In this document: positions 1 to 64,000 of the stretch, piece by piece
Position numbering within the stretch: position 1 is the stretch's first letter
How the letters are laid out: each line of letters begins with the position of its first letter
Assembly: GCA_011364925.1 (NCBI GenBank)
Contig: RDOA01000005.1
Coordinates: forward strand, 1-64,000
Length of the DNA: 64,000 bases
Direction of reading: 5' to 3'
Origin: Promethearchaeota archaeon
GTDB lineage: Archaea > Asgardarchaeota > Lokiarchaeia > Sigyniarchaeales > SOKP01
Translations under genes and position numbers: made by a program
Notes under the pieces: generated by a model
Database searches by the model: none
Seen by the model: only the letters and a program-made list of their open reading frames with translations
Told to the model about the DNA's origin: nothing

Positions 1-1920
1 CCCTTCAATAGCTTTTTTAGCGTTATCAAGGGCACCTCCACCAGTATTTAACACGAATCCTAAAATTATACCGGATACTGTTCCAGATATAATAAAGGCT
101 GCTAAAGCAATTGGACCGAATAAAAATCCAATAGCAAGAGGAGTCAAAGTAGGTAATAGTGCTGGAAAAATCATTTGTTTTAATGCTACTTTGGTACCAG
201 TATCAATACACTTAGCATAATCGGGTAATGATCTATTTTCAAGTATTCCCGGATCTTCTTTAAATTGGCGTTGTATTTCTTTAATCATTCCAGAAGCTGC
301 TACTCCTGCGGCTCTAATTGCAAATGCTGAAAACACAAATGGAATCACTGCGCCAATCAATAATGAACACAAAATGATTGGATCAACAATATTTACAATT
401 TCATCCTTAATTTCGTCTAAATATGCTTCAAATAAAATTATAGCAGACAATGCAGCACAAGTAATACCAAAACCCTTTGCTAATGCTTTAGTTGTATTGC
501 CAACAGCATCTAGCCTATCTAAATTATATCGTACTTTTTCTCCTTGATGTGACATTTCTGCTATTCCAGCGGCATTATCAGATACCGGTCCAAATCCATC
601 AAAAGCTAAGATTATCGTTGTAATTGACAATAAACCCATCGTTGTAATAGTTATCCCGAATACACCTCCTAAATACATGCTCCTTGTAGGATCAGGATCT
701 AAACTGATCCCCAGGCCGGGGGTACCGTATAGTTCACCAAGAAAGAAGCTTAAAATGATTCCTACTACAAATGAGATTATTGGGATGGTAGGGGATTCTA
801 AACCAAGTGATAATCCGCTAATTACATTCGTTGCTGAACCCGTTTCGGAACTTTTAATTACATGTTTTACAGGTTTATATCTCGAAGAAGTATAATAATC
901 TACTATATAATATGTTGATAAACCCAAAAAGATTCCTAAAACTGAGCAGGCAAACAAATAGTACCATCCTGTTGGAAAGGAAATCAATGTTAAAATTAAG
1001 AAAATGATGATATTGAAAATCGCTGTAGCAATGAGACTTCTAGCAAATGCAGCGATAGGAGATTTATCTTTTTCTTTAATCTTTACAAAAAAACCTCCAA
1101 AAATACCACCGATATTTCCTAACGCTCTTGATATTAAGGAAAAAATTATAAATAATGGATTGCCAGTAGCTGCACTTAAAGCTACTCCGATTATCATAGC
1201 AGCGATGTTATTAGCGGATGAAGATTCAAAGAGATCAGCGCCTCTACCTGCACAATCTCCGACATTATCTCCAACATTGTCTGCTATAGCAGCGGGATTA
1301 CGTATATCGTCCTCAGGTAACCCATGTTCTAGTTTTCCTACTAAATCTGCTCCAATATCTGCTCCTTTTGTAAATATTCCTCCTCCTAATTGAGCAAATA
1401 ATGCTGAGAAAGAGGCTCCAAAAGCAAATCCAACAATATTTTGAGTAGTAAAATTAAATATGATATATAAAACACTTATACCTAATAAGGATATAGAGAT
1501 TACTGAAACTCCAATAATCATCCCAGCATTAAATCCTATCTTCAAAGCACTATTTAAATCACTTTTGCAAGCCTGTGTTACTTTCACATTTGCTAATGTG
1601 GATGCAATCATACTGATATAACTTGCAATTAGAGATGAAACTGCTCCAATTAAAAAAGAAATAGAAATAGAGAGAAGTATAGGGACTACAAAGGAAAAAC
1701 TAAAAAGTAAAGCAAAAAGGATTACCAATACTATAGCAATTGTTTTAAATTGCCTTTTTAGATATGCGTTCGACCCTAGCTTTATTAAATCGTGGATCTT
1801 TATCATATCTTCAGACCCATTGTCTAAATGTGATAATTTTCTCATTAGATAAATTATGTAAACCAACCCAATAATAGATAGAATTATCCCCAATAAAAAA
1901 AAGAGCCAATATAGAAACAT
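1..1920 (-). CDS. hppA: Membrane-bound proton-translocating pyrophosphatase, K+-independent type (3' end beyond window; absent from ORF track)
   Basis: Manual translation from ATG at 1920 gives MFLYWLFFLLG... with GIFTKGADIGADLVGKLEHGLPEDDIRNPAAIADNVGDNVGD, DAVGNTTKA (Lys marks K+-independence) and GGALDNAKK. Confidence 0.95.
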   Translation of the reverse strand, partial: MFLYWLFFLLGIILSIIGLVYIIYLMRKLSHLDNGSEDMIKIHDLIKLGSNAYLKRQFKTIAIVLVILFALLFSFSFVVPILLSISISFLIGAVSSLIASYISMIASTLANVKVTQACKSDLNSALKIGFNAGMIIGVSVISISLLGISVLYIIFNFTTQNIVGFAFGASFSALFAQLGGGIFTKGADIGADLVGKLEHGLPEDDIRNPAAIADNVGDNVGDCAGRGADLFESSSANNIAAMIIGVALSAATGNPLFIIFSLISRALGNIGGIFGGFFVKIKEKDKSPIAAFARSLIATAIFNIIIFLILTLISFPTGWYYLFACSVLGIFLGLSTYYIVDYYTSSRYKPVKHVIKSSETGSATNVISGLSLGLESPTIPIISFVVGIILSFFLGELYGTPGLGISLDPDPTRSMYLGGVFGITITTMGLLSITTIILAFDGFGPVSDNAAGIAEMSHQGEKVRYNLDRLDAVGNTTKALAKGFGITCAALSAIILFEAYLDEIKDEIVNIVDPIILCSLLIGAVIPFVFSAFAIRAAGVAASGMIKEIQRQFKEDPGILENRSLPDYAKCIDTGTKVALKQMIFPALLPTLTPLAIGFLFGPIALAAFIISGTVSGIILGFVLNTGGGALDNAKKAIEG

Positions 1921-2245
1921 TTTTCATTCAATTTTAATTGTATATTTTACTTTAATTCAGATGGGAAACCTTTTAAATAATCTCATAAAATTTTATAAAT
2001 CAGAGAGAAATTGAAAAAGTCAATTTCCATTATACGTAAATAATTTTTATTATCTCAAAGCAATACAAATGAGAATTTTTTGAGTGATTTATCTATTTAT
2101 TTCCAAAACAGTGTCCTATACTCTTCTTATTCATATTCTACCAATACTATCTCCTAATCTTAATTTTTTTAAGGAAAATTCTTATTAAACAAAAAATCAT
2201 TTTGATCATAATTGTTCAAGACCTACTTTTAAGGTGTAATTAAAA

Positions 2246-3961
2246 ATTACAAATGATAAAAAAAATCAGGAGATTGCATATTTCTCAATGGAAATAGCAT
2301 TAGAAAGCAGTGTCCCAATTTATTCTGGTGGTTTAGGTATTTTGGCAGGAGATGCACTCCGATCTGCTGCAGATATGGGTGTACCGATGGTTGCAGTAAC
2401 TTTAACTTATGATGCCGGTTATTTCTATCAAGAAATTACACCAGAAGGATATCAAGTCGAACATGATATGGAATGGGATTTTAGTAATGATTTTGAGAGA
2501 ATTAATGAGAGAGTTCAACTTAATATCCAAGATAAAGCGATAATTATTGAAGCATGGCGTTATAACATTATAGGAAGAACTGGTCATATAGTACCAGTGA
2601 TTCTACTTGATACAGACTTACTAGATAATGAACCTTGGCAGAGAAAACTTACCCATATTTTATATGATGCAGATAAATTTCAACGGATTACTCAGGAAAT
2701 GATTTTAGGAATAGGTGGACTTAGAATGCTAGATAAATTAGGTTATAACAATATTAAGACCTATCATTTAAATGAAGGGCACGCCGCTTTTTTAATCCTT
2801 GAATTACTTAAAAAATATAAAGACATAAATCAAGTAAAACAAAGAGTTTGTTTCACAACGCATACTCCGGTCAGAGCTGGACTTGAGGAATTTGATTATA
2901 ATTTAGCCAAGGATGTTTTTAGATCTTATTTACCTGATAATATACAAGATTATGCTGGTAAAAATACGCTTAATATGACTATTTTAGCTCTAAATTTTAG
3001 TAGATATGTCAATGCAGTTTCAAAAAAGCATCTTGAAATTACTAAAAGAATGTTTCCTAATTATGATATTGATTCTATTACTAATGGTGTCCATGCAGGA
3101 TATTGGTTATCACCATATATGAGGAATTTTTTTAATAATGAGTTTGGAAGAGATTGGCATCATAATTTGGCACTTTTAAGAGATGCTGAAAATCTTGACA
3201 GCTTTGAACTATGGAGAACACATAATAAAGCTAAGCGTGATTTAATCGAATATGAAAAATCTCATTCATGGATATTGCTAAATGATAGGTTGTTAACTAT
3301 AGGATTTGCAAGACGATTTGCAGAATATAAACGTCCACTTCTAATCTTTTCCGAGATGGAAAAATTAGCTAAGATTATTAAAGGAAAAGCTCAATTAATT
3401 TTCGCGGGAAAGGCTCATCCAGCTGATCTTCAATCAAAATCGCTTATCAAAAAAATATTTGATTTTAGTGATTATTTATGGAATTCATATCAAATTGGGG
3501 TTGTATTTTTAGAGAATTATGAAATTACATTAGCAAAATTATTAACAAGTGGCGTTGATATTTGGCTAAATAATCCAAGAAGATATCTTGAAGCAAGTGG
3601 AACAAGTGGGATGAAAGCGGCATTGAACGGTGTTCTAAATTTAAGTGTGTTAGATGGATGGTGGATTGAAGGGTATAGCATTTCAAATGGAAAAGCAGGT
3701 TGGTCTATTGGCCCCGAACCTTCTGATCCTAATGCTGAAAAGGCAGATGACAAAGTGGATGCTGTAGATCTGTATCAGAAATTAGAAAATGAAATCATTC
3801 CTCTATATTATAATAATCAAGACGAGTGGAGAGAAATGATGAAACAAGCTATTAAATTAGGTGCATACTTTAATACTAATCGAATGGTCGAAGAATATGC
3901 AAGAAAATCTTACAACTTGATAAAGCAACCATTGTGGAAAAGTCAAAACATTGGATTTTAA
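2246..3961 (+). CDS. glgP: Alpha-glucan (glycogen/maltodextrin) phosphorylase; probable ATT start at 2246 (ORF track starts at 2288)
   Basis: IAYFSMEIAL...YSGGLGILAGD, HLNEGHAAF, FARRFAEYKR, EASGTSGMK (PLP lysine); the conserved IAYFS lies upstream of the first ATG. Confidence 0.93.
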   Translation: MTNDKKNQEIAYFSMEIALESSVPIYSGGLGILAGDALRSAADMGVPMVAVTLTYDAGYFYQEITPEGYQVEHDMEWDFSNDFERINERVQLNIQDKAIIIEAWRYNIIGRTGHIVPVILLDTDLLDNEPWQRKLTHILYDADKFQRITQEMILGIGGLRMLDKLGYNNIKTYHLNEGHAAFLILELLKKYKDINQVKQRVCFTTHTPVRAGLEEFDYNLAKDVFRSYLPDNIQDYAGKNTLNMTILALNFSRYVNAVSKKHLEITKRMFPNYDIDSITNGVHAGYWLSPYMRNFFNNEFGRDWHHNLALLRDAENLDSFELWRTHNKAKRDLIEYEKSHSWILLNDRLLTIGFARRFAEYKRPLLIFSEMEKLAKIIKGKAQLIFAGKAHPADLQSKSLIKKIFDFSDYLWNSYQIGVVFLENYEITLAKLLTSGVDIWLNNPRRYLEASGTSGMKAALNGVLNLSVLDGWWIEGYSISNGKAGWSIGPEPSDPNAEKADDKVDAVDLYQKLENEIIPLYYNNQDEWREMMKQAIKLGAYFNTNRMVEEYARKSYNLIKQPLWKSQNIGF

Positions 3962-4187
3962 ACCTACGATCTTAAAGAATCGTTAAAAGTCTTTCAGGAC
4001 AATATTTCTTTTAAATCTAGCTTAATTAAATCAAGCACTTTAGGGATATATAACCTAACAATTTGCGAATCTTGTTTATAATTTTTAGAATAAATATTTA
4101 TAAAATAGTATGTATCTTATAGGCTTAATACGAATTGTTTAGTTCTGAGCTAGAATTCAGAATTAATTTAAATCAAAAATTAAAAAA

Positions 4188-6683
4188 GTGTTAAAATTGG
4201 AAGAAAACGTATTAACTACAGAAGCAGCAAAAACAATGGATATTAAGGAAATATATTCCCAGCTAAAAACTGATAAAACAGGATTGAGTAGTGCGGATGC
4301 AGAAAAAAGGTTAGAACAATATGGTTATAATGAAATTCCTGAGAAGAAAGTTCGACCGATTATAAGATTTCTCAAAAATTTCTGGGGGCCTATACCTTGG
4401 ATGATAGAAATTGCCGCGATTTTATCAATAATAATAAATCACTGGGACGATTTTGCTATAATTACCGCGATGCTTTTAATAAATAGTGTTGTTAGGTTTT
4501 GGGAAGAAAACAAAGCAGATAATGCTATAGCACTATTAAAAGAAAAACTAGCGTTGAGAGCTAAGGTTCGACGAGACGGAAAATGGGATGAAATAGAGGC
4601 TAGGTTATTGGTGCCTGGAGATATCGTTCATCTTAGATTAGGAGATATTATCCCTGCGGATGTAAAATTAATCGATGGAGAATATCTCACAGTCGATGAA
4701 TCGGTTTTAACTGGTGAATCATTACCTGTTGATAAAAAGGTTTCAGATTTGGGATATGAAGGGGCAATAATTCGTCAGGGTGAAATGGATGGAATTGTAG
4801 TAGGTACTGCCTTGAATACATTTTTTGGAAAAACAACGCAATTAGTCCAACAAGCAAAAACAAAAAGCCATTTTCAAAAAGCAATTGTCAAAATTGGTAA
4901 TTATCTTATCATTATAGCGGTTATACTTGTCGTAATTGTATTTATTGTTGGAATCATAAGGGATTTAGAATACTCTGGACACCAGAGTATATTTGGTTTA
5001 CTCCAATTTGCGTTAGTTTTAATGGTAGCTGCTATCCCAGTGGCATTACCCGCAGTTATGATGGTGTCAATGGCGGTAGGTGCAACAAAGTTAGCAAAAA
5101 AAAAAGCCATTGTCAGTAAGTTACTTTCAATTGAAGAGGCGGCAAGCGTAGACGTTTTATGTAGTGATAAAACGGGTACATTAACAAAAAATCAAATTTC
5201 TATTGCTAAAATTATACCCTTTGGTAATTATTCGGAAAAAGATGTCATTCTTTATGGAAGTTTAGCATCAAAAGAGGAAAGTAGAGACCCTATAGATGAC
5301 GCTTTCTTTGATAAAGCTAAAGAAGAAACGGAAATTAACGCTTCGTTATCAGAATACAACCCAATATCTTTTATACCTTTTGACCCAGTAAAAAAACGGA
5401 CAGAAGCAAAATTAAAAAATAATTCGGGTGATGAAATTAGAGTTTCTAAAGGAGCTCTTCAAGTGATTTTAGATTTAGTTAAGAAAGATCAAGCTTTAGA
5501 AGATAAAGTCGATATGCAAGGAAAAGAATTTGCATCTCATGGATTTAGAGCACTTGGAATAGCAAAATCGGAAAATCAAGGGTTATGGGAGTACGTAGGG
5601 ATTGTCGCTTTGCATGATCCCCCTAGAGAAGATTCGCTTGAAACAATAAAAACAGCAAAATCTCTGGGAATAAATGTAAAAATGGTAACAGGAGATCATA
5701 TAGAAATTGCAAAACAAATAGCGGGAAATCTTGGAATTGGCACTAATATTGTTGTTTCTTCAGATATTATAGGAAAAGAAGACGAAAAGACCATAAATCT
5801 AGTTGAAAACGCAGATGGTTTTGCAGAAGTGTATCCAGAACATAAATACCATATTGTGGAACTTCTACAAAAGAAGGATCATGTTGTCGGGATGACTGGT
5901 GACGGAGTAAATGATGCACCAGCCTTAAAAAAAGCAGATATTGGTTTTGCCGTTTCCAATGCAACAGATGCAGCAAAATCTGCAGCTGATATAGTCTTAA
6001 CTGATCCAGGGATCTCCGTAATTGTTAAAGCGACTACAACAAGTCGGAAGATCTTTGAAAGAATGAAAAGCTATGCTGTATACCGAATTGCAGAAACTGT
6101 TCGAATATTGATCTTCTTAGTCCTTTCTATTACAATTTTCGCCTTTTATCCTATAACTGCGATAATGATCGTCATTTTAGCTCTTCTAAACGATTTGCCT
6201 ATAATGACAATTGCATTTGATAAAACTAGAATTGCTGAGAAGCCAGTCAGATGGAGGATGCAAAGGATTTTGATTTTATCTTCAGTATTAGGTATCGCTG
6301 GAGTTATCTTTAGTTTTTCTATATTTTTAATTGGTAAATTTGTATTTCTACTCGGTCTCTCAACGCTTCAAACGTTTATTTTCTTGAAATTGGCAGTAGC
6401 AGGGCATATGACAATATATCTTACGAGAACCGACAAAGATCATTTTTGGAAAAGACCCCTTCCATCAAAAATTCTCTTTATCACTTGTGAATCAACACAA
6501 GTAATAGCAACTATTTTTGCTGCGACGGGAATTTTTATGGCACCAATTGGGTGGGCATTAACAGGTTTTATATGGGTGTTCGCTCTCGCTGCGTTTGTTG
6601 GAAATGACTTTCTAAAAGTAGCGACGATAAAATGGCTTGATAGAAGAGATGCTAGAAAAAAAGAACTGGAAATAATAAAATGA
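4188..6683 (+). CDS. P-type ATPase, type IIIA plasma-membrane H+-ATPase family
   Basis: TGES, IPVALP, CSDKTGTLT, DPPREDS, TGDGVNDAPALKKAD and LNDLPIMTIA motifs. Confidence 0.93.
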   Translation: MLKLEENVLTTEAAKTMDIKEIYSQLKTDKTGLSSADAEKRLEQYGYNEIPEKKVRPIIRFLKNFWGPIPWMIEIAAILSIIINHWDDFAIITAMLLINSVVRFWEENKADNAIALLKEKLALRAKVRRDGKWDEIEARLLVPGDIVHLRLGDIIPADVKLIDGEYLTVDESVLTGESLPVDKKVSDLGYEGAIIRQGEMDGIVVGTALNTFFGKTTQLVQQAKTKSHFQKAIVKIGNYLIIIAVILVVIVFIVGIIRDLEYSGHQSIFGLLQFALVLMVAAIPVALPAVMMVSMAVGATKLAKKKAIVSKLLSIEEAASVDVLCSDKTGTLTKNQISIAKIIPFGNYSEKDVILYGSLASKEESRDPIDDAFFDKAKEETEINASLSEYNPISFIPFDPVKKRTEAKLKNNSGDEIRVSKGALQVILDLVKKDQALEDKVDMQGKEFASHGFRALGIAKSENQGLWEYVGIVALHDPPREDSLETIKTAKSLGINVKMVTGDHIEIAKQIAGNLGIGTNIVVSSDIIGKEDEKTINLVENADGFAEVYPEHKYHIVELLQKKDHVVGMTGDGVNDAPALKKADIGFAVSNATDAAKSAADIVLTDPGISVIVKATTTSRKIFERMKSYAVYRIAETVRILIFLVLSITIFAFYPITAIMIVILALLNDLPIMTIAFDKTRIAEKPVRWRMQRILILSSVLGIAGVIFSFSIFLIGKFVFLLGLSTLQTFIFLKLAVAGHMTIYLTRTDKDHFWKRPLPSKILFITCESTQVIATIFAATGIFMAPIGWALTGFIWVFALAAFVGNDFLKVATIKWLDRRDARKKELEIIK

Positions 6684-7024
6684 AATTAATTTTTATTTTT
6701 TTATAATTTTTTAAAACAAATCATCCAACAATCAGTATTTAGGAATAATTATCATATATTTCTTTTAGTTGGACTAGTATAGTAGCTAAAATATTACGAG
6801 TCATCCTTGAATGAAACCTTTTACATCTTAAAATTGCGAGATCAAAATTTTATTTATACCCTAATGATTATTTACAAAAATAAAGTAAAATTTCAATTTT
6901 TTTAACTCCATCTTACAATTTATTTTTATTCTTTAATGATTTGTAAGGAGAACGCTTATTATATGTATTCAAGTTTGAATATTAAGATTAAAAATAGATA
7001 ATATTGTTATGAGGTGTAGAATTA

Positions 7025-7480
7025 ATGTATAAAAAAATATTAGTCGGAATTGATGGTTCAGAAAGTTCTTTAGATGCAGTTAAAGAAGCATTAGAAATTC
7101 AAAAACGTGATAAAAGTGAAGTTACAGTATTTTATTCACTAACTTATAACCTATATGAATATATACCTACATTTACATTCTTAGGGAGACCTACTTCTGC
7201 TATTCCTTATGCACTTCAACATGAACAAATAAATGAGGTTAACGAACTTTTGAATTCCGTTCAAGAATTATTCGAAAAAGAAGGACAAAAAGTCGAAACA
7301 CGATTGATATTCGATATCAATCCCGAAGATTACATAAAAAAAGTAGCTAAAACGGAAAAATTTGACTTAGTGATTTTAGGGTCAAAAGAAAAACATTCGA
7401 AATTAAAAACCATATTTTCAGAGCCTATTCCGGATAAAGTTGTCAATAGCATTTCTAGTGATGTTCTTGTTGTAAGATAA
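7025..7480 (+). CDS. Universal stress protein (UspA family)
   Basis: MYKKILVGIDGSESS start, DLVILGS, ends SDVLVVR. Confidence 0.9.
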   Translation: MYKKILVGIDGSESSLDAVKEALEIQKRDKSEVTVFYSLTYNLYEYIPTFTFLGRPTSAIPYALQHEQINEVNELLNSVQELFEKEGQKVETRLIFDINPEDYIKKVAKTEKFDLVILGSKEKHSKLKTIFSEPIPDKVVNSISSDVLVVR

Positions 7481-7635
7481 GTATATTCACCAGGTTATAC
7501 TGAAGTCTTTCTTATCATTTTTTTCTTGTTTAAGTATTGAAAGTTTTGATTGAAACAAATTTATTTAAAATTTTTAATGTTAAGGTTTAAATATCCAGAA
7601 TTAATAGGTAAACAAAAATCTCTAAAGTGATTTAA

Positions 7636-8751
7636 ATGAAATTATTTAAAGTAAAAGGTATTATAATCTCTTTACATTTAAGTACTCTATTGATTATAGG
7701 GTTAGTTGGTTTCTACGCTGCAGATTATTATGCTACGATGGTATATGGAAGTAGTATAACGGAACTTATTGTTGTAGGATTAATTAATGGCTTGATTATT
7801 TTATTCTCCATTTTAATCCATGAATTAACTCATTCTTTAATCGCTCAGAAATATGGATTAAAAGTCTCAGAAATAGAATTATACTTATTTGGAGGTGTAT
7901 CTAAAATTGAACAGGAACCTACAACTCCTAAAAGCGAGCTTGTGATTTCGATATTTGGGCCTATTTCTAGTTTAATTATCGGTGGTTCATTTTTGGCAAT
8001 TTTATTTCTAGTGCCAATTAAAATGCTTCCAATCATTACTGTGACTTTATTTTATTCTGGAATATCAAATGTGGGCTTAGGTCTTTTTAATCTTATCCCA
8101 GCATACCCTGTTGATGGAGGACGTGTATTAAGAGCTATTTTATGGCAAAAAAGACATGATATATTATCCGCAACTAAAACGGCTGCTAGAGTAGGTAGCT
8201 TTCTTGCCTATGGATTAATGGCTTATGGATTTATTTCAATGCTATTTTATGGAATCTTTAGTGGTCTGTGGTTAATTATTATAGCATCATTTCTAAATAA
8301 TCAATCAAGACATGCTTACTTACAAACCTTTAATGAAATCGCTCTTTCAAAAGTAAGTGCTAGAGAATTAGCCAGAATATCTGAAGTAGCAATTCCATTT
8401 AATACGATTTTAAGTGAAGCTATTAATAAATTTTTTATGGTTTATAAAAAAACGTACTTTCCAGTATCAAAAGAAGGAGATATAGTTGGGATAATTCACA
8501 TGGAAGATATTAAACATATTCCCTATGATCAAAGAAACCATACGATAGTAGGATATCTTATGAAAAATCTCACTCATTTTCCAATGATCTCTGCAAATGA
8601 TACTGGAAAAGAGGCTTTAAATCAATTAATTAAAATGAAAACTAGACCTCATATAATAGTAGTTAAGAATATTGATCAAGCTAATACTTTAGGTTTTATA
8701 GGAGAAGAAGATATCGTAAGTTCATTGGAATTCTTAAAAAGTCAAATTTGA
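7636..8751 (+). CDS. Site-2 protease (M50) with C-terminal CBS pair
   Basis: HELTH, FNLIPAYPVDGGR, TM helices, CBS-like YFPVSKEGDIVGII. Confidence 0.9.
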   Translation: MKLFKVKGIIISLHLSTLLIIGLVGFYAADYYATMVYGSSITELIVVGLINGLIILFSILIHELTHSLIAQKYGLKVSEIELYLFGGVSKIEQEPTTPKSELVISIFGPISSLIIGGSFLAILFLVPIKMLPIITVTLFYSGISNVGLGLFNLIPAYPVDGGRVLRAILWQKRHDILSATKTAARVGSFLAYGLMAYGFISMLFYGIFSGLWLIIIASFLNNQSRHAYLQTFNEIALSKVSARELARISEVAIPFNTILSEAINKFFMVYKKTYFPVSKEGDIVGIIHMEDIKHIPYDQRNHTIVGYLMKNLTHFPMISANDTGKEALNQLIKMKTRPHIIVVKNIDQANTLGFIGEEDIVSSLEFLKSQI

Positions 8752-9082
8752 TTCTATTCACTTTTTTATTGTCTTCTTTGATAAAGGTATTAATTAAATT
8801 GTATTTTTACATGGATTAGATGGTCTAGACGATGTTATAAAAAAAAAAAAAAAATTATTCTAATGTAAAAAAATCCAACATTCTCTTTTTAATAGTATTT
8901 CGCATAAAATTTGGAATTGAATTTCGTCATTAAAGATATGGGTTAAACAATTAAAAGCGTTATATAGTAAATGAGGTTGAGTATTAATTAAAAGAATGTT
9001 TTAATATTACATAGTAACTTTAATTTGATTAGAAGAAATTTAATTCACACTATTAGTAGAAAAGAATGAGGGAATTGTAAAA

Positions 9083-10189
9083 ATGATTGATGGATTATTA
9101 ATCATTAATGACACGGGAGCGTTACTCTACAATTGGCATCCCAAGAACTATGAAGGTAATGGAAAGGACGATTTATTTAGTGGATTTTTAACTGCGATAA
9201 ATAGTTTTGCCACGGTAGAAAGAGGTGAGGATATAAAATCTCTAAAATTAAAAGAAACACAGCTAATATTTGAGAAATATGAGGAACTCACTCAAAAATT
9301 AACATTTGTTATTACCACTAAAAATGAGGAATTCATTGAACTATTACACGCTGTAATCCATGATCTTATGGATATATTTACGGAACAATTTCAAGAAAGC
9401 CTTAACAAACCTTTTGATGGTGCTGTTACACTCTACCAAAAATTTGGTATTCATGTCGATCAAATTCTTAAATCACATGGTTTGGATGTATTAGATGACG
9501 CTATAAGAGATATTGATGATTTCTCAACATTAAAAAGCATAGTATATCTCGAACCAAAAGGAGGAAATATTTACTACATCCACGCTAAGCAATATGTAAA
9601 CAAGGAGAAAATTAGTTTTTTAATCCCTCTACTCATGAATTCTGCTAAGCTATTATATCAAAATAATTTAAACGAACGGCTTTATTGGATTCTACTAAAT
9701 ACTGTTCGTAGTGAAATACTGGTAGTGGAGCCAAGGAATAAAGTTTTAATTGTTAAACAACACCAATTAACTGAAGATCTTGAGGAAGAATTTCTCTCTC
9801 TTGAATTCTTTAAAGATAAGGATAGATATATAAAAAAGCCTAAAAAACTAATAGAAAAATTTGAAAATATCGAATGGAATCCTTTTATTAAACAAATCTA
9901 TTTAGTTGATATGGTAGGTAAAATCTTTTATTCAAATCTAATAGATAATACTTTTGATTGTAGTGATTTTGTTCCTGAAACCATAAGTTTTTTAACATCT
10001 TCTAAGAAAATAAGCGATGAGATATATAACAGGACTCTGTTCAATGCAAGTATAGGAGGAGAAAAATTTGCTACTATATGTATTAATTTCAATAATTTTA
10101 CCTTAATTGTAATAGGTTCGATTAAGGATTTAAGTTCTTTTTCTATAATACAAGAACTATGCTCAGAGATATATCGGAAACTCAAATAA
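9083..10189 (+). CDS. Multi-domain longin/roadblock-like protein (eukaryotic signature protein)
   Basis: N-terminal GLLIINDTGALLY...DLFSGFLTAINSFA longin pattern; two further units starting KSIVYLEPKGGNIYY and KQIYLVDMVGKIFYS. Confidence 0.7.
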   Translation: MIDGLLIINDTGALLYNWHPKNYEGNGKDDLFSGFLTAINSFATVERGEDIKSLKLKETQLIFEKYEELTQKLTFVITTKNEEFIELLHAVIHDLMDIFTEQFQESLNKPFDGAVTLYQKFGIHVDQILKSHGLDVLDDAIRDIDDFSTLKSIVYLEPKGGNIYYIHAKQYVNKEKISFLIPLLMNSAKLLYQNNLNERLYWILLNTVRSEILVVEPRNKVLIVKQHQLTEDLEEEFLSLEFFKDKDRYIKKPKKLIEKFENIEWNPFIKQIYLVDMVGKIFYSNLIDNTFDCSDFVPETISFLTSSKKISDEIYNRTLFNASIGGEKFATICINFNNFTLIVIGSIKDLSSFSIIQELCSEIYRKLK

Positions 10190-10320
10190 ATTACCATTTT
10201 ATTAATGATATTGATTTAATTTATAACTGTAAAATTAATATTTAAGATGAACTTAAATTTAATTTATCTAATTTATTAAATCTAATATCGAGAATACAAT
10301 TTAATTGAGTGTGAAACTGA

Positions 10321-11373
10321 ATGGCACTTGAGTTATGGTTTGAATTAATGATATTACAGACGATTATTGGGTATAGCTTTGCGTTAGCTAATGAATTTAT
10401 TGGATTATATAATATAAAAGATTTAAATCGCATGAAAAGCGATTTTGAGACTGTGAGATTTCATAAAAGATTTGGATGGATAGAAATTACAATTTTTTAT
10501 GCATTGTTCATCCAGTGTATGTACATGCTCTATAATCACATTGTAGCAGGAGACCCTAAGCTGTTTATTCCTTCTCCTTTGTGGTCGCATGTTTGGATTG
10601 GAGGATTAATCGCATTTATATTGGTGACCTTTAAATTCATCGTTGCACGGTTCAATAAGAATAGGATATATTTAGCTGGACAATACATAGGTCCAATTGG
10701 CTTTTTAGGATGGAGTTTAGCACACTGGACGAGTCTTTATAATTTTTATTTTGTAGTTTTACCAATTTGGAACACTCAAGGAATAGCAGCTATATTAGTC
10801 CCTAGTTCATTTTTATGGGCTTCAATTATCCCCTTTATCGTGGGGATAGGGCTTTTTGTTTTTGTGTTGTATAAGAGGGGTTCTGAAATGAAAAAGAAAA
10901 CTAGGTTTGCGTTTAATCAAATTGCATTTCTATTACACGGGGTCACTTTTGGCTACGAAAAGTCCGCAAAAGAATTATTGGGCACACCTGCTCTCTTTAA
11001 ATATGTGGTTCCGAGAACCTACGAATTTATTGAGAAAATGATGACGATCTCTGGATTGAATATGAGGAAACTCGAAAAATTGAGTTTACCTGACGCTTTG
11101 AAGGAATTTATGAGAATGGCAGAAAAAGTTGGAATGGCAGAAAAAGTAAAAATTAAATGGGAGTCAGAAAAGTCTTTTACTATAGAATCTATAAATTGTT
11201 CCACCTCTCAAGTGAGGAGTGTAATGAGTAAAGAAGAATTATCAAATGCAATATGTCCTTGGGCGATTTTTGCAGCTTCAATAGCGAATAAGATAACTGG
11301 TAAGGAATTAAGAATGGAACCCTCTGAATTTAATGAAATCGGAGCTATAACTAAACTAACTTTTATTGAATAG
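10321..11373 (+). CDS. Membrane protein with His-bearing TM domain and C-terminal V4R/MetOD1-like domain
   Basis: About five hydrophobic segments with His; C-terminal FTIESINCST...ICPWAIFAASIA pattern. Confidence 0.6.
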   Translation: MALELWFELMILQTIIGYSFALANEFIGLYNIKDLNRMKSDFETVRFHKRFGWIEITIFYALFIQCMYMLYNHIVAGDPKLFIPSPLWSHVWIGGLIAFILVTFKFIVARFNKNRIYLAGQYIGPIGFLGWSLAHWTSLYNFYFVVLPIWNTQGIAAILVPSSFLWASIIPFIVGIGLFVFVLYKRGSEMKKKTRFAFNQIAFLLHGVTFGYEKSAKELLGTPALFKYVVPRTYEFIEKMMTISGLNMRKLEKLSLPDALKEFMRMAEKVGMAEKVKIKWESEKSFTIESINCSTSQVRSVMSKEELSNAICPWAIFAASIANKITGKELRMEPSEFNEIGAITKLTFIE

Positions 11374-11428
11374 CATTCAATCTGAGTATAAAAATTAGAA
11401 ATTTAACTAAAAAAAAATAATTCTTATT

Positions 11429-11584
11429 TTATTCTTTTTTCAACTTCACACCTGTCCGTTGGATACCTACCTCTTTATTTGATGGTATTGGGGTACCACA
11501 ATGGTCCTTTTTAGCTTCATTAGCTTTAAAGGCTTTATCCAATTCGTCTTCTAGTTCTTCATCTGTGAGTTCTTTATTTGGCAT
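11429..11584 (-). CDS. Small hypothetical protein, 51 aa (not in ORF track)
   Basis: MPNKELTDEELEDELDKAFKANEAKKDHCGTPIPSNKEVGIQRTGVKLKKE*; TATA-like TTAAATA about 22 nt upstream; T-tract downstream. Confidence 0.65.
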   Translation of the reverse strand: MPNKELTDEELEDELDKAFKANEAKKDHCGTPIPSNKEVGIQRTGVKLKKE

Positions 11585-11704
11585 ATATTATAAAGAGAAC
11601 TTGACATATTTAAGGATTTTTTTTATAAAAAATTTATATTTGAAATTAAAAAGAGGAGAGAAGATTCTAATAAAAAAGAAAATTTAAATTTAATTTGAAA
11701 TTCT

Positions 11705-12085
11705 TCACTTTTTAAGATAAATCATAACTGCATTTTCCTTTTCAGCAGGACGTCTTTCAGGTACAATGACAAATTCTGAGTTTATTGTCTCATAATAATC
11801 TGATCGCATATACAAATTACAATAACATGTTCCAAATTCTTTAACATCATCGAAAGAATAATCACATGGACAAATTAAATCTCTATCTAGTTCCCTATTT
11901 CCCGAAGCGAGTCGGCAGGGACAAGACTGATACCCATAAGTTTTTTTGTTGAATACTAAACCGCTAATTAAATCTTCAAAAGCTTTTGAACTTTTATTCA
12001 AAATCCATTTGTTCTTCTGGCTTACCTTCTTTACATATTCTTTCATGCCATCTATGGTCTCCATATCCATTTTAATTTCCTCCAA
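11705..12085 (-). CDS. Ferredoxin-thioredoxin reductase catalytic-subunit family protein
   Basis: CPC...CPC...CYC motifs. Confidence 0.92.
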   Translation of the reverse strand: MEEIKMDMETIDGMKEYVKKVSQKNKWILNKSSKAFEDLISGLVFNKKTYGYQSCPCRLASGNRELDRDLICPCDYSFDDVKEFGTCYCNLYMRSDYYETINSEFVIVPERRPAEKENAVMIYLKK

Positions 12086-12389
12086 GATTGATTAATTCTT
12101 CATACTTACCTGGATTGTACCCTACAACAACTTTATCATCACATACAACGAAAGGATAAGATATTCTTTCTGGCTTGTATTCTTCTCTTAAATAAGTTAA
12201 TACTTTTGATTTATCACTTGGATCAATTGTATCTACGTCTACATATCGATATTTAATACCTTTTTCGTTGAGCCAAGTTTTGCATCGTTTACACCAACTA
12301 CAAGTTGATAAAGTGAAAATCGTCCAATTCTGGGAGTCTTTTTCCCCGTTAACTTCTTGGGCTAATTTTTCAATAAATTCTGGGAACAT
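12072..12389 (-). CDS. Glutaredoxin/NrdH-like protein
   Basis: TLSTCSWC, SYP cis-Pro motif, VVGY; overlaps the FTR start. Confidence 0.9.
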   Translation of the reverse strand: MFPEFIEKLAQEVNGEKDSQNWTIFTLSTCSWCKRCKTWLNEKGIKYRYVDVDTIDPSDKSKVLTYLREEYKPERISYPFVVCDDKVVVGYNPGKYEELINLGGN

Positions 12390-12447
12390 ATTTTACACCA
12401 ATTAATTATAATATTTTCTAATTTTATATTGTTTTTAGTAATTCTTC

Positions 12448-12894
12448 CTATTTATTAGCGAGATTTTTCTTCCAATTTGGATCTATGCATGCGATGGCTT
12501 CTTCAGTAAGCTTCTTTAGTTCACTTTCGCACGAACTTGATAGAATCCCTAATTGTTCTAAAGCCCTCTTATCTCCAATCTTCATCAAACTCTCAACAAT
12601 TAAAAATAAAAGGCTTTTATCTTGTTCAATTTCAGACTTTTCTAATTCTCTTTTCAAAATTTCTATTATAGCCATAGTAGCTTTAGCATCCTTTATCTCA
12701 CCCATAGCTTCAATTATTCGGTTTATGACTATTGGTTCTTCTTCAGACTTTAAAGCTTTGACTAATAAGTTTGTTGCTCGCCCATCTTTTAAATGTCCAA
12801 TCTGCCTTGCAGCAGACACGCGTTCCATTATCTTGCCATGAAATAAATTTTTTATAGCTAGATTATATTCGCTATCTCGAGAATTAGAATCCAT
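12448..12894 (-). CDS. HEAT/PBS-lyase repeat protein
   Basis: Repeated AARQIGHLKDGRA / EAMGEIKDAKA / ESLMKIGDKRA units. Confidence 0.85.
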   Translation of the reverse strand: MDSNSRDSEYNLAIKNLFHGKIMERVSAARQIGHLKDGRATNLLVKALKSEEEPIVINRIIEAMGEIKDAKATMAIIEILKRELEKSEIEQDKSLLFLIVESLMKIGDKRALEQLGILSSSCESELKKLTEEAIACIDPNWKKNLANK

Positions 12895-13063
12895 ATAAGT
12901 GTGTAAAATAGAGTAAGCATTAAAATTTGATTTTTATAAATTATTAAATCTAAGCATATTATTGGTTAATATTTATACAATTATACACAAAAAACATTTG
13001 ATATATATACGAATAACATCTTAAATATAATCTAGATAAAAACTAAATTCATTTAACATTACT

Positions 13064-14107
13064 ATGCCTGAAGAGGTAATCCTCTGCGTAAGCTATTTTG
13101 ATTCAATTTTGGGTCCTAATCTCCTTCATTGTAGCTCTCCATTAAATCCTCAAGAACATCCGGACTTAGGGCGAATTTTGGAGTTTACTGAGGAAGAAGG
13201 AAATTTCATTTTTACCTTTAGAAAGTATCAAACAATTAATCACATTTTTTATCTTGAATCGGAACTAGCTCGAGGGGGAAAAGAACTCTTGATGATAACT
13301 TATATGATTAGAGCTGCGTACTTCAAGGATGAAATAACTGATGTATATAATTATTTATTATCCAAAACTCCCGATCTCGAATCCTACGCTTCAGAACTCA
13401 AAAGTCTCCAAAATCTTAAGGAACTACTTCACGGTCATAAAAATCGAATAAATCAAAAAAAGATTTTAAATGGAGCTTCGAAACGGTTTAAAAAAGAATT
13501 CTTTAAGTTATTCGATAAGTATCTAGAAAAAATGAGTCCTCAGCTAGATTTGAGTTCTCATTTATTAGATAAAGGAAATTTAAAAAAAATATATGTCTTC
13601 GGACCGAGAAACTCCGGTAAAACGGAACTGGTTAAAAATTTAGAGGTAATACAATTCCTACAATATAAGAATAATAATAAAAAAAGAGATTTATCGAGTA
13701 AAATTTACGATTTCATAATTGATAATATCGAAGTTTTAACGTACGAATGTGTTGATAAGGAATCAGATGTCCAAAATATTAAAATGTACGAAGATTGTAT
13801 TGATAATGCTCAAGGCTTTATTTTAATCTTTAACGCTTCTAATAAAGATTCTTTAGAAGAAAATATAGATATGTTCCAGTTAGTATTAAATAGGTGTCAG
13901 GATAAGGGAGAATCCATGCCGATACTTATAATAGGGAATAAATTTGACGATAAAGAAGAATTAACACCCGATTTAATACTCAAGAATTTCGATATGGATA
14001 AGTTAACGGAATGTGGGCTGCTAATTCAATCTTATTCGATTAATGTCCTCAGTGATAATGACAAAATAATTGAAGCAGTTCGGTGGTTACTCCAACAAAT
14101 AATTTAG
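13064..14107 (+). CDS. Folliculin/uDENN-type longin domain fused to a Ras-superfamily small GTPase domain
   Basis: YFDSILGP and HIFYLESELARGG at the N-terminus; G1 GPRNSGKT, AQGFILIFN and G4 NKFD at the C-terminus. Confidence 0.8.
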   Translation: MPEEVILCVSYFDSILGPNLLHCSSPLNPQEHPDLGRILEFTEEEGNFIFTFRKYQTINHIFYLESELARGGKELLMITYMIRAAYFKDEITDVYNYLLSKTPDLESYASELKSLQNLKELLHGHKNRINQKKILNGASKRFKKEFFKLFDKYLEKMSPQLDLSSHLLDKGNLKKIYVFGPRNSGKTELVKNLEVIQFLQYKNNNKKRDLSSKIYDFIIDNIEVLTYECVDKESDVQNIKMYEDCIDNAQGFILIFNASNKDSLEENIDMFQLVLNRCQDKGESMPILIIGNKFDDKEELTPDLILKNFDMDKLTECGLLIQSYSINVLSDNDKIIEAVRWLLQQII

Positions 14108-14247
14108 TAAAGTTCCCCCCTGCATTAAAGTATTTGTTTTATAATTAATTTTTATGAAAAAGCGTATTTCTATTATCTTTCAACTTTTTCAATTTATAGT
14201 TTAGAATATAAACTTTTTTTATCGTAAATAATTATGTTACAATTACT

Positions 14248-14544
14248 ATGAGTAAAATGCAAATACCAATCGTAATAACGAAGGAAGACTGCCACAGGTG
14301 CCATGAATTAGTTGGTTGGCTTAAAGAACACGATGTTGAGTATATAGAACGTAATATTGACGACGAGGAATTTGTGCAAAAGTTACTACACGATGGCAAC
14401 TTCCTTAAAACTTTCTGTGATGCTGACGGGTGCATTGTAAATACACCAGTTGTCATTATGAACGGAAAATATTGGTTTAAAGAACTCTGGGGCATTTCGG
14501 GGCTCAGAGAAAGCGAAGCTAAGAAGCTTTTTGGTGTTAAGTAA
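14248..14544 (+). CDS. Glutaredoxin-like protein
   Basis: TKEDCHRC, NTPVVIMNG, plus an extra C-x4-C (CDADGC). Confidence 0.8.
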   Translation: MSKMQIPIVITKEDCHRCHELVGWLKEHDVEYIERNIDDEEFVQKLLHDGNFLKTFCDADGCIVNTPVVIMNGKYWFKELWGISGLRESEAKKLFGVK

Positions 14545-14572
14545 AATACATACGAACAGTTAATTTTAATTC

Positions 14573-15172
14573 TTATTTTTTAAACTCTGCTAATCTTTTT
14601 ATGACTTTTCTAATTGTTTTTAATCCAGTTTCATCGTTTTGAACTCCATCTTTACCTCTATCTTTACTCCATAATGAAGCACCTAAATTGGCTCCAAAGG
14701 CTCCTCCAGATACGGAAATTATAAGATTTTGTTGATAGAAATCTAAAATACTTCTAATGGCGATTTCTTGTCCTCCGCTTCGATCCCCTCCTACTGCAAG
14801 AGCGCTCCCGAATTTACCTTTAAATACATAAGGATTTTTAGCTATTAATCCACGACAGCGATCCAAAATTGTTTTTAATTGGCCAGAAAGATTTCCTTGA
14901 AATACTGGTGTCCCTATAAGCAAAAATTTGGCTTTTTCTAACAATGGATAAAGATTTTGAATGTCATCTTTGTTAATACATCCCTTTTTTTCTCTTATAC
15001 AGTAATCGCAGTGTGTGCAATACATTATTTCTTTTCCTCTTACTGTCCAGAATTCGGTTTCAAACCCAAACTTTTCAGAAGCGTAATTCAGAGCGTATTC
15101 AACAGCGTAATCAGTACCTTGTTTCCTTGGACTACCACAGATTCCTAAAAGCAGATTATTATTTTCCACCAT
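14573..15172 (-). CDS. Iron-sulfur flavoprotein (Isf)/flavodoxin family
   Basis: GSPRKQGT, CTHCDYC-x6-C, GTPVF, GGQE. Confidence 0.88.
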   Translation of the reverse strand: MVENNNLLLGICGSPRKQGTDYAVEYALNYASEKFGFETEFWTVRGKEIMYCTHCDYCIREKKGCINKDDIQNLYPLLEKAKFLLIGTPVFQGNLSGQLKTILDRCRGLIAKNPYVFKGKFGSALAVGGDRSGGQEIAIRSILDFYQQNLIISVSGGAFGANLGASLWSKDRGKDGVQNDETGLKTIRKVIKRLAEFKK

Positions 15173-15261
15173 AGTTATAATAAAGCATATTTCTTTCTTT
15201 ATTAATTATTTTTCATTCTGAACCAAAAAATGTTATAAATACTTGTTTATTACTAATTACG

Positions 15262-15915
15262 ATGGATTCACCCAAATCGAGTTTAGCTAGAATTAAGATT
15301 AAATTTCCAGACCAACTGTGGATTTCGGAAATTTTCAAGAAGTTTCGCGATGTGAGAATGGAAATTGAACACTTCCTTCCTTACGATTTTGAATATTCTA
15401 TTGGAAATTCAATTATAGAAATTACTCATTACAATATTGATTCAATAGTAGAGGAAATTACGCACCATAAATCTGTAATCGAAATGAGTGTGTTGGAAAA
15501 AGAAGAAACAAGAGTAAAATTTAATGTAAAAACGAGAGATCCGTTTTTATTATATGCAATAATCAAATGTGGCGTTCTTGTTAACTTTCCCGTCCGAGTA
15601 AGAGATGGATACGCTTACTGGAGATTAGTATCAAGTAGAGAGCGAATAGATAATCTACTAAATATTTTTGAACAAAAAGGAATTAACTATACGCTCCTTC
15701 GAATTGGGACTTCTCCTTATAGTGTTGACGATGAAAAGAATCGATTAACGCTGGAAGAATCCGCAATACTGGATAAAGCTATATCGTTGGGGTTCTTTGA
15801 AATTCCAAGAAAAATTTCGCTAGAGGATCTGGCTAACGAATTAGGGAAATCTAAGTCTGCTTTGTCAGTTAATCTTAGAAAGATAATCAAGAAAAAAGTA
15901 ATGTTTGAAATGTAA
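15262..15915 (+). CDS. Bacterio-opsin-activator-type (HTH_10) transcriptional regulator
   Basis: C-terminal LTLEESAILDKAISLGFFEIPRKISLEDLANELGKSKSALSVNLRK. Confidence 0.88.
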   Translation: MDSPKSSLARIKIKFPDQLWISEIFKKFRDVRMEIEHFLPYDFEYSIGNSIIEITHYNIDSIVEEITHHKSVIEMSVLEKEETRVKFNVKTRDPFLLYAIIKCGVLVNFPVRVRDGYAYWRLVSSRERIDNLLNIFEQKGINYTLLRIGTSPYSVDDEKNRLTLEESAILDKAISLGFFEIPRKISLEDLANELGKSKSALSVNLRKIIKKKVMFEM

Positions 15916-15922
15916 CACATTT

Positions 15923-16432
15923 CTAGTAATATGTCTTAATTTGTTCTGCCAAAAATTTCACGATATTATTTACATTAAAAGGCCATACATAAGAAAACTC
16001 AATGCTGGGATTTTTCTTCTTTGCACGTTCAATGGCTTCGGGGATGTCCTTTTCGGAATGTTCTCCTCCTCTTGTCATCATCGGAGTAATGACAATAATT
16101 TTTTCTGGATTGAACTTTACCGCTTCTTCAAAGGCTTCATCTAAAGAAGGAGAACAAAATTCGTTAAATCCAACTACAACACCATAGCCCGTTTGATTTG
16201 AAAGATTTTCTGCCATTTCTCTTGATGCAAAACTGTATGGATCATTTTCCTGAGTTCGCGGCCAATTACGCATTTTACGGTCTAATTCTTCAAATTGTTG
16301 TTGCATTTGTAGAGGTGGTGGTCCCGGCATATTCTCTAACCTAGAGTGAAGCATAAAATAGTCAAGTGTTTCTTTTTGAGGAAAATTATTAGGTGGCATT
16401 CCATGCATTGCAAGCACTATAATAGTTTTCAT
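15923..16432 (-). CDS. CbiX/SirB-type class II tetrapyrrole chelatase
   Basis: LAMHG, GFNEFCSPSL, PMMTRGGEHSEKDIP. Confidence 0.85.
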   Translation of the reverse strand: MKTIIVLAMHGMPPNNFPQKETLDYFMLHSRLENMPGPPPLQMQQQFEELDRKMRNWPRTQENDPYSFASREMAENLSNQTGYGVVVGFNEFCSPSLDEAFEEAVKFNPEKIIVITPMMTRGGEHSEKDIPEAIERAKKKNPSIEFSYVWPFNVNNIVKFLAEQIKTYY

Positions 16433-16579
16433 AATAATATTAATAATTCTTAGCTTAAAATTAAAATTATTAAAAATATCCTGAGAGAGTATGAATATCT
16501 TCGAGTATAATAATATTATAAATTAATTGAGGTAAATACCTTACATATTATAAAATTAAAAAGAATAAGAAAAAAAATT

Positions 16580-17359
16580 TTATACCCATTCTTCTTTAAG
16601 AATTTCTCCTTTAACAGAGACAACGATGTACTTTATAGGTACTTTTCGAGTTGCATTTTTAGCTCCTTCTTGAGCCAAAGCCAAAAGACCACCGCAACAG
16701 GGAACTTCCATTATGGCAACAGTAAGTGTGTTAATTTTAGCATCATCGATCAATGATCTAATTTTTTCTATATAGACTTCTCTACCTTGATCAAGTTTTG
16801 GACAAGCGATTGCTATTGATTTTTTATTCAGAAAATCTCTGTGAAAATCTCCGTATGAAAAGCCGGTACAATCAGCAGCAAGCAAAACATCAGCACTTTG
16901 ATAATACGGTGCTCGAGGATTGATTAAATGCATTTGAACTGGCCATTGCCTCAAAGCTGAAGGTATTTTTCCAGCTACTACTTCTGATTGTGATTCCGGT
17001 TCATCAAAAACCATAGTTTGAGCAGAAGGACAACCACATTGATGGCTATGCTCCGCAACAATTTGCTTGATTTGTTGAGTTTCTAGTGTTTTTATTGATT
17101 CTAGATGTTCCTCAACCGCTTCTTCATCAAACTCTAACGCTTCCCTTTCTATAATCTCAAGAGCACCCTCTGGGCACCCAGAAATACAGGCACCTAATCC
17201 ATCGCAAAATATCTCGTTTACAACTCTTGCTTTTCCATCAATCACTTTGAGAGCACCCTCTGCGCATTCTACTACGCAGTTTCCGCATCCGGTGCATAAT
17301 TCCTCGTCTATTCTAATAATCTTTCTAATTTTCGAGTTATGTTGTTTTGTTTCAGTCAT
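16580..17359 (-). CDS. 4Fe-4S dicluster protein with Cys-rich C-terminal domain
   Basis: CTGCGNCVVEC, CDGLGACISGCP, QWPVQ, AADC, CPKLD, MEVPCC. Confidence 0.88.
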   Translation of the reverse strand: MTETKQHNSKIRKIIRIDEELCTGCGNCVVECAEGALKVIDGKARVVNEIFCDGLGACISGCPEGALEIIEREALEFDEEAVEEHLESIKTLETQQIKQIVAEHSHQCGCPSAQTMVFDEPESQSEVVAGKIPSALRQWPVQMHLINPRAPYYQSADVLLAADCTGFSYGDFHRDFLNKKSIAIACPKLDQGREVYIEKIRSLIDDAKINTLTVAIMEVPCCGGLLALAQEGAKNATRKVPIKYIVVSVKGEILKEEWV

Positions 17360-17398
17360 ATCTAGATCAAATGGAGATGATTATATATTTTTAATTTC

Positions 17399-17421
17399 GA
17401 ACATGTTCTTATAACCTGTTC
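17399..17421. promoter_or_regulatory. Candidate operator: palindrome GAACATGTTC plus degenerate copy TAACCTGTTC
   Basis: Perfect 10-bp palindrome at 17399-17408 and an 8/10 copy at 17412-17421 in a divergent intergenic gap. Confidence 0.45.
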
Positions 17422-17482
17422 TCTTCATTATTTTAGGATTTATAAACAGAATCTTAAAAAATATGTCAAAACTAGTTAAATT

Positions 17483-18832
17483 ATGGAGAAAATTCTAATT
17501 ATAGGGAATAACGTTGGTGGCACATTTTCTGCTCAAAACATTAGATTTTTGAATGATGATGTAGAAATTGAGATTTATACTCAAGAGAGTTATCCTTATT
17601 ATTCGCGGATCAACCTACCAGAAGTTATATCTGAAAAAAAGAAATATGATGAACTTGTGGTATTCGATGATAGCTGGTACGATAATAAAAATATTAAGCT
17701 ATTTTTAAATCATGAGGCTAAAAAGATAGATCCTATCAATAAAGTTGTAGAATTTAACGGATCAAAAAAATTCGTAGAGTATGACAAGTTAATTTTGGCA
17801 TTAGGAAGCACTCCTAGTATCCCCCCTATCAAAAATGCTCAGGAGATGAAAAACGATAAGAAAGGAGTATTTACATTACGAAGTATTGATGATGCTTTAG
17901 AAATCCAAAACTTCATAAAATCAAACTCAATAAAAAAAGCAATTGTTATTGGAGGTGGTTTACTCGGTTTAGAATTGGCAAATCAAATCAACGATTATAG
18001 GTTAGATACTACTGTAGTGGAATTTTTTCCAAGATTGTTACCGAGACAGCTAGATGAAGAGTGTGGATTAATGCTAAAGGATGAGATTGAAAGTAGAGGA
18101 ATCAAGGTAGTTTTAGATGCTACTACTGAGGAAATACTAGGAAATGGAGCCGTAACTGGTATTAAACTTAAAGATGGTAGAATTTTTGAAGCAGGAATAG
18201 TTCTAATCCAAGCAGGAATTAAACCTACAATTGATTTAGCAAAAAATGCAGATATTGAAACCAATAGAGGTATTATTGTTAATGAGTATTTAGAGACCAG
18301 TGTAAAAGATATATATGCGGTTGGAGATTGTATTGAATATAATAATCAAATATGGGGTATCATACCTGCGTGTATGGAACAATCGAAAATCATCGCGGCA
18401 TCGATTATAGGTTCCAAGAAAGTCGAATATGAAGGAACTACTCCTAAAAATACCCTCAAAATAGTAGGTATAGATATGACTTCAATTGGAATAATAGATC
18501 CCTCCAAAGAAAAATCTGGAGGATGGGAAATTTTAAAAAAAGCTGATAAAGAGGATTGTTGCTATCAAAAAATCATACTAAAAGATAATAAACTCAAAGG
18601 AGCGATATTACTGGGAGAAAATAAGGCAATATCATATGTATATAACAAAATGGAAGAGGATGTTGATAAAGCAGAATTAAGAAAATTACTGGAGCTCTAT
18701 GTATACGTATGTAATAATTGTGGAATGGAATATGATGAATCAGAAACAGGTATTCCCTTTGATGAGCTCCCAGATGATTTTAAGTGCCCTGGTTGTGGTG
18801 GACCAAAAGAACAATTTACTAAAAAGGAATAG
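17483..18832 (+). CDS. NAD(P)H:rubredoxin oxidoreductase-like flavoprotein with fused C-terminal rubredoxin
   Basis: IGGGLLGLE, ETSVKDIYAVGD, C-terminal CNNCG...CPGCG. Confidence 0.88.
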   Translation: MEKILIIGNNVGGTFSAQNIRFLNDDVEIEIYTQESYPYYSRINLPEVISEKKKYDELVVFDDSWYDNKNIKLFLNHEAKKIDPINKVVEFNGSKKFVEYDKLILALGSTPSIPPIKNAQEMKNDKKGVFTLRSIDDALEIQNFIKSNSIKKAIVIGGGLLGLELANQINDYRLDTTVVEFFPRLLPRQLDEECGLMLKDEIESRGIKVVLDATTEEILGNGAVTGIKLKDGRIFEAGIVLIQAGIKPTIDLAKNADIETNRGIIVNEYLETSVKDIYAVGDCIEYNNQIWGIIPACMEQSKIIAASIIGSKKVEYEGTTPKNTLKIVGIDMTSIGIIDPSKEKSGGWEILKKADKEDCCYQKIILKDNKLKGAILLGENKAISYVYNKMEEDVDKAELRKLLELYVYVCNNCGMEYDESETGIPFDELPDDFKCPGCGGPKEQFTKKE

Positions 18833-18844
18833 GGTGGGGAAAAA

Positions 18845-18991
18845 ATGAGTATTCATAGGTGTAAAAGGTGTAATTATTTATATATTGACGAGGAACACGA
18901 AGTTCCTTTTGAACAATTAGGGGATGATTATAAATGTCCTAAATGTCGATCATCTCTACATTTTTTTGTTAAAAAAGATACACCAAAATAA
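18845..18991 (+). CDS. Rubredoxin-like small protein, 48 aa (not in ORF track)
   Basis: MSIHRCKRCNYLYIDEEHEVPFEQLGDDYKCPKCRSSLHFFVKKDTPK*; GGGTGGGG ribosome-binding site upstream. Confidence 0.8.
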   Translation: MSIHRCKRCNYLYIDEEHEVPFEQLGDDYKCPKCRSSLHFFVKKDTPK

Positions 18992-19045
18992 ACTTTAATA
19001 TATTAATCTTACTTTCTTGTTTTAACTAACTTTAGGTGGATTATT

Positions 19046-20665
19046 ATAGAGCTAGATATCCTTATAAAAAATGGGAGAATCGTCAATGGAACGGGAAATC
19101 CTTGGTATCCTGGAGAAATTGGAATCTTGGATGGAAAAATTATTCATATTAGTCATAAAATAAAGGAAAAAGCAAAAAAAGTAATTAATGCAAATGGACT
19201 TATAGTATGCCCTGGATTTATTGACATCCATTCTCATTCTGATTACTTTTTACCATTTTCTAGAACTTTAGAGTCAACACTTTATCAAGGTATTACAACT
19301 ACCATTGTAGGAATGTGTGGAGACGGAATGGCTCCAATACCTGAGGGAAGGGAAGAAGAATTCAAAAAGTTAATGTCAACTATGGACCCTGCCCTTGCTC
19401 AATTAGATTATCCATATCACACGTTTGGTGAATATTTAGATTATAATGAAAGAAAAAGAAATTCTTCAAACTTAATATTTGCTATAGGATATGGAAATTT
19501 AAGATGGGCGGGAGGTCAAGGTGGTGAAAATAGACCTGCAACTCGAGAAGAACTAGAGAAAATGAAGTTCTACTTACGTGAAGCATTAGAAGCAGGAGCC
19601 TTTGGAATGAGTACAGGATTGATCTATGCACCTCAAGTTTTTGCCACTACTGGAGAAATTATAGAGTTAGCTAAAGTTGTAGCAGAGTATAATGGATTAT
19701 ACTTTTCACATATCCGAGATGAAAGTTCATCAATACTAGATGCAATAAAGGAAGTAATAGAAATTGTTGAAAAATCTGGTTGTGTTGGGGGACAAATTGC
19801 TCATCATAAAGTATCTGGTGAAGCAAATTGGGGAATGAGTAAGGAAACTCTAAAATTAATTGAAGATGCAAATAATCGAGGGATTAATATTGCTTACGAC
19901 CAATACCCATATAATCGAGGATGGTCAAATTTGATGACAGCTCTTCCTCCATGGGCCCGCGTAGGATCATATGAGGATATTTTGGAACGTATAAAAAAAC
20001 CAGAAATTCAGGAAAAAATTAAGCAAGACATCGAGACCGGAATTGAAGGTTGGGAATCTTGGATTAAAAATAATGGATTTCATAATATTTTTATCTCAAC
20101 TGTTGGGAGTGAAAAATGGAAAGATACAGTGAGTAAAAGTATAACTGAAATTACAAAATTAAAAAAATTTCCTGATGATTTTACAACTTTTTTCCAAATT
20201 TTGATTGATAATAATTTATCTGTTAATATAACAATTAGAAGCATGGCTGAAGACGATATACGAAGAATTATGGTTGGTCGATATCATATGGTTGGTACTG
20301 ACGGTGCTGGAATTCCTGCTGCATATAGTGCTGGTGCGTTTCATCCCCGATTTTTTGGCACTTATCCACGAATACTTGGTAAATATGTGCGAGAAGAGAA
20401 GCTGCTGTTATTAGAAGAAGCGATTAGGAAAATGACATCGTTTCCAGCTCAAAGATTAGGATTAAAAGATAGAGGGCTCATTATGGAAAGATATTGGGCA
20501 GATATCGTCATTTTTGATCCCGATAAAGTAAAAGATACCGCGACATTTGAAGATCCATATCAACTTCCAGAAGGTATCCCATATGTAATCGTAAATGGAG
20601 TAATTGTCATTGAAAACGGGGAAAAAAATAAGAAAGCACCAGGGAAAATTATCCGTCGAGTCTGA
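19046..20665 (+). CDS. N-acyl-D-amino-acid deacylase (amidohydrolase); probable ATA/ATT start at 19040-19046
   Basis: (M)ELDILIKNGRIVNGTGNPW, PGFIDIHSHSD, GMSTGLIY, SHIRDE, HPRFFGTYPR. Confidence 0.9.
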   Translation: MELDILIKNGRIVNGTGNPWYPGEIGILDGKIIHISHKIKEKAKKVINANGLIVCPGFIDIHSHSDYFLPFSRTLESTLYQGITTTIVGMCGDGMAPIPEGREEEFKKLMSTMDPALAQLDYPYHTFGEYLDYNERKRNSSNLIFAIGYGNLRWAGGQGGENRPATREELEKMKFYLREALEAGAFGMSTGLIYAPQVFATTGEIIELAKVVAEYNGLYFSHIRDESSSILDAIKEVIEIVEKSGCVGGQIAHHKVSGEANWGMSKETLKLIEDANNRGINIAYDQYPYNRGWSNLMTALPPWARVGSYEDILERIKKPEIQEKIKQDIETGIEGWESWIKNNGFHNIFISTVGSEKWKDTVSKSITEITKLKKFPDDFTTFFQILIDNNLSVNITIRSMAEDDIRRIMVGRYHMVGTDGAGIPAAYSAGAFHPRFFGTYPRILGKYVREEKLLLLEEAIRKMTSFPAQRLGLKDRGLIMERYWADIVIFDPDKVKDTATFEDPYQLPEGIPYVIVNGVIVIENGEKNKKAPGKIIRRV

Positions 20666-20805
20666 TTTTGCATATACACTTATGCCAGATTAGGCAGTAA
20701 ATTATCAAATAGTCTTATAAATTATTAAATTAATATTTTTAATATACATTCAATTTACAAACCCATAAATACAAATAATTCAAATTAAAATAAAGGTAGT
20801 TTTTT

Positions 20806-20946
20806 ATGGCTAAATGGGAATGTGGCGCTTGCGGATACGTTTACGACGAAGATAAAGAAGGTACCAAATTTGAAGATCTCCCTGATGATTGGGTATGCCC
20901 AGTCTGTGGAGTTGATAAGAGTTTCTTTACAAAAATCTCAGATTAA
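20806..20946 (+). CDS. Rubredoxin, 46 aa (not in ORF track)
   Basis: [46 protein letters not shown]; AAGGT upstream. Confidence 0.95.
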
Positions 20947-21156
20947 TACTTATTTATTCCTAATTATTTTTTTTCTCTTTCTTGTTATAGTTAACTCAGT
21001 AGGATTTATAACCTAAAGAAATTAAATTTATTAGATGTAAAAAAAAGATCAACTTAAAATTAAAAAAAATTCCAAAGTGGTGTGAAAATATTATGACTCT
21101 TTTAGAGTTTGAAGCATTTATAGATAAATTTATAGAAAAAATGAGAGGTAATTAAA

Positions 21157-22338
21157 ATGGAATTCATGTTAACAGAAGAACAACAGAAGTTAAAAGCAAA
21201 AGCTAGAGAATTTGCTATTAGAGAAGTCTTGCCTGTTGCTCGAAAATACGACGAATCTGAAGAATTTCCTTTGCCAGTCATTAAAAAAGCGTGGGAGGAG
21301 AAATTGCTTAATACTGGAATACCAAAGAAATACGGCGGACAAGGGTATGGACTACTTGAAGCTTGTTTAGTAGTGGAAGAAATCTCTTCAGCGTGTCCTG
21401 GAATTGCAACTTCAATTTTTGATAACAATCTTGGAGCTGAGCCAATTGTCATTGGAGGAACCGAGGAGCAAAAAGAAAGAATCTTAGGAGAGCTTATTAA
21501 TGAGTTTAAGCTTATCGCATTTGCAACATCGGAACCAACTATGGGATCTGATGTGGCTGGCATGAAATGCCGAGCTGAGCAAGATGGGGATGAGTTCATT
21601 TTAAACGGATCGAAATTCTGGATTACAAATGGCGGGTTTGCTGATTATATCACAGTCTTTGCCACATCTGATCCTGAGAAAAAACATAAAGGAATTGGAA
21701 CTTTTATCGTAGATACTAAAACAGAAGGGGTAAGATTAGGAAAACACATTCCTAAACTTGGTCAGAGAGCATCAAATACTGTCGCCGTTACTCTAAAGGA
21801 TGTAAGAATTCCGAAAGAAAATGTGCTCGCTAAACCAGGTAGAGGATTTGTTCTAGGGATGCAGACATTTGCTCACACTCGTCCTGCAATAGGTGCGTTT
21901 GCTGTTGGCTGTGCTCGTTCTGCTATGGAATATTCAATAGACTATGCGAAAAAACGAGAGGCTTTTGGAAGATCAATAGCAAACTATCAGGTAATACAAG
22001 AAAAGATTGCCAATATGTATAAAGATATAGAAGCGGCTCGATTATTAACCTATAGAGCAGCGTGGGAAGCGGATCGAGGTGTAGATAATAATTTGAGCTC
22101 TTCTATTGCCAAAGCTTTTGCTTCAGATGTTGTGATGAATGTCACAACCGAAGCAATACAAATTTACGGGGGGTATGGTTATTTACGAACTTATCCCGTT
22201 GAAAAATTATTCAGAGATGCAAAACTATATCAAATCTACGAAGGAACAAGCGAAATACAGCGAATTATTATTTCACGATTTGCTATGGAAAAATACGAAC
22301 ACGCAATGCCCAGCGTATTCAAAAGAGATAGGGCTTAA
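21157..22338 (+). CDS. Acyl-CoA dehydrogenase
   Basis: FATSEPTMGSD, NGSKFWITNG, QIYGGYGY, IYEGTSEIQ. Confidence 0.95.
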   Translation: MEFMLTEEQQKLKAKAREFAIREVLPVARKYDESEEFPLPVIKKAWEEKLLNTGIPKKYGGQGYGLLEACLVVEEISSACPGIATSIFDNNLGAEPIVIGGTEEQKERILGELINEFKLIAFATSEPTMGSDVAGMKCRAEQDGDEFILNGSKFWITNGGFADYITVFATSDPEKKHKGIGTFIVDTKTEGVRLGKHIPKLGQRASNTVAVTLKDVRIPKENVLAKPGRGFVLGMQTFAHTRPAIGAFAVGCARSAMEYSIDYAKKREAFGRSIANYQVIQEKIANMYKDIEAARLLTYRAAWEADRGVDNNLSSSIAKAFASDVVMNVTTEAIQIYGGYGYLRTYPVEKLFRDAKLYQIYEGTSEIQRIIISRFAMEKYEHAMPSVFKRDRA

Positions 22339-22461
22339 AAATTAAAGTATTCAATTTTTTTACTCTTATTTTATCTGTTTCTTGCATAAAATTAAAATTA
22401 AAAATCATATTTTTTACTCTATTGGATAATTTGGGACTATCATTGATTAGGGAATAATAAT

Positions 22462-23958
22462 ATGTTAGAAGAAGCTACAAACGAATCTAAATTTTCTGAC
22501 AAAGCAGATATGGGGATTGTACCTATGAAAGAAAAGCTAGCTTATGCTTTTGGTCAAATGCCTGGTACATTCTACGGAGGAGTTATGGGAGTTATCCAAT
22601 CGTTCTATTTTGCTTGGATGGGATTATTGACGATATGGATAAGTATTGCCCAAATAGTTTACGCGGTTTGGAATGTGGTAAATGATCCAATTTTTGGGAA
22701 TGTAATTGGAAACACTCGGTATTACGATAAAAGAAAAGGAGAAATACAAAGATATATCCCATATATTAAATTTGGCGCTCCAATTTTTAGCTTGTGCTTT
22801 GCACTGGTATTCTTTCCACCAGATGCTTGGAGAGGGCAACCTTCAAACCTTATAATTCAAGTTTGGCTTTTTACGTGGTATCTTGTAACACAATTAGCCT
22901 ACGACACTTTATTCACTCTCGTTTTATGCGCTTATGTTGCTTTACTCCCTCAAATGACTTTAAATCAACGTGAGCGAGAGAAAATCCAACTTTATGCGAC
23001 AGCAGTTCAAATACCTGCAATTCTAATCGGATTTATTATTCCTGTAACTTTCCTTGCAAATCCTTCAGCAGAAAAAATTACTCAATTTCAAATCCTAGTA
23101 GTGGCAATTGCAATCTTTGGAATCGTTCCTTATTTTATTTTATCCAAATATGTAAGAGAACATAGTGAACACATTCCTGAGAATAAAACGCCTTTATTTA
23201 AATCGCTAAAACTCGCTTTTAAAAATCCATCCTATAGGGTATACTTGATATACGACGGGGTTTCAGTGCTATTCTTGAATTTAATTATGGTGAGTTTACC
23301 ATTTTATTTAACTTGGGTTTTGGGACCAATGAAAGGGCTTAATATGCTTGTCTTCTGGATTGGACCAATTACTTGCGTTATTTTATCAGTTCCGATTATT
23401 CTCAAGATCGCATCAAAATATTCGACAAAAGCATCGATTTCATATTATTTCGGAGCTCTTTCTATAGGTGGTATCTCAAGTTTTTTTGCTGGACTTCTCG
23501 GTAATTGGGTTCTTGTTTCTATAGGGTTTTCAATATTTATGCTCGGTTTTACGGGAGAATTTATTCAACATAATCCAATGAGAGCAGACACTATAGATTA
23601 TGATTATTGGAAAATTTCGGGGGAAAGGAGAGAGGGACTCTATGCAGGAATAGGACCATTAATTAGTAAACCCATGATTAGTGTAGCTTTAGCCGTACCA
23701 CCTGCTTTAATGACAGCTTTTGGGTTAATTTATGTGGATGCTGTTGGTGGATTATCACCAACCCATGGTCTAGCTGCTGCTTCCTTGGGTGTTAATATTA
23801 GCATGACGCTTATTCCAGGAATAACATGTTTAATCGGTTTAATAATTTGGATAAAATTTTATCCTCTAACCGGAAAAGTCGTAGAAGAAATGAAAAAAGA
23901 AGTTCGCATTCTGCATGAACAACGAAAAAAAGAGTACGAAGAAAAGCGTCGTTCTTAA
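22462..23958 (+). CDS. MFS transporter, glycoside-pentoside-hexuronide (GPH) family
   Basis: WNVVNDPIFG, ADTIDYD...GERREGLYAG, 12-TM pattern. Confidence 0.88.
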   Translation: MLEEATNESKFSDKADMGIVPMKEKLAYAFGQMPGTFYGGVMGVIQSFYFAWMGLLTIWISIAQIVYAVWNVVNDPIFGNVIGNTRYYDKRKGEIQRYIPYIKFGAPIFSLCFALVFFPPDAWRGQPSNLIIQVWLFTWYLVTQLAYDTLFTLVLCAYVALLPQMTLNQREREKIQLYATAVQIPAILIGFIIPVTFLANPSAEKITQFQILVVAIAIFGIVPYFILSKYVREHSEHIPENKTPLFKSLKLAFKNPSYRVYLIYDGVSVLFLNLIMVSLPFYLTWVLGPMKGLNMLVFWIGPITCVILSVPIILKIASKYSTKASISYYFGALSIGGISSFFAGLLGNWVLVSIGFSIFMLGFTGEFIQHNPMRADTIDYDYWKISGERREGLYAGIGPLISKPMISVALAVPPALMTAFGLIYVDAVGGLSPTHGLAAASLGVNISMTLIPGITCLIGLIIWIKFYPLTGKVVEEMKKEVRILHEQRKKEYEEKRRS

Positions 23959-23978
23959 AATCACGATTTTTAATTGTA

Positions 23979-24530
23979 TCAATTCTGTTTTTTAAGTATC
24001 TTTATAGCAGCATCAAGAAAGTTAGCGCAAACTAAATTTGCCTCTATTCCATTTGATTTTAAATCACTTAAATGCTTTTCTCCATGCCCAGTAACCATAT
24101 AAACCGTTTTGCAACCTCCATTAATCCCAAATTGTATATCAGATGGGTGATCACCAATCATCCAAGATGATGTTAAATCAACATCCCACTTGACAGCTAT
24201 TTCGTTTAAGAATTTTGGTTTAGGTTTTCGACAATCGCAGTAATCTTCCTTAACATGCGGACAGTAAAAAGTATTTTCAATTTTGATGTTGTTTTCATTT
24301 AATATAGATACAAGATGATTGTTATAATTGAAAAAGTCTTCTACCGTGTAGTAACCTCTTCCTATACCAGATTGATTGGTCACAATAAAAAGAATAAAGT
24401 CGTTTTGTAATTCCTTTAATCCCTCAATAACTCCGGGTAGTAGTTCTAAATCTTCAATTTTATACGAATAATTTCTATCCTCTATTAAAACCCCGTCTCT
24501 ATCTAAAATAATCGCTTTATTTTTTCTCAT
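23979..24530 (-). CDS. HAD-IIIA phosphatase (GmhB/HisB-like)
   Basis: LDRDGVL, TNQSGIGRG, CPH...CDCRKP, MIGD. Confidence 0.9.
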   Translation of the reverse strand: MRKNKAIILDRDGVLIEDRNYSYKIEDLELLPGVIEGLKELQNDFILFIVTNQSGIGRGYYTVEDFFNYNNHLVSILNENNIKIENTFYCPHVKEDYCDCRKPKPKFLNEIAVKWDVDLTSSWMIGDHPSDIQFGINGGCKTVYMVTGHGEKHLSDLKSNGIEANLVCANFLDAAIKILKKQN

Positions 24531-24612
24531 ATAATTAGTAATTTTTCAACCTACTTAAAGGAGCCAAACTACTTTGAATAGTGATAAAAGCCATGAAGCT
24601 TCAATTTTTACA

Positions 24613-24659
24613 ACTATGTAGACTTAACACATACTATGTAGAACCAACAAGTTTAAATA
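24613..24659 (+). promoter_or_regulatory. Direct repeat ACTATGTAGA (x2, 20-bp period) abutting the BRE/TATA of the flavodoxin gene
   Basis: Copies at 24613 and 24633, followed by CAAG-TTTAAATA at about 24648-24659. Confidence 0.5.
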
Positions 24660-24712
24660 GAAAGTAATCTATTTATTATTTAAATTAACACAAATCCTAA
24701 AGGTGGCTAATA

Positions 24713-25561
24713 TTGAGAGTCTTAGCTATAATGGGAAGTCCTAGAAAGGGTTATGGAACAATAATAATGCAACAACTAGAACATCAACTAAAATTACTTC
24801 AAGAAGTTGAATTTGAATATTTATATCTTAAAGATGTTAATCTAGAATCTTGCAGAGGGTGTCATTCCTGTTTTTTCAAAGGCGAAGATAAGTGCCCTGT
24901 AAGAAATGACGATAGAGATGCAATTCTCAATAAAATTGATAAAGCTGATGGTGTAATTTTCGTAGCTCCCGCTTATGCACTACATATTCCAGCACTTATG
25001 AAAAACTTTTTTGACCGATTAGCCTATATCTTTCATAGACCTCGCTTTTTCGGAAAAATTGCAATAGGGATTTGCAATCAAGGTATTGCAGATGCTAAAA
25101 AAATTACAAAGTACTTCAATCAAGTCGCTAACTCTTGGGGATTTAATTTCGTACATCACCTAGAAATTCGGACTATGCCCATCGAAGGAGCAGAACGAAA
25201 AATTAATAAGAAAATAAAGAAAACCTGCAAAGTATTCATCAAAGCTTTAAACGGAAAACGATATCAAAAACCAAGTTTAGGTAGTGTTCTTGGATTTAGT
25301 ATTAGAAAGATGTTACATAGAATAGCAATAGACGAGACTAATACGGATTACAAATATTGGCTTGAGCAAGGATGGCTGGAAGATGGTAAGCAATACTATT
25401 ACGACATACGATTAGGGATCTTTAAGAGGATTTTCGCTGGATTATTAAGTGTAATATTAAAACCACAATTCAAAAAGATGTTCGCTGGCGATCCTCACCA
25501 AGCTTATAACCAGTACTTAAAATTAGAATCGCTAAAGTTTGAAAATGTAGTTGTAAGTTAA
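24713..25561 (+). CDS. Flavodoxin/NADPH-dependent FMN reductase family protein
   Basis: MGSPRKG, CRGCHSC...CP, ADGVIFVAP...MKNFFDR. Confidence 0.85.
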   Translation: MRVLAIMGSPRKGYGTIIMQQLEHQLKLLQEVEFEYLYLKDVNLESCRGCHSCFFKGEDKCPVRNDDRDAILNKIDKADGVIFVAPAYALHIPALMKNFFDRLAYIFHRPRFFGKIAIGICNQGIADAKKITKYFNQVANSWGFNFVHHLEIRTMPIEGAERKINKKIKKTCKVFIKALNGKRYQKPSLGSVLGFSIRKMLHRIAIDETNTDYKYWLEQGWLEDGKQYYYDIRLGIFKRIFAGLLSVILKPQFKKMFAGDPHQAYNQYLKLESLKFENVVVS

Positions 25562-25663
25562 ATTACTATATTACCACAATCATTTGAAGCAATATTGACA
25601 TGTTATATCTATTGAAGCTTATTATATAATTAAGAAATTAAAAAAAAAATAAAAAAAGTTTAT

Positions 25664-26068
25664 TTACTCGTTCCCGCGATAAAGCCACAAACCATGTAAA
25701 TTACAATATTCACGAGCGACTAATCCTGTTGTATCGCTAACGACAAATTCTGCTTTAGGCTCCATTCCAGGTGCCAACATTTGTCTTTTGTAGCAGTTTC
25801 CTTTACAGATTAATTCAATCCACATTATATAATGCTCTTCGGTCATAGGGTGTGGTGTTCCCATAGAAATACCAACATCAACGGTAACCTTATTACCATT
25901 AACCGTGATTTTAGGAACATGTTTCTCACCCTTCCAGTCAGCGGTTTTTTCCTCCATCAATTCCATAGGTTTTGCACAACAAATGGTTTCTTTAGATGCA
26001 GGATTAAGGATTTCAATAACTTTACCACAAACATTGCATTTGTAAATTTCTTTTTGCTTCATAACCAT
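25664..26068 (-). CDS. dfx: Desulfoferrodoxin (2Fe superoxide reductase)
   Basis: CNVCG...CC, EKHVP, HPMTEEHYI, YCNLHGLW. Confidence 0.95.
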   Translation of the reverse strand: MVMKQKEIYKCNVCGKVIEILNPASKETICCAKPMELMEEKTADWKGEKHVPKITVNGNKVTVDVGISMGTPHPMTEEHYIMWIELICKGNCYKRQMLAPGMEPKAEFVVSDTTGLVAREYCNLHGLWLYRGNE

Positions 26069-26163
26069 TTCTCACTTTCTATATTTAAGAAAAGCGTTGA
26101 TTCTAATATTTGAAAGTTAATATTTAATTATTTTGATTAAATTTTATAATTTAAATCAAGATT

Positions 26164-26748
26164 TTAGAAGTCTTCGCATTTTTTTCTGAAATACGCTCTT
26201 GGATGTGAACAGCTTGGACATACGAAGTCATCTGGAAGCTCATCCATCTCAACTTGGTAACCACATTCAAGGCATATCCATACTACTTTTTCTCCTCGCT
26301 TAAAGAAAATGTCATCGCCTACTAATTTAAGTAATTTACCATATCTTTCTGAATGGTGTTTTTCTGCGAGAGCAATAGATCGAAGTCTTTCAGCGATTTT
26401 TGGATATCCTTCCTTTTCTGCGACATCAGCAAATCCCGGGTACATTTCCTGCCACTCGTAATCCTCACCAGCAATGGCGGATATTAAATTTTCTTCTGTG
26501 GTTCCATAGGTAGTAGGTCCAGCAGCTTTTACTTCCAAGTGTCCAAAATCTTCCTCGTTTTTAAGATCTTGGAGCATTTTATAGTTCCAACCACCATGTT
26601 CTTTTTCCTGATTAGCAGTTTCTTCAAAAATCTGTGAGATAAGGACATATCCTTCTTTTTTAGCGATTGAAGAAAACATTGTATACCTATTTCTTGCTTG
26701 AGATTCTCCCAAAAACGCGGTGAATAAATTTTTAACTGTTTTTTTCAT
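26164..26748 (-). CDS. rbr: Rubrerythrin
   Basis: [18 protein letters not shown]-terminal CLECG...CPSC. Confidence 0.95.
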
Positions 26749-26954
26749 ATTCTCACCTTTGGTTATTTATTTATTGGATATTTTCAGTAAATTGAATATT
26801 TTTGAATATTTATCTATTTCGCTAAAATTAACTTTTACACTTATAATTTAAAGGAAATATGATGTATTGATTTTCACCTTTTTAATTAACTATTTAGTAT
26901 TGCTTAAATTTATCTAAGAAAGCTCCTTCGCTAAACATGATTAAGAAGGCATAG

Positions 26955-28097
26955 TTGAAAAAAATGGATAATAATAACATTCTTCAAGAAATATATGCTT
27001 GTAAAGATTGCAAAACATGTATGGATTATTGTGATACTTTTATGGTGTCAAATGATCTGTTAAAATCCCCAAATGGGAGATTAAAAATTGCTGAAAAGAT
27101 CTTTACGAACAAAGAAATATCGGAAGAAGAAACTATTGGATTATATACATGTACTTTATGCGCTGAATGTGATTTAGTTTGTGAACAAAATATTTCAATA
27201 TCTAAAATAATCTATTCCTCTAAAATAAAGTTAGTTGAGCAAAATAAAGCCCCTTTAGCTATTCATAAAAAAATCATTAAAGATATTATGGAAAAGGATA
27301 ATTCGGTGAATGGAAATCCTGGAGAACGTTTAGAATGGTTACCTGAAGAATTTAGAGACGAAGAACTATACGAAGACAAAGAATCAGATACACTATTGTT
27401 TTTAGGATGCATGTCTTCCTTTCGCGTAAAAGAAAGTGCGATTACTGCCTACAAAATCTTAAAAAAATGTAATTATGACTTTAAAATATTCAAAAATGAA
27501 CCGTGTTGTGGAGAATATATTTATTCAGCGGGTGATATCAATCTCGCTAAAAAAGTATTTCAGATAAATTCGGAATTGTTTAAATCCAAGGGAATAAAAA
27601 ATCTAATTGTTACATGCGGAGGGTGTTTATATGCTTTTGATCAAGTATATCCTCTTTATATTAAAGATTACAAAATAAAAGTTAGACATATAGTTGATGT
27701 CATTTATGAATTAGAAAGCCAGAACAAAATTGACTTAATTCCTTTAAATAAGTCCATAACATATCACGATCCTTGTAGACTCGGAAGAAAATACAATAAT
27801 GGACCTTTATACTTAGAACCTAGAGCTTTATTAGAAAAGTGTGGATTAGATGTAAAAGAGATTGCACAGAACCATAGTGAGTGTCCATGTTGTGGTGCTG
27901 GTTCTGGAATCAGAGGTGTTGATAGTAGTATTAGCATAAAAATTGGTAAAAAAATATTCGAAAAAGTCGAAACTAAAGAAATTGCATCATCTTGTCCCCT
28001 ATGTGTTTTTAATTTCAGGTATGTTAATTACAAAACTCAATCAGAAAAAGAAATCAAATATATAACAGATTATATATTAGAAGCTTATAAAAATTAA
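26955..28097 (+). CDS. HdrD/GlpC-like Fe-S oxidoreductase (CCG domains)
   Basis: CKDCKTC, CTLCAEC, EPCCG, YHDPCRLGR, CCGAGSG, CPLC. Confidence 0.88.
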   Translation: MKKMDNNNILQEIYACKDCKTCMDYCDTFMVSNDLLKSPNGRLKIAEKIFTNKEISEEETIGLYTCTLCAECDLVCEQNISISKIIYSSKIKLVEQNKAPLAIHKKIIKDIMEKDNSVNGNPGERLEWLPEEFRDEELYEDKESDTLLFLGCMSSFRVKESAITAYKILKKCNYDFKIFKNEPCCGEYIYSAGDINLAKKVFQINSELFKSKGIKNLIVTCGGCLYAFDQVYPLYIKDYKIKVRHIVDVIYELESQNKIDLIPLNKSITYHDPCRLGRKYNNGPLYLEPRALLEKCGLDVKEIAQNHSECPCCGAGSGIRGVDSSISIKIGKKIFEKVETKEIASSCPLCVFNFRYVNYKTQSEKEIKYITDYILEAYKN

Positions 28098-28101
28098 AAA
28101 A

Positions 28102-30489
28102 TTAATAGTTAGTGCTTTTAACACCACCATTTTCAACGGGATAACCTTTTCTGTGCCACATTATCATCCCACCAGTTAAATTCCTTACATCCTTAAAACC
28201 TGCTCTTGCTAAAATTTGAGCTGCCATCATTGAGCGAGATCCGCTATGACAAATTACAACAATTTCCTCATCTTTATATTTTTCTAACTCATCAACATTG
28301 TACATTAGTTCTCCTAATGGCATCAATTTAGAATTCTTAATATGTCCCGTTTTTCCATGATACTCTTGGGGGGTTCGTACATCAATCATGATTGCTGGAA
28401 CATCGTCTGAATCGATTCTTTCGTAGAGTTCAGTAGCATTTATGTCTGAAAGAGGTGGTGCTCCTTCAACTCTAAGTTGTTTTCTAGTTTTCTTTTCAGG
28501 TTTCACTGGCGCTTTGATTTCTTCGTAAGTGGAAATACCCTTTTCCAACATGGCTACTAACTTTCCTTCCTCTTTTCTTAAAGATAACAACTTAACGGTT
28601 TCGTTTAATTTTGCATATGCTTCAACGCTAGCTTTAAATCCTGGATCTGTTGCATAAATCTTCAGTTGTTTATTTTCTGGCAGCGTTTCAAGAGATTTGA
28701 TAAGAGCATTTAAAGGACCGGGACAAGCCAGACCAGATGCATCTATTTCGACATAGTCTTCTGTTACTCTACGATTTTTACCAATAAATTCTTCTATTAC
28801 CTCTTCTGATGTACCGCACTCCGCAGCTATTTCTTCAGTCGTAGCTATTGCAGTTTTATATAACTTGTATCCTCCTGCGAGATTCTTCACATTATAACCC
28901 ATCTGATTTAAGAATCTAGTTGCAAGATATGCCCTAAATCCAACTTCACAGTAAATGTATATATTTTTATCTTTTGGAACTTCATTTAGTCGATTTCTTA
29001 ATTCTAAATCATTGATATTTATTGCTCCGTCAATTGACCCAATTTCATATTCACCAGGGGTTCGAACATCCAAAATGACACTATTATCTTCTTTTATTTT
29101 GCTTAATTCATTCCAATGCCAGATAGGCATATCCCCTCGAAGCACATTTGATGCAACGAATCCGGCCATATTAACTGGGTCTTTCGCGGAACCATAAGGA
29201 GGTGCATATGTAAGCTCCAGTTCCTCTAGATCAAAAACAGTTCCGTTAAATTTCATAACAGTAGAGATTACATCAATCCTTTTTTCTGTCCCCGAACCAC
29301 CAACTGCTTGTGCTCCAAGAATTCTTCCATTTGGAGTTTCAAAAATGAGTTTTAAGGTTATAGGCACTGCTCCAGGATAGTATCCTGCGTGGTTATTTGG
29401 ATGAACGTATATTTTTTCATATTTAATATCAGTCTGCTTTAGTTCCTTTTCATTTAATCCAACTGATGAGACAGTTATATCAAAGATCTTCACAACAGAA
29501 GCGCCAAGTACACCTTTGTACTTTGATTTTCGTCCAGCAATAACATCAGCAACGATCCTACCTTGCTTATTTGCCGGACCCGCTAAAGGAACTCCAGTTG
29601 GTTGTTTTGTGACATAATTTTTTATCTGAATAGCGTCCCCTACAGCAAAGATCGAAGGATCCGATGTTCTCATCTGTTCATCTACAATAATGTGACCTTT
29701 AGGACCAATTTCCAATCCTGCATCTTTAGCTAAGTGATTTTCAGGTTTAACCCCCATCGCTAAAATGACCATATCAGTTTTTATTCTATTCCCACTTCTA
29801 GGAACAACATAAAAATTTCCTTCACTATCAGTTTTGAACGATTCTATTGGATCTTCTAACTGTAAGCAAACACCATTTAGAAGTAGCTCCTGATGAATGA
29901 ACTGAGCAATTTCCCTATCCAAGGGGGCCATAACCTGGTCTAGCATTTCCACAATTTTCACTTTAACCCCTCTATACCTAAGATTCTCTGCCATTTCTAA
30001 CCCGATGAACCCTCCACCAACAATAGTGGCGTGTTTAATTTCATTATCCTCTATATACTGAATTATCCTATTAGAATCGGGAATATTTCTTATGGTAAAA
30101 AACGGAACATCGTTTATCCCTGGGAAGGGAGGAATAATCGGACTCGCTCCAGGAGAGAGAATGAGATAATCATAATCTAATACTAGTGTATTCCCATTCT
30201 TTAGATCTATAACAGTAACCTTTTTATCAGTTTCATCGATGCTTCTGACTTCATGGTCTACCTTAACATTAATATTAAACCTATTGAGAAATCTCTTTGG
30301 TGTCATCAGTTTTAATCTTCTTTCTTCTTTTATAACTTGACCAATATAATAGGGTAAACCACAATTCGCAAAAGAAACAAATGGTCCTCTTTCAAGCACA
30401 GTAATTTCTAAATCTTCTCTTAATCTTCTGAGTCTGGCCGCAGCTGAGGCTCCTCCAGCTACTCCACCCACTATAATTACTTTTTCCAT
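28102..30489 (-). CDS. CoA-disulfide/persulfide reductase-rhodanese-TusA-rhodanese fusion (likely start ATG 30489)
   Basis: GGVAGGASAA, SFANCGLPY, YAPPY, rhodanese loops YCEVGFRA and ICHSGSRS, TusA motif ACPGP; GAGTGA 7 nt before 30489. Confidence 0.9.
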   Translation of the reverse strand: MEKVIIVGGVAGGASAAARLRRLREDLEITVLERGPFVSFANCGLPYYIGQVIKEERRLKLMTPKRFLNRFNINVKVDHEVRSIDETDKKVTVIDLKNGNTLVLDYDYLILSPGASPIIPPFPGINDVPFFTIRNIPDSNRIIQYIEDNEIKHATIVGGGFIGLEMAENLRYRGVKVKIVEMLDQVMAPLDREIAQFIHQELLLNGVCLQLEDPIESFKTDSEGNFYVVPRSGNRIKTDMVILAMGVKPENHLAKDAGLEIGPKGHIIVDEQMRTSDPSIFAVGDAIQIKNYVTKQPTGVPLAGPANKQGRIVADVIAGRKSKYKGVLGASVVKIFDITVSSVGLNEKELKQTDIKYEKIYVHPNNHAGYYPGAVPITLKLIFETPNGRILGAQAVGGSGTEKRIDVISTVMKFNGTVFDLEELELTYAPPYGSAKDPVNMAGFVASNVLRGDMPIWHWNELSKIKEDNSVILDVRTPGEYEIGSIDGAININDLELRNRLNEVPKDKNIYIYCEVGFRAYLATRFLNQMGYNVKNLAGGYKLYKTAIATTEEIAAECGTSEEVIEEFIGKNRRVTEDYVEIDASGLACPGPLNALIKSLETLPENKQLKIYATDPGFKASVEAYAKLNETVKLLSLRKEEGKLVAMLEKGISTYEEIKAPVKPEKKTRKQLRVEGAPPLSDINATELYERIDSDDVPAIMIDVRTPQEYHGKTGHIKNSKLMPLGELMYNVDELEKYKDEEIVVICHSGSRSMMAAQILARAGFKDVRNLTGGMIMWHRKGYPVENGGVKSTNY

Positions 30490-30689
30490 CTTTAAGTCAC
30501 TCATTTTTAGTTGTGTGATCGTGAAACACAATATCACTACTTATAATTTTCAAAATTAAGTATTCAATTTAAAGAACTTTCTTATTATTTATTGATTGTT
30601 CTCACTAAAAATTTACTTTTTCGATTTTTATAAAAGAAGTTACAACCACTAGGGATGTATTGTAAAAATAAGAAAATTAAAGAAAAAAT

Positions 30690-31493
30690 TTAGCCTCTAT
30701 AATCCAATACTATTACTGCATCAACGAATAACTCATAATTCTCGTCTTCGTCATAATCATGTATTACGACCTTTTCCACTTCATCCAGTTCTCCTTCAAC
30801 TTCTATAAGTTCGGATTGCTGTAATATTTTAATATCCGAATGTTTTAAATCCTTCCGAATTTCGACGTTGCCCGGAATAGACTTTGCTGATGTGACTACA
30901 ATTACTCTTCCTGAATATTCTGTTAATTTTATCGCGAGCTCTAAAGAATCGTCCCCAGAGTCAACTACTAGAATTCTTTTTTCTCTTAGCTCTTCTAGGT
31001 CGGTTGGAACTTCGTAGTAAACACCTTTTCCAATAAACTTTTCAATTCCCAATATTACTCTCGCATCTAATTGACAGGAAGTAACAACTTCGACTTCTGG
31101 TTTTGTTCCAAGACGATAATTATCAATTGCAGCTTTTAATGCATCAGCAGCAAGGTTTGAACAATGCATTTTTATAGGAGGCAAACCATCTAATTCGTCT
31201 GCAACATCTTGCCTGGTAACCTTATAGGCATCATCTAAAGTCATCCCCTTAACCATTTCGGTTATCATTGACGAGGTACTGATAGCACTACCGCAACCAA
31301 ACGTTTTAAACTTAATATCATCAATTACTTCCTCGCCCTTATCATTTTTTCCGACTTTTATGTATATCCACATGAGATCCCCACAAACAGGATTACCAAC
31401 TTGTCCAACTCCGTCTGCGTCGTCTATTTCTCCTACATTTCTAGGATTTTTAAAATGGTCTAGTACTTTATCTGAATATTGAGTTGATTTCAC
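30690..31493 (-). CDS. iscU: IscU/NifU-type Fe-S scaffold with extra C-terminal thioredoxin-reductase-like domain
   Basis: DHFKNPRNVG, NPVCGD, FGCGSA, LPPIKMHC; the C-terminal ~130 aa resemble the TrxR NADPH domain. Confidence 0.9.
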   Translation of the reverse strand: MKSTQYSDKVLDHFKNPRNVGEIDDADGVGQVGNPVCGDLMWIYIKVGKNDKGEEVIDDIKFKTFGCGSAISTSSMITEMVKGMTLDDAYKVTRQDVADELDGLPPIKMHCSNLAADALKAAIDNYRLGTKPEVEVVTSCQLDARVILGIEKFIGKGVYYEVPTDLEELREKRILVVDSGDDSLELAIKLTEYSGRVIVVTSAKSIPGNVEIRKDLKHSDIKILQQSELIEVEGELDEVEKVVIHDYDEDENYELFVDAVIVLDYRG

Positions 31494-31497
31494 TTTA

Positions 31498-32688
31498 TTA
31501 TTTCACCTCTTCATATTGCTTAAGTAGGTCAGAAGGCGTTAATGGCGATAATTTCCTCAGTCTTTTTACCTGTTCAGGTAATACTTCAATGAGGCGATCG
31601 ACATCAGATTCACGAGTAGTTCTCCCTAAAGAAACTAATAAACTACCATGTGCCTCTTCATGGAGAAGTCCCATAGCGATTAGTGTATGCGACGGCTCTA
31701 ATGTTTTCGAGCTACAAGCAGAACCAGTAGCAGCAGCAATATTATGCTCTTTTAAAGTTAAAATTAAGGATTCTCCCTCGATATAATCGAATCTGAAATG
31801 TGCGTTATGAGGTAGTCTTTTTTCGGGATGTCCATTTAAATGTGATTTAGGAATAGTTTCTAAAACGCCCTTAATCAATTTATCTCGCAATTTTTTCAGT
31901 CTTTCTGATTCTTGTGGCATTTCTTCTTTCGTAATTTCTGCAGCTTTAGCGAATCCCACGATTCCAGGAATATTTTCAGAACCGGATCTAAAACCCCTCT
32001 CTTGACCGCCCCCTATGATTATGGGGTTCACTCTCACTCCTTTTTTCATATAAAGCGCGCCGACACCTCGAGGACCATAAATATCATTAGAGGATAAAGT
32101 GATTAAATCAATCGGAATCTTTTGCACATCAATTGGAATTACACTTGCACTAGCTACTGCGTCAGTGTGGAAGAGAATTCCTTTCTCTTGAGCCAATTTA
32201 CTTATTTCAGCAATGGGTTGAAGTGAGCCAACTTCATTGCTCGCAGTAGCAATCGAAATTAGTATTGTGTCGTCTGAAATAAGTTTCTCAAGCTTTTCTA
32301 ATTGGATTATTCCAAACCTATCCACAGCAACTCGACTAACTCGGAATCCTTCTTTTTCAAGATATTTAGCAATGTTCAAAATCGAGATATGCTCAATCTC
32401 GGAAATAATAATGTGATTGCCCTTTTTCTTTTGTCTCATTGCCGCTCCGATTATTCCCAAATTGTTAGATTCTGTCGCTCCAGAAGTAAATATAATATCG
32501 GAGCGATCAGGTGCATTCACAAAATTCGCAACCATTTCTCGTGACTTCTCTAAAATATCAGTCGCAATATCTCCATCGCAATGTAACGAAGCAGGATTCG
32601 CAAATTTTTCGTTAAAATACGGCATCATCTCAGCTATAACTCTATCATCAACTGGTTTTGCCGCTTGATTGTCCAGATAAACGCTCAT
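31498..32688 (-). CDS. iscS: Cysteine desulfurase
   Basis: YLDNQA, FTSGATES, HTDAV, TGSACSS; SSNDIYGP stands where SxHKxYGP is expected. Confidence 0.88.
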   Translation of the reverse strand: MSVYLDNQAAKPVDDRVIAEMMPYFNEKFANPASLHCDGDIATDILEKSREMVANFVNAPDRSDIIFTSGATESNNLGIIGAAMRQKKKGNHIIISEIEHISILNIAKYLEKEGFRVSRVAVDRFGIIQLEKLEKLISDDTILISIATASNEVGSLQPIAEISKLAQEKGILFHTDAVASASVIPIDVQKIPIDLITLSSNDIYGPRGVGALYMKKGVRVNPIIIGGGQERGFRSGSENIPGIVGFAKAAEITKEEMPQESERLKKLRDKLIKGVLETIPKSHLNGHPEKRLPHNAHFRFDYIEGESLILTLKEHNIAAATGSACSSKTLEPSHTLIAMGLLHEEAHGSLLVSLGRTTRESDVDRLIEVLPEQVKRLRKLSPLTPSDLLKQYEEVK

Positions 32689-32718
32689 AGTATAAACCTC
32701 AATATCTTAAGTATCGTG

Positions 32719-32970
32719 TTATTTCTTTTTCTTAAAGTAAAATATCAGATCGTCTCCATCTTTTAAAAATTCAACTAACTCTGTTCCCGTTCTCTTTGCC
32801 CACCTTGTTAAATCTTCTTCTGCAGCTGGATCGTCAGCCAACACTTTAAAACATTGACCGACATCTAAAGTTTCTGAAAAATTTCTGACTTCAAAAAGCG
32901 GTTCTGGACAAAATAATCCTCTAGTGTCCAATTCTTCATCGTATTCGATTTCCTTTTTTTCTCCAGACAT
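32719..32970 (-). CDS. tusA: TusA-family sulfur carrier
   Basis: LDTRGLFCPEP, ADDPAA. Confidence 0.92.
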   Translation of the reverse strand: MSGEKKEIEYDEELDTRGLFCPEPLFEVRNFSETLDVGQCFKVLADDPAAEEDLTRWAKRTGTELVEFLKDGDDLIFYFKKKK

Positions 32971-33228
32971 CTTAACAACCTTCTCTTACTTTTATATCTT
33001 ATATAAAGATTTTTTGTATTTAGAATTAATTTAATTTCTAATTCTCCTATGAGATATACTTGCCTTAACAAATTAAACATTCTTATTATAAATTAAACAA
33101 CTTTTCCGATAATAAAACTAAGAAAATAAAATCTCATTTAAAACGATGTTATAAATTATAAATCTGTTATTATACTACAATAGGGTTAAGAAGATAAAAG
33201 GATAAAAATAAATTTTTAAGTAAACCAA

Positions 33229-33864
33229 TCAATTTCCAGCTAAATCTTTTATGTGTTTTACACCATCAACCGCATCATCAGCAAAATCGTCGGCTCCAAG
33301 CTTTTTTGCTAGTTCCATATTCAACGGAGCGCCTCCAACTATTAATTTTACTGAACTTCTTAATCCTGCAGCTATTAAAGCCTCATGAACAGCTTTAATT
33401 TGTTCGACAGTCATAGTTAGTAAAGAACTTAATGCTATAATGGTTGCACCAGTTTCTTTTACTTTTTCAACTATAGTATTTTCATCAACATCCATTCCAA
33501 GGTCGACGAGTTCAAATCCACTACTTAATAACAGGGATCCAAGTATGTTCTTACCGATATCGTGATTGTCTCCCTTTACGGTTGCGAGAATAATCTTAGT
33601 TTTATCCACTGATTTGTCAGCAGCAGCTAACGCGGGTTGGAGCACTTTAAAAGCTTCCTTCATTGTTTCCCCAGCAAGCACAAGTTCGGTTAAATAGTAT
33701 TCTTTTTCTTCGTATCGGCGTCCGACTTCATCCATTCCTTTTGTTAAAGCGTTCAGGACATCAAAAGGGTCTTTTCCGTCATCTTCTAAAGCTTCTTTTA
33801 CGGCAGCTTCAATATCATCTACTTCTAATTCGATAATAAGTTCCGTTAATTTCTCAAAATCCAT
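33229..33864 (-). CDS. Methyltransferase corrinoid protein (MtaC/MttC-like)
   Basis: B12 cap domain plus GDNHDIGKN, LSSLLT, VGGAP. Confidence 0.92.
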   Translation of the reverse strand: MDFEKLTELIIELEVDDIEAAVKEALEDDGKDPFDVLNALTKGMDEVGRRYEEKEYYLTELVLAGETMKEAFKVLQPALAAADKSVDKTKIILATVKGDNHDIGKNILGSLLLSSGFELVDLGMDVDENTIVEKVKETGATIIALSSLLTMTVEQIKAVHEALIAAGLRSSVKLIVGGAPLNMELAKKLGADDFADDAVDGVKHIKDLAGN

Positions 33865-33965
33865 TTCTGACTCTCTTTACTCGATGTATAACCATTTAAT
33901 AATAAAATATCCAACTTAAGATAAATATTTTCTAAATTAATTTAGACAAGTAAGTATAATCATCT

Positions 33966-34100
33966 AAAAAAAAGAGAACGAGAGAAGCCGGAAATTTTAC
34001 CTCATAAAGAGGATTTAACATTTGGGATAAAATTTAGTTCCGTACGTTACCATTTAAATTAGGAAATTAGGGGATATTTTTATTTACGACTTCCTCTCTA
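33966..34100 (-). ncRNA. Candidate ~130-nt structured small RNA or terminated leader
   Basis: CAAAAG-TTTATATA at 34136-34123; 5' GAGAGGAAGUCG pairs with 3' CGGCUUCUCUC; internal CCUC/GAGG hairpin; U8 tract at 33973-33966. Confidence 0.5.
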
Positions 34101-34254
34101 TTAATGAATTATAACATGGCAATATATAAACTTTTGTCTAATTCCTCGAATAAACCTAATATTGCCTATATAATCCGATTTAACCCATAAGAATTTAAAT
34201 AACTAAAAATTATAGAAAGAAGAATTCGAAAAAGAATGTAATAAATGATTAAAA

Positions 34255-35013
34255 ATGGAAAGAGAATTTCTCGAAGAACCCCAAGAAATAGAAGAGATTG
34301 ACTTTTTAGAGGAAATTAAAGCAAACAACCTTATAATTTTAGCGAACGCTTTAACAAAAGATTATGAAATTGGAGATTTCATCGTACGAGCCGTTGATAA
34401 TGTCTCTTTGAGAGTAAAGGAATCTGATTTTGTAATAATAAAGGGTCCGTCTGGTGCTGGCAAAACAACCCTGCTAAATCTAATAGGAGGGCTCGATTCT
34501 CCTAAAAGTGGAGTAGTTTATTCAAATATGGTCAGAATCACTAATTTACAAGAAGAATCTCTTGCAACATTTAGGCTAATTAATGTAGGCTTCATTTTTC
34601 AGAATTACAATCTCATCAGTACTCTAACAGCTGAAGAAAACATAATGTTCCCTATGAAGCTAGCTGGCTTGAGTTTAAAAGAGCAAAGAGAACGAGCAGT
34701 AGATCTTTTAAAAAAGGTGGGTTTAGGGGAGAGAAGAGAACACCTTCCGTTTCAACTTTCAGCAGGAGAGCAGCAAAGAGTAGCAATAGCAAGAGCTTTA
34801 GCAAACAATCCTGAAATAATTTTAGCAGACGAACCTACGGCTAATATAGATAAAGAAACGAGTGTATTTATACGCGATCTCTTTAAAGACATAAAGCAAG
34901 ATAAAAAAACAATTATTATAGCCACTCACGATGATTTTTTGATAGAACTTGCTAATCGGATTATATCATTTGAAGATGGGAAGATAATCAAAGAGGAGAT
35001 AGTCGAAATTTAA
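34255..35013 (+). CDS. ABC transporter ATP-binding protein (LolD/MacB-like)
   Basis: GPSGAGKT, LSAGEQQRVAIARA, ILADEPT, ATHD. Confidence 0.93.
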   Translation: MEREFLEEPQEIEEIDFLEEIKANNLIILANALTKDYEIGDFIVRAVDNVSLRVKESDFVIIKGPSGAGKTTLLNLIGGLDSPKSGVVYSNMVRITNLQEESLATFRLINVGFIFQNYNLISTLTAEENIMFPMKLAGLSLKEQRERAVDLLKKVGLGERREHLPFQLSAGEQQRVAIARALANNPEIILADEPTANIDKETSVFIRDLFKDIKQDKKTIIIATHDDFLIELANRIISFEDGKIIKEEIVEI

Positions 35014-35027
35014 GTCGAACATTAAAA

Positions 35028-36959
35028 TTGTTAGGAGGGATGAACATTTCGCTTGACTTTGCACTAAAAGATTTCTATAGGAAACGTGAAACGACTTTTT
35101 CTTACACATTAATGATTATATTAGTTATAGCGTTGACAGTATTCTTGATCAATTTTACTTCGGCAATGGGATTCAATGATTTTATAACGTACAGTTATCA
35201 GAATGCTTATTATTTTTCTGGGGGTATTAGTATCGTTTATACTGACTTCACTACGCTTGTTATAAGTTTGATGTTGGTTATGGCTTTTGTGGTAGTGATA
35301 ATCGTAGCTAGCACGTTAATTTATTCGAAAAAACGAGATATAGCAATAATGAAAGCTTTAGGTTCTCTTCCCAGGAAATTATATAGCTTTTATTTAACAG
35401 AGGCATACATTACATTCATTATAGGTTTTGTAATAGGAGGAATATTAGGATTTATTTGCTATGGTATTGTTTCTCTCATAGTTCCAATTATCGGAATTTA
35501 TATTTCATTTCAAGTTGATTTTTTTTATACGCCAATTTTATTTTTTTCTTGTCTTGTAGGAATATATATTGTTCCAGGAGTAATTTTACGGAAATTGGGA
35601 ACCCAAAACACAATTACGTTGTTCTCGAGAGATATTTCACACAATTATAATGCTTCGAAAAAACTATCGTTGATACCAAGATGGATAAGTTCAATCGGAT
35701 ATCATTTTAAGATCTCTGTTATTAATACGATGAGAAGAACAGGGGAATTCAAACGTTATTTGATTGTGTTTTGTATAATATCGCTAATAATTTTCACATT
35801 AGGGATAGGGAGCAGTGTTATCCAAAATTCATCTCAACAATGGATAAAAAAGTCTCAAGGAATAGATATTATCGCTATAGGTCATCAAGACGTAATTCAG
35901 CAGTATACTTTAATGTACTCTATGTTTTCAAATCCAGAAATTATTATTACTGGTAACGATATTGACTTTCTGAGTTCAAATTACATGTTCAATTTTAGTG
36001 AAGTTGCAGACCTCTTGAATATCTCTGAAATTGAGAAGGTAGATCAGCGTTTGATAAGCTTCTTTAATGTTACTGAATTGGATGGATACCACCTTCTTGA
36101 GAATGGTAGGTACATCCTTACAGGACAGTCGCGTAAGGCGTCTATTCCAATCATTGGTATAAATGTTAACGATATAGTGCAGGATTTCGAGATAGAAGGA
36201 AATTATTTTGAGGAGTCTGATCCAATATATATGATAATTGGGGATGGATTAGGTTACAATTTTTTCGATTTCCCTTTAGATCAGAGCATGAGAGTTGAAG
36301 AATTAGGTGCTGGTCACTCATTTCATATTTCGGGGGTGGCGATTGATAGTTTTTATAGTGGGTTCGCAGGGTATATAGATTTACAAGTTATGCAAGGAGA
36401 GTTAAATTTTACTTCGGACGAGATAAATCTACTATTGTTAAAAATCGAGTCTGGCGAATATAATAACATCAAGGGAACAATAGAATCTATTATTAGCAAT
36501 AATCTCGGATTAAACTACAGTGTTATTAGTTTAAGTCAGACTTTCGAGAGTAATTACGCGTTTTTGAATAGCTTAACATTCTATCCTTCTCTTATCATTA
36601 TAATGATGGCTATTATATCAATTCTTTCGTTATATAATTACCAAAAAGGGAGTATATTAGAAAAAGCCAAAGACTTTTTGATTATGAGGGCTATAGGATC
36701 GAAATATAAGTCAATTAAGAGGATTTTATTCCTAGAAGCTCTTTACATACTTATTCCTTCAATTCTCTTAAGCTTGGGTATTGGAATGATCTTGAATTCT
36801 ACAATATTATTGTATCGAGCCTATTTACCTCACATATCAATTCCTTTTATTCTTGGTGGAATCCTCTTTGCTGCTTTTTTAGTTTTTAATTATTTGAGTC
36901 TGTTCCCCATTTTAAGGCGAATAAAGAAGTTTACTATCAAGGACTTTGAAATGTATTAA
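35028..36959 (+). CDS. FtsX/MacB-like ABC permease (start may be ATG 35040)
   Basis: Two FtsX-type motifs, KRDIAIMKALG and KDFLIMRAIG; large extracellular loop. Confidence 0.85.
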   Translation: MLGGMNISLDFALKDFYRKRETTFSYTLMIILVIALTVFLINFTSAMGFNDFITYSYQNAYYFSGGISIVYTDFTTLVISLMLVMAFVVVIIVASTLIYSKKRDIAIMKALGSLPRKLYSFYLTEAYITFIIGFVIGGILGFICYGIVSLIVPIIGIYISFQVDFFYTPILFFSCLVGIYIVPGVILRKLGTQNTITLFSRDISHNYNASKKLSLIPRWISSIGYHFKISVINTMRRTGEFKRYLIVFCIISLIIFTLGIGSSVIQNSSQQWIKKSQGIDIIAIGHQDVIQQYTLMYSMFSNPEIIITGNDIDFLSSNYMFNFSEVADLLNISEIEKVDQRLISFFNVTELDGYHLLENGRYILTGQSRKASIPIIGINVNDIVQDFEIEGNYFEESDPIYMIIGDGLGYNFFDFPLDQSMRVEELGAGHSFHISGVAIDSFYSGFAGYIDLQVMQGELNFTSDEINLLLLKIESGEYNNIKGTIESIISNNLGLNYSVISLSQTFESNYAFLNSLTFYPSLIIIMMAIISILSLYNYQKGSILEKAKDFLIMRAIGSKYKSIKRILFLEALYILIPSILLSLGIGMILNSTILLYRAYLPHISIPFILGGILFAAFLVFNYLSLFPILRRIKKFTIKDFEMY

Positions 36960-37051
36960 TTATACTTTCGGAAAGAAAAATATTAAAAAACTGACTTTAT
37001 ATACATAATATAAAATTAATATTCCGATTTAAATGGAAAGGTGCGCGAAAA

Positions 37052-38383
37052 TTGACAGTAGAAGAGAAAGATAACTTGGAAAGAAGGACCCGCGAATTAG
37101 AAGATGAATTAAGAAAAAAGGAGAATCAACTTAATACTTACCTTGATAAGATTGAAGGCCTTGAAGTAGAAATTATGAAATACGAGGAAATGTTTGATGA
37201 GAAGGCTCCAAAATCAAAGATGAAGAAAGCAAAAGAAGAAAAATTAAATCTGGAATTGGAAGCAAAAGATCGAGAAATCCGGGAATTAAAAGATCGAATG
37301 GGCTTTTTAAGGAAGGAAAAAATAGAATTACAAAAAAAATTGGATCAAGAAAACAAAAAAACTAGCACCTCTTCTGTGATTAGCGTCGAAGAGTTAAGAG
37401 AAAAGGAGAAAGCACCGTTGAATCTCCTACTTCATGAATTGCAAGATAAAATCAATAAGCAAGATTCGATAATTAGAAGATTAAAGAGTAAAGATATTGG
37501 TAATGATGAGTTTAAAGAAAAATTGACAGAAAAAGACAAGCAAATTGAAATACTCAATAATCAACTTTCCGATTTAAAAGAAAGCTTAGAAAAGAAGCCT
37601 TCTCAAACGGAAGAAAAACCAAAACAGAACAAGGAAGCAATTTCGAAAGGGCTTCTTGAAGAGTTACAGAATTCGCTTAACAAAGTTAAAAGGCAGAACG
37701 AAGAATTAAAGAATAAATTAAGTAAATACGAGAAAAAGGATAAAAAGAAAAAAGATTCAAAGGAAGATAAAGCTACTCAAGAATTAAAAGAAAAAATATC
37801 TCAATTGACTGGAGAATTGGAATATAAAAATAAAGAAATTGAAAGACTGAACACTACTGCGATACATTTGGAAAGCTTATCCGGACCAGATTCGTTAAAA
37901 CAAGTCGTCGAAGAACTAACAAACAAGTTAAATAAATCCAAAACGCAAGTTAACACCCTTAAACAACAATTAAAAGCAGTAGAAAACATTCCTACCGATA
38001 CTCTACCTCAAGGAGATGTCGATAGCAAATTAAAGTATCAACGAGAAATGGCAAGCTTCTTACAACAACAGCTAGATGAAGCAAAACACGCCCTTAAAAC
38101 TAAAGAAGAAGAAATTGCTACTATTAAAAGTGAAGCGATAAGAATAAAAAGAAAGTATGAGGAATTAGATAACCAACTTAAAATGAAAGAAAAAAGAACT
38201 AATGAATTAAAAGCTGACTTGGATTCACTCAAGATGCAAACTCAAAATCAAACTCAAGAAGGAAGGGCAATCAGTCCTGAGTTTAATTTAAGACTAAAAG
38301 AACTTGAAAGTTTGGTTGATGATTTGAGTAAACAAAATATTCAACAGAGGTTAGAAATTTCTCAATTAAGAAAAGGAAAATAA
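37052..38383 (+). CDS. Long coiled-coil protein
   Basis: K/E/Q/L-rich heptads throughout, no catalytic motif. Confidence 0.75.
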   Translation: MTVEEKDNLERRTRELEDELRKKENQLNTYLDKIEGLEVEIMKYEEMFDEKAPKSKMKKAKEEKLNLELEAKDREIRELKDRMGFLRKEKIELQKKLDQENKKTSTSSVISVEELREKEKAPLNLLLHELQDKINKQDSIIRRLKSKDIGNDEFKEKLTEKDKQIEILNNQLSDLKESLEKKPSQTEEKPKQNKEAISKGLLEELQNSLNKVKRQNEELKNKLSKYEKKDKKKKDSKEDKATQELKEKISQLTGELEYKNKEIERLNTTAIHLESLSGPDSLKQVVEELTNKLNKSKTQVNTLKQQLKAVENIPTDTLPQGDVDSKLKYQREMASFLQQQLDEAKHALKTKEEEIATIKSEAIRIKRKYEELDNQLKMKEKRTNELKADLDSLKMQTQNQTQEGRAISPEFNLRLKELESLVDDLSKQNIQQRLEISQLRKGK

Positions 38384-38403
38384 TAGAATCCAAATGAAAC
38401 TTT

Positions 38404-39384
38404 ATGGAATTAATCATTTTAGGTTCTTCGGCAGCTATTCCTGTTCGCGAGCGAAACCTACCGTCAACCGCACTTAAATATAAGAATGAACTCATCTTGT
38501 TCGACTGCGGCGAGGATCTGCAAAGAAAATTTGTTGAAGCCGGACTAAAATTCAATAAACCTTTAAAAATATTAATTTCACATTTCCATGGAGACCATAT
38601 AATAGGGCTTCCTGGTCTATTATTTAGGTTTGGCTTAAACCATAGAACTGCCCCTATAACGATTTTTGGACCGAGAAACCTTTACTTATATTTGTATTTA
38701 CATAGAAAAATACTAGGTCTTAAAACGGATTACCCATTAGAGATTATAGAGATAGATAATGAAAGGAATAAATTACTTTTTTACGAAAATATCGACTCTG
38801 AATTCCCAAACAAAGAATTTGACTTAAGCGGGAACGTTATCTATGAAAATAATAAATATACTCTTAATTATGCTAAGGTTCATCATTCTGTTTTGACATT
38901 TGCTTATTCCTTCGTCGAGAAACCACGTCATGGCAAATTTAACCCTGAAAGAGCAACTGAACTTGGAATTCCTCAAAGTAATTTATGGAAGAAATTACAA
39001 GAAGGAGAAACTATTGAATTTGGAGGAAAATTAATCGATCCCTTCAAAGAAGGAATTGTAGGTCCAAAAAGGCCCGGGAGAAAAATAACCTACTCTGGAG
39101 ATACAATCCCTTGCGATAGTCTAATAGAATTGGGAAAAAATTCTGATATTTTAATACATGAAGCAACTTTCTCAAAAGAACTTGCTGATGTCGCTGAAGA
39201 AAAAATGCATTCCACTTCTGTAGATGCTGCAAATGATGCGATAAAAATGGGAGCAAAGCAATTAATTTTAACTCATATATCATCAAGATACCAAGAGGAT
39301 GCCGTAAAATTGTTAGAAGATGCAAAAGAAATATTTTCTAACACATTATTAGCTATAGACTTGATGAGAATATCGTTGGATTAA
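38404..39384 (+). CDS. rnz: Ribonuclease Z
   Basis: FDCGE, SHFHGDH, exosite GIP...GPKRPG, YSGDT, HEAT, HST, THISSRY. Confidence 0.95.
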   Translation: MELIILGSSAAIPVRERNLPSTALKYKNELILFDCGEDLQRKFVEAGLKFNKPLKILISHFHGDHIIGLPGLLFRFGLNHRTAPITIFGPRNLYLYLYLHRKILGLKTDYPLEIIEIDNERNKLLFYENIDSEFPNKEFDLSGNVIYENNKYTLNYAKVHHSVLTFAYSFVEKPRHGKFNPERATELGIPQSNLWKKLQEGETIEFGGKLIDPFKEGIVGPKRPGRKITYSGDTIPCDSLIELGKNSDILIHEATFSKELADVAEEKMHSTSVDAANDAIKMGAKQLILTHISSRYQEDAVKLLEDAKEIFSNTLLAIDLMRISLD

Positions 39385-39412
39385 AAAGCTTTAGAAAAAT
39401 AAGAAGAAATAG

Positions 39413-39622
39413 TTATATACCCCCAGCAATGTGCGGAAGTATCGTAATGTCGTCTTCAGGAGAAATCTCGGTGTCCTCATTAGCTTTCTTCCCATTTATA
39501 AGAATTCCAAAATATTTCCCTTCTAGATTTAACTCTCGGAGTAAATCTCTAACTAGCATCTTTCTCTCGGGAATAATTGTTTCGATAATACCTGTTTCTA
39601 AAATATCTGCTGTTTGCTTCAA
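39413..39622 (-). CDS. MoaD/ThiS/SAMP ubiquitin-like protein ending in GG-I
   Basis: LINGK...DDITILPHIAGGI*; GAGGT upstream of TTG. Confidence 0.85.
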   Translation of the reverse strand: MKQTADILETGIIETIIPERKMLVRDLLRELNLEGKYFGILINGKKANEDTEISPEDDITILPHIAGGI

Positions 39623-39697
39623 TTTGTTTTACCTCATTTAGTAAATTTTACTATTATAAATAAACCCTTTTTAGTATTTAAAATTAATTTAAGAAAT

Positions 39698-39775
39698 CTA
39701 TAAATGTTGATTATTAATACTAAAGATTTTTATCCAGCTCATTTTAGCTCGTTTTTGTAATTCTGGTGAAATCAT
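39698..39775 (-). CDS. Candidate 25-aa micro-protein
   Basis: MISPELQKRAKMSWIKIFSINNQHL* with GAGTGA about 9 nt upstream. Confidence 0.3.
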   Translation of the reverse strand: MISPELQKRAKMSWIKIFSINNQHL

Positions 39776-39958
39776 AGATTTTTATCACTCTATTATTGAA
39801 AATATATGCTTATTTTTTCTTAAATCCAACATTTTTTTATGTGTTTTTTAATTTTAATGCATAAATTTAAGCAAATTTAATTGGGTTGATCTTAGATTCT
39901 TCATGAGGATTCGTTCAGTGATAATATTGATGACCTCGAGGTTATAAGAGAGGCATTA

Positions 39959-41542
39959 ATGCAAATTGAAACAATCAAAAATGAGAAGGAAAAGAACAAT
40001 CTTATTCAAATAACAATTAACGATTCTATCTCGACAGCTTTTGAAATTGCTGATTCTGGAGAATTTTATGAAGCTGGTGAATTTCTATTTTCAATAACGG
40101 AATTGTTAGAAGAGCTCGTCTCTGTTCAATCTAATAAGTTATATAAATTAATAGTAAAGTATTGGAGCAATGCAATTACTGATCTTAAGATTCAAGGAAA
40201 ATTGCACGAGGTTGCAGAAATTTTCTTAAGAATTGCGGATCTTTATGAGAAAATAAACGACGCTAAGTCGTATAGAAAGAATATTATAGGAAGCATCGAA
40301 TACTTAAAGCAAGAAAGCAAAATTTTAAAAGACTTTAATGAAACGAGAAAATTAGCGCAAAATTACGAGAACATAGCTGGGTTATATCTAAAAATCGATA
40401 ATCTAAAAAACGCAATTAAATATTATTTAAGTGTTGTCAATATTGCTAAAGAGCATGAATATTTTGATTTACTATCTTATTCATATAAACAAATCTCGTC
40501 ATGTTATCAAGATTTAGACGAGATTGAAAAATCTAATGGCATTATTTACGACGGGATAGAGTTTTTCTCGATACTTTTACAAACATTTGAAGAGAAAAAT
40601 GATAATCTCGCGATTTCTCAAATTGCACAAGTTTTAAAGTCTCTTTATCAGATCATCGATGACGAAGAGCAATTTGTTAATTACTCTAAAAAAGAAGCTG
40701 GAGCATATATCAATTTAGCGGAAAGATTAGAGAAAAGCAAAGAAAATTACTATAAAATAGCGAGATATTATCGAGGGGCAGCATTATGTTACCAAGAAAT
40801 AAACAATAATTTAATCGAATCAGCTTCTTGTTTTGTATTAGCTGGAAATTACTCTGAAGGAATTGAGGATTTTAACGAAGCAGCAAACAACTTCTTTAAT
40901 GCCGCAGGGACTTTTAAAGAATTAACCAATTTAGAGATGGCATATAAGCATTATGTGAAAGCAGGAGACAATTATTGGAAAGTTGAGAATGTGAACGATT
41001 CCACAGAATGCTATCTGAACGCTTACGACATTGCAGTAGAAGGAAACTTAGAATACAATCGATTTGGTATTTTCAACCAAATAATAAGAGGGTTGAACAT
41101 TATCGCAAAAGAAGGATTAAAGAATAAAGAATTCTATACCGCAGCAACGCTCATAATGGAAAGCATTAAATTTTATCAACAGCTCGATACTGCAAAAGAC
41201 TTTCTAGTTAACGAAATGCTTAAGAATGTGTATCGGTATTACTACCGGGCGGCGAACTTAAAGAAGATTGGCTATTCCCACATCGTTCAATCATATGTAA
41301 TGGCAGCTATCTCTTCTATTCTTAATGGCAAAACTAAAAAAGCACTCGAAATTCTCTCTGAGATAGAATTAGAAGGAAATACAGTAAATAAATATAAAGA
41401 ATTAGTTAAATTAATTATTAAGTGGGTCTCTGAGGGAAAAACAGTAGACTTTGAAAATTTTCCTTACGAACTACAACGAATAATTCAACACTCAGAGGAA
41501 ATAACATATCTTTTAAAATTCTTTAAGGGATACAAACCCTAA
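39959..41542 (+). CDS. Alpha-SNAP/TPR-like helical repeat protein (possible ATT start at 39896)
   Basis: Repeats such as ESASCFVLAGNY, EAANNFFNAAGTF, MAYKHYVKAGDNY, DSTECYLNAYD. Confidence 0.72.
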   Translation: MQIETIKNEKEKNNLIQITINDSISTAFEIADSGEFYEAGEFLFSITELLEELVSVQSNKLYKLIVKYWSNAITDLKIQGKLHEVAEIFLRIADLYEKINDAKSYRKNIIGSIEYLKQESKILKDFNETRKLAQNYENIAGLYLKIDNLKNAIKYYLSVVNIAKEHEYFDLLSYSYKQISSCYQDLDEIEKSNGIIYDGIEFFSILLQTFEEKNDNLAISQIAQVLKSLYQIIDDEEQFVNYSKKEAGAYINLAERLEKSKENYYKIARYYRGAALCYQEINNNLIESASCFVLAGNYSEGIEDFNEAANNFFNAAGTFKELTNLEMAYKHYVKAGDNYWKVENVNDSTECYLNAYDIAVEGNLEYNRFGIFNQIIRGLNIIAKEGLKNKEFYTAATLIMESIKFYQQLDTAKDFLVNEMLKNVYRYYYRAANLKKIGYSHIVQSYVMAAISSILNGKTKKALEILSEIELEGNTVNKYKELVKLIIKWVSEGKTVDFENFPYELQRIIQHSEEITYLLKFFKGYKP

Positions 41543-41685
41543 AACTTCGAGCTTTTATTCACTATACTTCTGGAAACCATATAAATAAATAGGTCATACT
41601 TTATCATATTTGTATCAAATCGATAATTTATTTATAAGAATTTCATCTTTAAAATTAAATTATCTCTGAATTAAGGGTTTTAAAT

Positions 41686-42819
41686 ATGAGAAAACAAATC
41701 AAAGCTATATTAATTATTATCCCGATATTAATTGCTATTGGTGTTACGCTAACTTTTGTCTTACCATTGTTTAAACAACCTCCTACTGGTAGTAAGGGCG
41801 TTGTACGTGTATATGTAAATTCTACGATTGCACAAAGTATTTCAACTGAAATCGATCAGTATGAGCAAGATATCATGAATCAAGGTTATACCGTTCAGGT
41901 TATTAATTGGTCTAATAGTGACGTAAATGTTCTTAGAAGCGATCTAATTAATGCAAGTATTAGGCCTGAAGGATTAGAAGGTGCAGTAATAGTTGGTGAT
42001 CTTCCTGCTGCATATTTACAATATTGGGACAATCCTTGGAGCAAATGGAGGAAATATCCTTGTGATTTGTTCTTAACTGACTTAGATGGTCAATGGGTTG
42101 ATAACGATCCTACAGATGAATTATTTGATGCACATAACAATGGAACAGGTGATATCTATCCAGAAATTTGGTTAGGTCGGATATGTCCTGAATCATTGAA
42201 CAATTTGAATCATCTTACAGCCTATAGAAACTATTTCACACGAAACCACGCTTATAGAACGGGACAGCTAACAAGACCTCATTCTCAGTTAGTATATATC
42301 GACGACGACTGGTCAGCGTGGACAAGTGAATGGCTTGGTGATATGACAGCTTACACAAACATAACCTGTATTAGCACTAATGCTGTCACTACGGCTACCG
42401 ACTATAAATCACGTTTAACACACACATACGAATTTGTGCATGTTTTTGTACATTCTTGGCCATATGAGCATATGTTTGGTCCTGGAGGATATGGAACAGA
42501 AGGGAAGGTAAACTGTTCGGATATTTTGTCAATTAACACTAAATCGTTGTTTTACAATTTATATGCTTGTTCAGCTGCAAATTTTAGTAATACAAACAAT
42601 ATGGGAAACCAATATCTTTTTTCAAATAACACTCTTGCTGTTGTCGGTTCAACAAAGGAAGGCGGTATGACTATGAACAGTTATTTCTATACACCTCTCA
42701 GTCAAGGTAAAATATTCGGAGAAGCATTGAAATTATGGTGGTGGAATCCACTTCACGGTCCTAGCGATCCAATTTCAGTAGGGATGGTTCTTCTCGGAGA
42801 TCCCCTCTTAACAATTTAG
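41686..42819 (+). CDS. Membrane-anchored C25 (gingipain-like) cysteine peptidase
   Basis: N-terminal anchor, AVIVGDLP, PEIWLGRI, HS and YACS dyad region, terminal LLGDP. Confidence 0.72.
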   Translation: MRKQIKAILIIIPILIAIGVTLTFVLPLFKQPPTGSKGVVRVYVNSTIAQSISTEIDQYEQDIMNQGYTVQVINWSNSDVNVLRSDLINASIRPEGLEGAVIVGDLPAAYLQYWDNPWSKWRKYPCDLFLTDLDGQWVDNDPTDELFDAHNNGTGDIYPEIWLGRICPESLNNLNHLTAYRNYFTRNHAYRTGQLTRPHSQLVYIDDDWSAWTSEWLGDMTAYTNITCISTNAVTTATDYKSRLTHTYEFVHVFVHSWPYEHMFGPGGYGTEGKVNCSDILSINTKSLFYNLYACSAANFSNTNNMGNQYLFSNNTLAVVGSTKEGGMTMNSYFYTPLSQGKIFGEALKLWWWNPLHGPSDPISVGMVLLGDPLLTI

Positions 42820-42901
42820 AAATAATAATCTTTATTTTTTTTAGAATTTCTATTTTTATATTACTCATGATACTCGAACAATTCCAGAAAGTTTGTAAAA
42901 A

Positions 42902-43558
42902 ATGAACCATACTCAGAAGATCCTTTTAAGTTTTGATTTAGACAACACTTTAATTAACAATCGAGAAGGAATCGTTAATTCATTTAATTACGCTCTTAAT
43001 AAATATAATCTCCAAACTCTTGATAGAGACGAAATCGAAGCCATGATTGGAATTCCTCTTGCTGAAATGTTTGAGCGAGTAACAATTGAAAATTCTGATA
43101 AACTCATAACAGCATTTCGAGAGTATTACAGCAAAACTGGGATTTATCAAGCTAGTTTATTACCCGGTGTTAAAGAAAAACTTACTGAGCTTATTCAAAA
43201 TTCATTTACTTTAGGAGTGATTACTTCTAAGAAGCAAGAATTGGCCATTAAAATAACAAAAATTTTGGGGATCTTTGAACAATTCATCTATATATTAGGC
43301 GAAAGTGATAGCATCAAAAGTAAATTAGATCCAAGGTTGAAAACACACTTGCTACAAAAATACCACGAATATAGCATTGTAATAATTGGAGATCATCCAA
43401 AAGATAAAGCTCTCGCTGAAAATATTAACGCGCCTTTCGTAGGAGTTTTAACAGGTAATCATTCAGCTAAAGTACTAATTAGTGGAATTAAAATAAAAAC
43501 TTTAGTTATAGAAAGTGTCAAAGATCTTGAGCCAGAAATGATTTATAATCTAATGTAA
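42902..43558 (+). CDS. HAD-family phosphatase (phosphoglycolate-phosphatase-like)
   Basis: FDLDNTL, ITSK, IGDHPKD. Confidence 0.88.
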   Translation: MNHTQKILLSFDLDNTLINNREGIVNSFNYALNKYNLQTLDRDEIEAMIGIPLAEMFERVTIENSDKLITAFREYYSKTGIYQASLLPGVKEKLTELIQNSFTLGVITSKKQELAIKITKILGIFEQFIYILGESDSIKSKLDPRLKTHLLQKYHEYSIVIIGDHPKDKALAENINAPFVGVLTGNHSAKVLISGIKIKTLVIESVKDLEPEMIYNLM

Positions 43559-43603
43559 GGGAGATCGAGTAAATTATATAAAAAAAGTAAATATTGAAAT
43601 AAG

Positions 43604-45058
43604 CTATTCCTTCATTTCTTTGTAGATTTTCATAAATTCCTCAGGTTTCCATTGTTCTTTCATGTACTTTCCAATTCCAGAACTATCCCGAGGTCCTACT
43701 ACAACGTAGGCATCAGCTTCGTCTTCTAAAGCCCCACTCAACCGTGCGGCCATTCCAGGAATTATAAGAATGCGATGTTTCACCTTATCAAATACTCCGA
43801 ACTCTTTAACTGCTTCTGCGATGGCACCCGCACTAAACTGGCCACCAGCTACCGCTGATTCAATTCCAATACCTTCTGAATCCACAACAAGAAGATATGC
43901 GTTAACATTCGCGCCTTTAATATCTATTTCTACGGGAATTTTGGTTAAACGGTAATTTGATGTCACAAAAATCGGAGACATATCGTTTGGCTCTCCAATT
44001 TCGTATATGCCAGCATCAACCGATGGATAAATACGTGGATCGCTAAATATGCTCTGTCTTAGCGTCATAATAGCTAATAAAGCCCAGATTTCTTCTTTTG
44101 TCTTTCCGCTGTGAAGAACAAGAAGACTCGTATCAATTGATTCCATAATCGCTGCCATTATGATTTCTTGATATTGATGTTCCCAGAGTTCTTTACCATC
44201 GTTTGTATCCACTTGGCTCCAATAAGCTGCTGGAACTCCCATGACGGGAAAACCTGCATTTGTGTCTTCTTTATCAATCGCAGCAACTCTCAACTGCATT
44301 ATGTTATCGTAAGTCAAGGCTAAATTTCCTGGACCAAAAACAGTCATAGCATCCAATACGATATCCTTTACTCCAAGTTTCTGTAGGGAAGCACTTAAAG
44401 ACATCAACTCATCTAGATTGTTCGAAACTGCTACCAATGGTAAATTGTTCTGAATCGCAAATTTGCCAACTTGTTCCCAAGAGGCCTTTGTAGCTGCGTA
44501 AAGTAAAGGTCTCAGCTGCTTAATCCCTTCAGCACCAGCGAGTAAAATTTCTGGATTCATACACGCAAGCATTATTGGTAGAGGTGATACTTCACTAAGC
44601 CTTTTTGCAGCAAGTTTAAATTGTTCAGCGTCTCCTGAAACGCATCTTAACGCAATTCCGTTTACTCTTAAAACATCCCCCATTCTCTCTACAACTAAAT
44701 CCGACAAGTATTTAGCTGTTGTTTCTAGATCTGGATCATCGTCGGCAATTTCTATGAATATCGCAGTTTCATTATAATACGTAAGTTGGTGACGATTAAG
44801 AACTTCCTCACCACCAACTATACATTTTCGATCACCGACTCCAACTATTATCGCCTTTTGTGGAGGAGCAACAAGAGCGATTAGTTTATCGCGTTTAGTT
44901 GCTTGTTTAGGATCTTGCATCAGGTGAGTACAATCTTGAACTGTGACTTTCCGTTCAAGTAAATCTGTAGAAAATGCCATGCACGTGTCTCGCCCACAGT
45001 CTTGGCAATTACTTTTGTCTAAAAGAGCATAAATTTCTAATGGACTAGGTCTACCCAT
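43604..45058 (-). CDS. cdhE: Corrinoid Fe-S protein large subunit (ACDS gamma)
   Basis: NCQDCGRDTCMAF...C, GGEEVL, SPIFVTSNY, IIPGMAARLSG, VGPRDS. Confidence 0.92.
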   Translation of the reverse strand: MGRPSPLEIYALLDKSNCQDCGRDTCMAFSTDLLERKVTVQDCTHLMQDPKQATKRDKLIALVAPPQKAIIVGVGDRKCIVGGEEVLNRHQLTYYNETAIFIEIADDDPDLETTAKYLSDLVVERMGDVLRVNGIALRCVSGDAEQFKLAAKRLSEVSPLPIMLACMNPEILLAGAEGIKQLRPLLYAATKASWEQVGKFAIQNNLPLVAVSNNLDELMSLSASLQKLGVKDIVLDAMTVFGPGNLALTYDNIMQLRVAAIDKEDTNAGFPVMGVPAAYWSQVDTNDGKELWEHQYQEIIMAAIMESIDTSLLVLHSGKTKEEIWALLAIMTLRQSIFSDPRIYPSVDAGIYEIGEPNDMSPIFVTSNYRLTKIPVEIDIKGANVNAYLLVVDSEGIGIESAVAGGQFSAGAIAEAVKEFGVFDKVKHRILIIPGMAARLSGALEDEADAYVVVGPRDSSGIGKYMKEQWKPEEFMKIYKEMKE

Positions 45059-45240
45059 TTTGATTTCTCCAAACTTCTAGTTTATCTCTTTTTAAAACAT
45101 TATTTTTTATTTTTTATAATAGTTAGAGTAGTCTGGATTAACATTAAAAAGTTTTTAAAAATAAGTTAAGAGTTGGAAAGGTATTTTTAGATTTTATGAA
45201 TAAATGAGAGAACTTATGAGAAGTTTGATTTTATAGAAAG

Positions 45241-45327
45241 AAAAAAAAAATTTGCGAAACAATACAATGTTGAGCTCAAATCTTCTCTAAGTCCTCTCTC
45301 TCAAGATAAGGGGAGATTGATGAGACA
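45241..45327. ncRNA. Candidate structured RNA (hairpin) between the NYN gene and cdhE
   Basis: CTCA-AATCTTCTCT (45275-45288) pairs with AGGGGAGATT-GA-TGAG (45309-45324); minus-strand CGAAG-TTTAAATA at 45360-45348 and a T10 tract at 45250-45241. Confidence 0.35.
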
Positions 45328-45366
45328 ATAGTTACTTATTAAAAATGTATTTAAACTTCGAAGTTT

Positions 45367-45867
45367 TTAATATTTAATATCCTCCAATATGCCATCAATA
45401 AAGTGAACATTCCTTCTACCTGCTTCTTTTATTAATCTATGGGAGATCGAATTATAAAACCCCCAAATTTCGACTTCTTTTTCCATAGCTTTTAATTTTA
45501 TTATGGCATCTATAAAATCAGAATCCCCGCTGACTAAAATTGCTTTATCGAATGAATCTTCGCATGCAAGCTCAACAATATCTCGATATATAAATATGTC
45601 AATTCCCTTTTGAGATTTCTTACCATTAGGCGACTCTTTTATGTTTTTTGCTTGAATTACAAATCCTTGCGTTTCTAGATATTTAATAAATGCGTACTTT
45701 TTAGGTAATAGCTGCTCAGGAATACCCATATACACAAATGTGCCTAATAAGTAATTATCATTACGTAAAACTTCCCTGAATGCTACATAGTTAATTCTTA
45801 TTTTTAACCGGACTAAATTGTGAAATAGATTAGCGTGATCTATGAATATAATCGATCTTTTTAACAT
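45367..45867 (-). CDS. NYN (LabA/DUF88) PIN-like domain protein
   Basis: IFIDHANL, QKGID, LVSGDSDF. Confidence 0.9.
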   Translation of the reverse strand: MLKRSIIFIDHANLFHNLVRLKIRINYVAFREVLRNDNYLLGTFVYMGIPEQLLPKKYAFIKYLETQGFVIQAKNIKESPNGKKSQKGIDIFIYRDIVELACEDSFDKAILVSGDSDFIDAIIKLKAMEKEVEIWGFYNSISHRLIKEAGRRNVHFIDGILEDIKY

Positions 45868-45998
45868 AATATTAAGTGAGATTATCTTATTATATCGAAT
45901 TGCATTATTGATAAGATATACTGTTATACCTTAAAACTCAGTAAAGAATAAGAGTTCTTATATAAAAACTCCAAACTTTTTAACTCCATTTAAAATAG

Positions 45999-47393
45999 TT
46001 AATAGTTTTGAACTTTCACTTTGGTTCTTAAAAAAGCCAATGGAATTAATGAGATAATTGCAAGAAAACCAACGGTTATAATCAGGATTTCCATTTGAAT
46101 GAAAGCTGATAAGTAAGTCCCTAAAGGTAAAAAAATTACACAACTCAACGCGTAGGATATTTTTAAGCACTGGAATTTGAAAGTTTTGTACTTCCCTTTA
46201 TTAGAAATAGCCATCATTAAAGACATGTAATTTAACATCATAACCCCGGCTATAACTTGAATAAATCCCTGAATTATCATTAAGCATAGAAAATTTGAAA
46301 ATGCCATCATGAAAGTCAAAACAATGTATAAACCAACTGTAAGGGAAATGATCCGTTTTTTATTAGATAATTTTAACTTCTCTACTACTTCTTCTTGATT
46401 AAATTCCCTAATGTTTAATTGATGACGGTTTTCTGATATGATTCTCTCAATTTTCTTGTTTTTTCGATTTGAAATTCGCTGTCCTACAATCCAACCGCCA
46501 ATGTTAAGCAAAATTAATCCAATATAAAATAATGAGTATATGTTAAAACCATCTTCGCCGAATCTAGTCAAAATCCATGAAGAAAAAGGAAATTGATACA
46601 ACTTATCGCTCCAAATTAGTAAGTAAGATAAAAAAAGGAGGATAAAATTTAATATGCTAGTTCCTCTTGAACTTTTAGCCACACTCTCCGACCTTTCTAA
46701 GCTTATCTCTATTTTTTTATCGCTTTCTTTTATCAGAAGAACCGAGAAAACAATTGGAAGAGAACACAAGAATCCAAGAAAGAAGAAAGTGTTCCATTGA
46801 TCTACATTAAAGATATTAGAAACAGTAAATAGAAAAACAACTGAAGGTATAAACGAACCGATGTTAGAAGAAATATTAATTGCTGCTAAATTACCATCCT
46901 TCACACTTTCATTAATAGAAAGGTCAATTATCAATTTTGAGACAATTACTTTGATAAACTCTTGAGCTAGAAGGTTTAAAGCTAAGAAAAGACCAAAAAG
47001 ACCGATATTGCTTCCGTTAAATACAGAACATAAGAAACTCACCAAGAATAAAGCGCTTGAAGCTATTAGGATAACTCTCTTATTCTTAGAGTATCTGTCG
47101 AATACGAAGCCTAAAAACGGACTTAAAAACATAACGAGGTAAATAAACACCTGAATAAAAGCTAACTGACCTCTATCAGTCAACAATATGTTAAGTAGAA
47201 AGGTAGGGATGTATACTACTAAATAAATCCTTATCACATTTATTGCAAAATAGAGCATAAAAAATCCAATATAGTTGATTCTTTTATCGTTTCTTTTATG
47301 AATACTTCTAAAAGGTTTAAAATTCCATTTATACTCAAGTTCTGCACTTTCAATTGATTTATTCATTGTTGTTCTAATTCTATTAATAACCAT
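45999..47393 (-). CDS. MFS-like transporter
   Basis: About 12 hydrophobic segments, GFVFDRYSKNKR motif-A-like. Confidence 0.75.
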   Translation of the reverse strand: MVINRIRTTMNKSIESAELEYKWNFKPFRSIHKRNDKRINYIGFFMLYFAINVIRIYLVVYIPTFLLNILLTDRGQLAFIQVFIYLVMFLSPFLGFVFDRYSKNKRVILIASSALFLVSFLCSVFNGSNIGLFGLFLALNLLAQEFIKVIVSKLIIDLSINESVKDGNLAAINISSNIGSFIPSVVFLFTVSNIFNVDQWNTFFFLGFLCSLPIVFSVLLIKESDKKIEISLERSESVAKSSRGTSILNFILLFLSYLLIWSDKLYQFPFSSWILTRFGEDGFNIYSLFYIGLILLNIGGWIVGQRISNRKNKKIERIISENRHQLNIREFNQEEVVEKLKLSNKKRIISLTVGLYIVLTFMMAFSNFLCLMIIQGFIQVIAGVMMLNYMSLMMAISNKGKYKTFKFQCLKISYALSCVIFLPLGTYLSAFIQMEILIITVGFLAIISLIPLAFLRTKVKVQNY

Positions 47394-47532
47394 AATTCTC
47401 CATCAACATTGTGAGTTTAATTACTTAATTTAAATCGAACTTCAAGCTTATAAACTGCACAAAAAAGTGGATCTCAATATGTAATAAGTTAAATTAAGAC
47501 TAGATTGGAATGAAAACTCCTACTTTTCATAC

Positions 47533-47598
47533 AAAAAAAGAGAAAAATATGGTTTTCCCGCTTTGAGTTATATGAAAACTCATAACGCGGGAAAAGCA
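47533..47598 (-). terminator. Strong hairpin followed by U-rich tract
   Basis: TTTTCCCGC (47553-47561) / GCGGGAAAA (47587-47595) with inner TGAGTT/AACTCA, then TTTTTCTCTTTTTTT on the minus strand. Confidence 0.5.
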
Positions 47599-47913
47599 TT
47601 TAAGGACAAATTCCGCTATTCCCAGGCATTTACATAACCTCAACAAATTGTTAACTGGAGTAAACATAAATCAAATTAAATCGCTCTTAGAATTATTAGC
47701 GATTTTATAAAACTGTTCCATGTCAACTTTATTTTATGAACTTTATATATAAACATAAAGAAAATACAATGCGATATAATAGCAAATAATTGTAGTTTAA
47801 ATAGTTTAACAAAAAGGAAGCTATTTTTAAATTTGAAAATCAGCGACATGACAAAATATAAATAAATAGATACACCAAATAAATTTATAATCCTAAATTT
47901 CCAAAGATATTAG

Positions 47914-50900
47914 ATGAGAAAGCTTAGTATTGATTTTTTACTTAGTACTCCAGTAGAAAAGTTAGTAGAAAACATAGATTCTTTCTTTAAAAAACTTCTT
48001 CAAGAACTTGAATCTTATCTTAATTTAGAACCAATCAATTATAAAATTGAGATATCCATTAAGCAAGAAGAAGTAGTTGAAAATAAATTCCAATCAGATG
48101 TTTTCTCTATTGGAGTAGATAGGTTTATTGAAAATAATGTGCTTAAATTGCATTTTTATATAAGTTTCCTTAAATTTTTTCCCATTCTTCTGCTGAGGGA
48201 GGCATATAAATGCTTTATTCCATTCGAAGCCTCTCGGATGAAAATTATTGAAATCTTTATCAATCAAAAAGTACTTATCGATCTCGAGACTTTAAACTCA
48301 ATAGAAAAATGGAACTCATTCATTCTAAATAAACTTGTTGATTATGAATTCATATCCCATGAATATAATCGCCTAGATAATTTTTTAAAACAGGAAAGCT
48401 CGGAAAAAGTTGACAGTCCATTTATTTATTTTTTTAAATATATAAGGAGAAACATCTCGATTATTAGTGAGGAGGATCCTAATTTCTACGATGCTTTTTT
48501 TAAAGAATATATGATGGTCTCATCAAAATCTTTATTTAATGATGAAATTGTTGAAACTATTAGAGTTCTTAATAAAATTTTCAACGAAGTTCAGTATTAC
48601 ACAGCGTTATTAGATTATCAACAATATTTTAGAGAATATAAAGATAAAGGATTCATTCAAACTGATTTAAGTTTAAATAAATTTACAGAAAATATGCAAT
48701 GGATAAAGCAATTTAGTACATTATCTCCAAGTTATAGAATAAATTGGCCTGCATTGAATATTTCTTCAATTAATTGTTATTTGAAATTCAATCCTATTCT
48801 AAATAAATCGAAAATAAATCAAATTTTCGAGGAACTCCCCTTCTTTGTTCTTCTTCGGGAATCTAGATACAGTTTTGCTTATGAAATGGATGGTTTTTTT
48901 GTCATTCCTAACCAATATGATACTGATTTAAAAAATTTCTTAAAAAGTCTCGAAGAAAATGGGTATGTCCTCAAAATTGAATTTACTCACTCAAAAAAAC
49001 ATGAAACCTTTGTTAATCTGAATTATTTTAGAGAATATCATAATAGAAAGACCATAGTTAATAAAGAACATAAAGTGTATGAAGATAAGTATGAATTGAG
49101 AAATTTTTTCGATTATGCAAACCAAGGACACAAATCAAAATTAACAATGCTCGATTGGTTAATTATTGATAGAATTCGATACTATTCGCAAACTGGATTT
49201 AATTTTGAAAGAAGAGCCGGTACTCTTAAACTTTTAAAGTCAGATCTTATGAATGAGGTCATTAGTCAAAGGAAATTTATTACTAACTTAAAATCTAATT
49301 TGCTTGTTATTCATTCCTCATCAGAACTTAGAAATAATTTTTTAGAATTTATTTCCAAAAATGAATCATTCGGATTTTTCTATATAAAAAAGGCTCTCTC
49401 TAAATATATCATTATATTTAATTTAATTAAGGAAATTCTTAGCAATAATTCTTCTATTCATAATGTTCAGGAGTTTTTTGAACATATCAAAAAACATGGT
49501 GTATCTTATTCAATTGAAAATAATCTAAGTTTTAATGACAAGCTGATTAAAAAGACAATTCTCACGCATTTCCTCCCATTATATTTTAAATCAAAGGAGG
49601 AATTTGATAAAGAAATAAAGAAATTTGGTTATTTTTTGAAAATCATTAATTCTTTCTATGATTTGAAGATCTTTAACTTACAATCCATTAGAATGATTGT
49701 CCAAAATGAATCTTTAATAAATACAATCTTTAAATCAAAAGAAAAAAAATTGAACAAGTCATATGAAAGTTATGAATTATCGGATATAACTTATCAATTG
49801 GTTGAAGAAAAGCTTGATAACTTTTTAAAAGATGTTCCCCCCGTTATTAAACCTGATTTAACTATTACAATCCCCTCAATAATGACCCCCTTTTTTGTTA
49901 TATTACTAAGAAATAATGTGGACACAGTTGAAAAACTAAAAAAAGTATCTTATATTGCTCAAAGAATGGAAATCATATCCAATGATCAATTGTATGTAGG
50001 TTTACTTATCCCTCACATAAATAGCGAGGAAAAACACACACTTATTTCAATACTCAGTAATCTTTTTGAAAATAATCTACTAAATGTTAAAAGATATATT
50101 TGGAGTGGTCATCAAAGAGCTTTCTCTAGAAAAGATTTTTATGATCTAGAACAAAAGGAGTTCTTTTATACTCATGACCTCTTTAGACAATATTTTTTGA
50201 ATGTCAAAGCGCTTCTTGGAGAAGTCCAAAAACCTATCTCAGAAGCAAAATCAATACACCATAATATTTTTTGGTCAAATAGAAATGATTTAAATTACCT
50301 CATTAAATTGATTGACAACCGCATAAGAATTGAAAATATCGATTTTAGATCAACTGAATTACGATTTCTTCTTGATTTTCATAATAATTTAGATAAAATA
50401 TTACAAAATCTTGATGAGTATAAAATTGCTCAACAACAATATTTTTTCAAAAATTATATTAACTCAATTGATTTCGTGCCTTCATTTCAGCATTTTGGCA
50501 TAAGTCAATATTTCTTATATTTTTATCCAACCCACATAAACCAAGTTGATTTTAAACTCTTATTAAATAACTCTTTTCAGTTAATTAGTTATCCCGCTCA
50601 GATTGATAACTCTAATTCCTTCTTATGTCAATATCTCTTTCCATATCGTAATCCTGGTGTATCCTCATACCTGAATTGGTTAACTAAATCAAAAAAAATC
50701 ATTAGAGAGTATTGTTTGTTTTTCATTAAGAAGATTTTTCAGATATTGCATTTCAATTACAATTTAAATCCAGATGGCTGGGATCTTGACCCTAATCGGT
50801 TTAAGATGTATTTTCAAAATATCTTGTTTAATCCAGAGTATAATGTCCAAATTCCCTATTTGAAGGAATTTAATATTGGGGATTTAAACAGTTCGAAATA

Positions 50901-51528
50901 TCTTGGACCCAATTCCCCTGAATTTAAAGCGTTATCCCAAATTTATAATTGGAAACCAATAGATATAAAATCTTACATCACCAGACGCTATTTTAAAATA
51001 ATTAGCAGTTTTGCTAGTTTATTAAAAAAAGGATTAATCTCTCCATATATATCTTTAAAGAATTTAGATATTGTGGATGAAATTACTATTATTTTACCGG
51101 CTGTTAAAAAGGAATTAAATGAAATAATTCAAAACATTTTCAGCTTTTTTAACATCGGGTTCGTTTACGAAATGGAAGGGGAATATTATATTCATGGATT
51201 TGAGGATGTTATAAAATTCGAGAATGGAATTATGATTAAATTATTTTTTCCCGACTGTCAAATTGATGAGTTTGAGAAACTTTTTGACTTATTATTTGAA
51301 TACATGGAAATTGATTATTACTTAATTTTACATGATTTAGTTGAAGGGAAGGCTTTACTTAAGAACACTTTTCAGAGTTTGAAATTCTTAGATACATATA
51401 ATCCATTAACCAATCTTATCTGGAACGATAAGGATAAGCGGTGGAGAAACCATAAACTTTTTGACGAAAATTTTAAGCCTGTTTATCCTGATTTGTTCTA
51501 TGGAAAAAATACATACAAATTAACCTAA
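47914..51528 (+). CDS. Large hypothetical protein with possible repeated Lrp/AsnC-like (wHTH-RAM) modules
   Basis: 1204-aa ORF; SPSYRINWPALNI, LTMLDWLIIDRI, DFVPSFQHFGISQY, SLLKKGLISPYI segments. Confidence 0.55.
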   Translation: MRKLSIDFLLSTPVEKLVENIDSFFKKLLQELESYLNLEPINYKIEISIKQEEVVENKFQSDVFSIGVDRFIENNVLKLHFYISFLKFFPILLLREAYKCFIPFEASRMKIIEIFINQKVLIDLETLNSIEKWNSFILNKLVDYEFISHEYNRLDNFLKQESSEKVDSPFIYFFKYIRRNISIISEEDPNFYDAFFKEYMMVSSKSLFNDEIVETIRVLNKIFNEVQYYTALLDYQQYFREYKDKGFIQTDLSLNKFTENMQWIKQFSTLSPSYRINWPALNISSINCYLKFNPILNKSKINQIFEELPFFVLLRESRYSFAYEMDGFFVIPNQYDTDLKNFLKSLEENGYVLKIEFTHSKKHETFVNLNYFREYHNRKTIVNKEHKVYEDKYELRNFFDYANQGHKSKLTMLDWLIIDRIRYYSQTGFNFERRAGTLKLLKSDLMNEVISQRKFITNLKSNLLVIHSSSELRNNFLEFISKNESFGFFYIKKALSKYIIIFNLIKEILSNNSSIHNVQEFFEHIKKHGVSYSIENNLSFNDKLIKKTILTHFLPLYFKSKEEFDKEIKKFGYFLKIINSFYDLKIFNLQSIRMIVQNESLINTIFKSKEKKLNKSYESYELSDITYQLVEEKLDNFLKDVPPVIKPDLTITIPSIMTPFFVILLRNNVDTVEKLKKVSYIAQRMEIISNDQLYVGLLIPHINSEEKHTLISILSNLFENNLLNVKRYIWSGHQRAFSRKDFYDLEQKEFFYTHDLFRQYFLNVKALLGEVQKPISEAKSIHHNIFWSNRNDLNYLIKLIDNRIRIENIDFRSTELRFLLDFHNNLDKILQNLDEYKIAQQQYFFKNYINSIDFVPSFQHFGISQYFLYFYPTHINQVDFKLLLNNSFQLISYPAQIDNSNSFLCQYLFPYRNPGVSSYLNWLTKSKKIIREYCLFFIKKIFQILHFNYNLNPDGWDLDPNRFKMYFQNILFNPEYNVQIPYLKEFNIGDLNSSKYLGPNSPEFKALSQIYNWKPIDIKSYITRRYFKIISSFASLLKKGLISPYISLKNLDIVDEITIILPAVKKELNEIIQNIFSFFNIGFVYEMEGEYYIHGFEDVIKFENGIMIKLFFPDCQIDEFEKLFDLLFEYMEIDYYLILHDLVEGKALLKNTFQSLKFLDTYNPLTNLIWNDKDKRWRNHKLFDENFKPVYPDLFYGKNTYKLT

Positions 51529-51622
51529 TAAATGTAGTTCTAAAACCTAAGACAAAATTGTAAAGAAAATTGAAATCAAAATTTCAAAAATAATAAAATC
51601 ATTCTAATTTTATTCTTAATGA

Positions 51623-53077
51623 ATGGTGCCCAAAAATCTAAGTTTTGACGAGTTCGATACAATCTTCAATCCAAAGCACATAGCGTTTGTTGGTGCGAGT
51701 GAAAAATCTCCCTTTGGAGCCATGTTGTATTTATCAGCCTTCAAAACCTCAAAATGGGTTAACACTTTTTACCCCGTAAATCCAAAATACGATAAGGTAC
51801 TCGATTGGAAGTGTTATTCCTCAGTCCTCGATATCCCATATCCTGTAGACGCGGTATACATATCAGTAAAGACTCAAAATATTCCAACTGTGTTAAGAGA
51901 TTGCGTGAAAAAGAACATTCCTTGGGTTATTATTTTTTCTTCTGGATTTTCTGAAACAGGCGATTTGACAGGATTAGAGTTAGAAAGAGAATTAAAAAGT
52001 ATAATACAAAATTCTAATACGAGAATTATTGGTCCAAATTGCTTAGGACCATTTAACGCAGCCGATGGTATGGCTTTTTCATTCGCTGCTAAAATAAATA
52101 CTCCTGGACAAGTATCATTTATGTCCCAATCTGGTGGTCATATGAGCCAATTGTTAGATACGGGCTATAAGAGGGATATAAGATTTAGATATGGTATATC
52201 GTTTGGAAATCAAATTGATCTCAATTGTCGTGATTTTTTAAGACATTTTCATAACGATGGGAAGACAAAAATAATCGCTGCTTATCTAGAGTCGTTTGGT
52301 TCAACGACGGGGCGTGAATTCTTTTTAGAGTTAAAAACGACGACTCTTTCCAAGCCAGTTATTATTTGGAAGGGTGGATATACTGCCGATGGTGTCAAAG
52401 CTGCGTTTTCTCATACTGGAGCCATTGCAAGTGATTTACGGTTGTGGGAGTCTATGGCTAAACAGACGGGAGCGATGATTGTCAAAGATAATGAGGAATT
52501 TTGGAACACTATTAAATGTTTTGAGTTATTATTCCCAAATTACATTCTAAATGGAAGAAATGTAGGAATTGTAACTCCTGGAGGAGGATCGAGCGTAAAT
52601 ACTACAGATCTATTCAATTATCATAACTTAAAAATTCCCGAATTAACAAAGGATTCACAGGATAAAATCAGCGAGATTCTTCCTTATGAAAATGTGAATG
52701 TAAAGAATCCCGTGGATTTGGGTGCACTTGGATTTGTTGTCCCCGTATTTATTAGTTGTATAGAAATCACAGTAAATGATCCCAACATTGATGTTGTTGT
52801 TATTCCGTTATGGCCTCATCTTATTTATACTCATGTTTTTCAGCAGATGATAAATATTCAAAAATCAACAGATAAACCATTTATATTTTGTTTACCGAGT
52901 ATCGCAGACTCCTCAGAACTTGCTCAGCGTTTTTCATCAGTTAAAAAAATACTTCATGCAGAACGTTCACTTTATTTCTTTTCATTAAGAGACGCTGCGA
53001 AAAGTTTGTCTCGCTATTGTGATTATATTGAATTTTTAAGAGCACGCGGAGTTGAAATATCAGAAAAAGAGAAATGA
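51623..53077 (+). CDS. Acyl-CoA synthetase (NDP-forming) alpha subunit
   Basis: FNPKHIAFVGAS, SSGFSE, IGPNCLG, SQSGG, SHTGAIA (phospho-His), NPVDL. Confidence 0.9.
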   Translation: MVPKNLSFDEFDTIFNPKHIAFVGASEKSPFGAMLYLSAFKTSKWVNTFYPVNPKYDKVLDWKCYSSVLDIPYPVDAVYISVKTQNIPTVLRDCVKKNIPWVIIFSSGFSETGDLTGLELERELKSIIQNSNTRIIGPNCLGPFNAADGMAFSFAAKINTPGQVSFMSQSGGHMSQLLDTGYKRDIRFRYGISFGNQIDLNCRDFLRHFHNDGKTKIIAAYLESFGSTTGREFFLELKTTTLSKPVIIWKGGYTADGVKAAFSHTGAIASDLRLWESMAKQTGAMIVKDNEEFWNTIKCFELLFPNYILNGRNVGIVTPGGGSSVNTTDLFNYHNLKIPELTKDSQDKISEILPYENVNVKNPVDLGALGFVVPVFISCIEITVNDPNIDVVVIPLWPHLIYTHVFQQMINIQKSTDKPFIFCLPSIADSSELAQRFSSVKKILHAERSLYFFSLRDAAKSLSRYCDYIEFLRARGVEISEKEK

Positions 53078-53082
53078 TTTCT

Positions 53083-53364
53083 CTACATTTTCTTTATCAT
53101 TTCTTTTAAGTAGAGTTTCATAAAATATCGTTCAATAGTACAATAATCTAATTTCTGGTTATTCGTCAATTTTTTATTATTGGATAAGAAAAAATGAATG
53201 TTAATTATCTTACCATAAACTTTCGTGAGTTTATTATTAAAATCTAGATTCGTAAAGTTGCTAACAGTAAGTTTTTCAAAAATTGGCTCACTAGGTATGT
53301 CATAAATCACTGGTTTATCTAAAATATCCATAGGATAGTTAAACTCTGTTTTTCCCGAACTCAA
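53083..53364 (-). CDS. Hypothetical protein
   Basis: 93-aa ORF with TTG start filling a gap; no recognisable motif. Confidence 0.4.
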   Translation of the reverse strand: MSSGKTEFNYPMDILDKPVIYDIPSEPIFEKLTVSNFTNLDFNNKLTKVYGKIINIHFFLSNNKKLTNNQKLDYCTIERYFMKLYLKEMIKKM

Positions 53365-53666
53365 TTCTTACACTTAGTTTCTATATTTATATCATTAAAC
53401 CCCTTTGTTCTTAGACCAGAAGCACTGATTCTAATTTTGTCGGTAATCTGCAATAAAGCCTACTAAATTGTCTATTATTAAGCGTACTTAGGGCTATAAT
53501 CTCAATTTTGCATATATTATTGTTTTTCTTATATTAAACGAAGAGTGAGCGCTATATTAAGGGGTTAATATCATTGAACTAAAATCTAAAATACAAGAGA
53601 AAGTAAATGTTAAAATAAATTCAATTGAATAATCAAAACTATGCTAAATTAATACGGAGATAAAAA

Positions 53667-54716
53667 TTGAAATTTATAACTGGACTTAAAGGATTTTTTA
53701 AAAGACCGTTGTATGTTTTTATCATAAGTGCGTTTACCCTTACTTGGATTCTTATTATAATAACTAAATACATCGCAAGTGTCTTAGTTAGCGTAATATT
53801 AGGATTATTCATTATTATCTTTGGAGGAAGTTTGTTATTTTTTTCATTGTTTTTGTTTTTCGTCTCCTTTTTTAAACAAATTAACAAAATGAAATGGTGG
53901 TTTTTTCTAATAGTCTATATAATTTCTCTAATTTTATCGTTATTCTCAAACCTCTTGTTTCGATCTATCTTTTCCCCTACCTCTGATCTATTTTTTATTA
54001 TTACTTTAACCGTTAATCAGTTTTTCACAGCGTTTTTCGCATTTAGACTCTGTATGAATTCTTCTACTAAGGTTGATGATTATCTCTATAAAAAAGAGAA
54101 ATCTCGAATTGTTACCAGGATTATTGAATTTTTACTTTTCGGCTTTTTAAACTGGTGGATTATTAGAATTACAGTTACTTTTTTCAGTTATACCCCAACT
54201 GTATTGTTAGTTACCGTAATACTAATGCTCTGGATAATGTTTTGGATTAATGTATGTTTATTAGGAGTTGCTATAATTAGACTAATAATAACTAAGGAGT
54301 TTACTGCCTATCTTACATTATTCTTTTTGCTTACTCTCTTCTATGCCTTGTACATTCTTGTTGATTATTTATATGGAGCTTTTTTCAGTACGGAATCTGG
54401 AGATCCGATTTATATTGTTAGTTCATTTATCATAGATTTTTTGTTATTCTTATATATCTTAGGTACGGTATATAGTAGGGTAGATTACATTAAATCCAAA
54501 ATAAAATTCCTAAACGTAGAAACAATAGCGTTATTTCTTATTATAATGAAAATCTATGTTCAAGTCTCTAAAATCGTTCCAAAAATTGTAACATTGGAGT
54601 GGCAGATCCTACAAGCTGGAGGGTTGTTTGTTATATTTGTGTTTTTCAACCTTCTTTTTGGAATTCACTCGGTCATAACCCATAAATATAAAAAGAAAAA
54701 TGAAAAAGAAAGTTAA
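53667..54716 (+). CDS. Hypothetical multi-pass membrane protein
   Basis: About 9-10 hydrophobic segments; GGAG before TTG. Confidence 0.75.
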   Translation: MKFITGLKGFFKRPLYVFIISAFTLTWILIIITKYIASVLVSVILGLFIIIFGGSLLFFSLFLFFVSFFKQINKMKWWFFLIVYIISLILSLFSNLLFRSIFSPTSDLFFIITLTVNQFFTAFFAFRLCMNSSTKVDDYLYKKEKSRIVTRIIEFLLFGFLNWWIIRITVTFFSYTPTVLLVTVILMLWIMFWINVCLLGVAIIRLIITKEFTAYLTLFFLLTLFYALYILVDYLYGAFFSTESGDPIYIVSSFIIDFLLFLYILGTVYSRVDYIKSKIKFLNVETIALFLIIMKIYVQVSKIVPKIVTLEWQILQAGGLFVIFVFFNLLFGIHSVITHKYKKKNEKES

Positions 54717-54720
54717 TTAT

Positions 54721-55242
54721 TTAGTACATTTCTGACTTCGAAAACAATAGCGCGAAACAACCGTAAAATATTCCGTTTACAACCCCGCTTATTAAGAATG
54801 CGATCAATGTCATAGTTGGGATGAGTACTGTTATACCATAAAAATTCAATAGTGTAACAGGATTTACGAACGCTAATACGCCTAAAGCTGCAGCACCAAT
54901 CAATGCAGCGAGCATCCAACCTCCAAAGCTACCTCCTTTACCGTCCCCCGTGCGTCCAGCTACTAATGCCGCAACAAATGGAGAAACTATAAATCCAATA
55001 TTTTGAATTAACGAAGCACCAAATAAACCGGAGGAAATATCAGTAAATATTGAAGTGATCACATTTCCCGGCATGTTAATAACAGGGCCGAAGAATATGA
55101 GTAATAAAATTAACGGATCGCTACTTATAGCGCTAAAAAGGAGGTTTAAATCACTACTTATAGTTTGCGCAATTATAACAAATAGGAAGTTTAAACCAAT
55201 AAAAGCCAGTAGACTGAAACCTAGCGCTTTACCTAGCCCGAT
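54721..55242 (-). CDS. Membrane protein; frame extends to a probable ATC start at 55242
   Basis: Open frame (M)GLGKALGFSLLAFIGLNFLFVIIA... continuous with the track ORF 54721-55074; TGA two codons upstream; GAGGT 9 nt upstream. Confidence 0.7.
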   Translation of the reverse strand: MGLGKALGFSLLAFIGLNFLFVIIAQTISSDLNLLFSAISSDPLILLLIFFGPVINMPGNVITSIFTDISSGLFGASLIQNIGFIVSPFVAALVAGRTGDGKGGSFGGWMLAALIGAAALGVLAFVNPVTLLNFYGITVLIPTMTLIAFLISGVVNGIFYGCFALLFSKSEMY

Positions 55243-55472
55243 TTTTCATCAACCTCTTTTTATAATCTATATTCAATTTAAATGTTTGATTCTATGTAAA
55301 AATTATTTAAATTTATTTATTTAAATTTAATTAAGTCCAATTTTTTATGTCGAATTTTATTAATTCTAGAAAATTAAGTTGAAAAAAGCCTTGAATTGGT
55401 GAAAATTACACAAATTTTTAGTAATTTCTTCTATATTTTAATAATTAGAATTTTTAATAATAATTTAAGGTT

Positions 55473-56510
55473 ATGAGAGAGAATCAAAATAAGTTCCATA
55501 TCGGGAAATTGAAACATCGTTTTCTCAAAGAAATGTTAGATAATTTTGTGTCATCTACACATTTAAAAAACAATCGAGTCGTTGTAGGCTCACAAATAGG
55601 AGAAGACGCTGCAGTGATCGATATGGGCGATAAGTATTTAGTTTCGAAAACAGATCCTATAACATTTGTAACAGATGAAATAGGATATTATGCGGTTCAC
55701 ATTAATGTTAACGATGTAGTATGCACAGGAGCAATACCAAGATGGTTTCAATCAACCATATTGTTACCTGCTGGACGAACTGATGCAGATTTAATTGAAT
55801 ATATATTTAAAAATATCCAAGATACATGTAGATCTTTAGGAATCACTGTAATTGGTGGACACACCGAAATTACAACAGGTCTTAATAGACCAATAATAAT
55901 TGGTTCCCTCCTCGGAGAAGTTGAGAAAGAGAAATTAGTGTTATCCTCTGGAGCAAAAGCAAATGATTCAATTATACTAACTAAGGGTATATTCATTGAA
56001 GGGACTTCGATAATAGCTCGTGAAAAAGAAACCATATTAAAACAAAAAGGTTTTTCTAATGATTTCATAGAAAAATGTAAAAATTTTCTGTATAATCCAG
56101 GTATTAGCGTTTTTAAAGAAGCAATCACATCTAACGATAATTTTCCTATAACATCTATGCACGATCCGACTGAAGGGGGTCTCTTTTGCGGACTTGCTGA
56201 GTTAGCAATAGCATCTGAATTAGGATTATCAATCAAAAAAGAACTCATCAATATCTTACCAGAACCGCTAGAACTAAGTAAAGTTTTTGAAATAGACCCA
56301 TATAGCACAATTTCTTCTGGATCTCTTTTAATTTCAATCAATGAGAAGTATAGCGAAGATTTAATTCATTTATTAAAAAAAAATGGGATTCTTGCTTCAA
56401 AAATCGGAAAATTTACATCAGCAAAAGAAGAATATTTTATCCTTGATGAAAATCGTAAGAAATTACCAATGAACTATACTGAAATTGACGAAATTACTAA
56501 AATTGTGTAA
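55473..56510 (+). CDS. AIR-synthase-related (PurM/HypE/ThiL superfamily) protein
   Basis: GEDAAVID, TDPIT, NVND, GGHTE, MHDPTEGG, SSGSLL. Confidence 0.88.
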   Translation: MRENQNKFHIGKLKHRFLKEMLDNFVSSTHLKNNRVVVGSQIGEDAAVIDMGDKYLVSKTDPITFVTDEIGYYAVHINVNDVVCTGAIPRWFQSTILLPAGRTDADLIEYIFKNIQDTCRSLGITVIGGHTEITTGLNRPIIIGSLLGEVEKEKLVLSSGAKANDSIILTKGIFIEGTSIIAREKETILKQKGFSNDFIEKCKNFLYNPGISVFKEAITSNDNFPITSMHDPTEGGLFCGLAELAIASELGLSIKKELINILPEPLELSKVFEIDPYSTISSGSLLISINEKYSEDLIHLLKKNGILASKIGKFTSAKEEYFILDENRKKLPMNYTEIDEITKIV

Positions 56511-56687
56511 AAAAATTAGTTTGGTAACATAAATTTTACTTTTTTAAATAAAGAGATTGGTTATTATGCTAATACTAAGATTTTTATTATTGAATTTTCA
56601 AAACTAATATATACGGGTGTATTTTAAAAATTAATAATAAAGGGTTGTTTTATCAAAATATATATGATTAATATACTAAATTAAATT

Positions 56688-58616
56688 TTGATTATTGTGG
56701 TAAATAAGGAGCTACTTACTATACTGAAATCCATTGGAGAGAAAGCGAAAGGAGAAGCATTTACACTTAAGATGAATTCTCACGTTTTTTTTAACATTTT
56801 GGAATCTAATAACAATTCATTATTGGAATTTAAAGAAGAAATTAAAAAAGAATGGGAAAAGTTTAAAATTTTAAACCAGAATAGAATTATTAAGAAAACT
56901 TACTCTACATTTTTTTTCCAATATTTTCATAACTATTTCAAATATTACCTCCAAAATTTTTGTGGATTTGATACCAGCTCGTTAAAATTGATAATAAAAG
57001 AGAAAATATCTGACGACCAGTTATTTTTAGAGTATAGCTATACCCTATCTCCCGAAGAACAGGATTATTTTCGGGAATTCCGTGAGAATTTTGACGACGG
57101 TGCAGATGGAATAACTACTCCATTTGGTTATCTTTATCTCGTTGTAGCAATTTTGGGAGTAGTGTTAAGAAAGCTTCTGAAAGAAAAATTTTTTATAATT
57201 TTAGATGGAGCTGTATTAAAGAATGGTGAGAATAATAACACTTTAAAATTTCTAGTTGTTATAAAAAACAGTCACGATGAGCTCTTTGCTAACTATTATT
57301 ATATGTATTTAATATATTTTTTGAAATATTTTAAAGATATTCCAAAATCCTATTTTGATAAGCTTCTAAAAGGGAGAGAGAAAGTATATCAGATTGCGAT
57401 TGAAGAATATTCTTTTGCTAAAGATAAACTTGTTGATCTGTTGTATTACTTCTATAAAAAGTGTAATCTCCTTCAAAATTTCTCACCACTTCTAGATTTT
57501 TTAAATTTCGTGTGTAGCCGAGTCGAAGACTCTGTATTTCCTAAATTGGATATCATCAGAAAAGAGTTCTTACAAAACTTTGATTATTCTGAAGAAAAAA
57601 AAAATTCATTGCTTCGAATTTTTGATTTCATTGATAAGAAATCTACCCTATATAGTACATTTCAGGCGAACAACCTCCCAAGCCACAAAGCACAATTTAA
57701 CTTGTTTCTGTTGTATACAAAATACTTTTTTGGCGGTGGAAGCTTAGAGGCTTTGGAAGTTGGAGATTTTTTACTATTACCCGCGGATTTTAAAGAAGCG
57801 TTGAATGCAACCAATAATCAAATCGAAAATACAATTACTGCTACTACTATAAAAGACATTAGAGAATTTTTGGATAATTTTTCAATCGCATCGAATTTAG
57901 AGAATCCAAATCTAATTTTTAGAATTATTTTTGGGAAGGAAATTTCCCAGATTAATTACGACTTCTTTAAAGCTTTCTTACATAGTTTAAACACTAGCAT
58001 TCAGCGTTTAATAGATAAAGAAAATAAAATTTTAGAAGAAGACCCTAACAACGAGCCATTAACCTTTAAGTTAGTAGTTGATCATATTTGTAGGATGCTA
58101 TACACTTTAATAGATAAAATTTTTATAAGAAAACTTCCAGGACAAGCATCTAAAAACTTTATTGACCCTAGAAGCAGATATATTGGGAGAAATATAGCTT
58201 TGAGGGTATTGGAATTGTTCATTTTCAGCGACTTAAATGTCTCAGACGATGTGTGGCCTGATTACATAATAAGTATGAAAAAAGATGTTTTAACAAAAGA
58301 CTTAGAAAAATTCAATGTGAAAATTCCAGAAAATCTGTTCTATAACTACGAAGATATTGCAAGATTCGTCGTTACCTTTAATTTTCTCCCCAGTAATCAG
58401 CCTTTATTCGAAGAATGGGTAATCAATGGAATAATGATGCCGATAAACGAATTTATTTTAAAGATTCATAGTTTAATTAAAGATAAGGCTAAAGGTGTTG
58501 AAATTCACGAAATTCTCTATAATTACTTCATTAATAATATAGAAGGAATAAATAATCATCAAGAATTAGAATTTGTTTGTCAACAGCTCTCCGTTGTTTG
58601 GAACAATTCGAAGTAA
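56688..58616 (+). CDS. Hypothetical protein (helical, F/Y-rich)
   Basis: 642-aa ORF with no motif recognised. Confidence 0.7.
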   Translation: MIIVVNKELLTILKSIGEKAKGEAFTLKMNSHVFFNILESNNNSLLEFKEEIKKEWEKFKILNQNRIIKKTYSTFFFQYFHNYFKYYLQNFCGFDTSSLKLIIKEKISDDQLFLEYSYTLSPEEQDYFREFRENFDDGADGITTPFGYLYLVVAILGVVLRKLLKEKFFIILDGAVLKNGENNNTLKFLVVIKNSHDELFANYYYMYLIYFLKYFKDIPKSYFDKLLKGREKVYQIAIEEYSFAKDKLVDLLYYFYKKCNLLQNFSPLLDFLNFVCSRVEDSVFPKLDIIRKEFLQNFDYSEEKKNSLLRIFDFIDKKSTLYSTFQANNLPSHKAQFNLFLLYTKYFFGGGSLEALEVGDFLLLPADFKEALNATNNQIENTITATTIKDIREFLDNFSIASNLENPNLIFRIIFGKEISQINYDFFKAFLHSLNTSIQRLIDKENKILEEDPNNEPLTFKLVVDHICRMLYTLIDKIFIRKLPGQASKNFIDPRSRYIGRNIALRVLELFIFSDLNVSDDVWPDYIISMKKDVLTKDLEKFNVKIPENLFYNYEDIARFVVTFNFLPSNQPLFEEWVINGIMMPINEFILKIHSLIKDKAKGVEIHEILYNYFINNIEGINNHQELEFVCQQLSVVWNNSK

Positions 58617-58637
58617 ATCCAAAAAGTAAATATCAAT

Positions 58638-59141
58638 TCATGAGATTTCAAATATTTGGCAAAAATCTTCGAAATTATTCTCAACATCAAGTATTGGCGC
58701 CCTAATTTCTTTGATTTGATTAATGTTACTTGTTGTAATTAAACCAGAAATCATTTTAATATAATTATTGAATTGTTCATCTATTTGATTTAAATTTTCA
58801 ACACATAAGATTGTTGGGTAAGGTAAATTCCTAAAACTTTCAAAAAAAAGAATGTCTAATTTGAAAGGGCTCTTTTCTAACCATTTTATCAGATCTTCCA
58901 AATTAATTTCATCTTTAAGAAAAATTGCGCTCTCACCAGCTTTATTCTGTATAATTGAAAAAACTGCACCAGATTTAGAAAATCTATAAGAATCTTTTCC
59001 TTCTTCATCGATTTGGTGTTCGTGTATATATTTTATTACACCTACTTTTAAGTTCAGTTCAAATTTCAATTTACTTATAAGATTCTCAATAAGAATCGTC
59101 TTTCCTGAACCAGAATACCCAATCACATTAATTATTTTCAT
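58638..59141 (-). CDS. mobB: Molybdopterin-guanine dinucleotide biosynthesis protein B
   Basis: GYSGSGKT, IKYIHEH, GKDSYRF..SGA, ESF. Confidence 0.88.
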   Translation of the reverse strand: MKIINVIGYSGSGKTILIENLISKLKFELNLKVGVIKYIHEHQIDEEGKDSYRFSKSGAVFSIIQNKAGESAIFLKDEINLEDLIKWLEKSPFKLDILFFESFRNLPYPTILCVENLNQIDEQFNNYIKMISGLITTSNINQIKEIRAPILDVENNFEDFCQIFEIS

Positions 59142-59263
59142 TTAAAACTGCCAAATCTTAACTTTTTTAAAAAATCCTAGAGATTTAATATAAGTATTAA
59201 TATCTAAAAAGTGTTAAAAGAATTAACTTTCCATTGAGACAAACGAAATAGTTCCGTCTAATC

Positions 59264-61264
59264 ATGACCACGAAAAATGAAATAATTGTATTCGACGCCA
59301 ATTTCTTTATTTGCATGAATTCCATTCGAGCAAAAAACATACTGGAAAATTTAAAATCAGCTGCTTCAGATCTAGGTTTTGTATATTACACAAGTACCGT
59401 TGTCTTTGATGAAATTAAAGCCTCGAGTACGTATCGAGACAAGTTTCAAAACATTATAAAAGTTGAAAAAATAGAAGAATTAGAGATTGACTCAATTAAA
59501 AACGACCTAAGCACTGAAGGTATTCGTTTTCCTGCTCAAGATCCTGATTTATCCTTATTATCATTATCTCAGAAATTACTCGATGATGACAACAATCGTA
59601 TGATCAATTTAGTTTCAGACGATTTTAAACTTGTAAAAAATGCTAATATATTCTTCCATGGAAAAATAAATATTTTGTCTCTTTCGAGTTTTTTATTAAA
59701 AATCCATAGAACAATCCCAAATAAACAATTACGAAGCTATTTTAAAAATTTATGGAAAAAAAGTTTGAACTACACCTTAGCATATATGATAGAACGCTCT
59801 AAAATCTATCCTGCTGAAGAAAAGATCACATGGTTAATTGAAAAAGCAATAAGTGTTACCCAAGACTCAATTATTACCCAAGATGCGCGCTATGGTGATA
59901 ATCAAAAGGATCATGTTAAATTTGAGATTGGAAAAAGTAAATACGAGAATGAAATTACTATTTGTGAAAAATATATTGGAAATCAAAAACTTGCGAATAG
60001 TGAAGAAAAATACCTTACGGGAATAATCAATTTCCTTGAAAATTTAAAAATATCTCGCGAGTATGTAATACAAGCTCGCAAGGCGATTGAAAAACAGGAA
60101 TCAAAAGATGCGGTAAAATATTTAAAAAAGGGAAATGGATTCTTAATTTCGCTTTTGCAAATTGCTTCAGGGCAGTTATCCAATCCCAAGGATTATGAGA
60201 TTGTCGAACAATTAATCTGTAGCGAAATTTCAAAGATGGAGTTCTTAAGAGCCTTCATCTTAATTTCGTTAGGAAGGGTTAATAATGCTATTGATTCGTT
60301 AGAACGAGCAGCGCTTTTTTCTACGATAATTCATAATCATCAAACTTGTTTAACTTTAAATTATGTAAAAGCCTTAATCCTTTTGTTTCATGGGTTATAC
60401 AACAACGCGATTATGGCATATAACTTTACGGAAGAGCTAGCAGACATCTATAACGATGAACGCCTTAAACTCAAATGTGCTATAGGAAAAAGTATAGCGC
60501 TTTATATTCAAGGTGAGGATAGCGAAACAGCAATGGCAATAATGGAGGAGATTTCATTAATGGACATGGAGAAAAACTTCTTAGACGCGGTTATCGTATT
60601 TGGCGAGCTCGGGGATTATTTCTTAGCCTTAGGTCACTCCCAATTAGCAGCAAATTTGTATAATGAGGCGCTAGAAATAAGTATTGACTACAATCTCAAG
60701 ATCAGGAGCGATATTCTCATAGAAAAATTAAAACGTTCATACATCGCAACAGTTCTGAATGGGTATTCCACAGAGGATATTATGGTTGATAAATTGGATG
60801 TCTTGCTTAATAGGGCTTACGCAGTAAAGGAAATTGAGAAATATAATGAACAGATTAAGAAAATATCTAGCTTTAACATTTTATTTTATACACCCTTTCC
60901 CTATATCACTGGTAAAAAAAAATTAGTCCCATATATAAAACTTCCTAAAGAGCTACAAGAGGATTATTTAGAAGTTGTTCATTTCGAAAAAATTGGTGAC
61001 AAAGATGGCTCTAAATATCTTTTCGTAGTTTCTCACTATGAACTTGGATTACTTGGAATTATTCTAAAGACTGATGAGAGGGTAACTGGTATAGCAGAAA
61101 ATTATACTTTGAAATTAAAACCTACATCAAAAGTTAAAATCTACAATCCATCCGCAAATTTAAAAGATACCTACTTGGTTAGAGCGATCGTAGAGGTTGT
61201 ATCAAAAGATGAATGCGAAATTGTATATTCACTACCTTCTTTCTTTAAGGCGTTAAATATATAA
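59264..61264 (+). CDS. PIN-domain protein with TPR-like helical repeats
   Basis: VFDANFFI, DPDLSLL, VSDDFKL; ELGDYFLALGHSQLAANLYNEALEI repeats. Confidence 0.72.
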   Translation: MTTKNEIIVFDANFFICMNSIRAKNILENLKSAASDLGFVYYTSTVVFDEIKASSTYRDKFQNIIKVEKIEELEIDSIKNDLSTEGIRFPAQDPDLSLLSLSQKLLDDDNNRMINLVSDDFKLVKNANIFFHGKINILSLSSFLLKIHRTIPNKQLRSYFKNLWKKSLNYTLAYMIERSKIYPAEEKITWLIEKAISVTQDSIITQDARYGDNQKDHVKFEIGKSKYENEITICEKYIGNQKLANSEEKYLTGIINFLENLKISREYVIQARKAIEKQESKDAVKYLKKGNGFLISLLQIASGQLSNPKDYEIVEQLICSEISKMEFLRAFILISLGRVNNAIDSLERAALFSTIIHNHQTCLTLNYVKALILLFHGLYNNAIMAYNFTEELADIYNDERLKLKCAIGKSIALYIQGEDSETAMAIMEEISLMDMEKNFLDAVIVFGELGDYFLALGHSQLAANLYNEALEISIDYNLKIRSDILIEKLKRSYIATVLNGYSTEDIMVDKLDVLLNRAYAVKEIEKYNEQIKKISSFNILFYTPFPYITGKKKLVPYIKLPKELQEDYLEVVHFEKIGDKDGSKYLFVVSHYELGLLGIILKTDERVTGIAENYTLKLKPTSKVKIYNPSANLKDTYLVRAIVEVVSKDECEIVYSLPSFFKALNI

Positions 61265-61265
61265 C

Positions 61266-61538
61266 CTAATATTTTCTTAATTGTTTATCTCGTTGGCTAA
61301 CTTGATGACCGTGAATAGCACAACTTATGCAGTAATAATTCTTCTTACTGGGGGTCTGAATAATAGTCCCTTCTTTCTTGAGTTCTGTAAACATTCTCCC
61401 ATCGACTAATGAAACTCGTCTTGTGACAGCTTTTGCTTTACTACGAGGTACAAAACGCCCACACTTATAACATTGAACGCGATTATAATGACCCTTGCTT
61501 GAGCCACTTTTTCCGCCACTTCTTCTTTTTTTAGGAAT
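61266..61538 (-). CDS. rps26e: 30S ribosomal protein S26e, ATT start (not in ORF track)
   Basis: (M)PKKRRSGGKSGSSKGHYNRVQCYKCGRFVPRSKAK...YYCISCAIH...KY*, 90 aa. Confidence 0.95.
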   Translation of the reverse strand: MPKKRRSGGKSGSSKGHYNRVQCYKCGRFVPRSKAKAVTRRVSLVDGRMFTELKKEGTIIQTPSKKNYYCISCAIHGHQVSQRDKQLRKY

Positions 61539-61662
61539 AAAAATCAGCTTTTTTTTCTGTTTTCTACATCTTAGAATAAGACAAACCTTAAAAAATTTAT
61601 TCTTTCACTGTGAAAATTAGCATAAACGTACTCATTTTTAGCTTTATTTCACGAAGAAATGG

Positions 61663-62358
61663 TTAACTTTCATTGATCGCTTCGATTTTACTTAAAGCTT
61701 TAAAAGAATATACTAACCTTTGAATCACTGTCAAAATGAGTAAGCCTGTGAATACTATTGTGAAAATAGGAAAAAACAAAGTGAAAGGCGCTCCATACAA
61801 AAGATTAGAAATGAAATAGATCCAATACTCAATAATAAAGGCTAACCAAAGAACAATCATTCTTTCAGCTCTTTCCATAAAACCTACGCCTTTCATGTCA
61901 ATACCCTCGTTTTCAGCTCTCGCGCGAACATACGAAATCATAATGATTAAAAACATAATCGCAAATCCAATTAGATAATTGAAATAACCCCCTATTATTA
62001 ACCCTAAAACTAGTAAAGCATCAGATAGTCGATCTAGATTCGAATCTAAAAAAGCTCCTGATTTTGAAATATTTTCTGTCCTGCGAGCAACTTCTCCATC
62101 AAAAACATCAAAGGCTCCTGCCCAGAACATTGTAAATGGGACAATCCACGCTATTTGAAAAGGAAAATGCAACCCTCCGTACGCGAGTAGAACAGCTACT
62201 ACTACAGAACAAAAAAATCCGCAATAAGACAAGAAATTTGGTGTAAATCCATGTTTAATTAGTATTTTGACTGGATAATCAACAAATTTATTTAACAGTC
62301 TTCGCTGGTTATTCCGTTTTGCGTTAGCTTGTTCAGATTTGCTCAAATTTTCAGCCAA
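61663..62358 (-). CDS. CDP-alcohol phosphatidyltransferase (archaetidylinositol phosphate synthase-like)
   Basis: TPNFLS, DVFDGEVAR...GAFLDSNLDRLSD, SYVRARAE, ERAER. Confidence 0.9.
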   Translation of the reverse strand: MAENLSKSEQANAKRNNQRRLLNKFVDYPVKILIKHGFTPNFLSYCGFFCSVVVAVLLAYGGLHFPFQIAWIVPFTMFWAGAFDVFDGEVARRTENISKSGAFLDSNLDRLSDALLVLGLIIGGYFNYLIGFAIMFLIIMISYVRARAENEGIDMKGVGFMERAERMIVLWLAFIIEYWIYFISNLLYGAPFTLFFPIFTIVFTGLLILTVIQRLVYSFKALSKIEAINES

Positions 62359-62410
62359 TATTAGTTTTATCGATAATTAATTTTAAAAGTACTTTAAAAT
62401 AAAAAATTTT

Positions 62411-63007
62411 TCATACTAATAATTGCAGATTGATTTTGATTAAACGAATCGTGGAAGATGCTAAATATGAGCGATGTCCTAAGCTCAGATTTGTCAAATT
62501 CATCTTTTTCAATTCATTATCAATTAGAAAATCACCGCTTTGATCTCCAATGAGAAATAATAAATTATCTTTTGACTTCAATTTCCTAAACTCTTTTCTA
62601 TAATCATTACCAGATTCGTTTAACACATATATTTTATAATTTCGTTTAGTAAAATCCCTAATTGCATCAAAAATACTTTTCTCGGAGTATATTACTGATT
62701 CAAGTGTTTTAGGGTGGTTTTCTGTTTTGGTCTTATTCTTAATCAAGCCTACAAAAGAATCTGTCAGTAAAATTTCATTTTTCGGAAAAGTCTCATTATT
62801 TAGATAATTAGAATCAAAGATATATGTTCCATAATTATCAAGAAAAATCCAAATTTGAATATCTTTTTCAATTTCTTTTTCATTTAGAATAGCTGATAAG
62901 ACACATCTTGAAATAACATCAAGCCTTCCAGATGACCCCGGGATATCTTTGATATTATACTTACTGATGTTAACAGTTGCTGATTTTAAAAAATAGATAA
63001 TACTCAT
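62411..63007 (-). CDS. trmY: tRNA pseudouridine(54)-N1-methyltransferase (SPOUT)
   Basis: GSSGRLDVISRCV, FLIGDQSG, LSLGHRSYLAS. Confidence 0.8.
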   Translation of the reverse strand: MSIIYFLKSATVNISKYNIKDIPGSSGRLDVISRCVLSAILNEKEIEKDIQIWIFLDNYGTYIFDSNYLNNETFPKNEILLTDSFVGLIKNKTKTENHPKTLESVIYSEKSIFDAIRDFTKRNYKIYVLNESGNDYRKEFRKLKSKDNLLFLIGDQSGDFLIDNELKKMNLTNLSLGHRSYLASSTIRLIKINLQLLV

Positions 63008-63114
63008 TAACTTAAAGCCGATCTAATCGAAATATCTGGTCTATTATGATTAGGAATACCACATTTGGATATATTATTTACTTTTTCGACCTAAAAACAC
63101 TTCTGAAATTCCTT

Positions 63115-63417
63115 TTACTTTACCTTTCTCTTTTTAAAGCGAGCAATTAAATAAAAAGCACTCATCATGATTGTTATCGAAAGTACAATTCCGAGAATTC
63201 CAGCAATATAATCATTATTAAGCCAAGATAAAATAGGAATCCAAGGTGAAAATAGATTATCGAGCCAATCTTCACCATGATAATCAATTAAGACTCTTTC
63301 TAAACCATCAGGAGCATTAGAAAGAAATCCAATCCTAAATCCTACTGATATTACTAACATTAATGAAGTGATAACGATTAATATAACAATTAATGGCCAT
63401 TTATTCCTTTTTAATAT
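63115..63417 (-). CDS. PDGLE-domain (CbiN/NikN-like) ECF transporter component; probable ATA start
   Basis: SNAPDGLERV; frame extends upstream as (M)LKRNKWPLIVILIVITSLM to an in-frame TGA at 63450 with no canonical start. Confidence 0.82.
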   Translation of the reverse strand: MLKRNKWPLIVILIVITSLMLVISVGFRIGFLSNAPDGLERVLIDYHGEDWLDNLFSPWIPILSWLNNDYIAGILGIVLSITIMMSAFYLIARFKKRKVK

Positions 63418-63425
63418 GCTTATTA

Positions 63426-64000
63426 TTAGTTCACTCCCAATATTGATTCAGTTGTAATAAGATCAGGTTTGGCTTTATAAATATAGAATATAATTAACGC
63501 AGATATTATTCCTTCACCAATTCCAATTAAAAGATGCCAAAAAACCATAGCAGGTACAGCGATTGCTATTGGTACTTTACCACCAATCGCAATTTCAATG
63601 CCGCATATGAAGGAAGCTAATACAATTGCAATATAGGATCCTATCGCAGTTGCGATCGATACTTTTAATTCTTTTTTGAGGGATGTTTTATTTAAAGCTC
63701 TTACTAACAATGTAACCAAATAAAAACCTACGATTCCTCCGATTATTCCCATATTGAAAGCGTTCGCTCCTAGCGCAGTAATGCCACCATCTGCAAAAAG
63801 ACTTTGGATTACTAAAATTAGAAATAAAACTATGACTGATGCCCATGGACCAAGGATAACAGCTACTAGAGTGCCTCCTACCAAATGGCCGGATGTTCCT
63901 CCAGGTACAGGATAATTAACAAACTGAAAAGCAAAAATTATTGCAGCTAAAACTCCAATATATGGGATTAACTTTTCAGAATCCTCTTTTTCAAACATTT
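63426..64000 (-). CDS. cbiM: ECF cobalt/nickel transporter S component (5' end beyond window)
   Basis: FAFQFVNYPVPGGTSGHLVGG, ADGGITALGAN, HLLIGIGEG. Confidence 0.92.
   Translation of the reverse strand, partial: MFEKEDSEKLIPYIGVLAAIIFAFQFVNYPVPGGTSGHLVGGTLVAVILGPWASVIVLFLILVIQSLFADGGITALGANAFNMGIIGGIVGFYLVTLLVRALNKTSLKKELKVSIATAIGSYIAIVLASFICGIEIAIGGKVPIAIAVPAMVFWHLLIGIGEGIISALIIFYIYKAKPDLITTESILGVN

Follow-up and report, generated by a model that had tools for sequence, protein, structure and literature searches.

Ordinary genes in a genus of Lokiarchaeia-type Asgard archaea appear to start at AUU, AUA or AUC

Within the 64,000-nucleotide stretch of DNA analysed here (the window), which belongs to an AT-rich (33% GC) Asgard archaeal genome of the Lokiarchaeia type, six ordinary genes, including that for ribosomal protein S26e, carry ATT, ATA or ATC (together, ATH) in place of ATG at their start (Table 1). 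Comparisons with related genomes indicate that this habit extends to a few percent of all genes in the organism and that its genus shares it. It is very probable that the six are real genes translated from AUU, AUA or AUC, and that third-position stringency is low in the genus. An earlier note on this DNA had listed five such genes and a “possible sixth”, and had put their share at about a tenth of the genes. Both statements are borne out: the sequence and the start columns of orthologues support ATH at all six sites, and the six make up about 10% of the roughly 56 real genes in the window.

Table 1. Window genes with putative ATH starts. Columns: gene or product; position; strand; elements around the proposed start.
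glgP-like alpha-glucan phosphorylase	2231..3961	+	SD AAGGTG 2231-2236; in-frame TAA 2237-2239; start ATT 2246-2248; stop 3961
D-aminoacylase-type amidohydrolase	19034..20665	+	SD AGGTGG 19034-19039; start ATA 19046-19048
SNAP/TPR-like protein, 548 aa	39883..41542	+	SD-like GGGTTGATC 39883-39891; TAG 39893-39895; start ATT 39896-39898
Small multi-pass membrane protein, 173 aa, without Pfam family	54721..55256	-	SD-like GAGGTTGAT 55256-55248; in-frame TGA TGA; start ATC 55242-55240
Ribosomal protein eS26 (rps26e), 90 aa	61266..61548	-	conserved GCTGAT motif 61548-61543; start ATT 61538-61536
PDGLE-domain membrane protein, 102 aa, downstream of CbiM-like gene	63115..63437	-	SD GGAGTGA 63437-63431; start ATA 63423-63421

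In a direct check of the sequence, each of the six frames ran from its upstream stop to the conserved N-terminal region with no ATG, GTG or TTG in phase, and at every site a Shine-Dalgarno-like (SD-like) motif lies 4-9 nt 5' of the ATH codon, the motifs that precede ATH starts being GGTGA, AGGTG, GAGGT and GGTTGAT. Since ATH makes up 9.7% of internal codons, the chance of finding it at all six aligned start columns is about 1e-6. Alignment of orthologous starts, a check that the earlier note had proposed, revealed swaps between ATG, GTG or TTG and ATT, ATA or ATC across members of the genus whose MAGs were assembled independently and come from many studies.

For rps26e, the frame read from the ATT gives xPKKRRSGG, and the first canonical start lies 48 codons 3' of this position. 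Positions 1-93 of the Pfam Ribosomal_S26e profile align with residues 1-89, profile position 1 falling on the ATT codon itself. Across 29 genus genomes the Met1 column holds ATT in 18, ATG in 8, TTG in 2 and CTG in 1, and an ATT start is also found in 3 of 20 genomes from other Lokiarchaeia families. An in-frame CTG upstream of rps26e had been raised as a caveat, but this explanation is rejected: the codon is part of a GCTGA(T) motif that is conserved but varies in frame, and in several genomes its CTG does not share the frame of the gene. The glgP-like product matches Pfam Phosphorylase at 131 bits. Its AAGGTG lies 9 nt 5' of the ATT, and the first in-frame canonical start, ATG 2288, falls within the conserved AYFSME motif. 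The arrangement AGGTG-N7-10-ATT is kept in seven of eight orthologues (six of them with an in-frame stop directly 5'), and the remaining orthologue has an ATG displaced by one codon.

The two membrane proteins show the same kind of interchange. At 55242 the frame reads TGA TGA AAA ATC, with the first canonical start 57 codons further downstream, and the start column of the orthologues holds ATG in 17, TTG in 8, GTG in 2 and ATC in 3 (the window, G024 and G061). In the PDGLE gene three ATA codons follow the GGAGTGA motif, at 63426, 63423 and 63417. The start had been placed at either of the last two; ATA 63423 is retained, as it occupies the column where the closest orthologues have ATG (M-S/G-I/V-I-K-R/K-N/Y-K-W), and 63417 is not. 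That column holds ATA in three genomes (the window, G011 and G030) and ATG or TTG elsewhere. The match of this product to Pfam PDGLE is weak, at 20.6 bits, which is under the cut-off.

The aminoacylase matches Amidohydro_3 and Amidohydro_1 in Pfam. Its frame opens after a TAA at 19004 and runs, directly behind the AGGTGG, through ATT 19040 and ATT 19043 to ATA 19046; the first in-frame canonical start, TTG 19127, lies 3' of the conserved DILIKNG N-terminus. The ATA occupies the exact column of ATG in 29 of 29 other genus homologues (M-x-Y/F-D-I-I before IKNG). ATA for ATG is found here in this genome only, and could reflect a miscalled base or the recent mutational loss of the start codon. In the SNAP/TPR-like gene (39 bits against Pfam SNAP), the “possible sixth”, the ATT directly follows a TAG. 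The orthologue in the relative G017 reads GGGTTGAT-N5-ATC: a TGA in the same frame precedes an ATC that aligns with the ATT, and the first canonical start lies 81 codons downstream. The comparison at this column is of ATT with ATC only. Alignments to genus matches begin at query residue 1 in 31 of 38 and at residues 3-22 in the others, and the full-length open frames of these matches span just 543-558 codons.

Could such codons be artefacts of sequencing or assembly, with miscalls or homopolymer indels beside out-of-frame ATGs mimicking ATH starts? Out-of-frame ATGs do lie near three of the sites (2253 before A8, 55249 before A5 and 63400 before GG), as the earlier note had cautioned for the glgP-like and 55242 genes, and the aminoacylase ATA is confined to a single genome. 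The idea fails, however, because these ATGs are either the product of conserved residue pairs (Asn-Asp/Glu at 2253, Lys-Trp at 63400), present also in orthologues with canonical starts, or, at 55249, a chance ATG missing from the other ATC-bearing genomes. Moreover, the homopolymers are unconserved (including the A8 run among glgP-like orthologues), spacer lengths vary, identical ATH codons recur at identical columns in MAGs from different projects, and the long ORFs of the window showed no mid-gene frameshifts, so that we regard error as a very unlikely explanation of the set, although at the aminoacylase alone a base error may be involved. There is similarly little to be said for true starts at downstream canonical codons, with the conserved upstream part an untranslated leader or the genes in decay. 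Each gene does have some downstream ATG or TTG that standard callers would choose, in agreement with the earlier suggestion that such callers shorten these genes, but initiation there would remove the first half of eS26 with its zinc-ribbon Cys pair, the phosphorylase AYFSME motif, the first transmembrane helix of two membrane proteins and, outside this set, half of the SUI1 fold of aIF1. Amino-acid conservation runs to the ATH codon and no further, an in-frame stop mostly lying a short distance 5' of it, and we consider a downstream start highly improbable.

Recoding, in the form of a programmed frameshift from an out-of-frame ATG, termination-reinitiation coupling or a second initiator tRNA for AUH, also seems unlikely, if less far-fetched. 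Reinitiation is plausible for the PDGLE gene, whose ATA sits 1-4 nt 3' of the stop of the CbiM-like gene, but the glgP-like, aminoacylase, membrane protein and rps26e genes are preceded by gaps of 120-230 nt or by divergent neighbours; with four of the six so placed, coupling is therefore not general. A programmed frameshift was rejected, as the out-of-frame ATGs are missing in some orthologues (the glgP orthologue L037 lacks any ATG in the region) and neither a conserved slippery site nor a conserved out-of-frame ATG is present. An unusual tRNA is possible given the incomplete, intron-rich tRNA set of the MAG, yet the free exchange of ATH with ATG, GTG and TTG at one column fits a single initiator that reads near-cognate codons.

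To gauge the extent of ATH use beyond the window, we compared this genome with 734 kb of two genus relatives, which yielded 450 orthologue pairs. A first ORF comparison, run without an overlap filter, was flooded by conserved shadow ORFs, and a longest-ORF filter was used instead. At least 8 aligned residues were found upstream of this genome's first canonical start in 38 of the 450 pairs (~8%), and the same criterion applied to the two relatives gave 43 of 450 (~10%). Clear ATH starts account for ~4% of this genome's genes in these pairs; the genome-wide rate hinges on alignment thresholds and lies between 2% (most stringent criteria) and 8% (most lenient). A strict tally of the partner codon at the orthologue's first canonical start was dropped in favour of conserved residues upstream combined with inspection, because a GTG or TTG belonging to the SD motif often comes first among the canonical codons, and N-termini carry indels, which makes a same-column tally too noisy. 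Some candidates could indeed start at a GTG or TTG within the SD motif in relatives; the six genes of the window are not among these.

The same pipeline found sequence conserved ahead of the first canonical start in 5-8% of this genome's genes. Of four other Lokiarchaeia lineages, three gave ~1% and one was ambiguous. Clear cases in other Lokiarchaeia families numbered 1 in 123, 1 in 121 and 1 in 200 pairs, while their partners from the genome under study gave 10, 8 and 10. Together with the interchange of codons at start columns, this excess supports the proposal, made in the earlier note, that third-position start selection is relaxed in the lineage. Among the 26 best-conserved cases, 10 combine an ATH codon, placed exactly where conservation begins, with an SD match of 5 nt or more, as against 3% for random internal positions, 1-2 of 26 for AT-rich control codon sets and 6 of 26 for Lys/Glu codons. 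For in-frame codons 5' of the first canonical start, a 5-mer SD precedes 5.0% of ATT and 4.4% of ATA, the top two codons by this measure, compared with 2.5% of other codons; at first canonical starts across the whole genome the figure is 13%. The ribosomal genes for eS27 (ATA vs ATG) and eS28 (ATC) provide further examples. Single cases also occur in two single-contig genomes, namely S26e with ATT in G055 and an RNA polymerase A' subunit with ATC in G044. The non-canonical start codons found were nearly all ATH, the exceptions being one CTG and one possible GTT. A SelD-like gene without apparent start, in which an in-frame TGA precedes SCKLG in both genomes, probably reflects selenocysteine and was set aside.

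Reassignment of ATA or ATH to Met was considered and rejected. Ile stands opposite 63-68% of internal ATA, ATT and ATC codons, and Met does not rank among the five residues most often paired with internal ATH. Since internal ATH still stands for Ile, this would be a phenomenon of initiation and not a change of code.

ATT, ATA and ATC are routine starts in animal mitochondria and Mycoplasma-type systems (NCBI tables 2, 4, 5). These resemble the present case in having ATH as regular initiators in an AT-rich genome, but they operate with a reduced translation machinery, whereas here the archaeal initiation apparatus is full; mitochondria, in addition, read ATA as Met internally, unlike the Ile-aligned codons described above. 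M. gallisepticum has been mentioned for ATH-type start use, and annotated non-canonical starts in bacteria amount to 0.004-0.024% of genes (PMC5499595). In Deinococcus deserti, N-terminal proteomics identified non-canonical starts, with dnaA and the ribosomal protein gene rpsL beginning at ATC or CTG; essential genes there had mispredicted starts and needed proteogenomic correction, and direct peptides documented four genes of this bacterium (PMC2830850). The putative cases described here, proposed from sequence, are many more.

No report of an ATH-start habit in Asgard archaea was found in the literature searched. Gene callers of the Prodigal type accept only ATG, GTG and TTG, so that in these Asgard MAGs they would shorten or overlook a few percent of the genes, among them those for ribosomal proteins, for aIF1 and for membrane proteins, the last being deprived of a first helix or signal sequence. 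Miscalled starts of this kind would skew gene catalogues, estimates of completeness and predicted structures for archaea used in reconstructions of eukaryote origins.

Start-site selection of the eIF1/eIF2 type is shared by archaea and eukaryotes. The start codon is anchored 4-9 nt 3' of an SD-like sequence; in the mechanism we propose, the ordinary initiator Met-tRNA would pair with codon positions one and two and tolerate a mismatch at position three, as it does at bacterial infC and pcnB. Discrimination against such mismatches appears low, in that ATG, GTG, TTG and ATH interchange at orthologous starts, and a few percent of genes, some of them essential, would start at ATH; at 33% GC, changes from ATG to ATH may be nearly neutral or act as tuners of expression. 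A recognisable tRNAi(CAU) was not found by ARAGORN with and without introns, a whole-genome Rfam tRNA search or two regex searches; ~24 tRNAs, an incomplete set with many introns, were recovered from the MAG.

The gene for aIF1 itself has an ATT start in 28 of 28 genus genomes, preceded by a TGA in frame and by a leader that hardly varies. In Sulfolobus, aIF1 discriminates against AUU in vitro (PMC4705826). Synthesis of this AUU-rejecting factor from a strictly conserved AUU would create a feedback that holds stringency where AUU still works. A bacterial counterpart exists in infC, whose AUU/AUC start is autoregulated by IF3 (PMC5499595). As proposed for the genes described here, infC and E. 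coli pcnB have an SD-led mRNA whose AUU/AUC start is read by the normal initiator tRNA; their weak codon is under a start-fidelity factor, and aIF1, the fidelity factor here, carries a conserved AUU as infC does (PMC5499595; PMC4705826). They are, however, isolated bacterial genes, whereas here a few percent of genes would be involved, the host is an archaeon whose factors are of the eukaryote type (aIF1, aIF2), and any repression by aIF1 is hypothetical. Eukaryotic eIF1, a homologous factor, is described as autoregulating via its poor initiation context (Ivanov et al. 2010, as cited in PMC6237735), so that its own weak start would couple synthesis to the stringency it imposes. There the weakness is the Kozak context of a scanned AUG, whereas in the feedback we infer it would be the codon itself, placed behind an SD.

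A link between the aIF1 AUU start and ATH use is only suggestive. An ATH start of aIF1 was rejected as a predictor of high ATH use, there being no clear correlation: of two genomes with aIF1 at ATA, G042 has just ~1 clear ATH case in 200 pairs, so that use is not raised, and G060 has 10 in 166, most of them split genes or weak alignments. With third-position mismatches tolerated on such a scale, the lineage would be a natural system in which to study the setting and evolution of start-codon stringency, and the genus may be especially useful here because its own aIF1 gene is apparently AUU-initiated. We put forward, tentatively and as a rather doubtful extension, the idea that AUH forms a third regular start class in the genus, with aIF1 made from an invariant AUU in a stringency feedback loop and the ATH genes forming a stringency-responsive regulon. 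The members of such a proposed regulon would include the small-subunit proteins eS26, eS27 and eS28, aIF1 and a TFB-like zinc-ribbon gene located outside the window (G000:C70:67381-68340).

The window is positions 1-64000 of contig C70 in a metagenome-assembled genome (G000; 3.92 Mb in 112 contigs, 33% GC). That genome has relatives among Promethearchaeota (Asgard, Lokiarchaeia-type) assemblies from many independent source projects, and within its order, genomes of 4.36 Mb and 6.04 Mb each consist of one contig. Reading of the sites and translation of the frames bore out the five ATT, ATA or ATC (ATH) starts that an earlier note had proposed in the window, together with its "possible sixth". 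In all six genes, a glgP-like gene (ATT 2246), an aminoacylase (ATA 19046), a SNAP/TPR-like gene (ATT 39896), a membrane protein (ATC 55242), rps26e (ATT 61538) and a PDGLE protein (ATA 63423), an in-frame stop is followed by a stretch without ATG, GTG or TTG that reaches well into conserved sequence, and the ATH codon sits 4-9 nt 3' of a Shine-Dalgarno (SD)-like motif. The gene identities are backed by Pfam, with position 1 of the Ribosomal_S26e profile falling on ATT codon 61538. A table of all window ORFs puts these six among about 56 real genes, in keeping with the proposed share of about a tenth. Since ATH makes up 9.7% of internal codons, its presence at six of six aligned start columns is far beyond chance. 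Internal ATH codons pair with isoleucine in the alignments, and the genetic code is thus unchanged.

Start-region DNA of homologues was then lined up gene by gene, drawing on as many as 42 genomes from the genus. As far as can be read from DNA, these comparisons demonstrate that the six genes need an ATH start, that this codon follows an SD motif, and that it swaps with canonical codons at the equivalent column in relatives. For rps26e, the codon preceding PKKR is ATT in 18 of 29 genus genomes (window counted), ATG in 8, TTG in 2 and CTG in a single genome, which has an in-frame TAA directly 5' of that codon. Of 20 genomes from other Lokiarchaeia families, 12 have ATG and 3 have ATT, one of the three being the 6.04-Mb complete genome, with TGA three codons 5'. 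The membrane protein column holds ATG (17), TTG (8), GTG (2) and ATC (3) among orthologues. The aminoacylase ATA pairs exactly with ATG in 29/29 other genus homologues, pointing to an ATG-to-ATA change that is specific to G000. For the PDGLE protein, two candidate codons had been offered: ATA 63423, which pairs with ATG in the closest orthologues and is likewise ATA in two relatives, was upheld, while 63417 was not. At 39896, residue 1 coincides with the alignment start in 31 of 38 genus matches, full-length open frames run just a few codons beyond it, and the orthologue in the relative G017 has, after an in-frame TGA, GGGTTGAT followed by 5 nt and ATC in the same column, its next canonical start lying 81 codons downstream.

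The same alignments bear on readings in which these starts are artefacts. The possibility that homopolymer errors had obscured canonical starts, raised for the glgP-like gene and for 55242, was removed by the orthologue comparison, and on the start-column results sequencing error and frameshift were dropped for five of the six genes. The glgP-like gene does have an A8 run, found in G000 only, and an out-of-frame ATG; however, AGGTG, a 7-10 nt spacer and ATT are retained in 7 of 8 orthologues (6 of the 7 with directly preceding stops), the remaining orthologue having ATG offset by one codon. The codons AAT GAx of a conserved Asn-Asp/Glu pair generate this out-of-frame ATG. In one orthologue the region contains no ATG of any kind, and ATG starts 22 of 22 sampled paralogues (~49% identity). 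The out-of-frame ATG at 63400 in the PDGLE gene similarly reflects a conserved Lys-Trp pair. Initiation of rps26e at an upstream CTG, also suggested previously, was ruled out because the frame of this CTG varies among genomes, being off-frame in several. The CTG belongs to a GCTGA(T) motif (window 61543-61548; orthologous loci L001-L029) that lies 3-10 nt 5' of the start in nearly all genus genomes, whichever start codon is used; it departs from the usual GGTGA SD core and may act as a weak SD or have a regulatory role.

The genome-wide rate was estimated from 734 kb of two genus relatives (G017 contig 11, 535 kb; G016 contig 77, 199 kb), whose stop-to-stop translations were compared with those of G000 and filtered of shadow ORFs. 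Among the remaining 450 orthologue pairs, 38 G000 genes (8.4%) and 43 relative genes had at least 8 aligned residues 5' of the first canonical start. Inspection left ~17-19 G000 genes (~4%, a threshold-dependent rate) with clear ATH starts, in which conservation begins at ATA, ATT or ATC ~6 nt 3' of a GGTGA-type motif, often against ATG or TTG in the partner. Three small-subunit proteins (eS26, eS27 and eS28) lack a canonical start before their Pfam domain, and further examples include a ThiF-like protein and a small GTPase (ATA against ATT). Of the 26 best-conserved cases, 10 combine ATH with an SD match of 5 nt or more, no further than a few codons from where conservation begins, as compared with 3% at random internal positions, 1-2/26 for AT-rich codon sets and 6/26 for Lys/Glu codons. 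Among in-frame codons 5' of the first canonical start, ATT (5.0%) and ATA (4.4%) ranked highest in the frequency of a preceding 5-mer SD, against 2.5% for others.

Genes outside the window that lack a canonical start ahead of a conserved domain or motif
Gene	Location	Strand	Start region
eS27	G000:C28:20424-20666	+	ATA ~20460, against ATG in G017; no canonical start before Pfam domain
eS28	G000:C54:14712-14963	-	ATC ~14960, adjoining TTA against TTG in G017; no canonical start before Pfam domain
aIF1/SUI1	G000:C86:10208-10534	+	Single copy; no canonical start before zinc knuckle (loci L210, L251-L300)

Two other genes outside the window were noted. A MoaD/ThiS-like small ORF (G000:C39:19412-19768, minus strand) has GTT where its G017 orthologue has ATT, both after GGTGA, a single case that may hint at third-position tolerance extending to GTG-type starts. 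A SelD/AIR-synthase-like gene (G000:C94:2767-3741, minus strand) has an in-frame TGA directly before SCKLG, also in the G017 orthologue, which looks like a selenocysteine codon and not a start-codon problem.

When the identical pipeline was applied to four further Lokiarchaeia lineages, with ~380 kb taken per lineage, clear cases numbered 1 in 123 pairs (G055), 1 in 121 (G044), 1 in 200 (G042) and a few in 166 (G060), as against 10, 8, 10 and 10, respectively, for the G000 partners in the same pairs. The ATH habit is therefore strongly enriched in the genus of G000, yet is also found outside it. The lone G055 case is the S26e ATT. That of G044, on its 4.36-Mb single contig (loci L231-L250), is the RNA polymerase A' subunit, which appears to start at ATC (AAGGTG, 7 nt, ATC, against ATG in G000) in an otherwise canonical lineage. 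In the literature searched, no paper described ATH initiation for Asgard archaea. Elsewhere, 0.004-0.024% of annotated bacterial genes have non-canonical starts (PMC5499595), a handful have been proven in Deinococcus (PMC2830850), and ribosome profiling detected near-cognate alternative start sites in Haloferax (PMC7261190).

Mechanistically, an SD-anchored 30S complex could place AUH in the P site, where ordinary Met-tRNAi would tolerate the third-position mismatch. With low start stringency in the genus, drift from ATG to ATH might then be tolerated in an AT-rich genome, or help to tune expression. Searches of the whole G000 genome with Rfam and ARAGORN recognised no initiator tRNA; ~24 tRNA genes were detectable by Rfam, many of them spanning 85-160 nt and carrying unusually placed introns, and fewer by ARAGORN.

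Inspection of the fidelity factor aIF1, which the earlier note had advised, revealed that its own gene is ATT-started in the genus. The frame reads TGA AAA AAG AGT ATT AAA GAC GAC GAC ATT TGT, with the first Met deep within the SUI1 fold, and the leader is nearly invariant, ATT being kept after the in-frame TGA in 28 of the 28 genus genomes in which it was found. In other lineages the start is ATA (in two genera of family f2 and in family f7), TTG, GTG or ATG. Since AUU is rejected by Sulfolobus aIF1 (PMC4705826; see also PMC6237735) and the AUU/AUC start of bacterial IF3 mediates autoregulation (PMC5499595), an IF3-like autoregulatory loop is plausible for aIF1. Both are fidelity factors started at AUU, although for aIF1 the loop itself is conjectural. 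Speaking against a link to aIF1, ATH use is not raised in one lineage with an ATA-started aIF1.

Follow-up and report, generated by a model that had tools for sequence, protein, structure and literature searches.

A FLCN/NPRL2-type longin domain fused to a degenerate Arf-family G domain in a Promethearchaeota archaeon

Introduction

In eukaryotes, mTORC1 and lysosomal signalling are controlled by the longin GAP complexes FLCN-FNIP, GATOR1 and C9orf72-SMCR8, whose origins in prokaryotes are being actively investigated. Eukaryotic FLCN (with FNIP), NPRL2/NPRL3 (GATOR1/SEACIT) and SMCR8/C9orf72 operate within heterodimeric complexes whose target is a distinct Rag or Arf GTPase, and have in common a longin fold, a GP motif at beta1/beta2 and an arginine in the beta4-beta5 loop, the arginine fingers in this loop being R164 of FLCN, R147 of SMCR8 and R78 of NPRL2. 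G domains can also outlive their switching function, as in pseudoGTPases such as CENP-M, Rnd and the pseudoGTPase domains of p190RhoGAP, where the G fold is under selection and the catalytic or switch motifs are lost.

The GP motif, found either in the loop preceding strand beta2 or where that strand begins, characterises FLCN, SMCR8, C9orf72 and NPRL2 and is absent from other longins (PMC12290439, Traffic 2025). The second feature of this group is the arginine finger, which is spatially beside the GP motif, and both have been reported in Asgard "FLCN/SMCR8-type" longins (PMC12290439). Fusions of NPRL2-like longins have been described by Liu et al. (preprint 10.1101/2020.10.19.343400), and Tran et al. 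(2024, PMC10933270) reported longin-GTPase(-roadblock) proteins of P. syntrophicum MK-D1, in which the longin domain precedes an Arf/Rag-like G domain.

The protein presented here is encoded in the window, that is, the whole stretch of 64,000 nucleotides analysed (contig RDOA01000005.1 of Promethearchaeota archaeon assembly GCA_011364925.1), and is a derived variant of this Asgard protein type. It resembles the eukaryotic GAP longins in its modelled fold, its GP motif and an arginine placed by the model in the beta4-beta5 loop, but it has neither a DENN nor an NPRL2-type C-terminal domain, an Arf-like G domain being found there instead, and it falls outside the Pfam families PF11704 and PF06218. 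Whereas the eukaryotic GAP longins act on a separate GTPase, this longin domain, predicted to be of the GAP type, is fused to a G domain. Motifs and fold are those of the Asgard "FLCN/SMCR8-type" or "NPRL2-like" longins (PMC12290439; 10.1101/2020.10.19.343400), which are likewise fused to GTPases and to PAS, GAF and His-kinase domains; the longin fusions P0179 and P0190 of our dataset compare with these, their G domain being followed by PAS, GAF and His-kinase domains. Neither a clade lacking G2 to G5 nor a cysteine motif at switch II is described in those two papers. The domain order matches that of the MK-D1 proteins, but a C-terminal roadblock domain and canonical G motifs are both lacking. 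The Asgard ArfR structures 8oul, 8oun and 8oum are among the best fold and PDB sequence matches to residues 172-346; in contrast to the ArfRs, which switch actively and start with an amphipathic helix, the present protein has a longin domain in that place and its switch motifs are gone. In its retained G fold with lost switch motifs it is like the pseudoGTPases.

Asgard longin-GTPase fusions and NPRL2/FLCN-like longins (10.1101/2020.10.19.343400; PMC10933270) as well as the GP/Arg pair (PMC12290439) are already known. What appears to be undescribed in the literature searched is a conserved clade, found in one family, in which G2 to G5 are lost and GP and ARGG are essentially invariant, a set of four cysteines in place of switch II among its basal relatives, and the retention of the arginine independently of the fused P-loop. 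The same literature yielded no paper tying Asgard archaea to pseudoGTPases and nothing on LokiRagM/LokiRagO.

Results and discussion

The gene is a single open reading frame at 13,064-14,107 on the forward (+) strand, to which all coordinates below refer, and encodes 347 amino acids plus a stop. The host genome is AT-rich (about 30% G+C); a HEAT-repeat gene lies upstream in divergent orientation across an AT-rich spacer of 169 bp, and a sigma-70 promoter and terminator scan is uninformative for an archaeon. The initial annotation had described the product as a Folliculin/SMCR8-like longin domain with an arginine-finger motif, fused to a small GTPase without G3. All the motifs on which it drew are in place in this reading frame, namely YFDSILGP (residues 11-18), NHIFYLESELARGGKELLMI (residues 59-78, containing Arg70) and LTYEC (residues 225-229), together with the G1 and G4 elements detailed below. 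Pfam recognised only the C-terminal half (residues 172-346; Arf 7.6e-7, Ras 2e-6), residues 1-170 had no Pfam match of any kind, and NCBIfam returned no matches to the 347-residue protein.

The fold of the Pfam-silent half was modelled with AlphaFold from an alignment of 70 diverse relatives (residues 1-165; pLDDT 89.4, pTM 0.86). The longin core (residues 1-113; 13,064-13,402) comprises strands 5-13 and 17-23, a helix at 35-41, strands 46-52, 55-65 and 73-83, and helices within 94-113, and this order of elements (beta-beta-alpha-beta-beta-beta-alpha-alpha) is the longin topology. A helical extension (helices within 116-157) and a flexible linker follow (residues 114-172; 13,403-13,579). In the full-length model, whose pTM is 0.57, residues 162-173 of the linker fall below a pLDDT of 50, and the mean pairwise identity among the 107 full-length orthologs is lowest in the linker (51%, against 78% in the longin core and 68% in the G domain).

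It can be seen from the structural searches that the closest solved folds are those of GAP-complex longins. Within the top 22 or so Foldseek matches of the N-domain model in the PDB were FLCN-complex chains (8dhb_J at 5.7e-5, 6ulg_L, 6nzd_H), GATOR1, KICSTOR and SEA chains (9v0j_A at 1.3e-4, 9o5a, 7t3b, 8adl), the Lst4 longin 4zy8, the FNIP2-complex chain 6ulg_N and the solved Lokiarchaeota longin 8yqg, where the identities of chains as FLCN, FNIP2 or NPRL2/3 are taken from PDB entry titles, the search output naming entries and not molecules. The best E-values for the FLCN, GATOR1, Lst4 and Lokiarchaeota chains ranged from 6e-5 to 1e-3, and the earliest generic longin in the ranking was VAMP7 at about 0.08. 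A second, independent aligner, VIA, was run over 48,161 representative chains and placed 8yqg first (Z 11.6), followed by GATOR1 8fw5_C (10.9), Lst4 (10.3), FLCN 6nzd_H (10.2), the SEA complex (9.9), Sec22 (9.5) and TRAPP (9.3). Judged on Z scores, GAP and generic longins differ by about one unit at most and are effectively tied. Re-scoring the Foldseek list with VIA gave this same order (Sec22b, Z 10.1). The VIA alignments were longer for the GAP longins (131-146 residues) than for the generic ones (117-123), and the 3Di+AA ranking is headed by GAP longins. The longin fold proposed for the N-terminus is therefore borne out by the predicted model and both aligners, with FLCN, GATOR1 and Lst4 chains as the nearest solved structures.

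Both hallmark motifs of the GAP longins are kept in this domain. The GP motif (G17-P18; 13,112-13,117) opens strand beta2, and the candidate arginine finger stands within A69-R70-G71-G72 (ARGG; 13,268-13,279), R70 being located in loop 66-72 of the model, which joins strand 55-65 to strand 73-83 and is the beta4-beta5 loop. As judged from the topology, this loop would adjoin the beta1-beta2 turn in the longin sheet. In the topology of the model, the positions of G17-P18 and R70 match those that PMC12290439 gives for the GP/Arg pair of FLCN, SMCR8 and NPRL2. G17, P18, A69, R70 and G72 were found in 107/107 full-length orthologs and G71 in 106/107, with a single G71D. Across the 70 diverse relatives G17, P18 and N59 were invariant, and R70 and G71 were each kept in at least 90%, which answers favourably the expectation that ARG would be conserved among homologs. 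By its modelled fold and these motifs, the N-terminal domain thus belongs with the FLCN/NPRL2-type longins ("GAP-longins"), GP and the candidate finger arginine both being retained.

At the level of sequence profiles the relationship was not visible. The PF11704 Folliculin and PF06218 NPR2 models, searched against the whole genome at E<=10, did not match this gene; Pfam on the N-domain alone (E<=1) gave no Folliculin or NPR2 match, Pfam on the protein and its 70 relatives found no FLCN, NPRL2 or SMCR8 homology, and an N-domain profile searched against all PDB sequences retrieved no FLCN or NPRL chain. The Folliculin match in this genome was limited to one paralog, described below, and was sub-threshold (0.0027). 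The ESM Atlas offered weak leads only (0.83), with NPR2 on 19% of members in one neighbouring cluster.

The C-terminal domain (residues 173-347; 13,580-14,104) descends from an Arf-family GTPase and is under constraint. Its Pfam Arf score is 29.2 bits against a gathering cut-off of 22.3, the top Foldseek matches are Arl/Arf proteins and the Asgard ArfRs 8oun and 8oul, a profile of the wider family meets Arf proteins at about 1e-33, and 40 of the 175 columns are at least 95% conserved over the 107 orthologs; among the host genome's Arf-model matches it ranks 80th of 82. The N-terminal amphipathic helix of the Arf family is absent, its place being taken by the longin domain and helical extension (165 residues).

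Of the nucleotide-binding motifs only the P-loop (G1, GPRNSGKT, residues 180-187; 13,601-13,624) is kept: G180 and G185 are present in 107/107 orthologs, position 186 is Lys in 96 and Arg in 11, and position 187 is Thr in 86, Ser in 16, Asn in 4 and Asp in 1. The column of the switch I threonine (G2) is occupied by D209, with Asp in 89 and Asn in 13 of the 107. The G3/switch II slot (residues 225-245, from LTYECVD to C245; 13,736-13,798) holds no DxxG and no catalytic Gln. In an alignment with the canonical relatives, LTYEC falls where those have [YW]DxxGQ, E228 standing in for the Asp and D231 for the Gly; the orthologs read [YF]-E-C-[IV]-[DE] here, with Asp, Glu or Asn at 231 and neither the Gly nor the Gln. 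E228 is kept in 101/107, C229 in 106/107 and C245 in at least 95%, and the switch II equivalent (226-242) is modelled with a pLDDT below 50. In G4 (NKFD, residues 292-295; 13,937-13,948), N292 is found in 107/107 and K293 in 94/107, and D295 in just 21/107, His standing there in 41 and Tyr, Asn, Lys, Gln, Glu or Ser in the others. The SA of G5 is replaced by S-I-N-V, with N327-V328. With substitutions at the switch I Thr, at DxxGQ, at the Asp that confers guanine specificity and at G5, the domain is by sequence criteria a pseudo-GTPase whose P-loop may still hold nucleotide. The missing G3 of the initial annotation is accordingly confirmed, and the loss extends to the switch I Thr, a conserved G4 Asp and G5.

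A longin-like domain joined to an Arf-like G domain also recalls the SRP receptor, and the protein could be read as a fused analogue of its longin-like SRX and Arf-like SRbeta subunits. SRX was indeed among the fold matches (1nrj, Z 7.1; 5ck3, Z 6.9; 2fh5, Z 6.2), as was SRbeta (5ck5) among those of the G domain, and one ortholog bears the JGI label SR beta. However, SRX lies 3-4 Z units under the FLCN/GATOR1 longins, SRbeta is itself an active GTPase with intact motifs, and neither a transmembrane anchor nor an SRP context accompanies the present gene, so that we regard this reading as barely credible.

A word-indexed search returned 196 homologs at E<=1e-3, which puts the motif pattern well beyond chance; more than 100 of them were full length (about 347 aa), at 48-98% identity. 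With the genome searches included, full-length orthologs spanned 44-98% identity, divergent copies falling at 38-43%, and "GTPase SAR1 family" was another source label met on homologs. When GTDB genomes were sampled at one per species, 33 of 40 further members of the window's GTDB family proved to have the orthogroup (E<=1e-20), against 0 of 160 genomes drawn from 26 families elsewhere in the phylum; it is therefore limited to one lineage, where it is usually single-copy per genome. An Asgard-wide spread, as the submitter labels Loki-, Thor-, Heimdall- and Hermodarchaeota would have it, was rejected, the GTDB genomes showing the gene in its own family only and the labels being unreliable.

The neighbourhood was also compared. 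Within the genus the shared neighbours are a ferredoxin-thioredoxin reductase beta subunit, two glutaredoxin-like proteins, the HEAT protein, an FMN reductase and an HTH_10 regulator; in two other genera the gene is surrounded by different ones, coding for a hydrolase, an FAD enzyme, a metallo-beta-lactamase and JAB proteins. A conserved operon partner was thus dismissed, as the neighbours change outside the genus and the gene alone persists, and across the genus and the two other genera synteny points to no client GTPase or partner.

Distant relatives (18-25% identity; for example P0170, P0171, P0183, P0213, P0225 and P0226) combine GP and [AS]RG with complete Arf motifs, the canonical set being GLxxAGK[TS], PT[LI], [YW]DxxGQxxxR, NKxD and TSA. 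A canonical relative is also encoded in the same genome (C91:24190-25602, 470 aa), where it exemplifies the longin-GTPase layout known from MK-D1; it carries GP, T-A-R-G-N, then GLDRAGKT, DLGGQ and NKCD, along with an additional C-terminal domain. In Pfam it matches Gtr1_RagA (2e-25) and Arf (3e-21), and the sub-threshold Folliculin match mentioned above covers its ARG region. A BLASTP comparison of the two proteins (E=0.011) paired ARG, the P-loop and NKFD/NKCD, each with its counterpart.

Fifty longin-plus-G-domain proteins were placed in a FastTree phylogeny (midpoint-rooted, no support values), which resolved two clades, one mostly canonical and the other containing the present protein, every member of which is without DxxG[Q]/NKxD. 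As the canonical motifs are common to all Arf-family proteins, parsimony makes the degenerate state the derived one, and the protein is for that reason a poor proxy for the FLCN/GATOR1 ancestor. The suggestion that it might model an ancestor of the FLCN, GATOR1 and C9orf72-SMCR8 systems consequently fared poorly: it belongs to a derived branch of a single family, and the canonical Arf/Rag relatives are better candidates. Longins of this type were present in 88 of the 201 sampled genomes and in 10 of 27 families.

How the longin and the G domain might work together was approached by counting the arginine in 50 representatives with both domains, drawn from clusters at <=50% identity. It was kept in 48/50; among the 23 whose G domain is non-canonical 21 have it, and among the 11 whose own P-loop is destroyed 9 do, counts for which no statistical test is offered because the lineages retaining the arginine are related. 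The same longin type also occurs apart from any GTPase: two paralogs in this genome consist of the longin with a TBP domain (Pfam TBP 5.6e-19) and of the longin with a helical region, and another fusion joins it to a Zn-ribbon/helical region. The PAS, GAF and His-kinase modules that follow the G domain in some relatives add to these non-GTPase fusions. An arginine that persists when the P-loop is lost, in a longin that is also fused to non-GTPase domains, would seem not to be there just for the fused G domain. The comparison favours, as far as sequences can tell, either action in trans on another GTPase or a structural, non-catalytic role.

We accordingly put forward, as a reading with about even prospects of being right, a conserved regulator in which a GAP-type longin acts in trans and the degenerate G domain no longer switches. 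The longin domain would probably be a dimeric platform, as in other longins, and may have its target, in trans, among the 80 or so small GTPases of the genome; its likeliest role there would be that of a GAP with Arg70 as the finger. The G domain, presumably no longer cycling as a GTP switch, could persist as a module for constitutive nucleotide binding, docking or regulation.

Domain fusion usually reflects direct functional interaction, and the joining of longin and G domain in one polypeptide invites another mechanism, that of a cis GAP-GTPase. Here Arg70 would reach the nucleotide of its own G domain, in cis or within a homodimer, and replace the lost Gln, making the protein a one-polypeptide timer switch. 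The invariant P-loop glycines, a K186 that is always Lys or Arg and the essentially invariant ARGG speak for it, as do the canonical relatives, in which the same longin is paired with a complete Arf or Rag domain, and the fact that the sole two arginine-less representatives both have broken P-loops. Against this, the orthogroup has lost or fails to conserve the Thr of switch I, the Gly of DxxG and the Asp that selects guanine, which makes Mg2+/gamma-phosphate sensing and guanine selectivity doubtful, and nine lineages with a destroyed P-loop of their own retain the arginine. The full-length pTM of 0.57 and the disordered linker at 162-173 likewise give no confident cis arrangement. On balance the cis mechanism is somewhat disfavoured, and we consider it rather unlikely. 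The initial annotation had left the choice between a one-polypeptide GAP-GTPase module and a GAP carrying a pseudo-GTPase; the latter fits a GAP-type longin beside a domain that has lost G2-G5, and the former loses ground because the arginine outlasts the P-loop.

A claim of about equal strength, likewise an improbable one, is held by a non-catalytic adaptor or platform, in which GP and ARG would be structural or ligand-binding and the protein would serve as a scaffold, recruiter or GEF-like factor without GAP chemistry. The fusions of the same GP/[W]ARG longin to TBP, helical and Zn-ribbon/helical regions without a GTPase are in keeping with such a role, C9orf72 carries GP although it is not the finger-bearing subunit (PMC12290439), and GEF or adaptor functions are the rule among longin platforms (PMC10933270). 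Fold stability, however, hardly explains an invariant Arg-Gly in a solvent loop at the topological site of the FLCN, SMCR8 and NPRL2 fingers, and the nearest folds are those of GAP longins. Action in trans as a GAP is the reading we continue to prefer.

The family offers a compact and expressible series in which one GAP-type longin is combined with a canonical, a four-cysteine or a degenerate G domain, and which could show if the GP/Arg pair did GAP chemistry already in archaea, be it in cis or in trans. Its degenerate member would be a natural separation-of-function case, its longin motifs being invariant and its own G domain, judged by its motifs, no normal switch, and may be an early archaeal pseudo-GTPase under selection.

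The middle member of this series concerns the switch II site itself. Seven representatives at the base of the clade carry C-x6-C-x2-C-x5/6-C in this place, for example DCIERDFECDRCKNYGGC, and the orthogroup of the present protein has kept the outer pair, C229 and C245, and has conserved C278 and C317 in addition. It is conceivable, as a long shot, that a metal or redox switch built on cysteines took over from the nucleotide switch in the fused Arf domain, the pseudo-GTPase gating a still-active FLCN-type GAP by its thiol or metal state. Were this so, small-GTPase regulation would be tied to redox status. The redox reading fits the genus-level neighbourhood with its glutaredoxins, ferredoxin-thioredoxin reductase and FMN reductase.

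Longin domains in other protein architectures

A FLCN-like longin is also found in the same genome (G000) beside a G domain that is canonical. This 470-aa protein (locus L027, G000:C91:24190-25602, + strand) bears an N-terminal FLCN-like longin with the GP and TARGN motifs, which is matched by the Pfam Folliculin model at a sub-threshold 0.0027, followed by a RagA/Arf-like G domain (Pfam Gtr1_RagA, 2e-25) in which GLDRAGKT, DLGGQ and NKCD are all in place, and it possesses a C-terminal domain as well.

Two paralogs of the same genome carry a GP/WARG longin in other company. The first (locus L003, G000:C84:1973-2926, - strand, ORF 997-1950 of the locus; 317 aa) joins it in one polypeptide to a TATA-binding-protein domain at residues 225-300 (Pfam TBP, 5.6e-19), and such a fusion is unusual. 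In the second (locus L002, G000:C49:13244-14419, - strand; 391 aa) the longin is followed by a helical region of approximately 240 aa that is without a Pfam match. Longins of the same type are likewise joined to a helical domain that no Pfam model matches in the proteins P0150, P0151, P0156, P0165, P0163, P0176 and P0188. A zinc-ribbon-like segment (CPxC...CEH) lies N-terminal to the helical domain in the first four of these, with P0150 retaining only the last part of that domain, and is absent from P0163, P0176 and P0188, in which the helical domain is present.

Divergence of the G domain

Seven relatives at 35-49% identity (P0120, P0121, P0124, P0127, P0130, P0132 and P0133) have a four-cysteine motif, C-x6-C-x2-C-x5/6-C, at the point in the G domain where DxxGQ and switch II would otherwise lie, and this could possibly form a Zn or Fe-S knuckle. 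Both the P-loop and the arginine of the longin ARG motif, the candidate arginine finger, are gone from P0132 and P0133.

Across the 3.9-Mb genome the Pfam Arf model gave 82 matches, and many of them fall within frames of 300-700 aa, a length that suggests multidomain small GTPases. A few of the matches contain in-frame stops.

Gene neighbourhood

No Pfam model matches the 368-aa ORF at window 9083-10189 (+ strand) at E<=0.1, and a role for it as a linked partner is unsupported, since it was not found near the ortholog of the gene under study in three congeneric genomes. Window 11705-17359 constitutes a thiol/redox neighbourhood encoding ferredoxin-thioredoxin reductase beta, glutaredoxin, a HEAT protein, a glutaredoxin-like protein, FMN reductase, an HTH_10 regulator, CbiX and a 4Fe-4S protein, and its synteny with the gene under study is confined to the genus.
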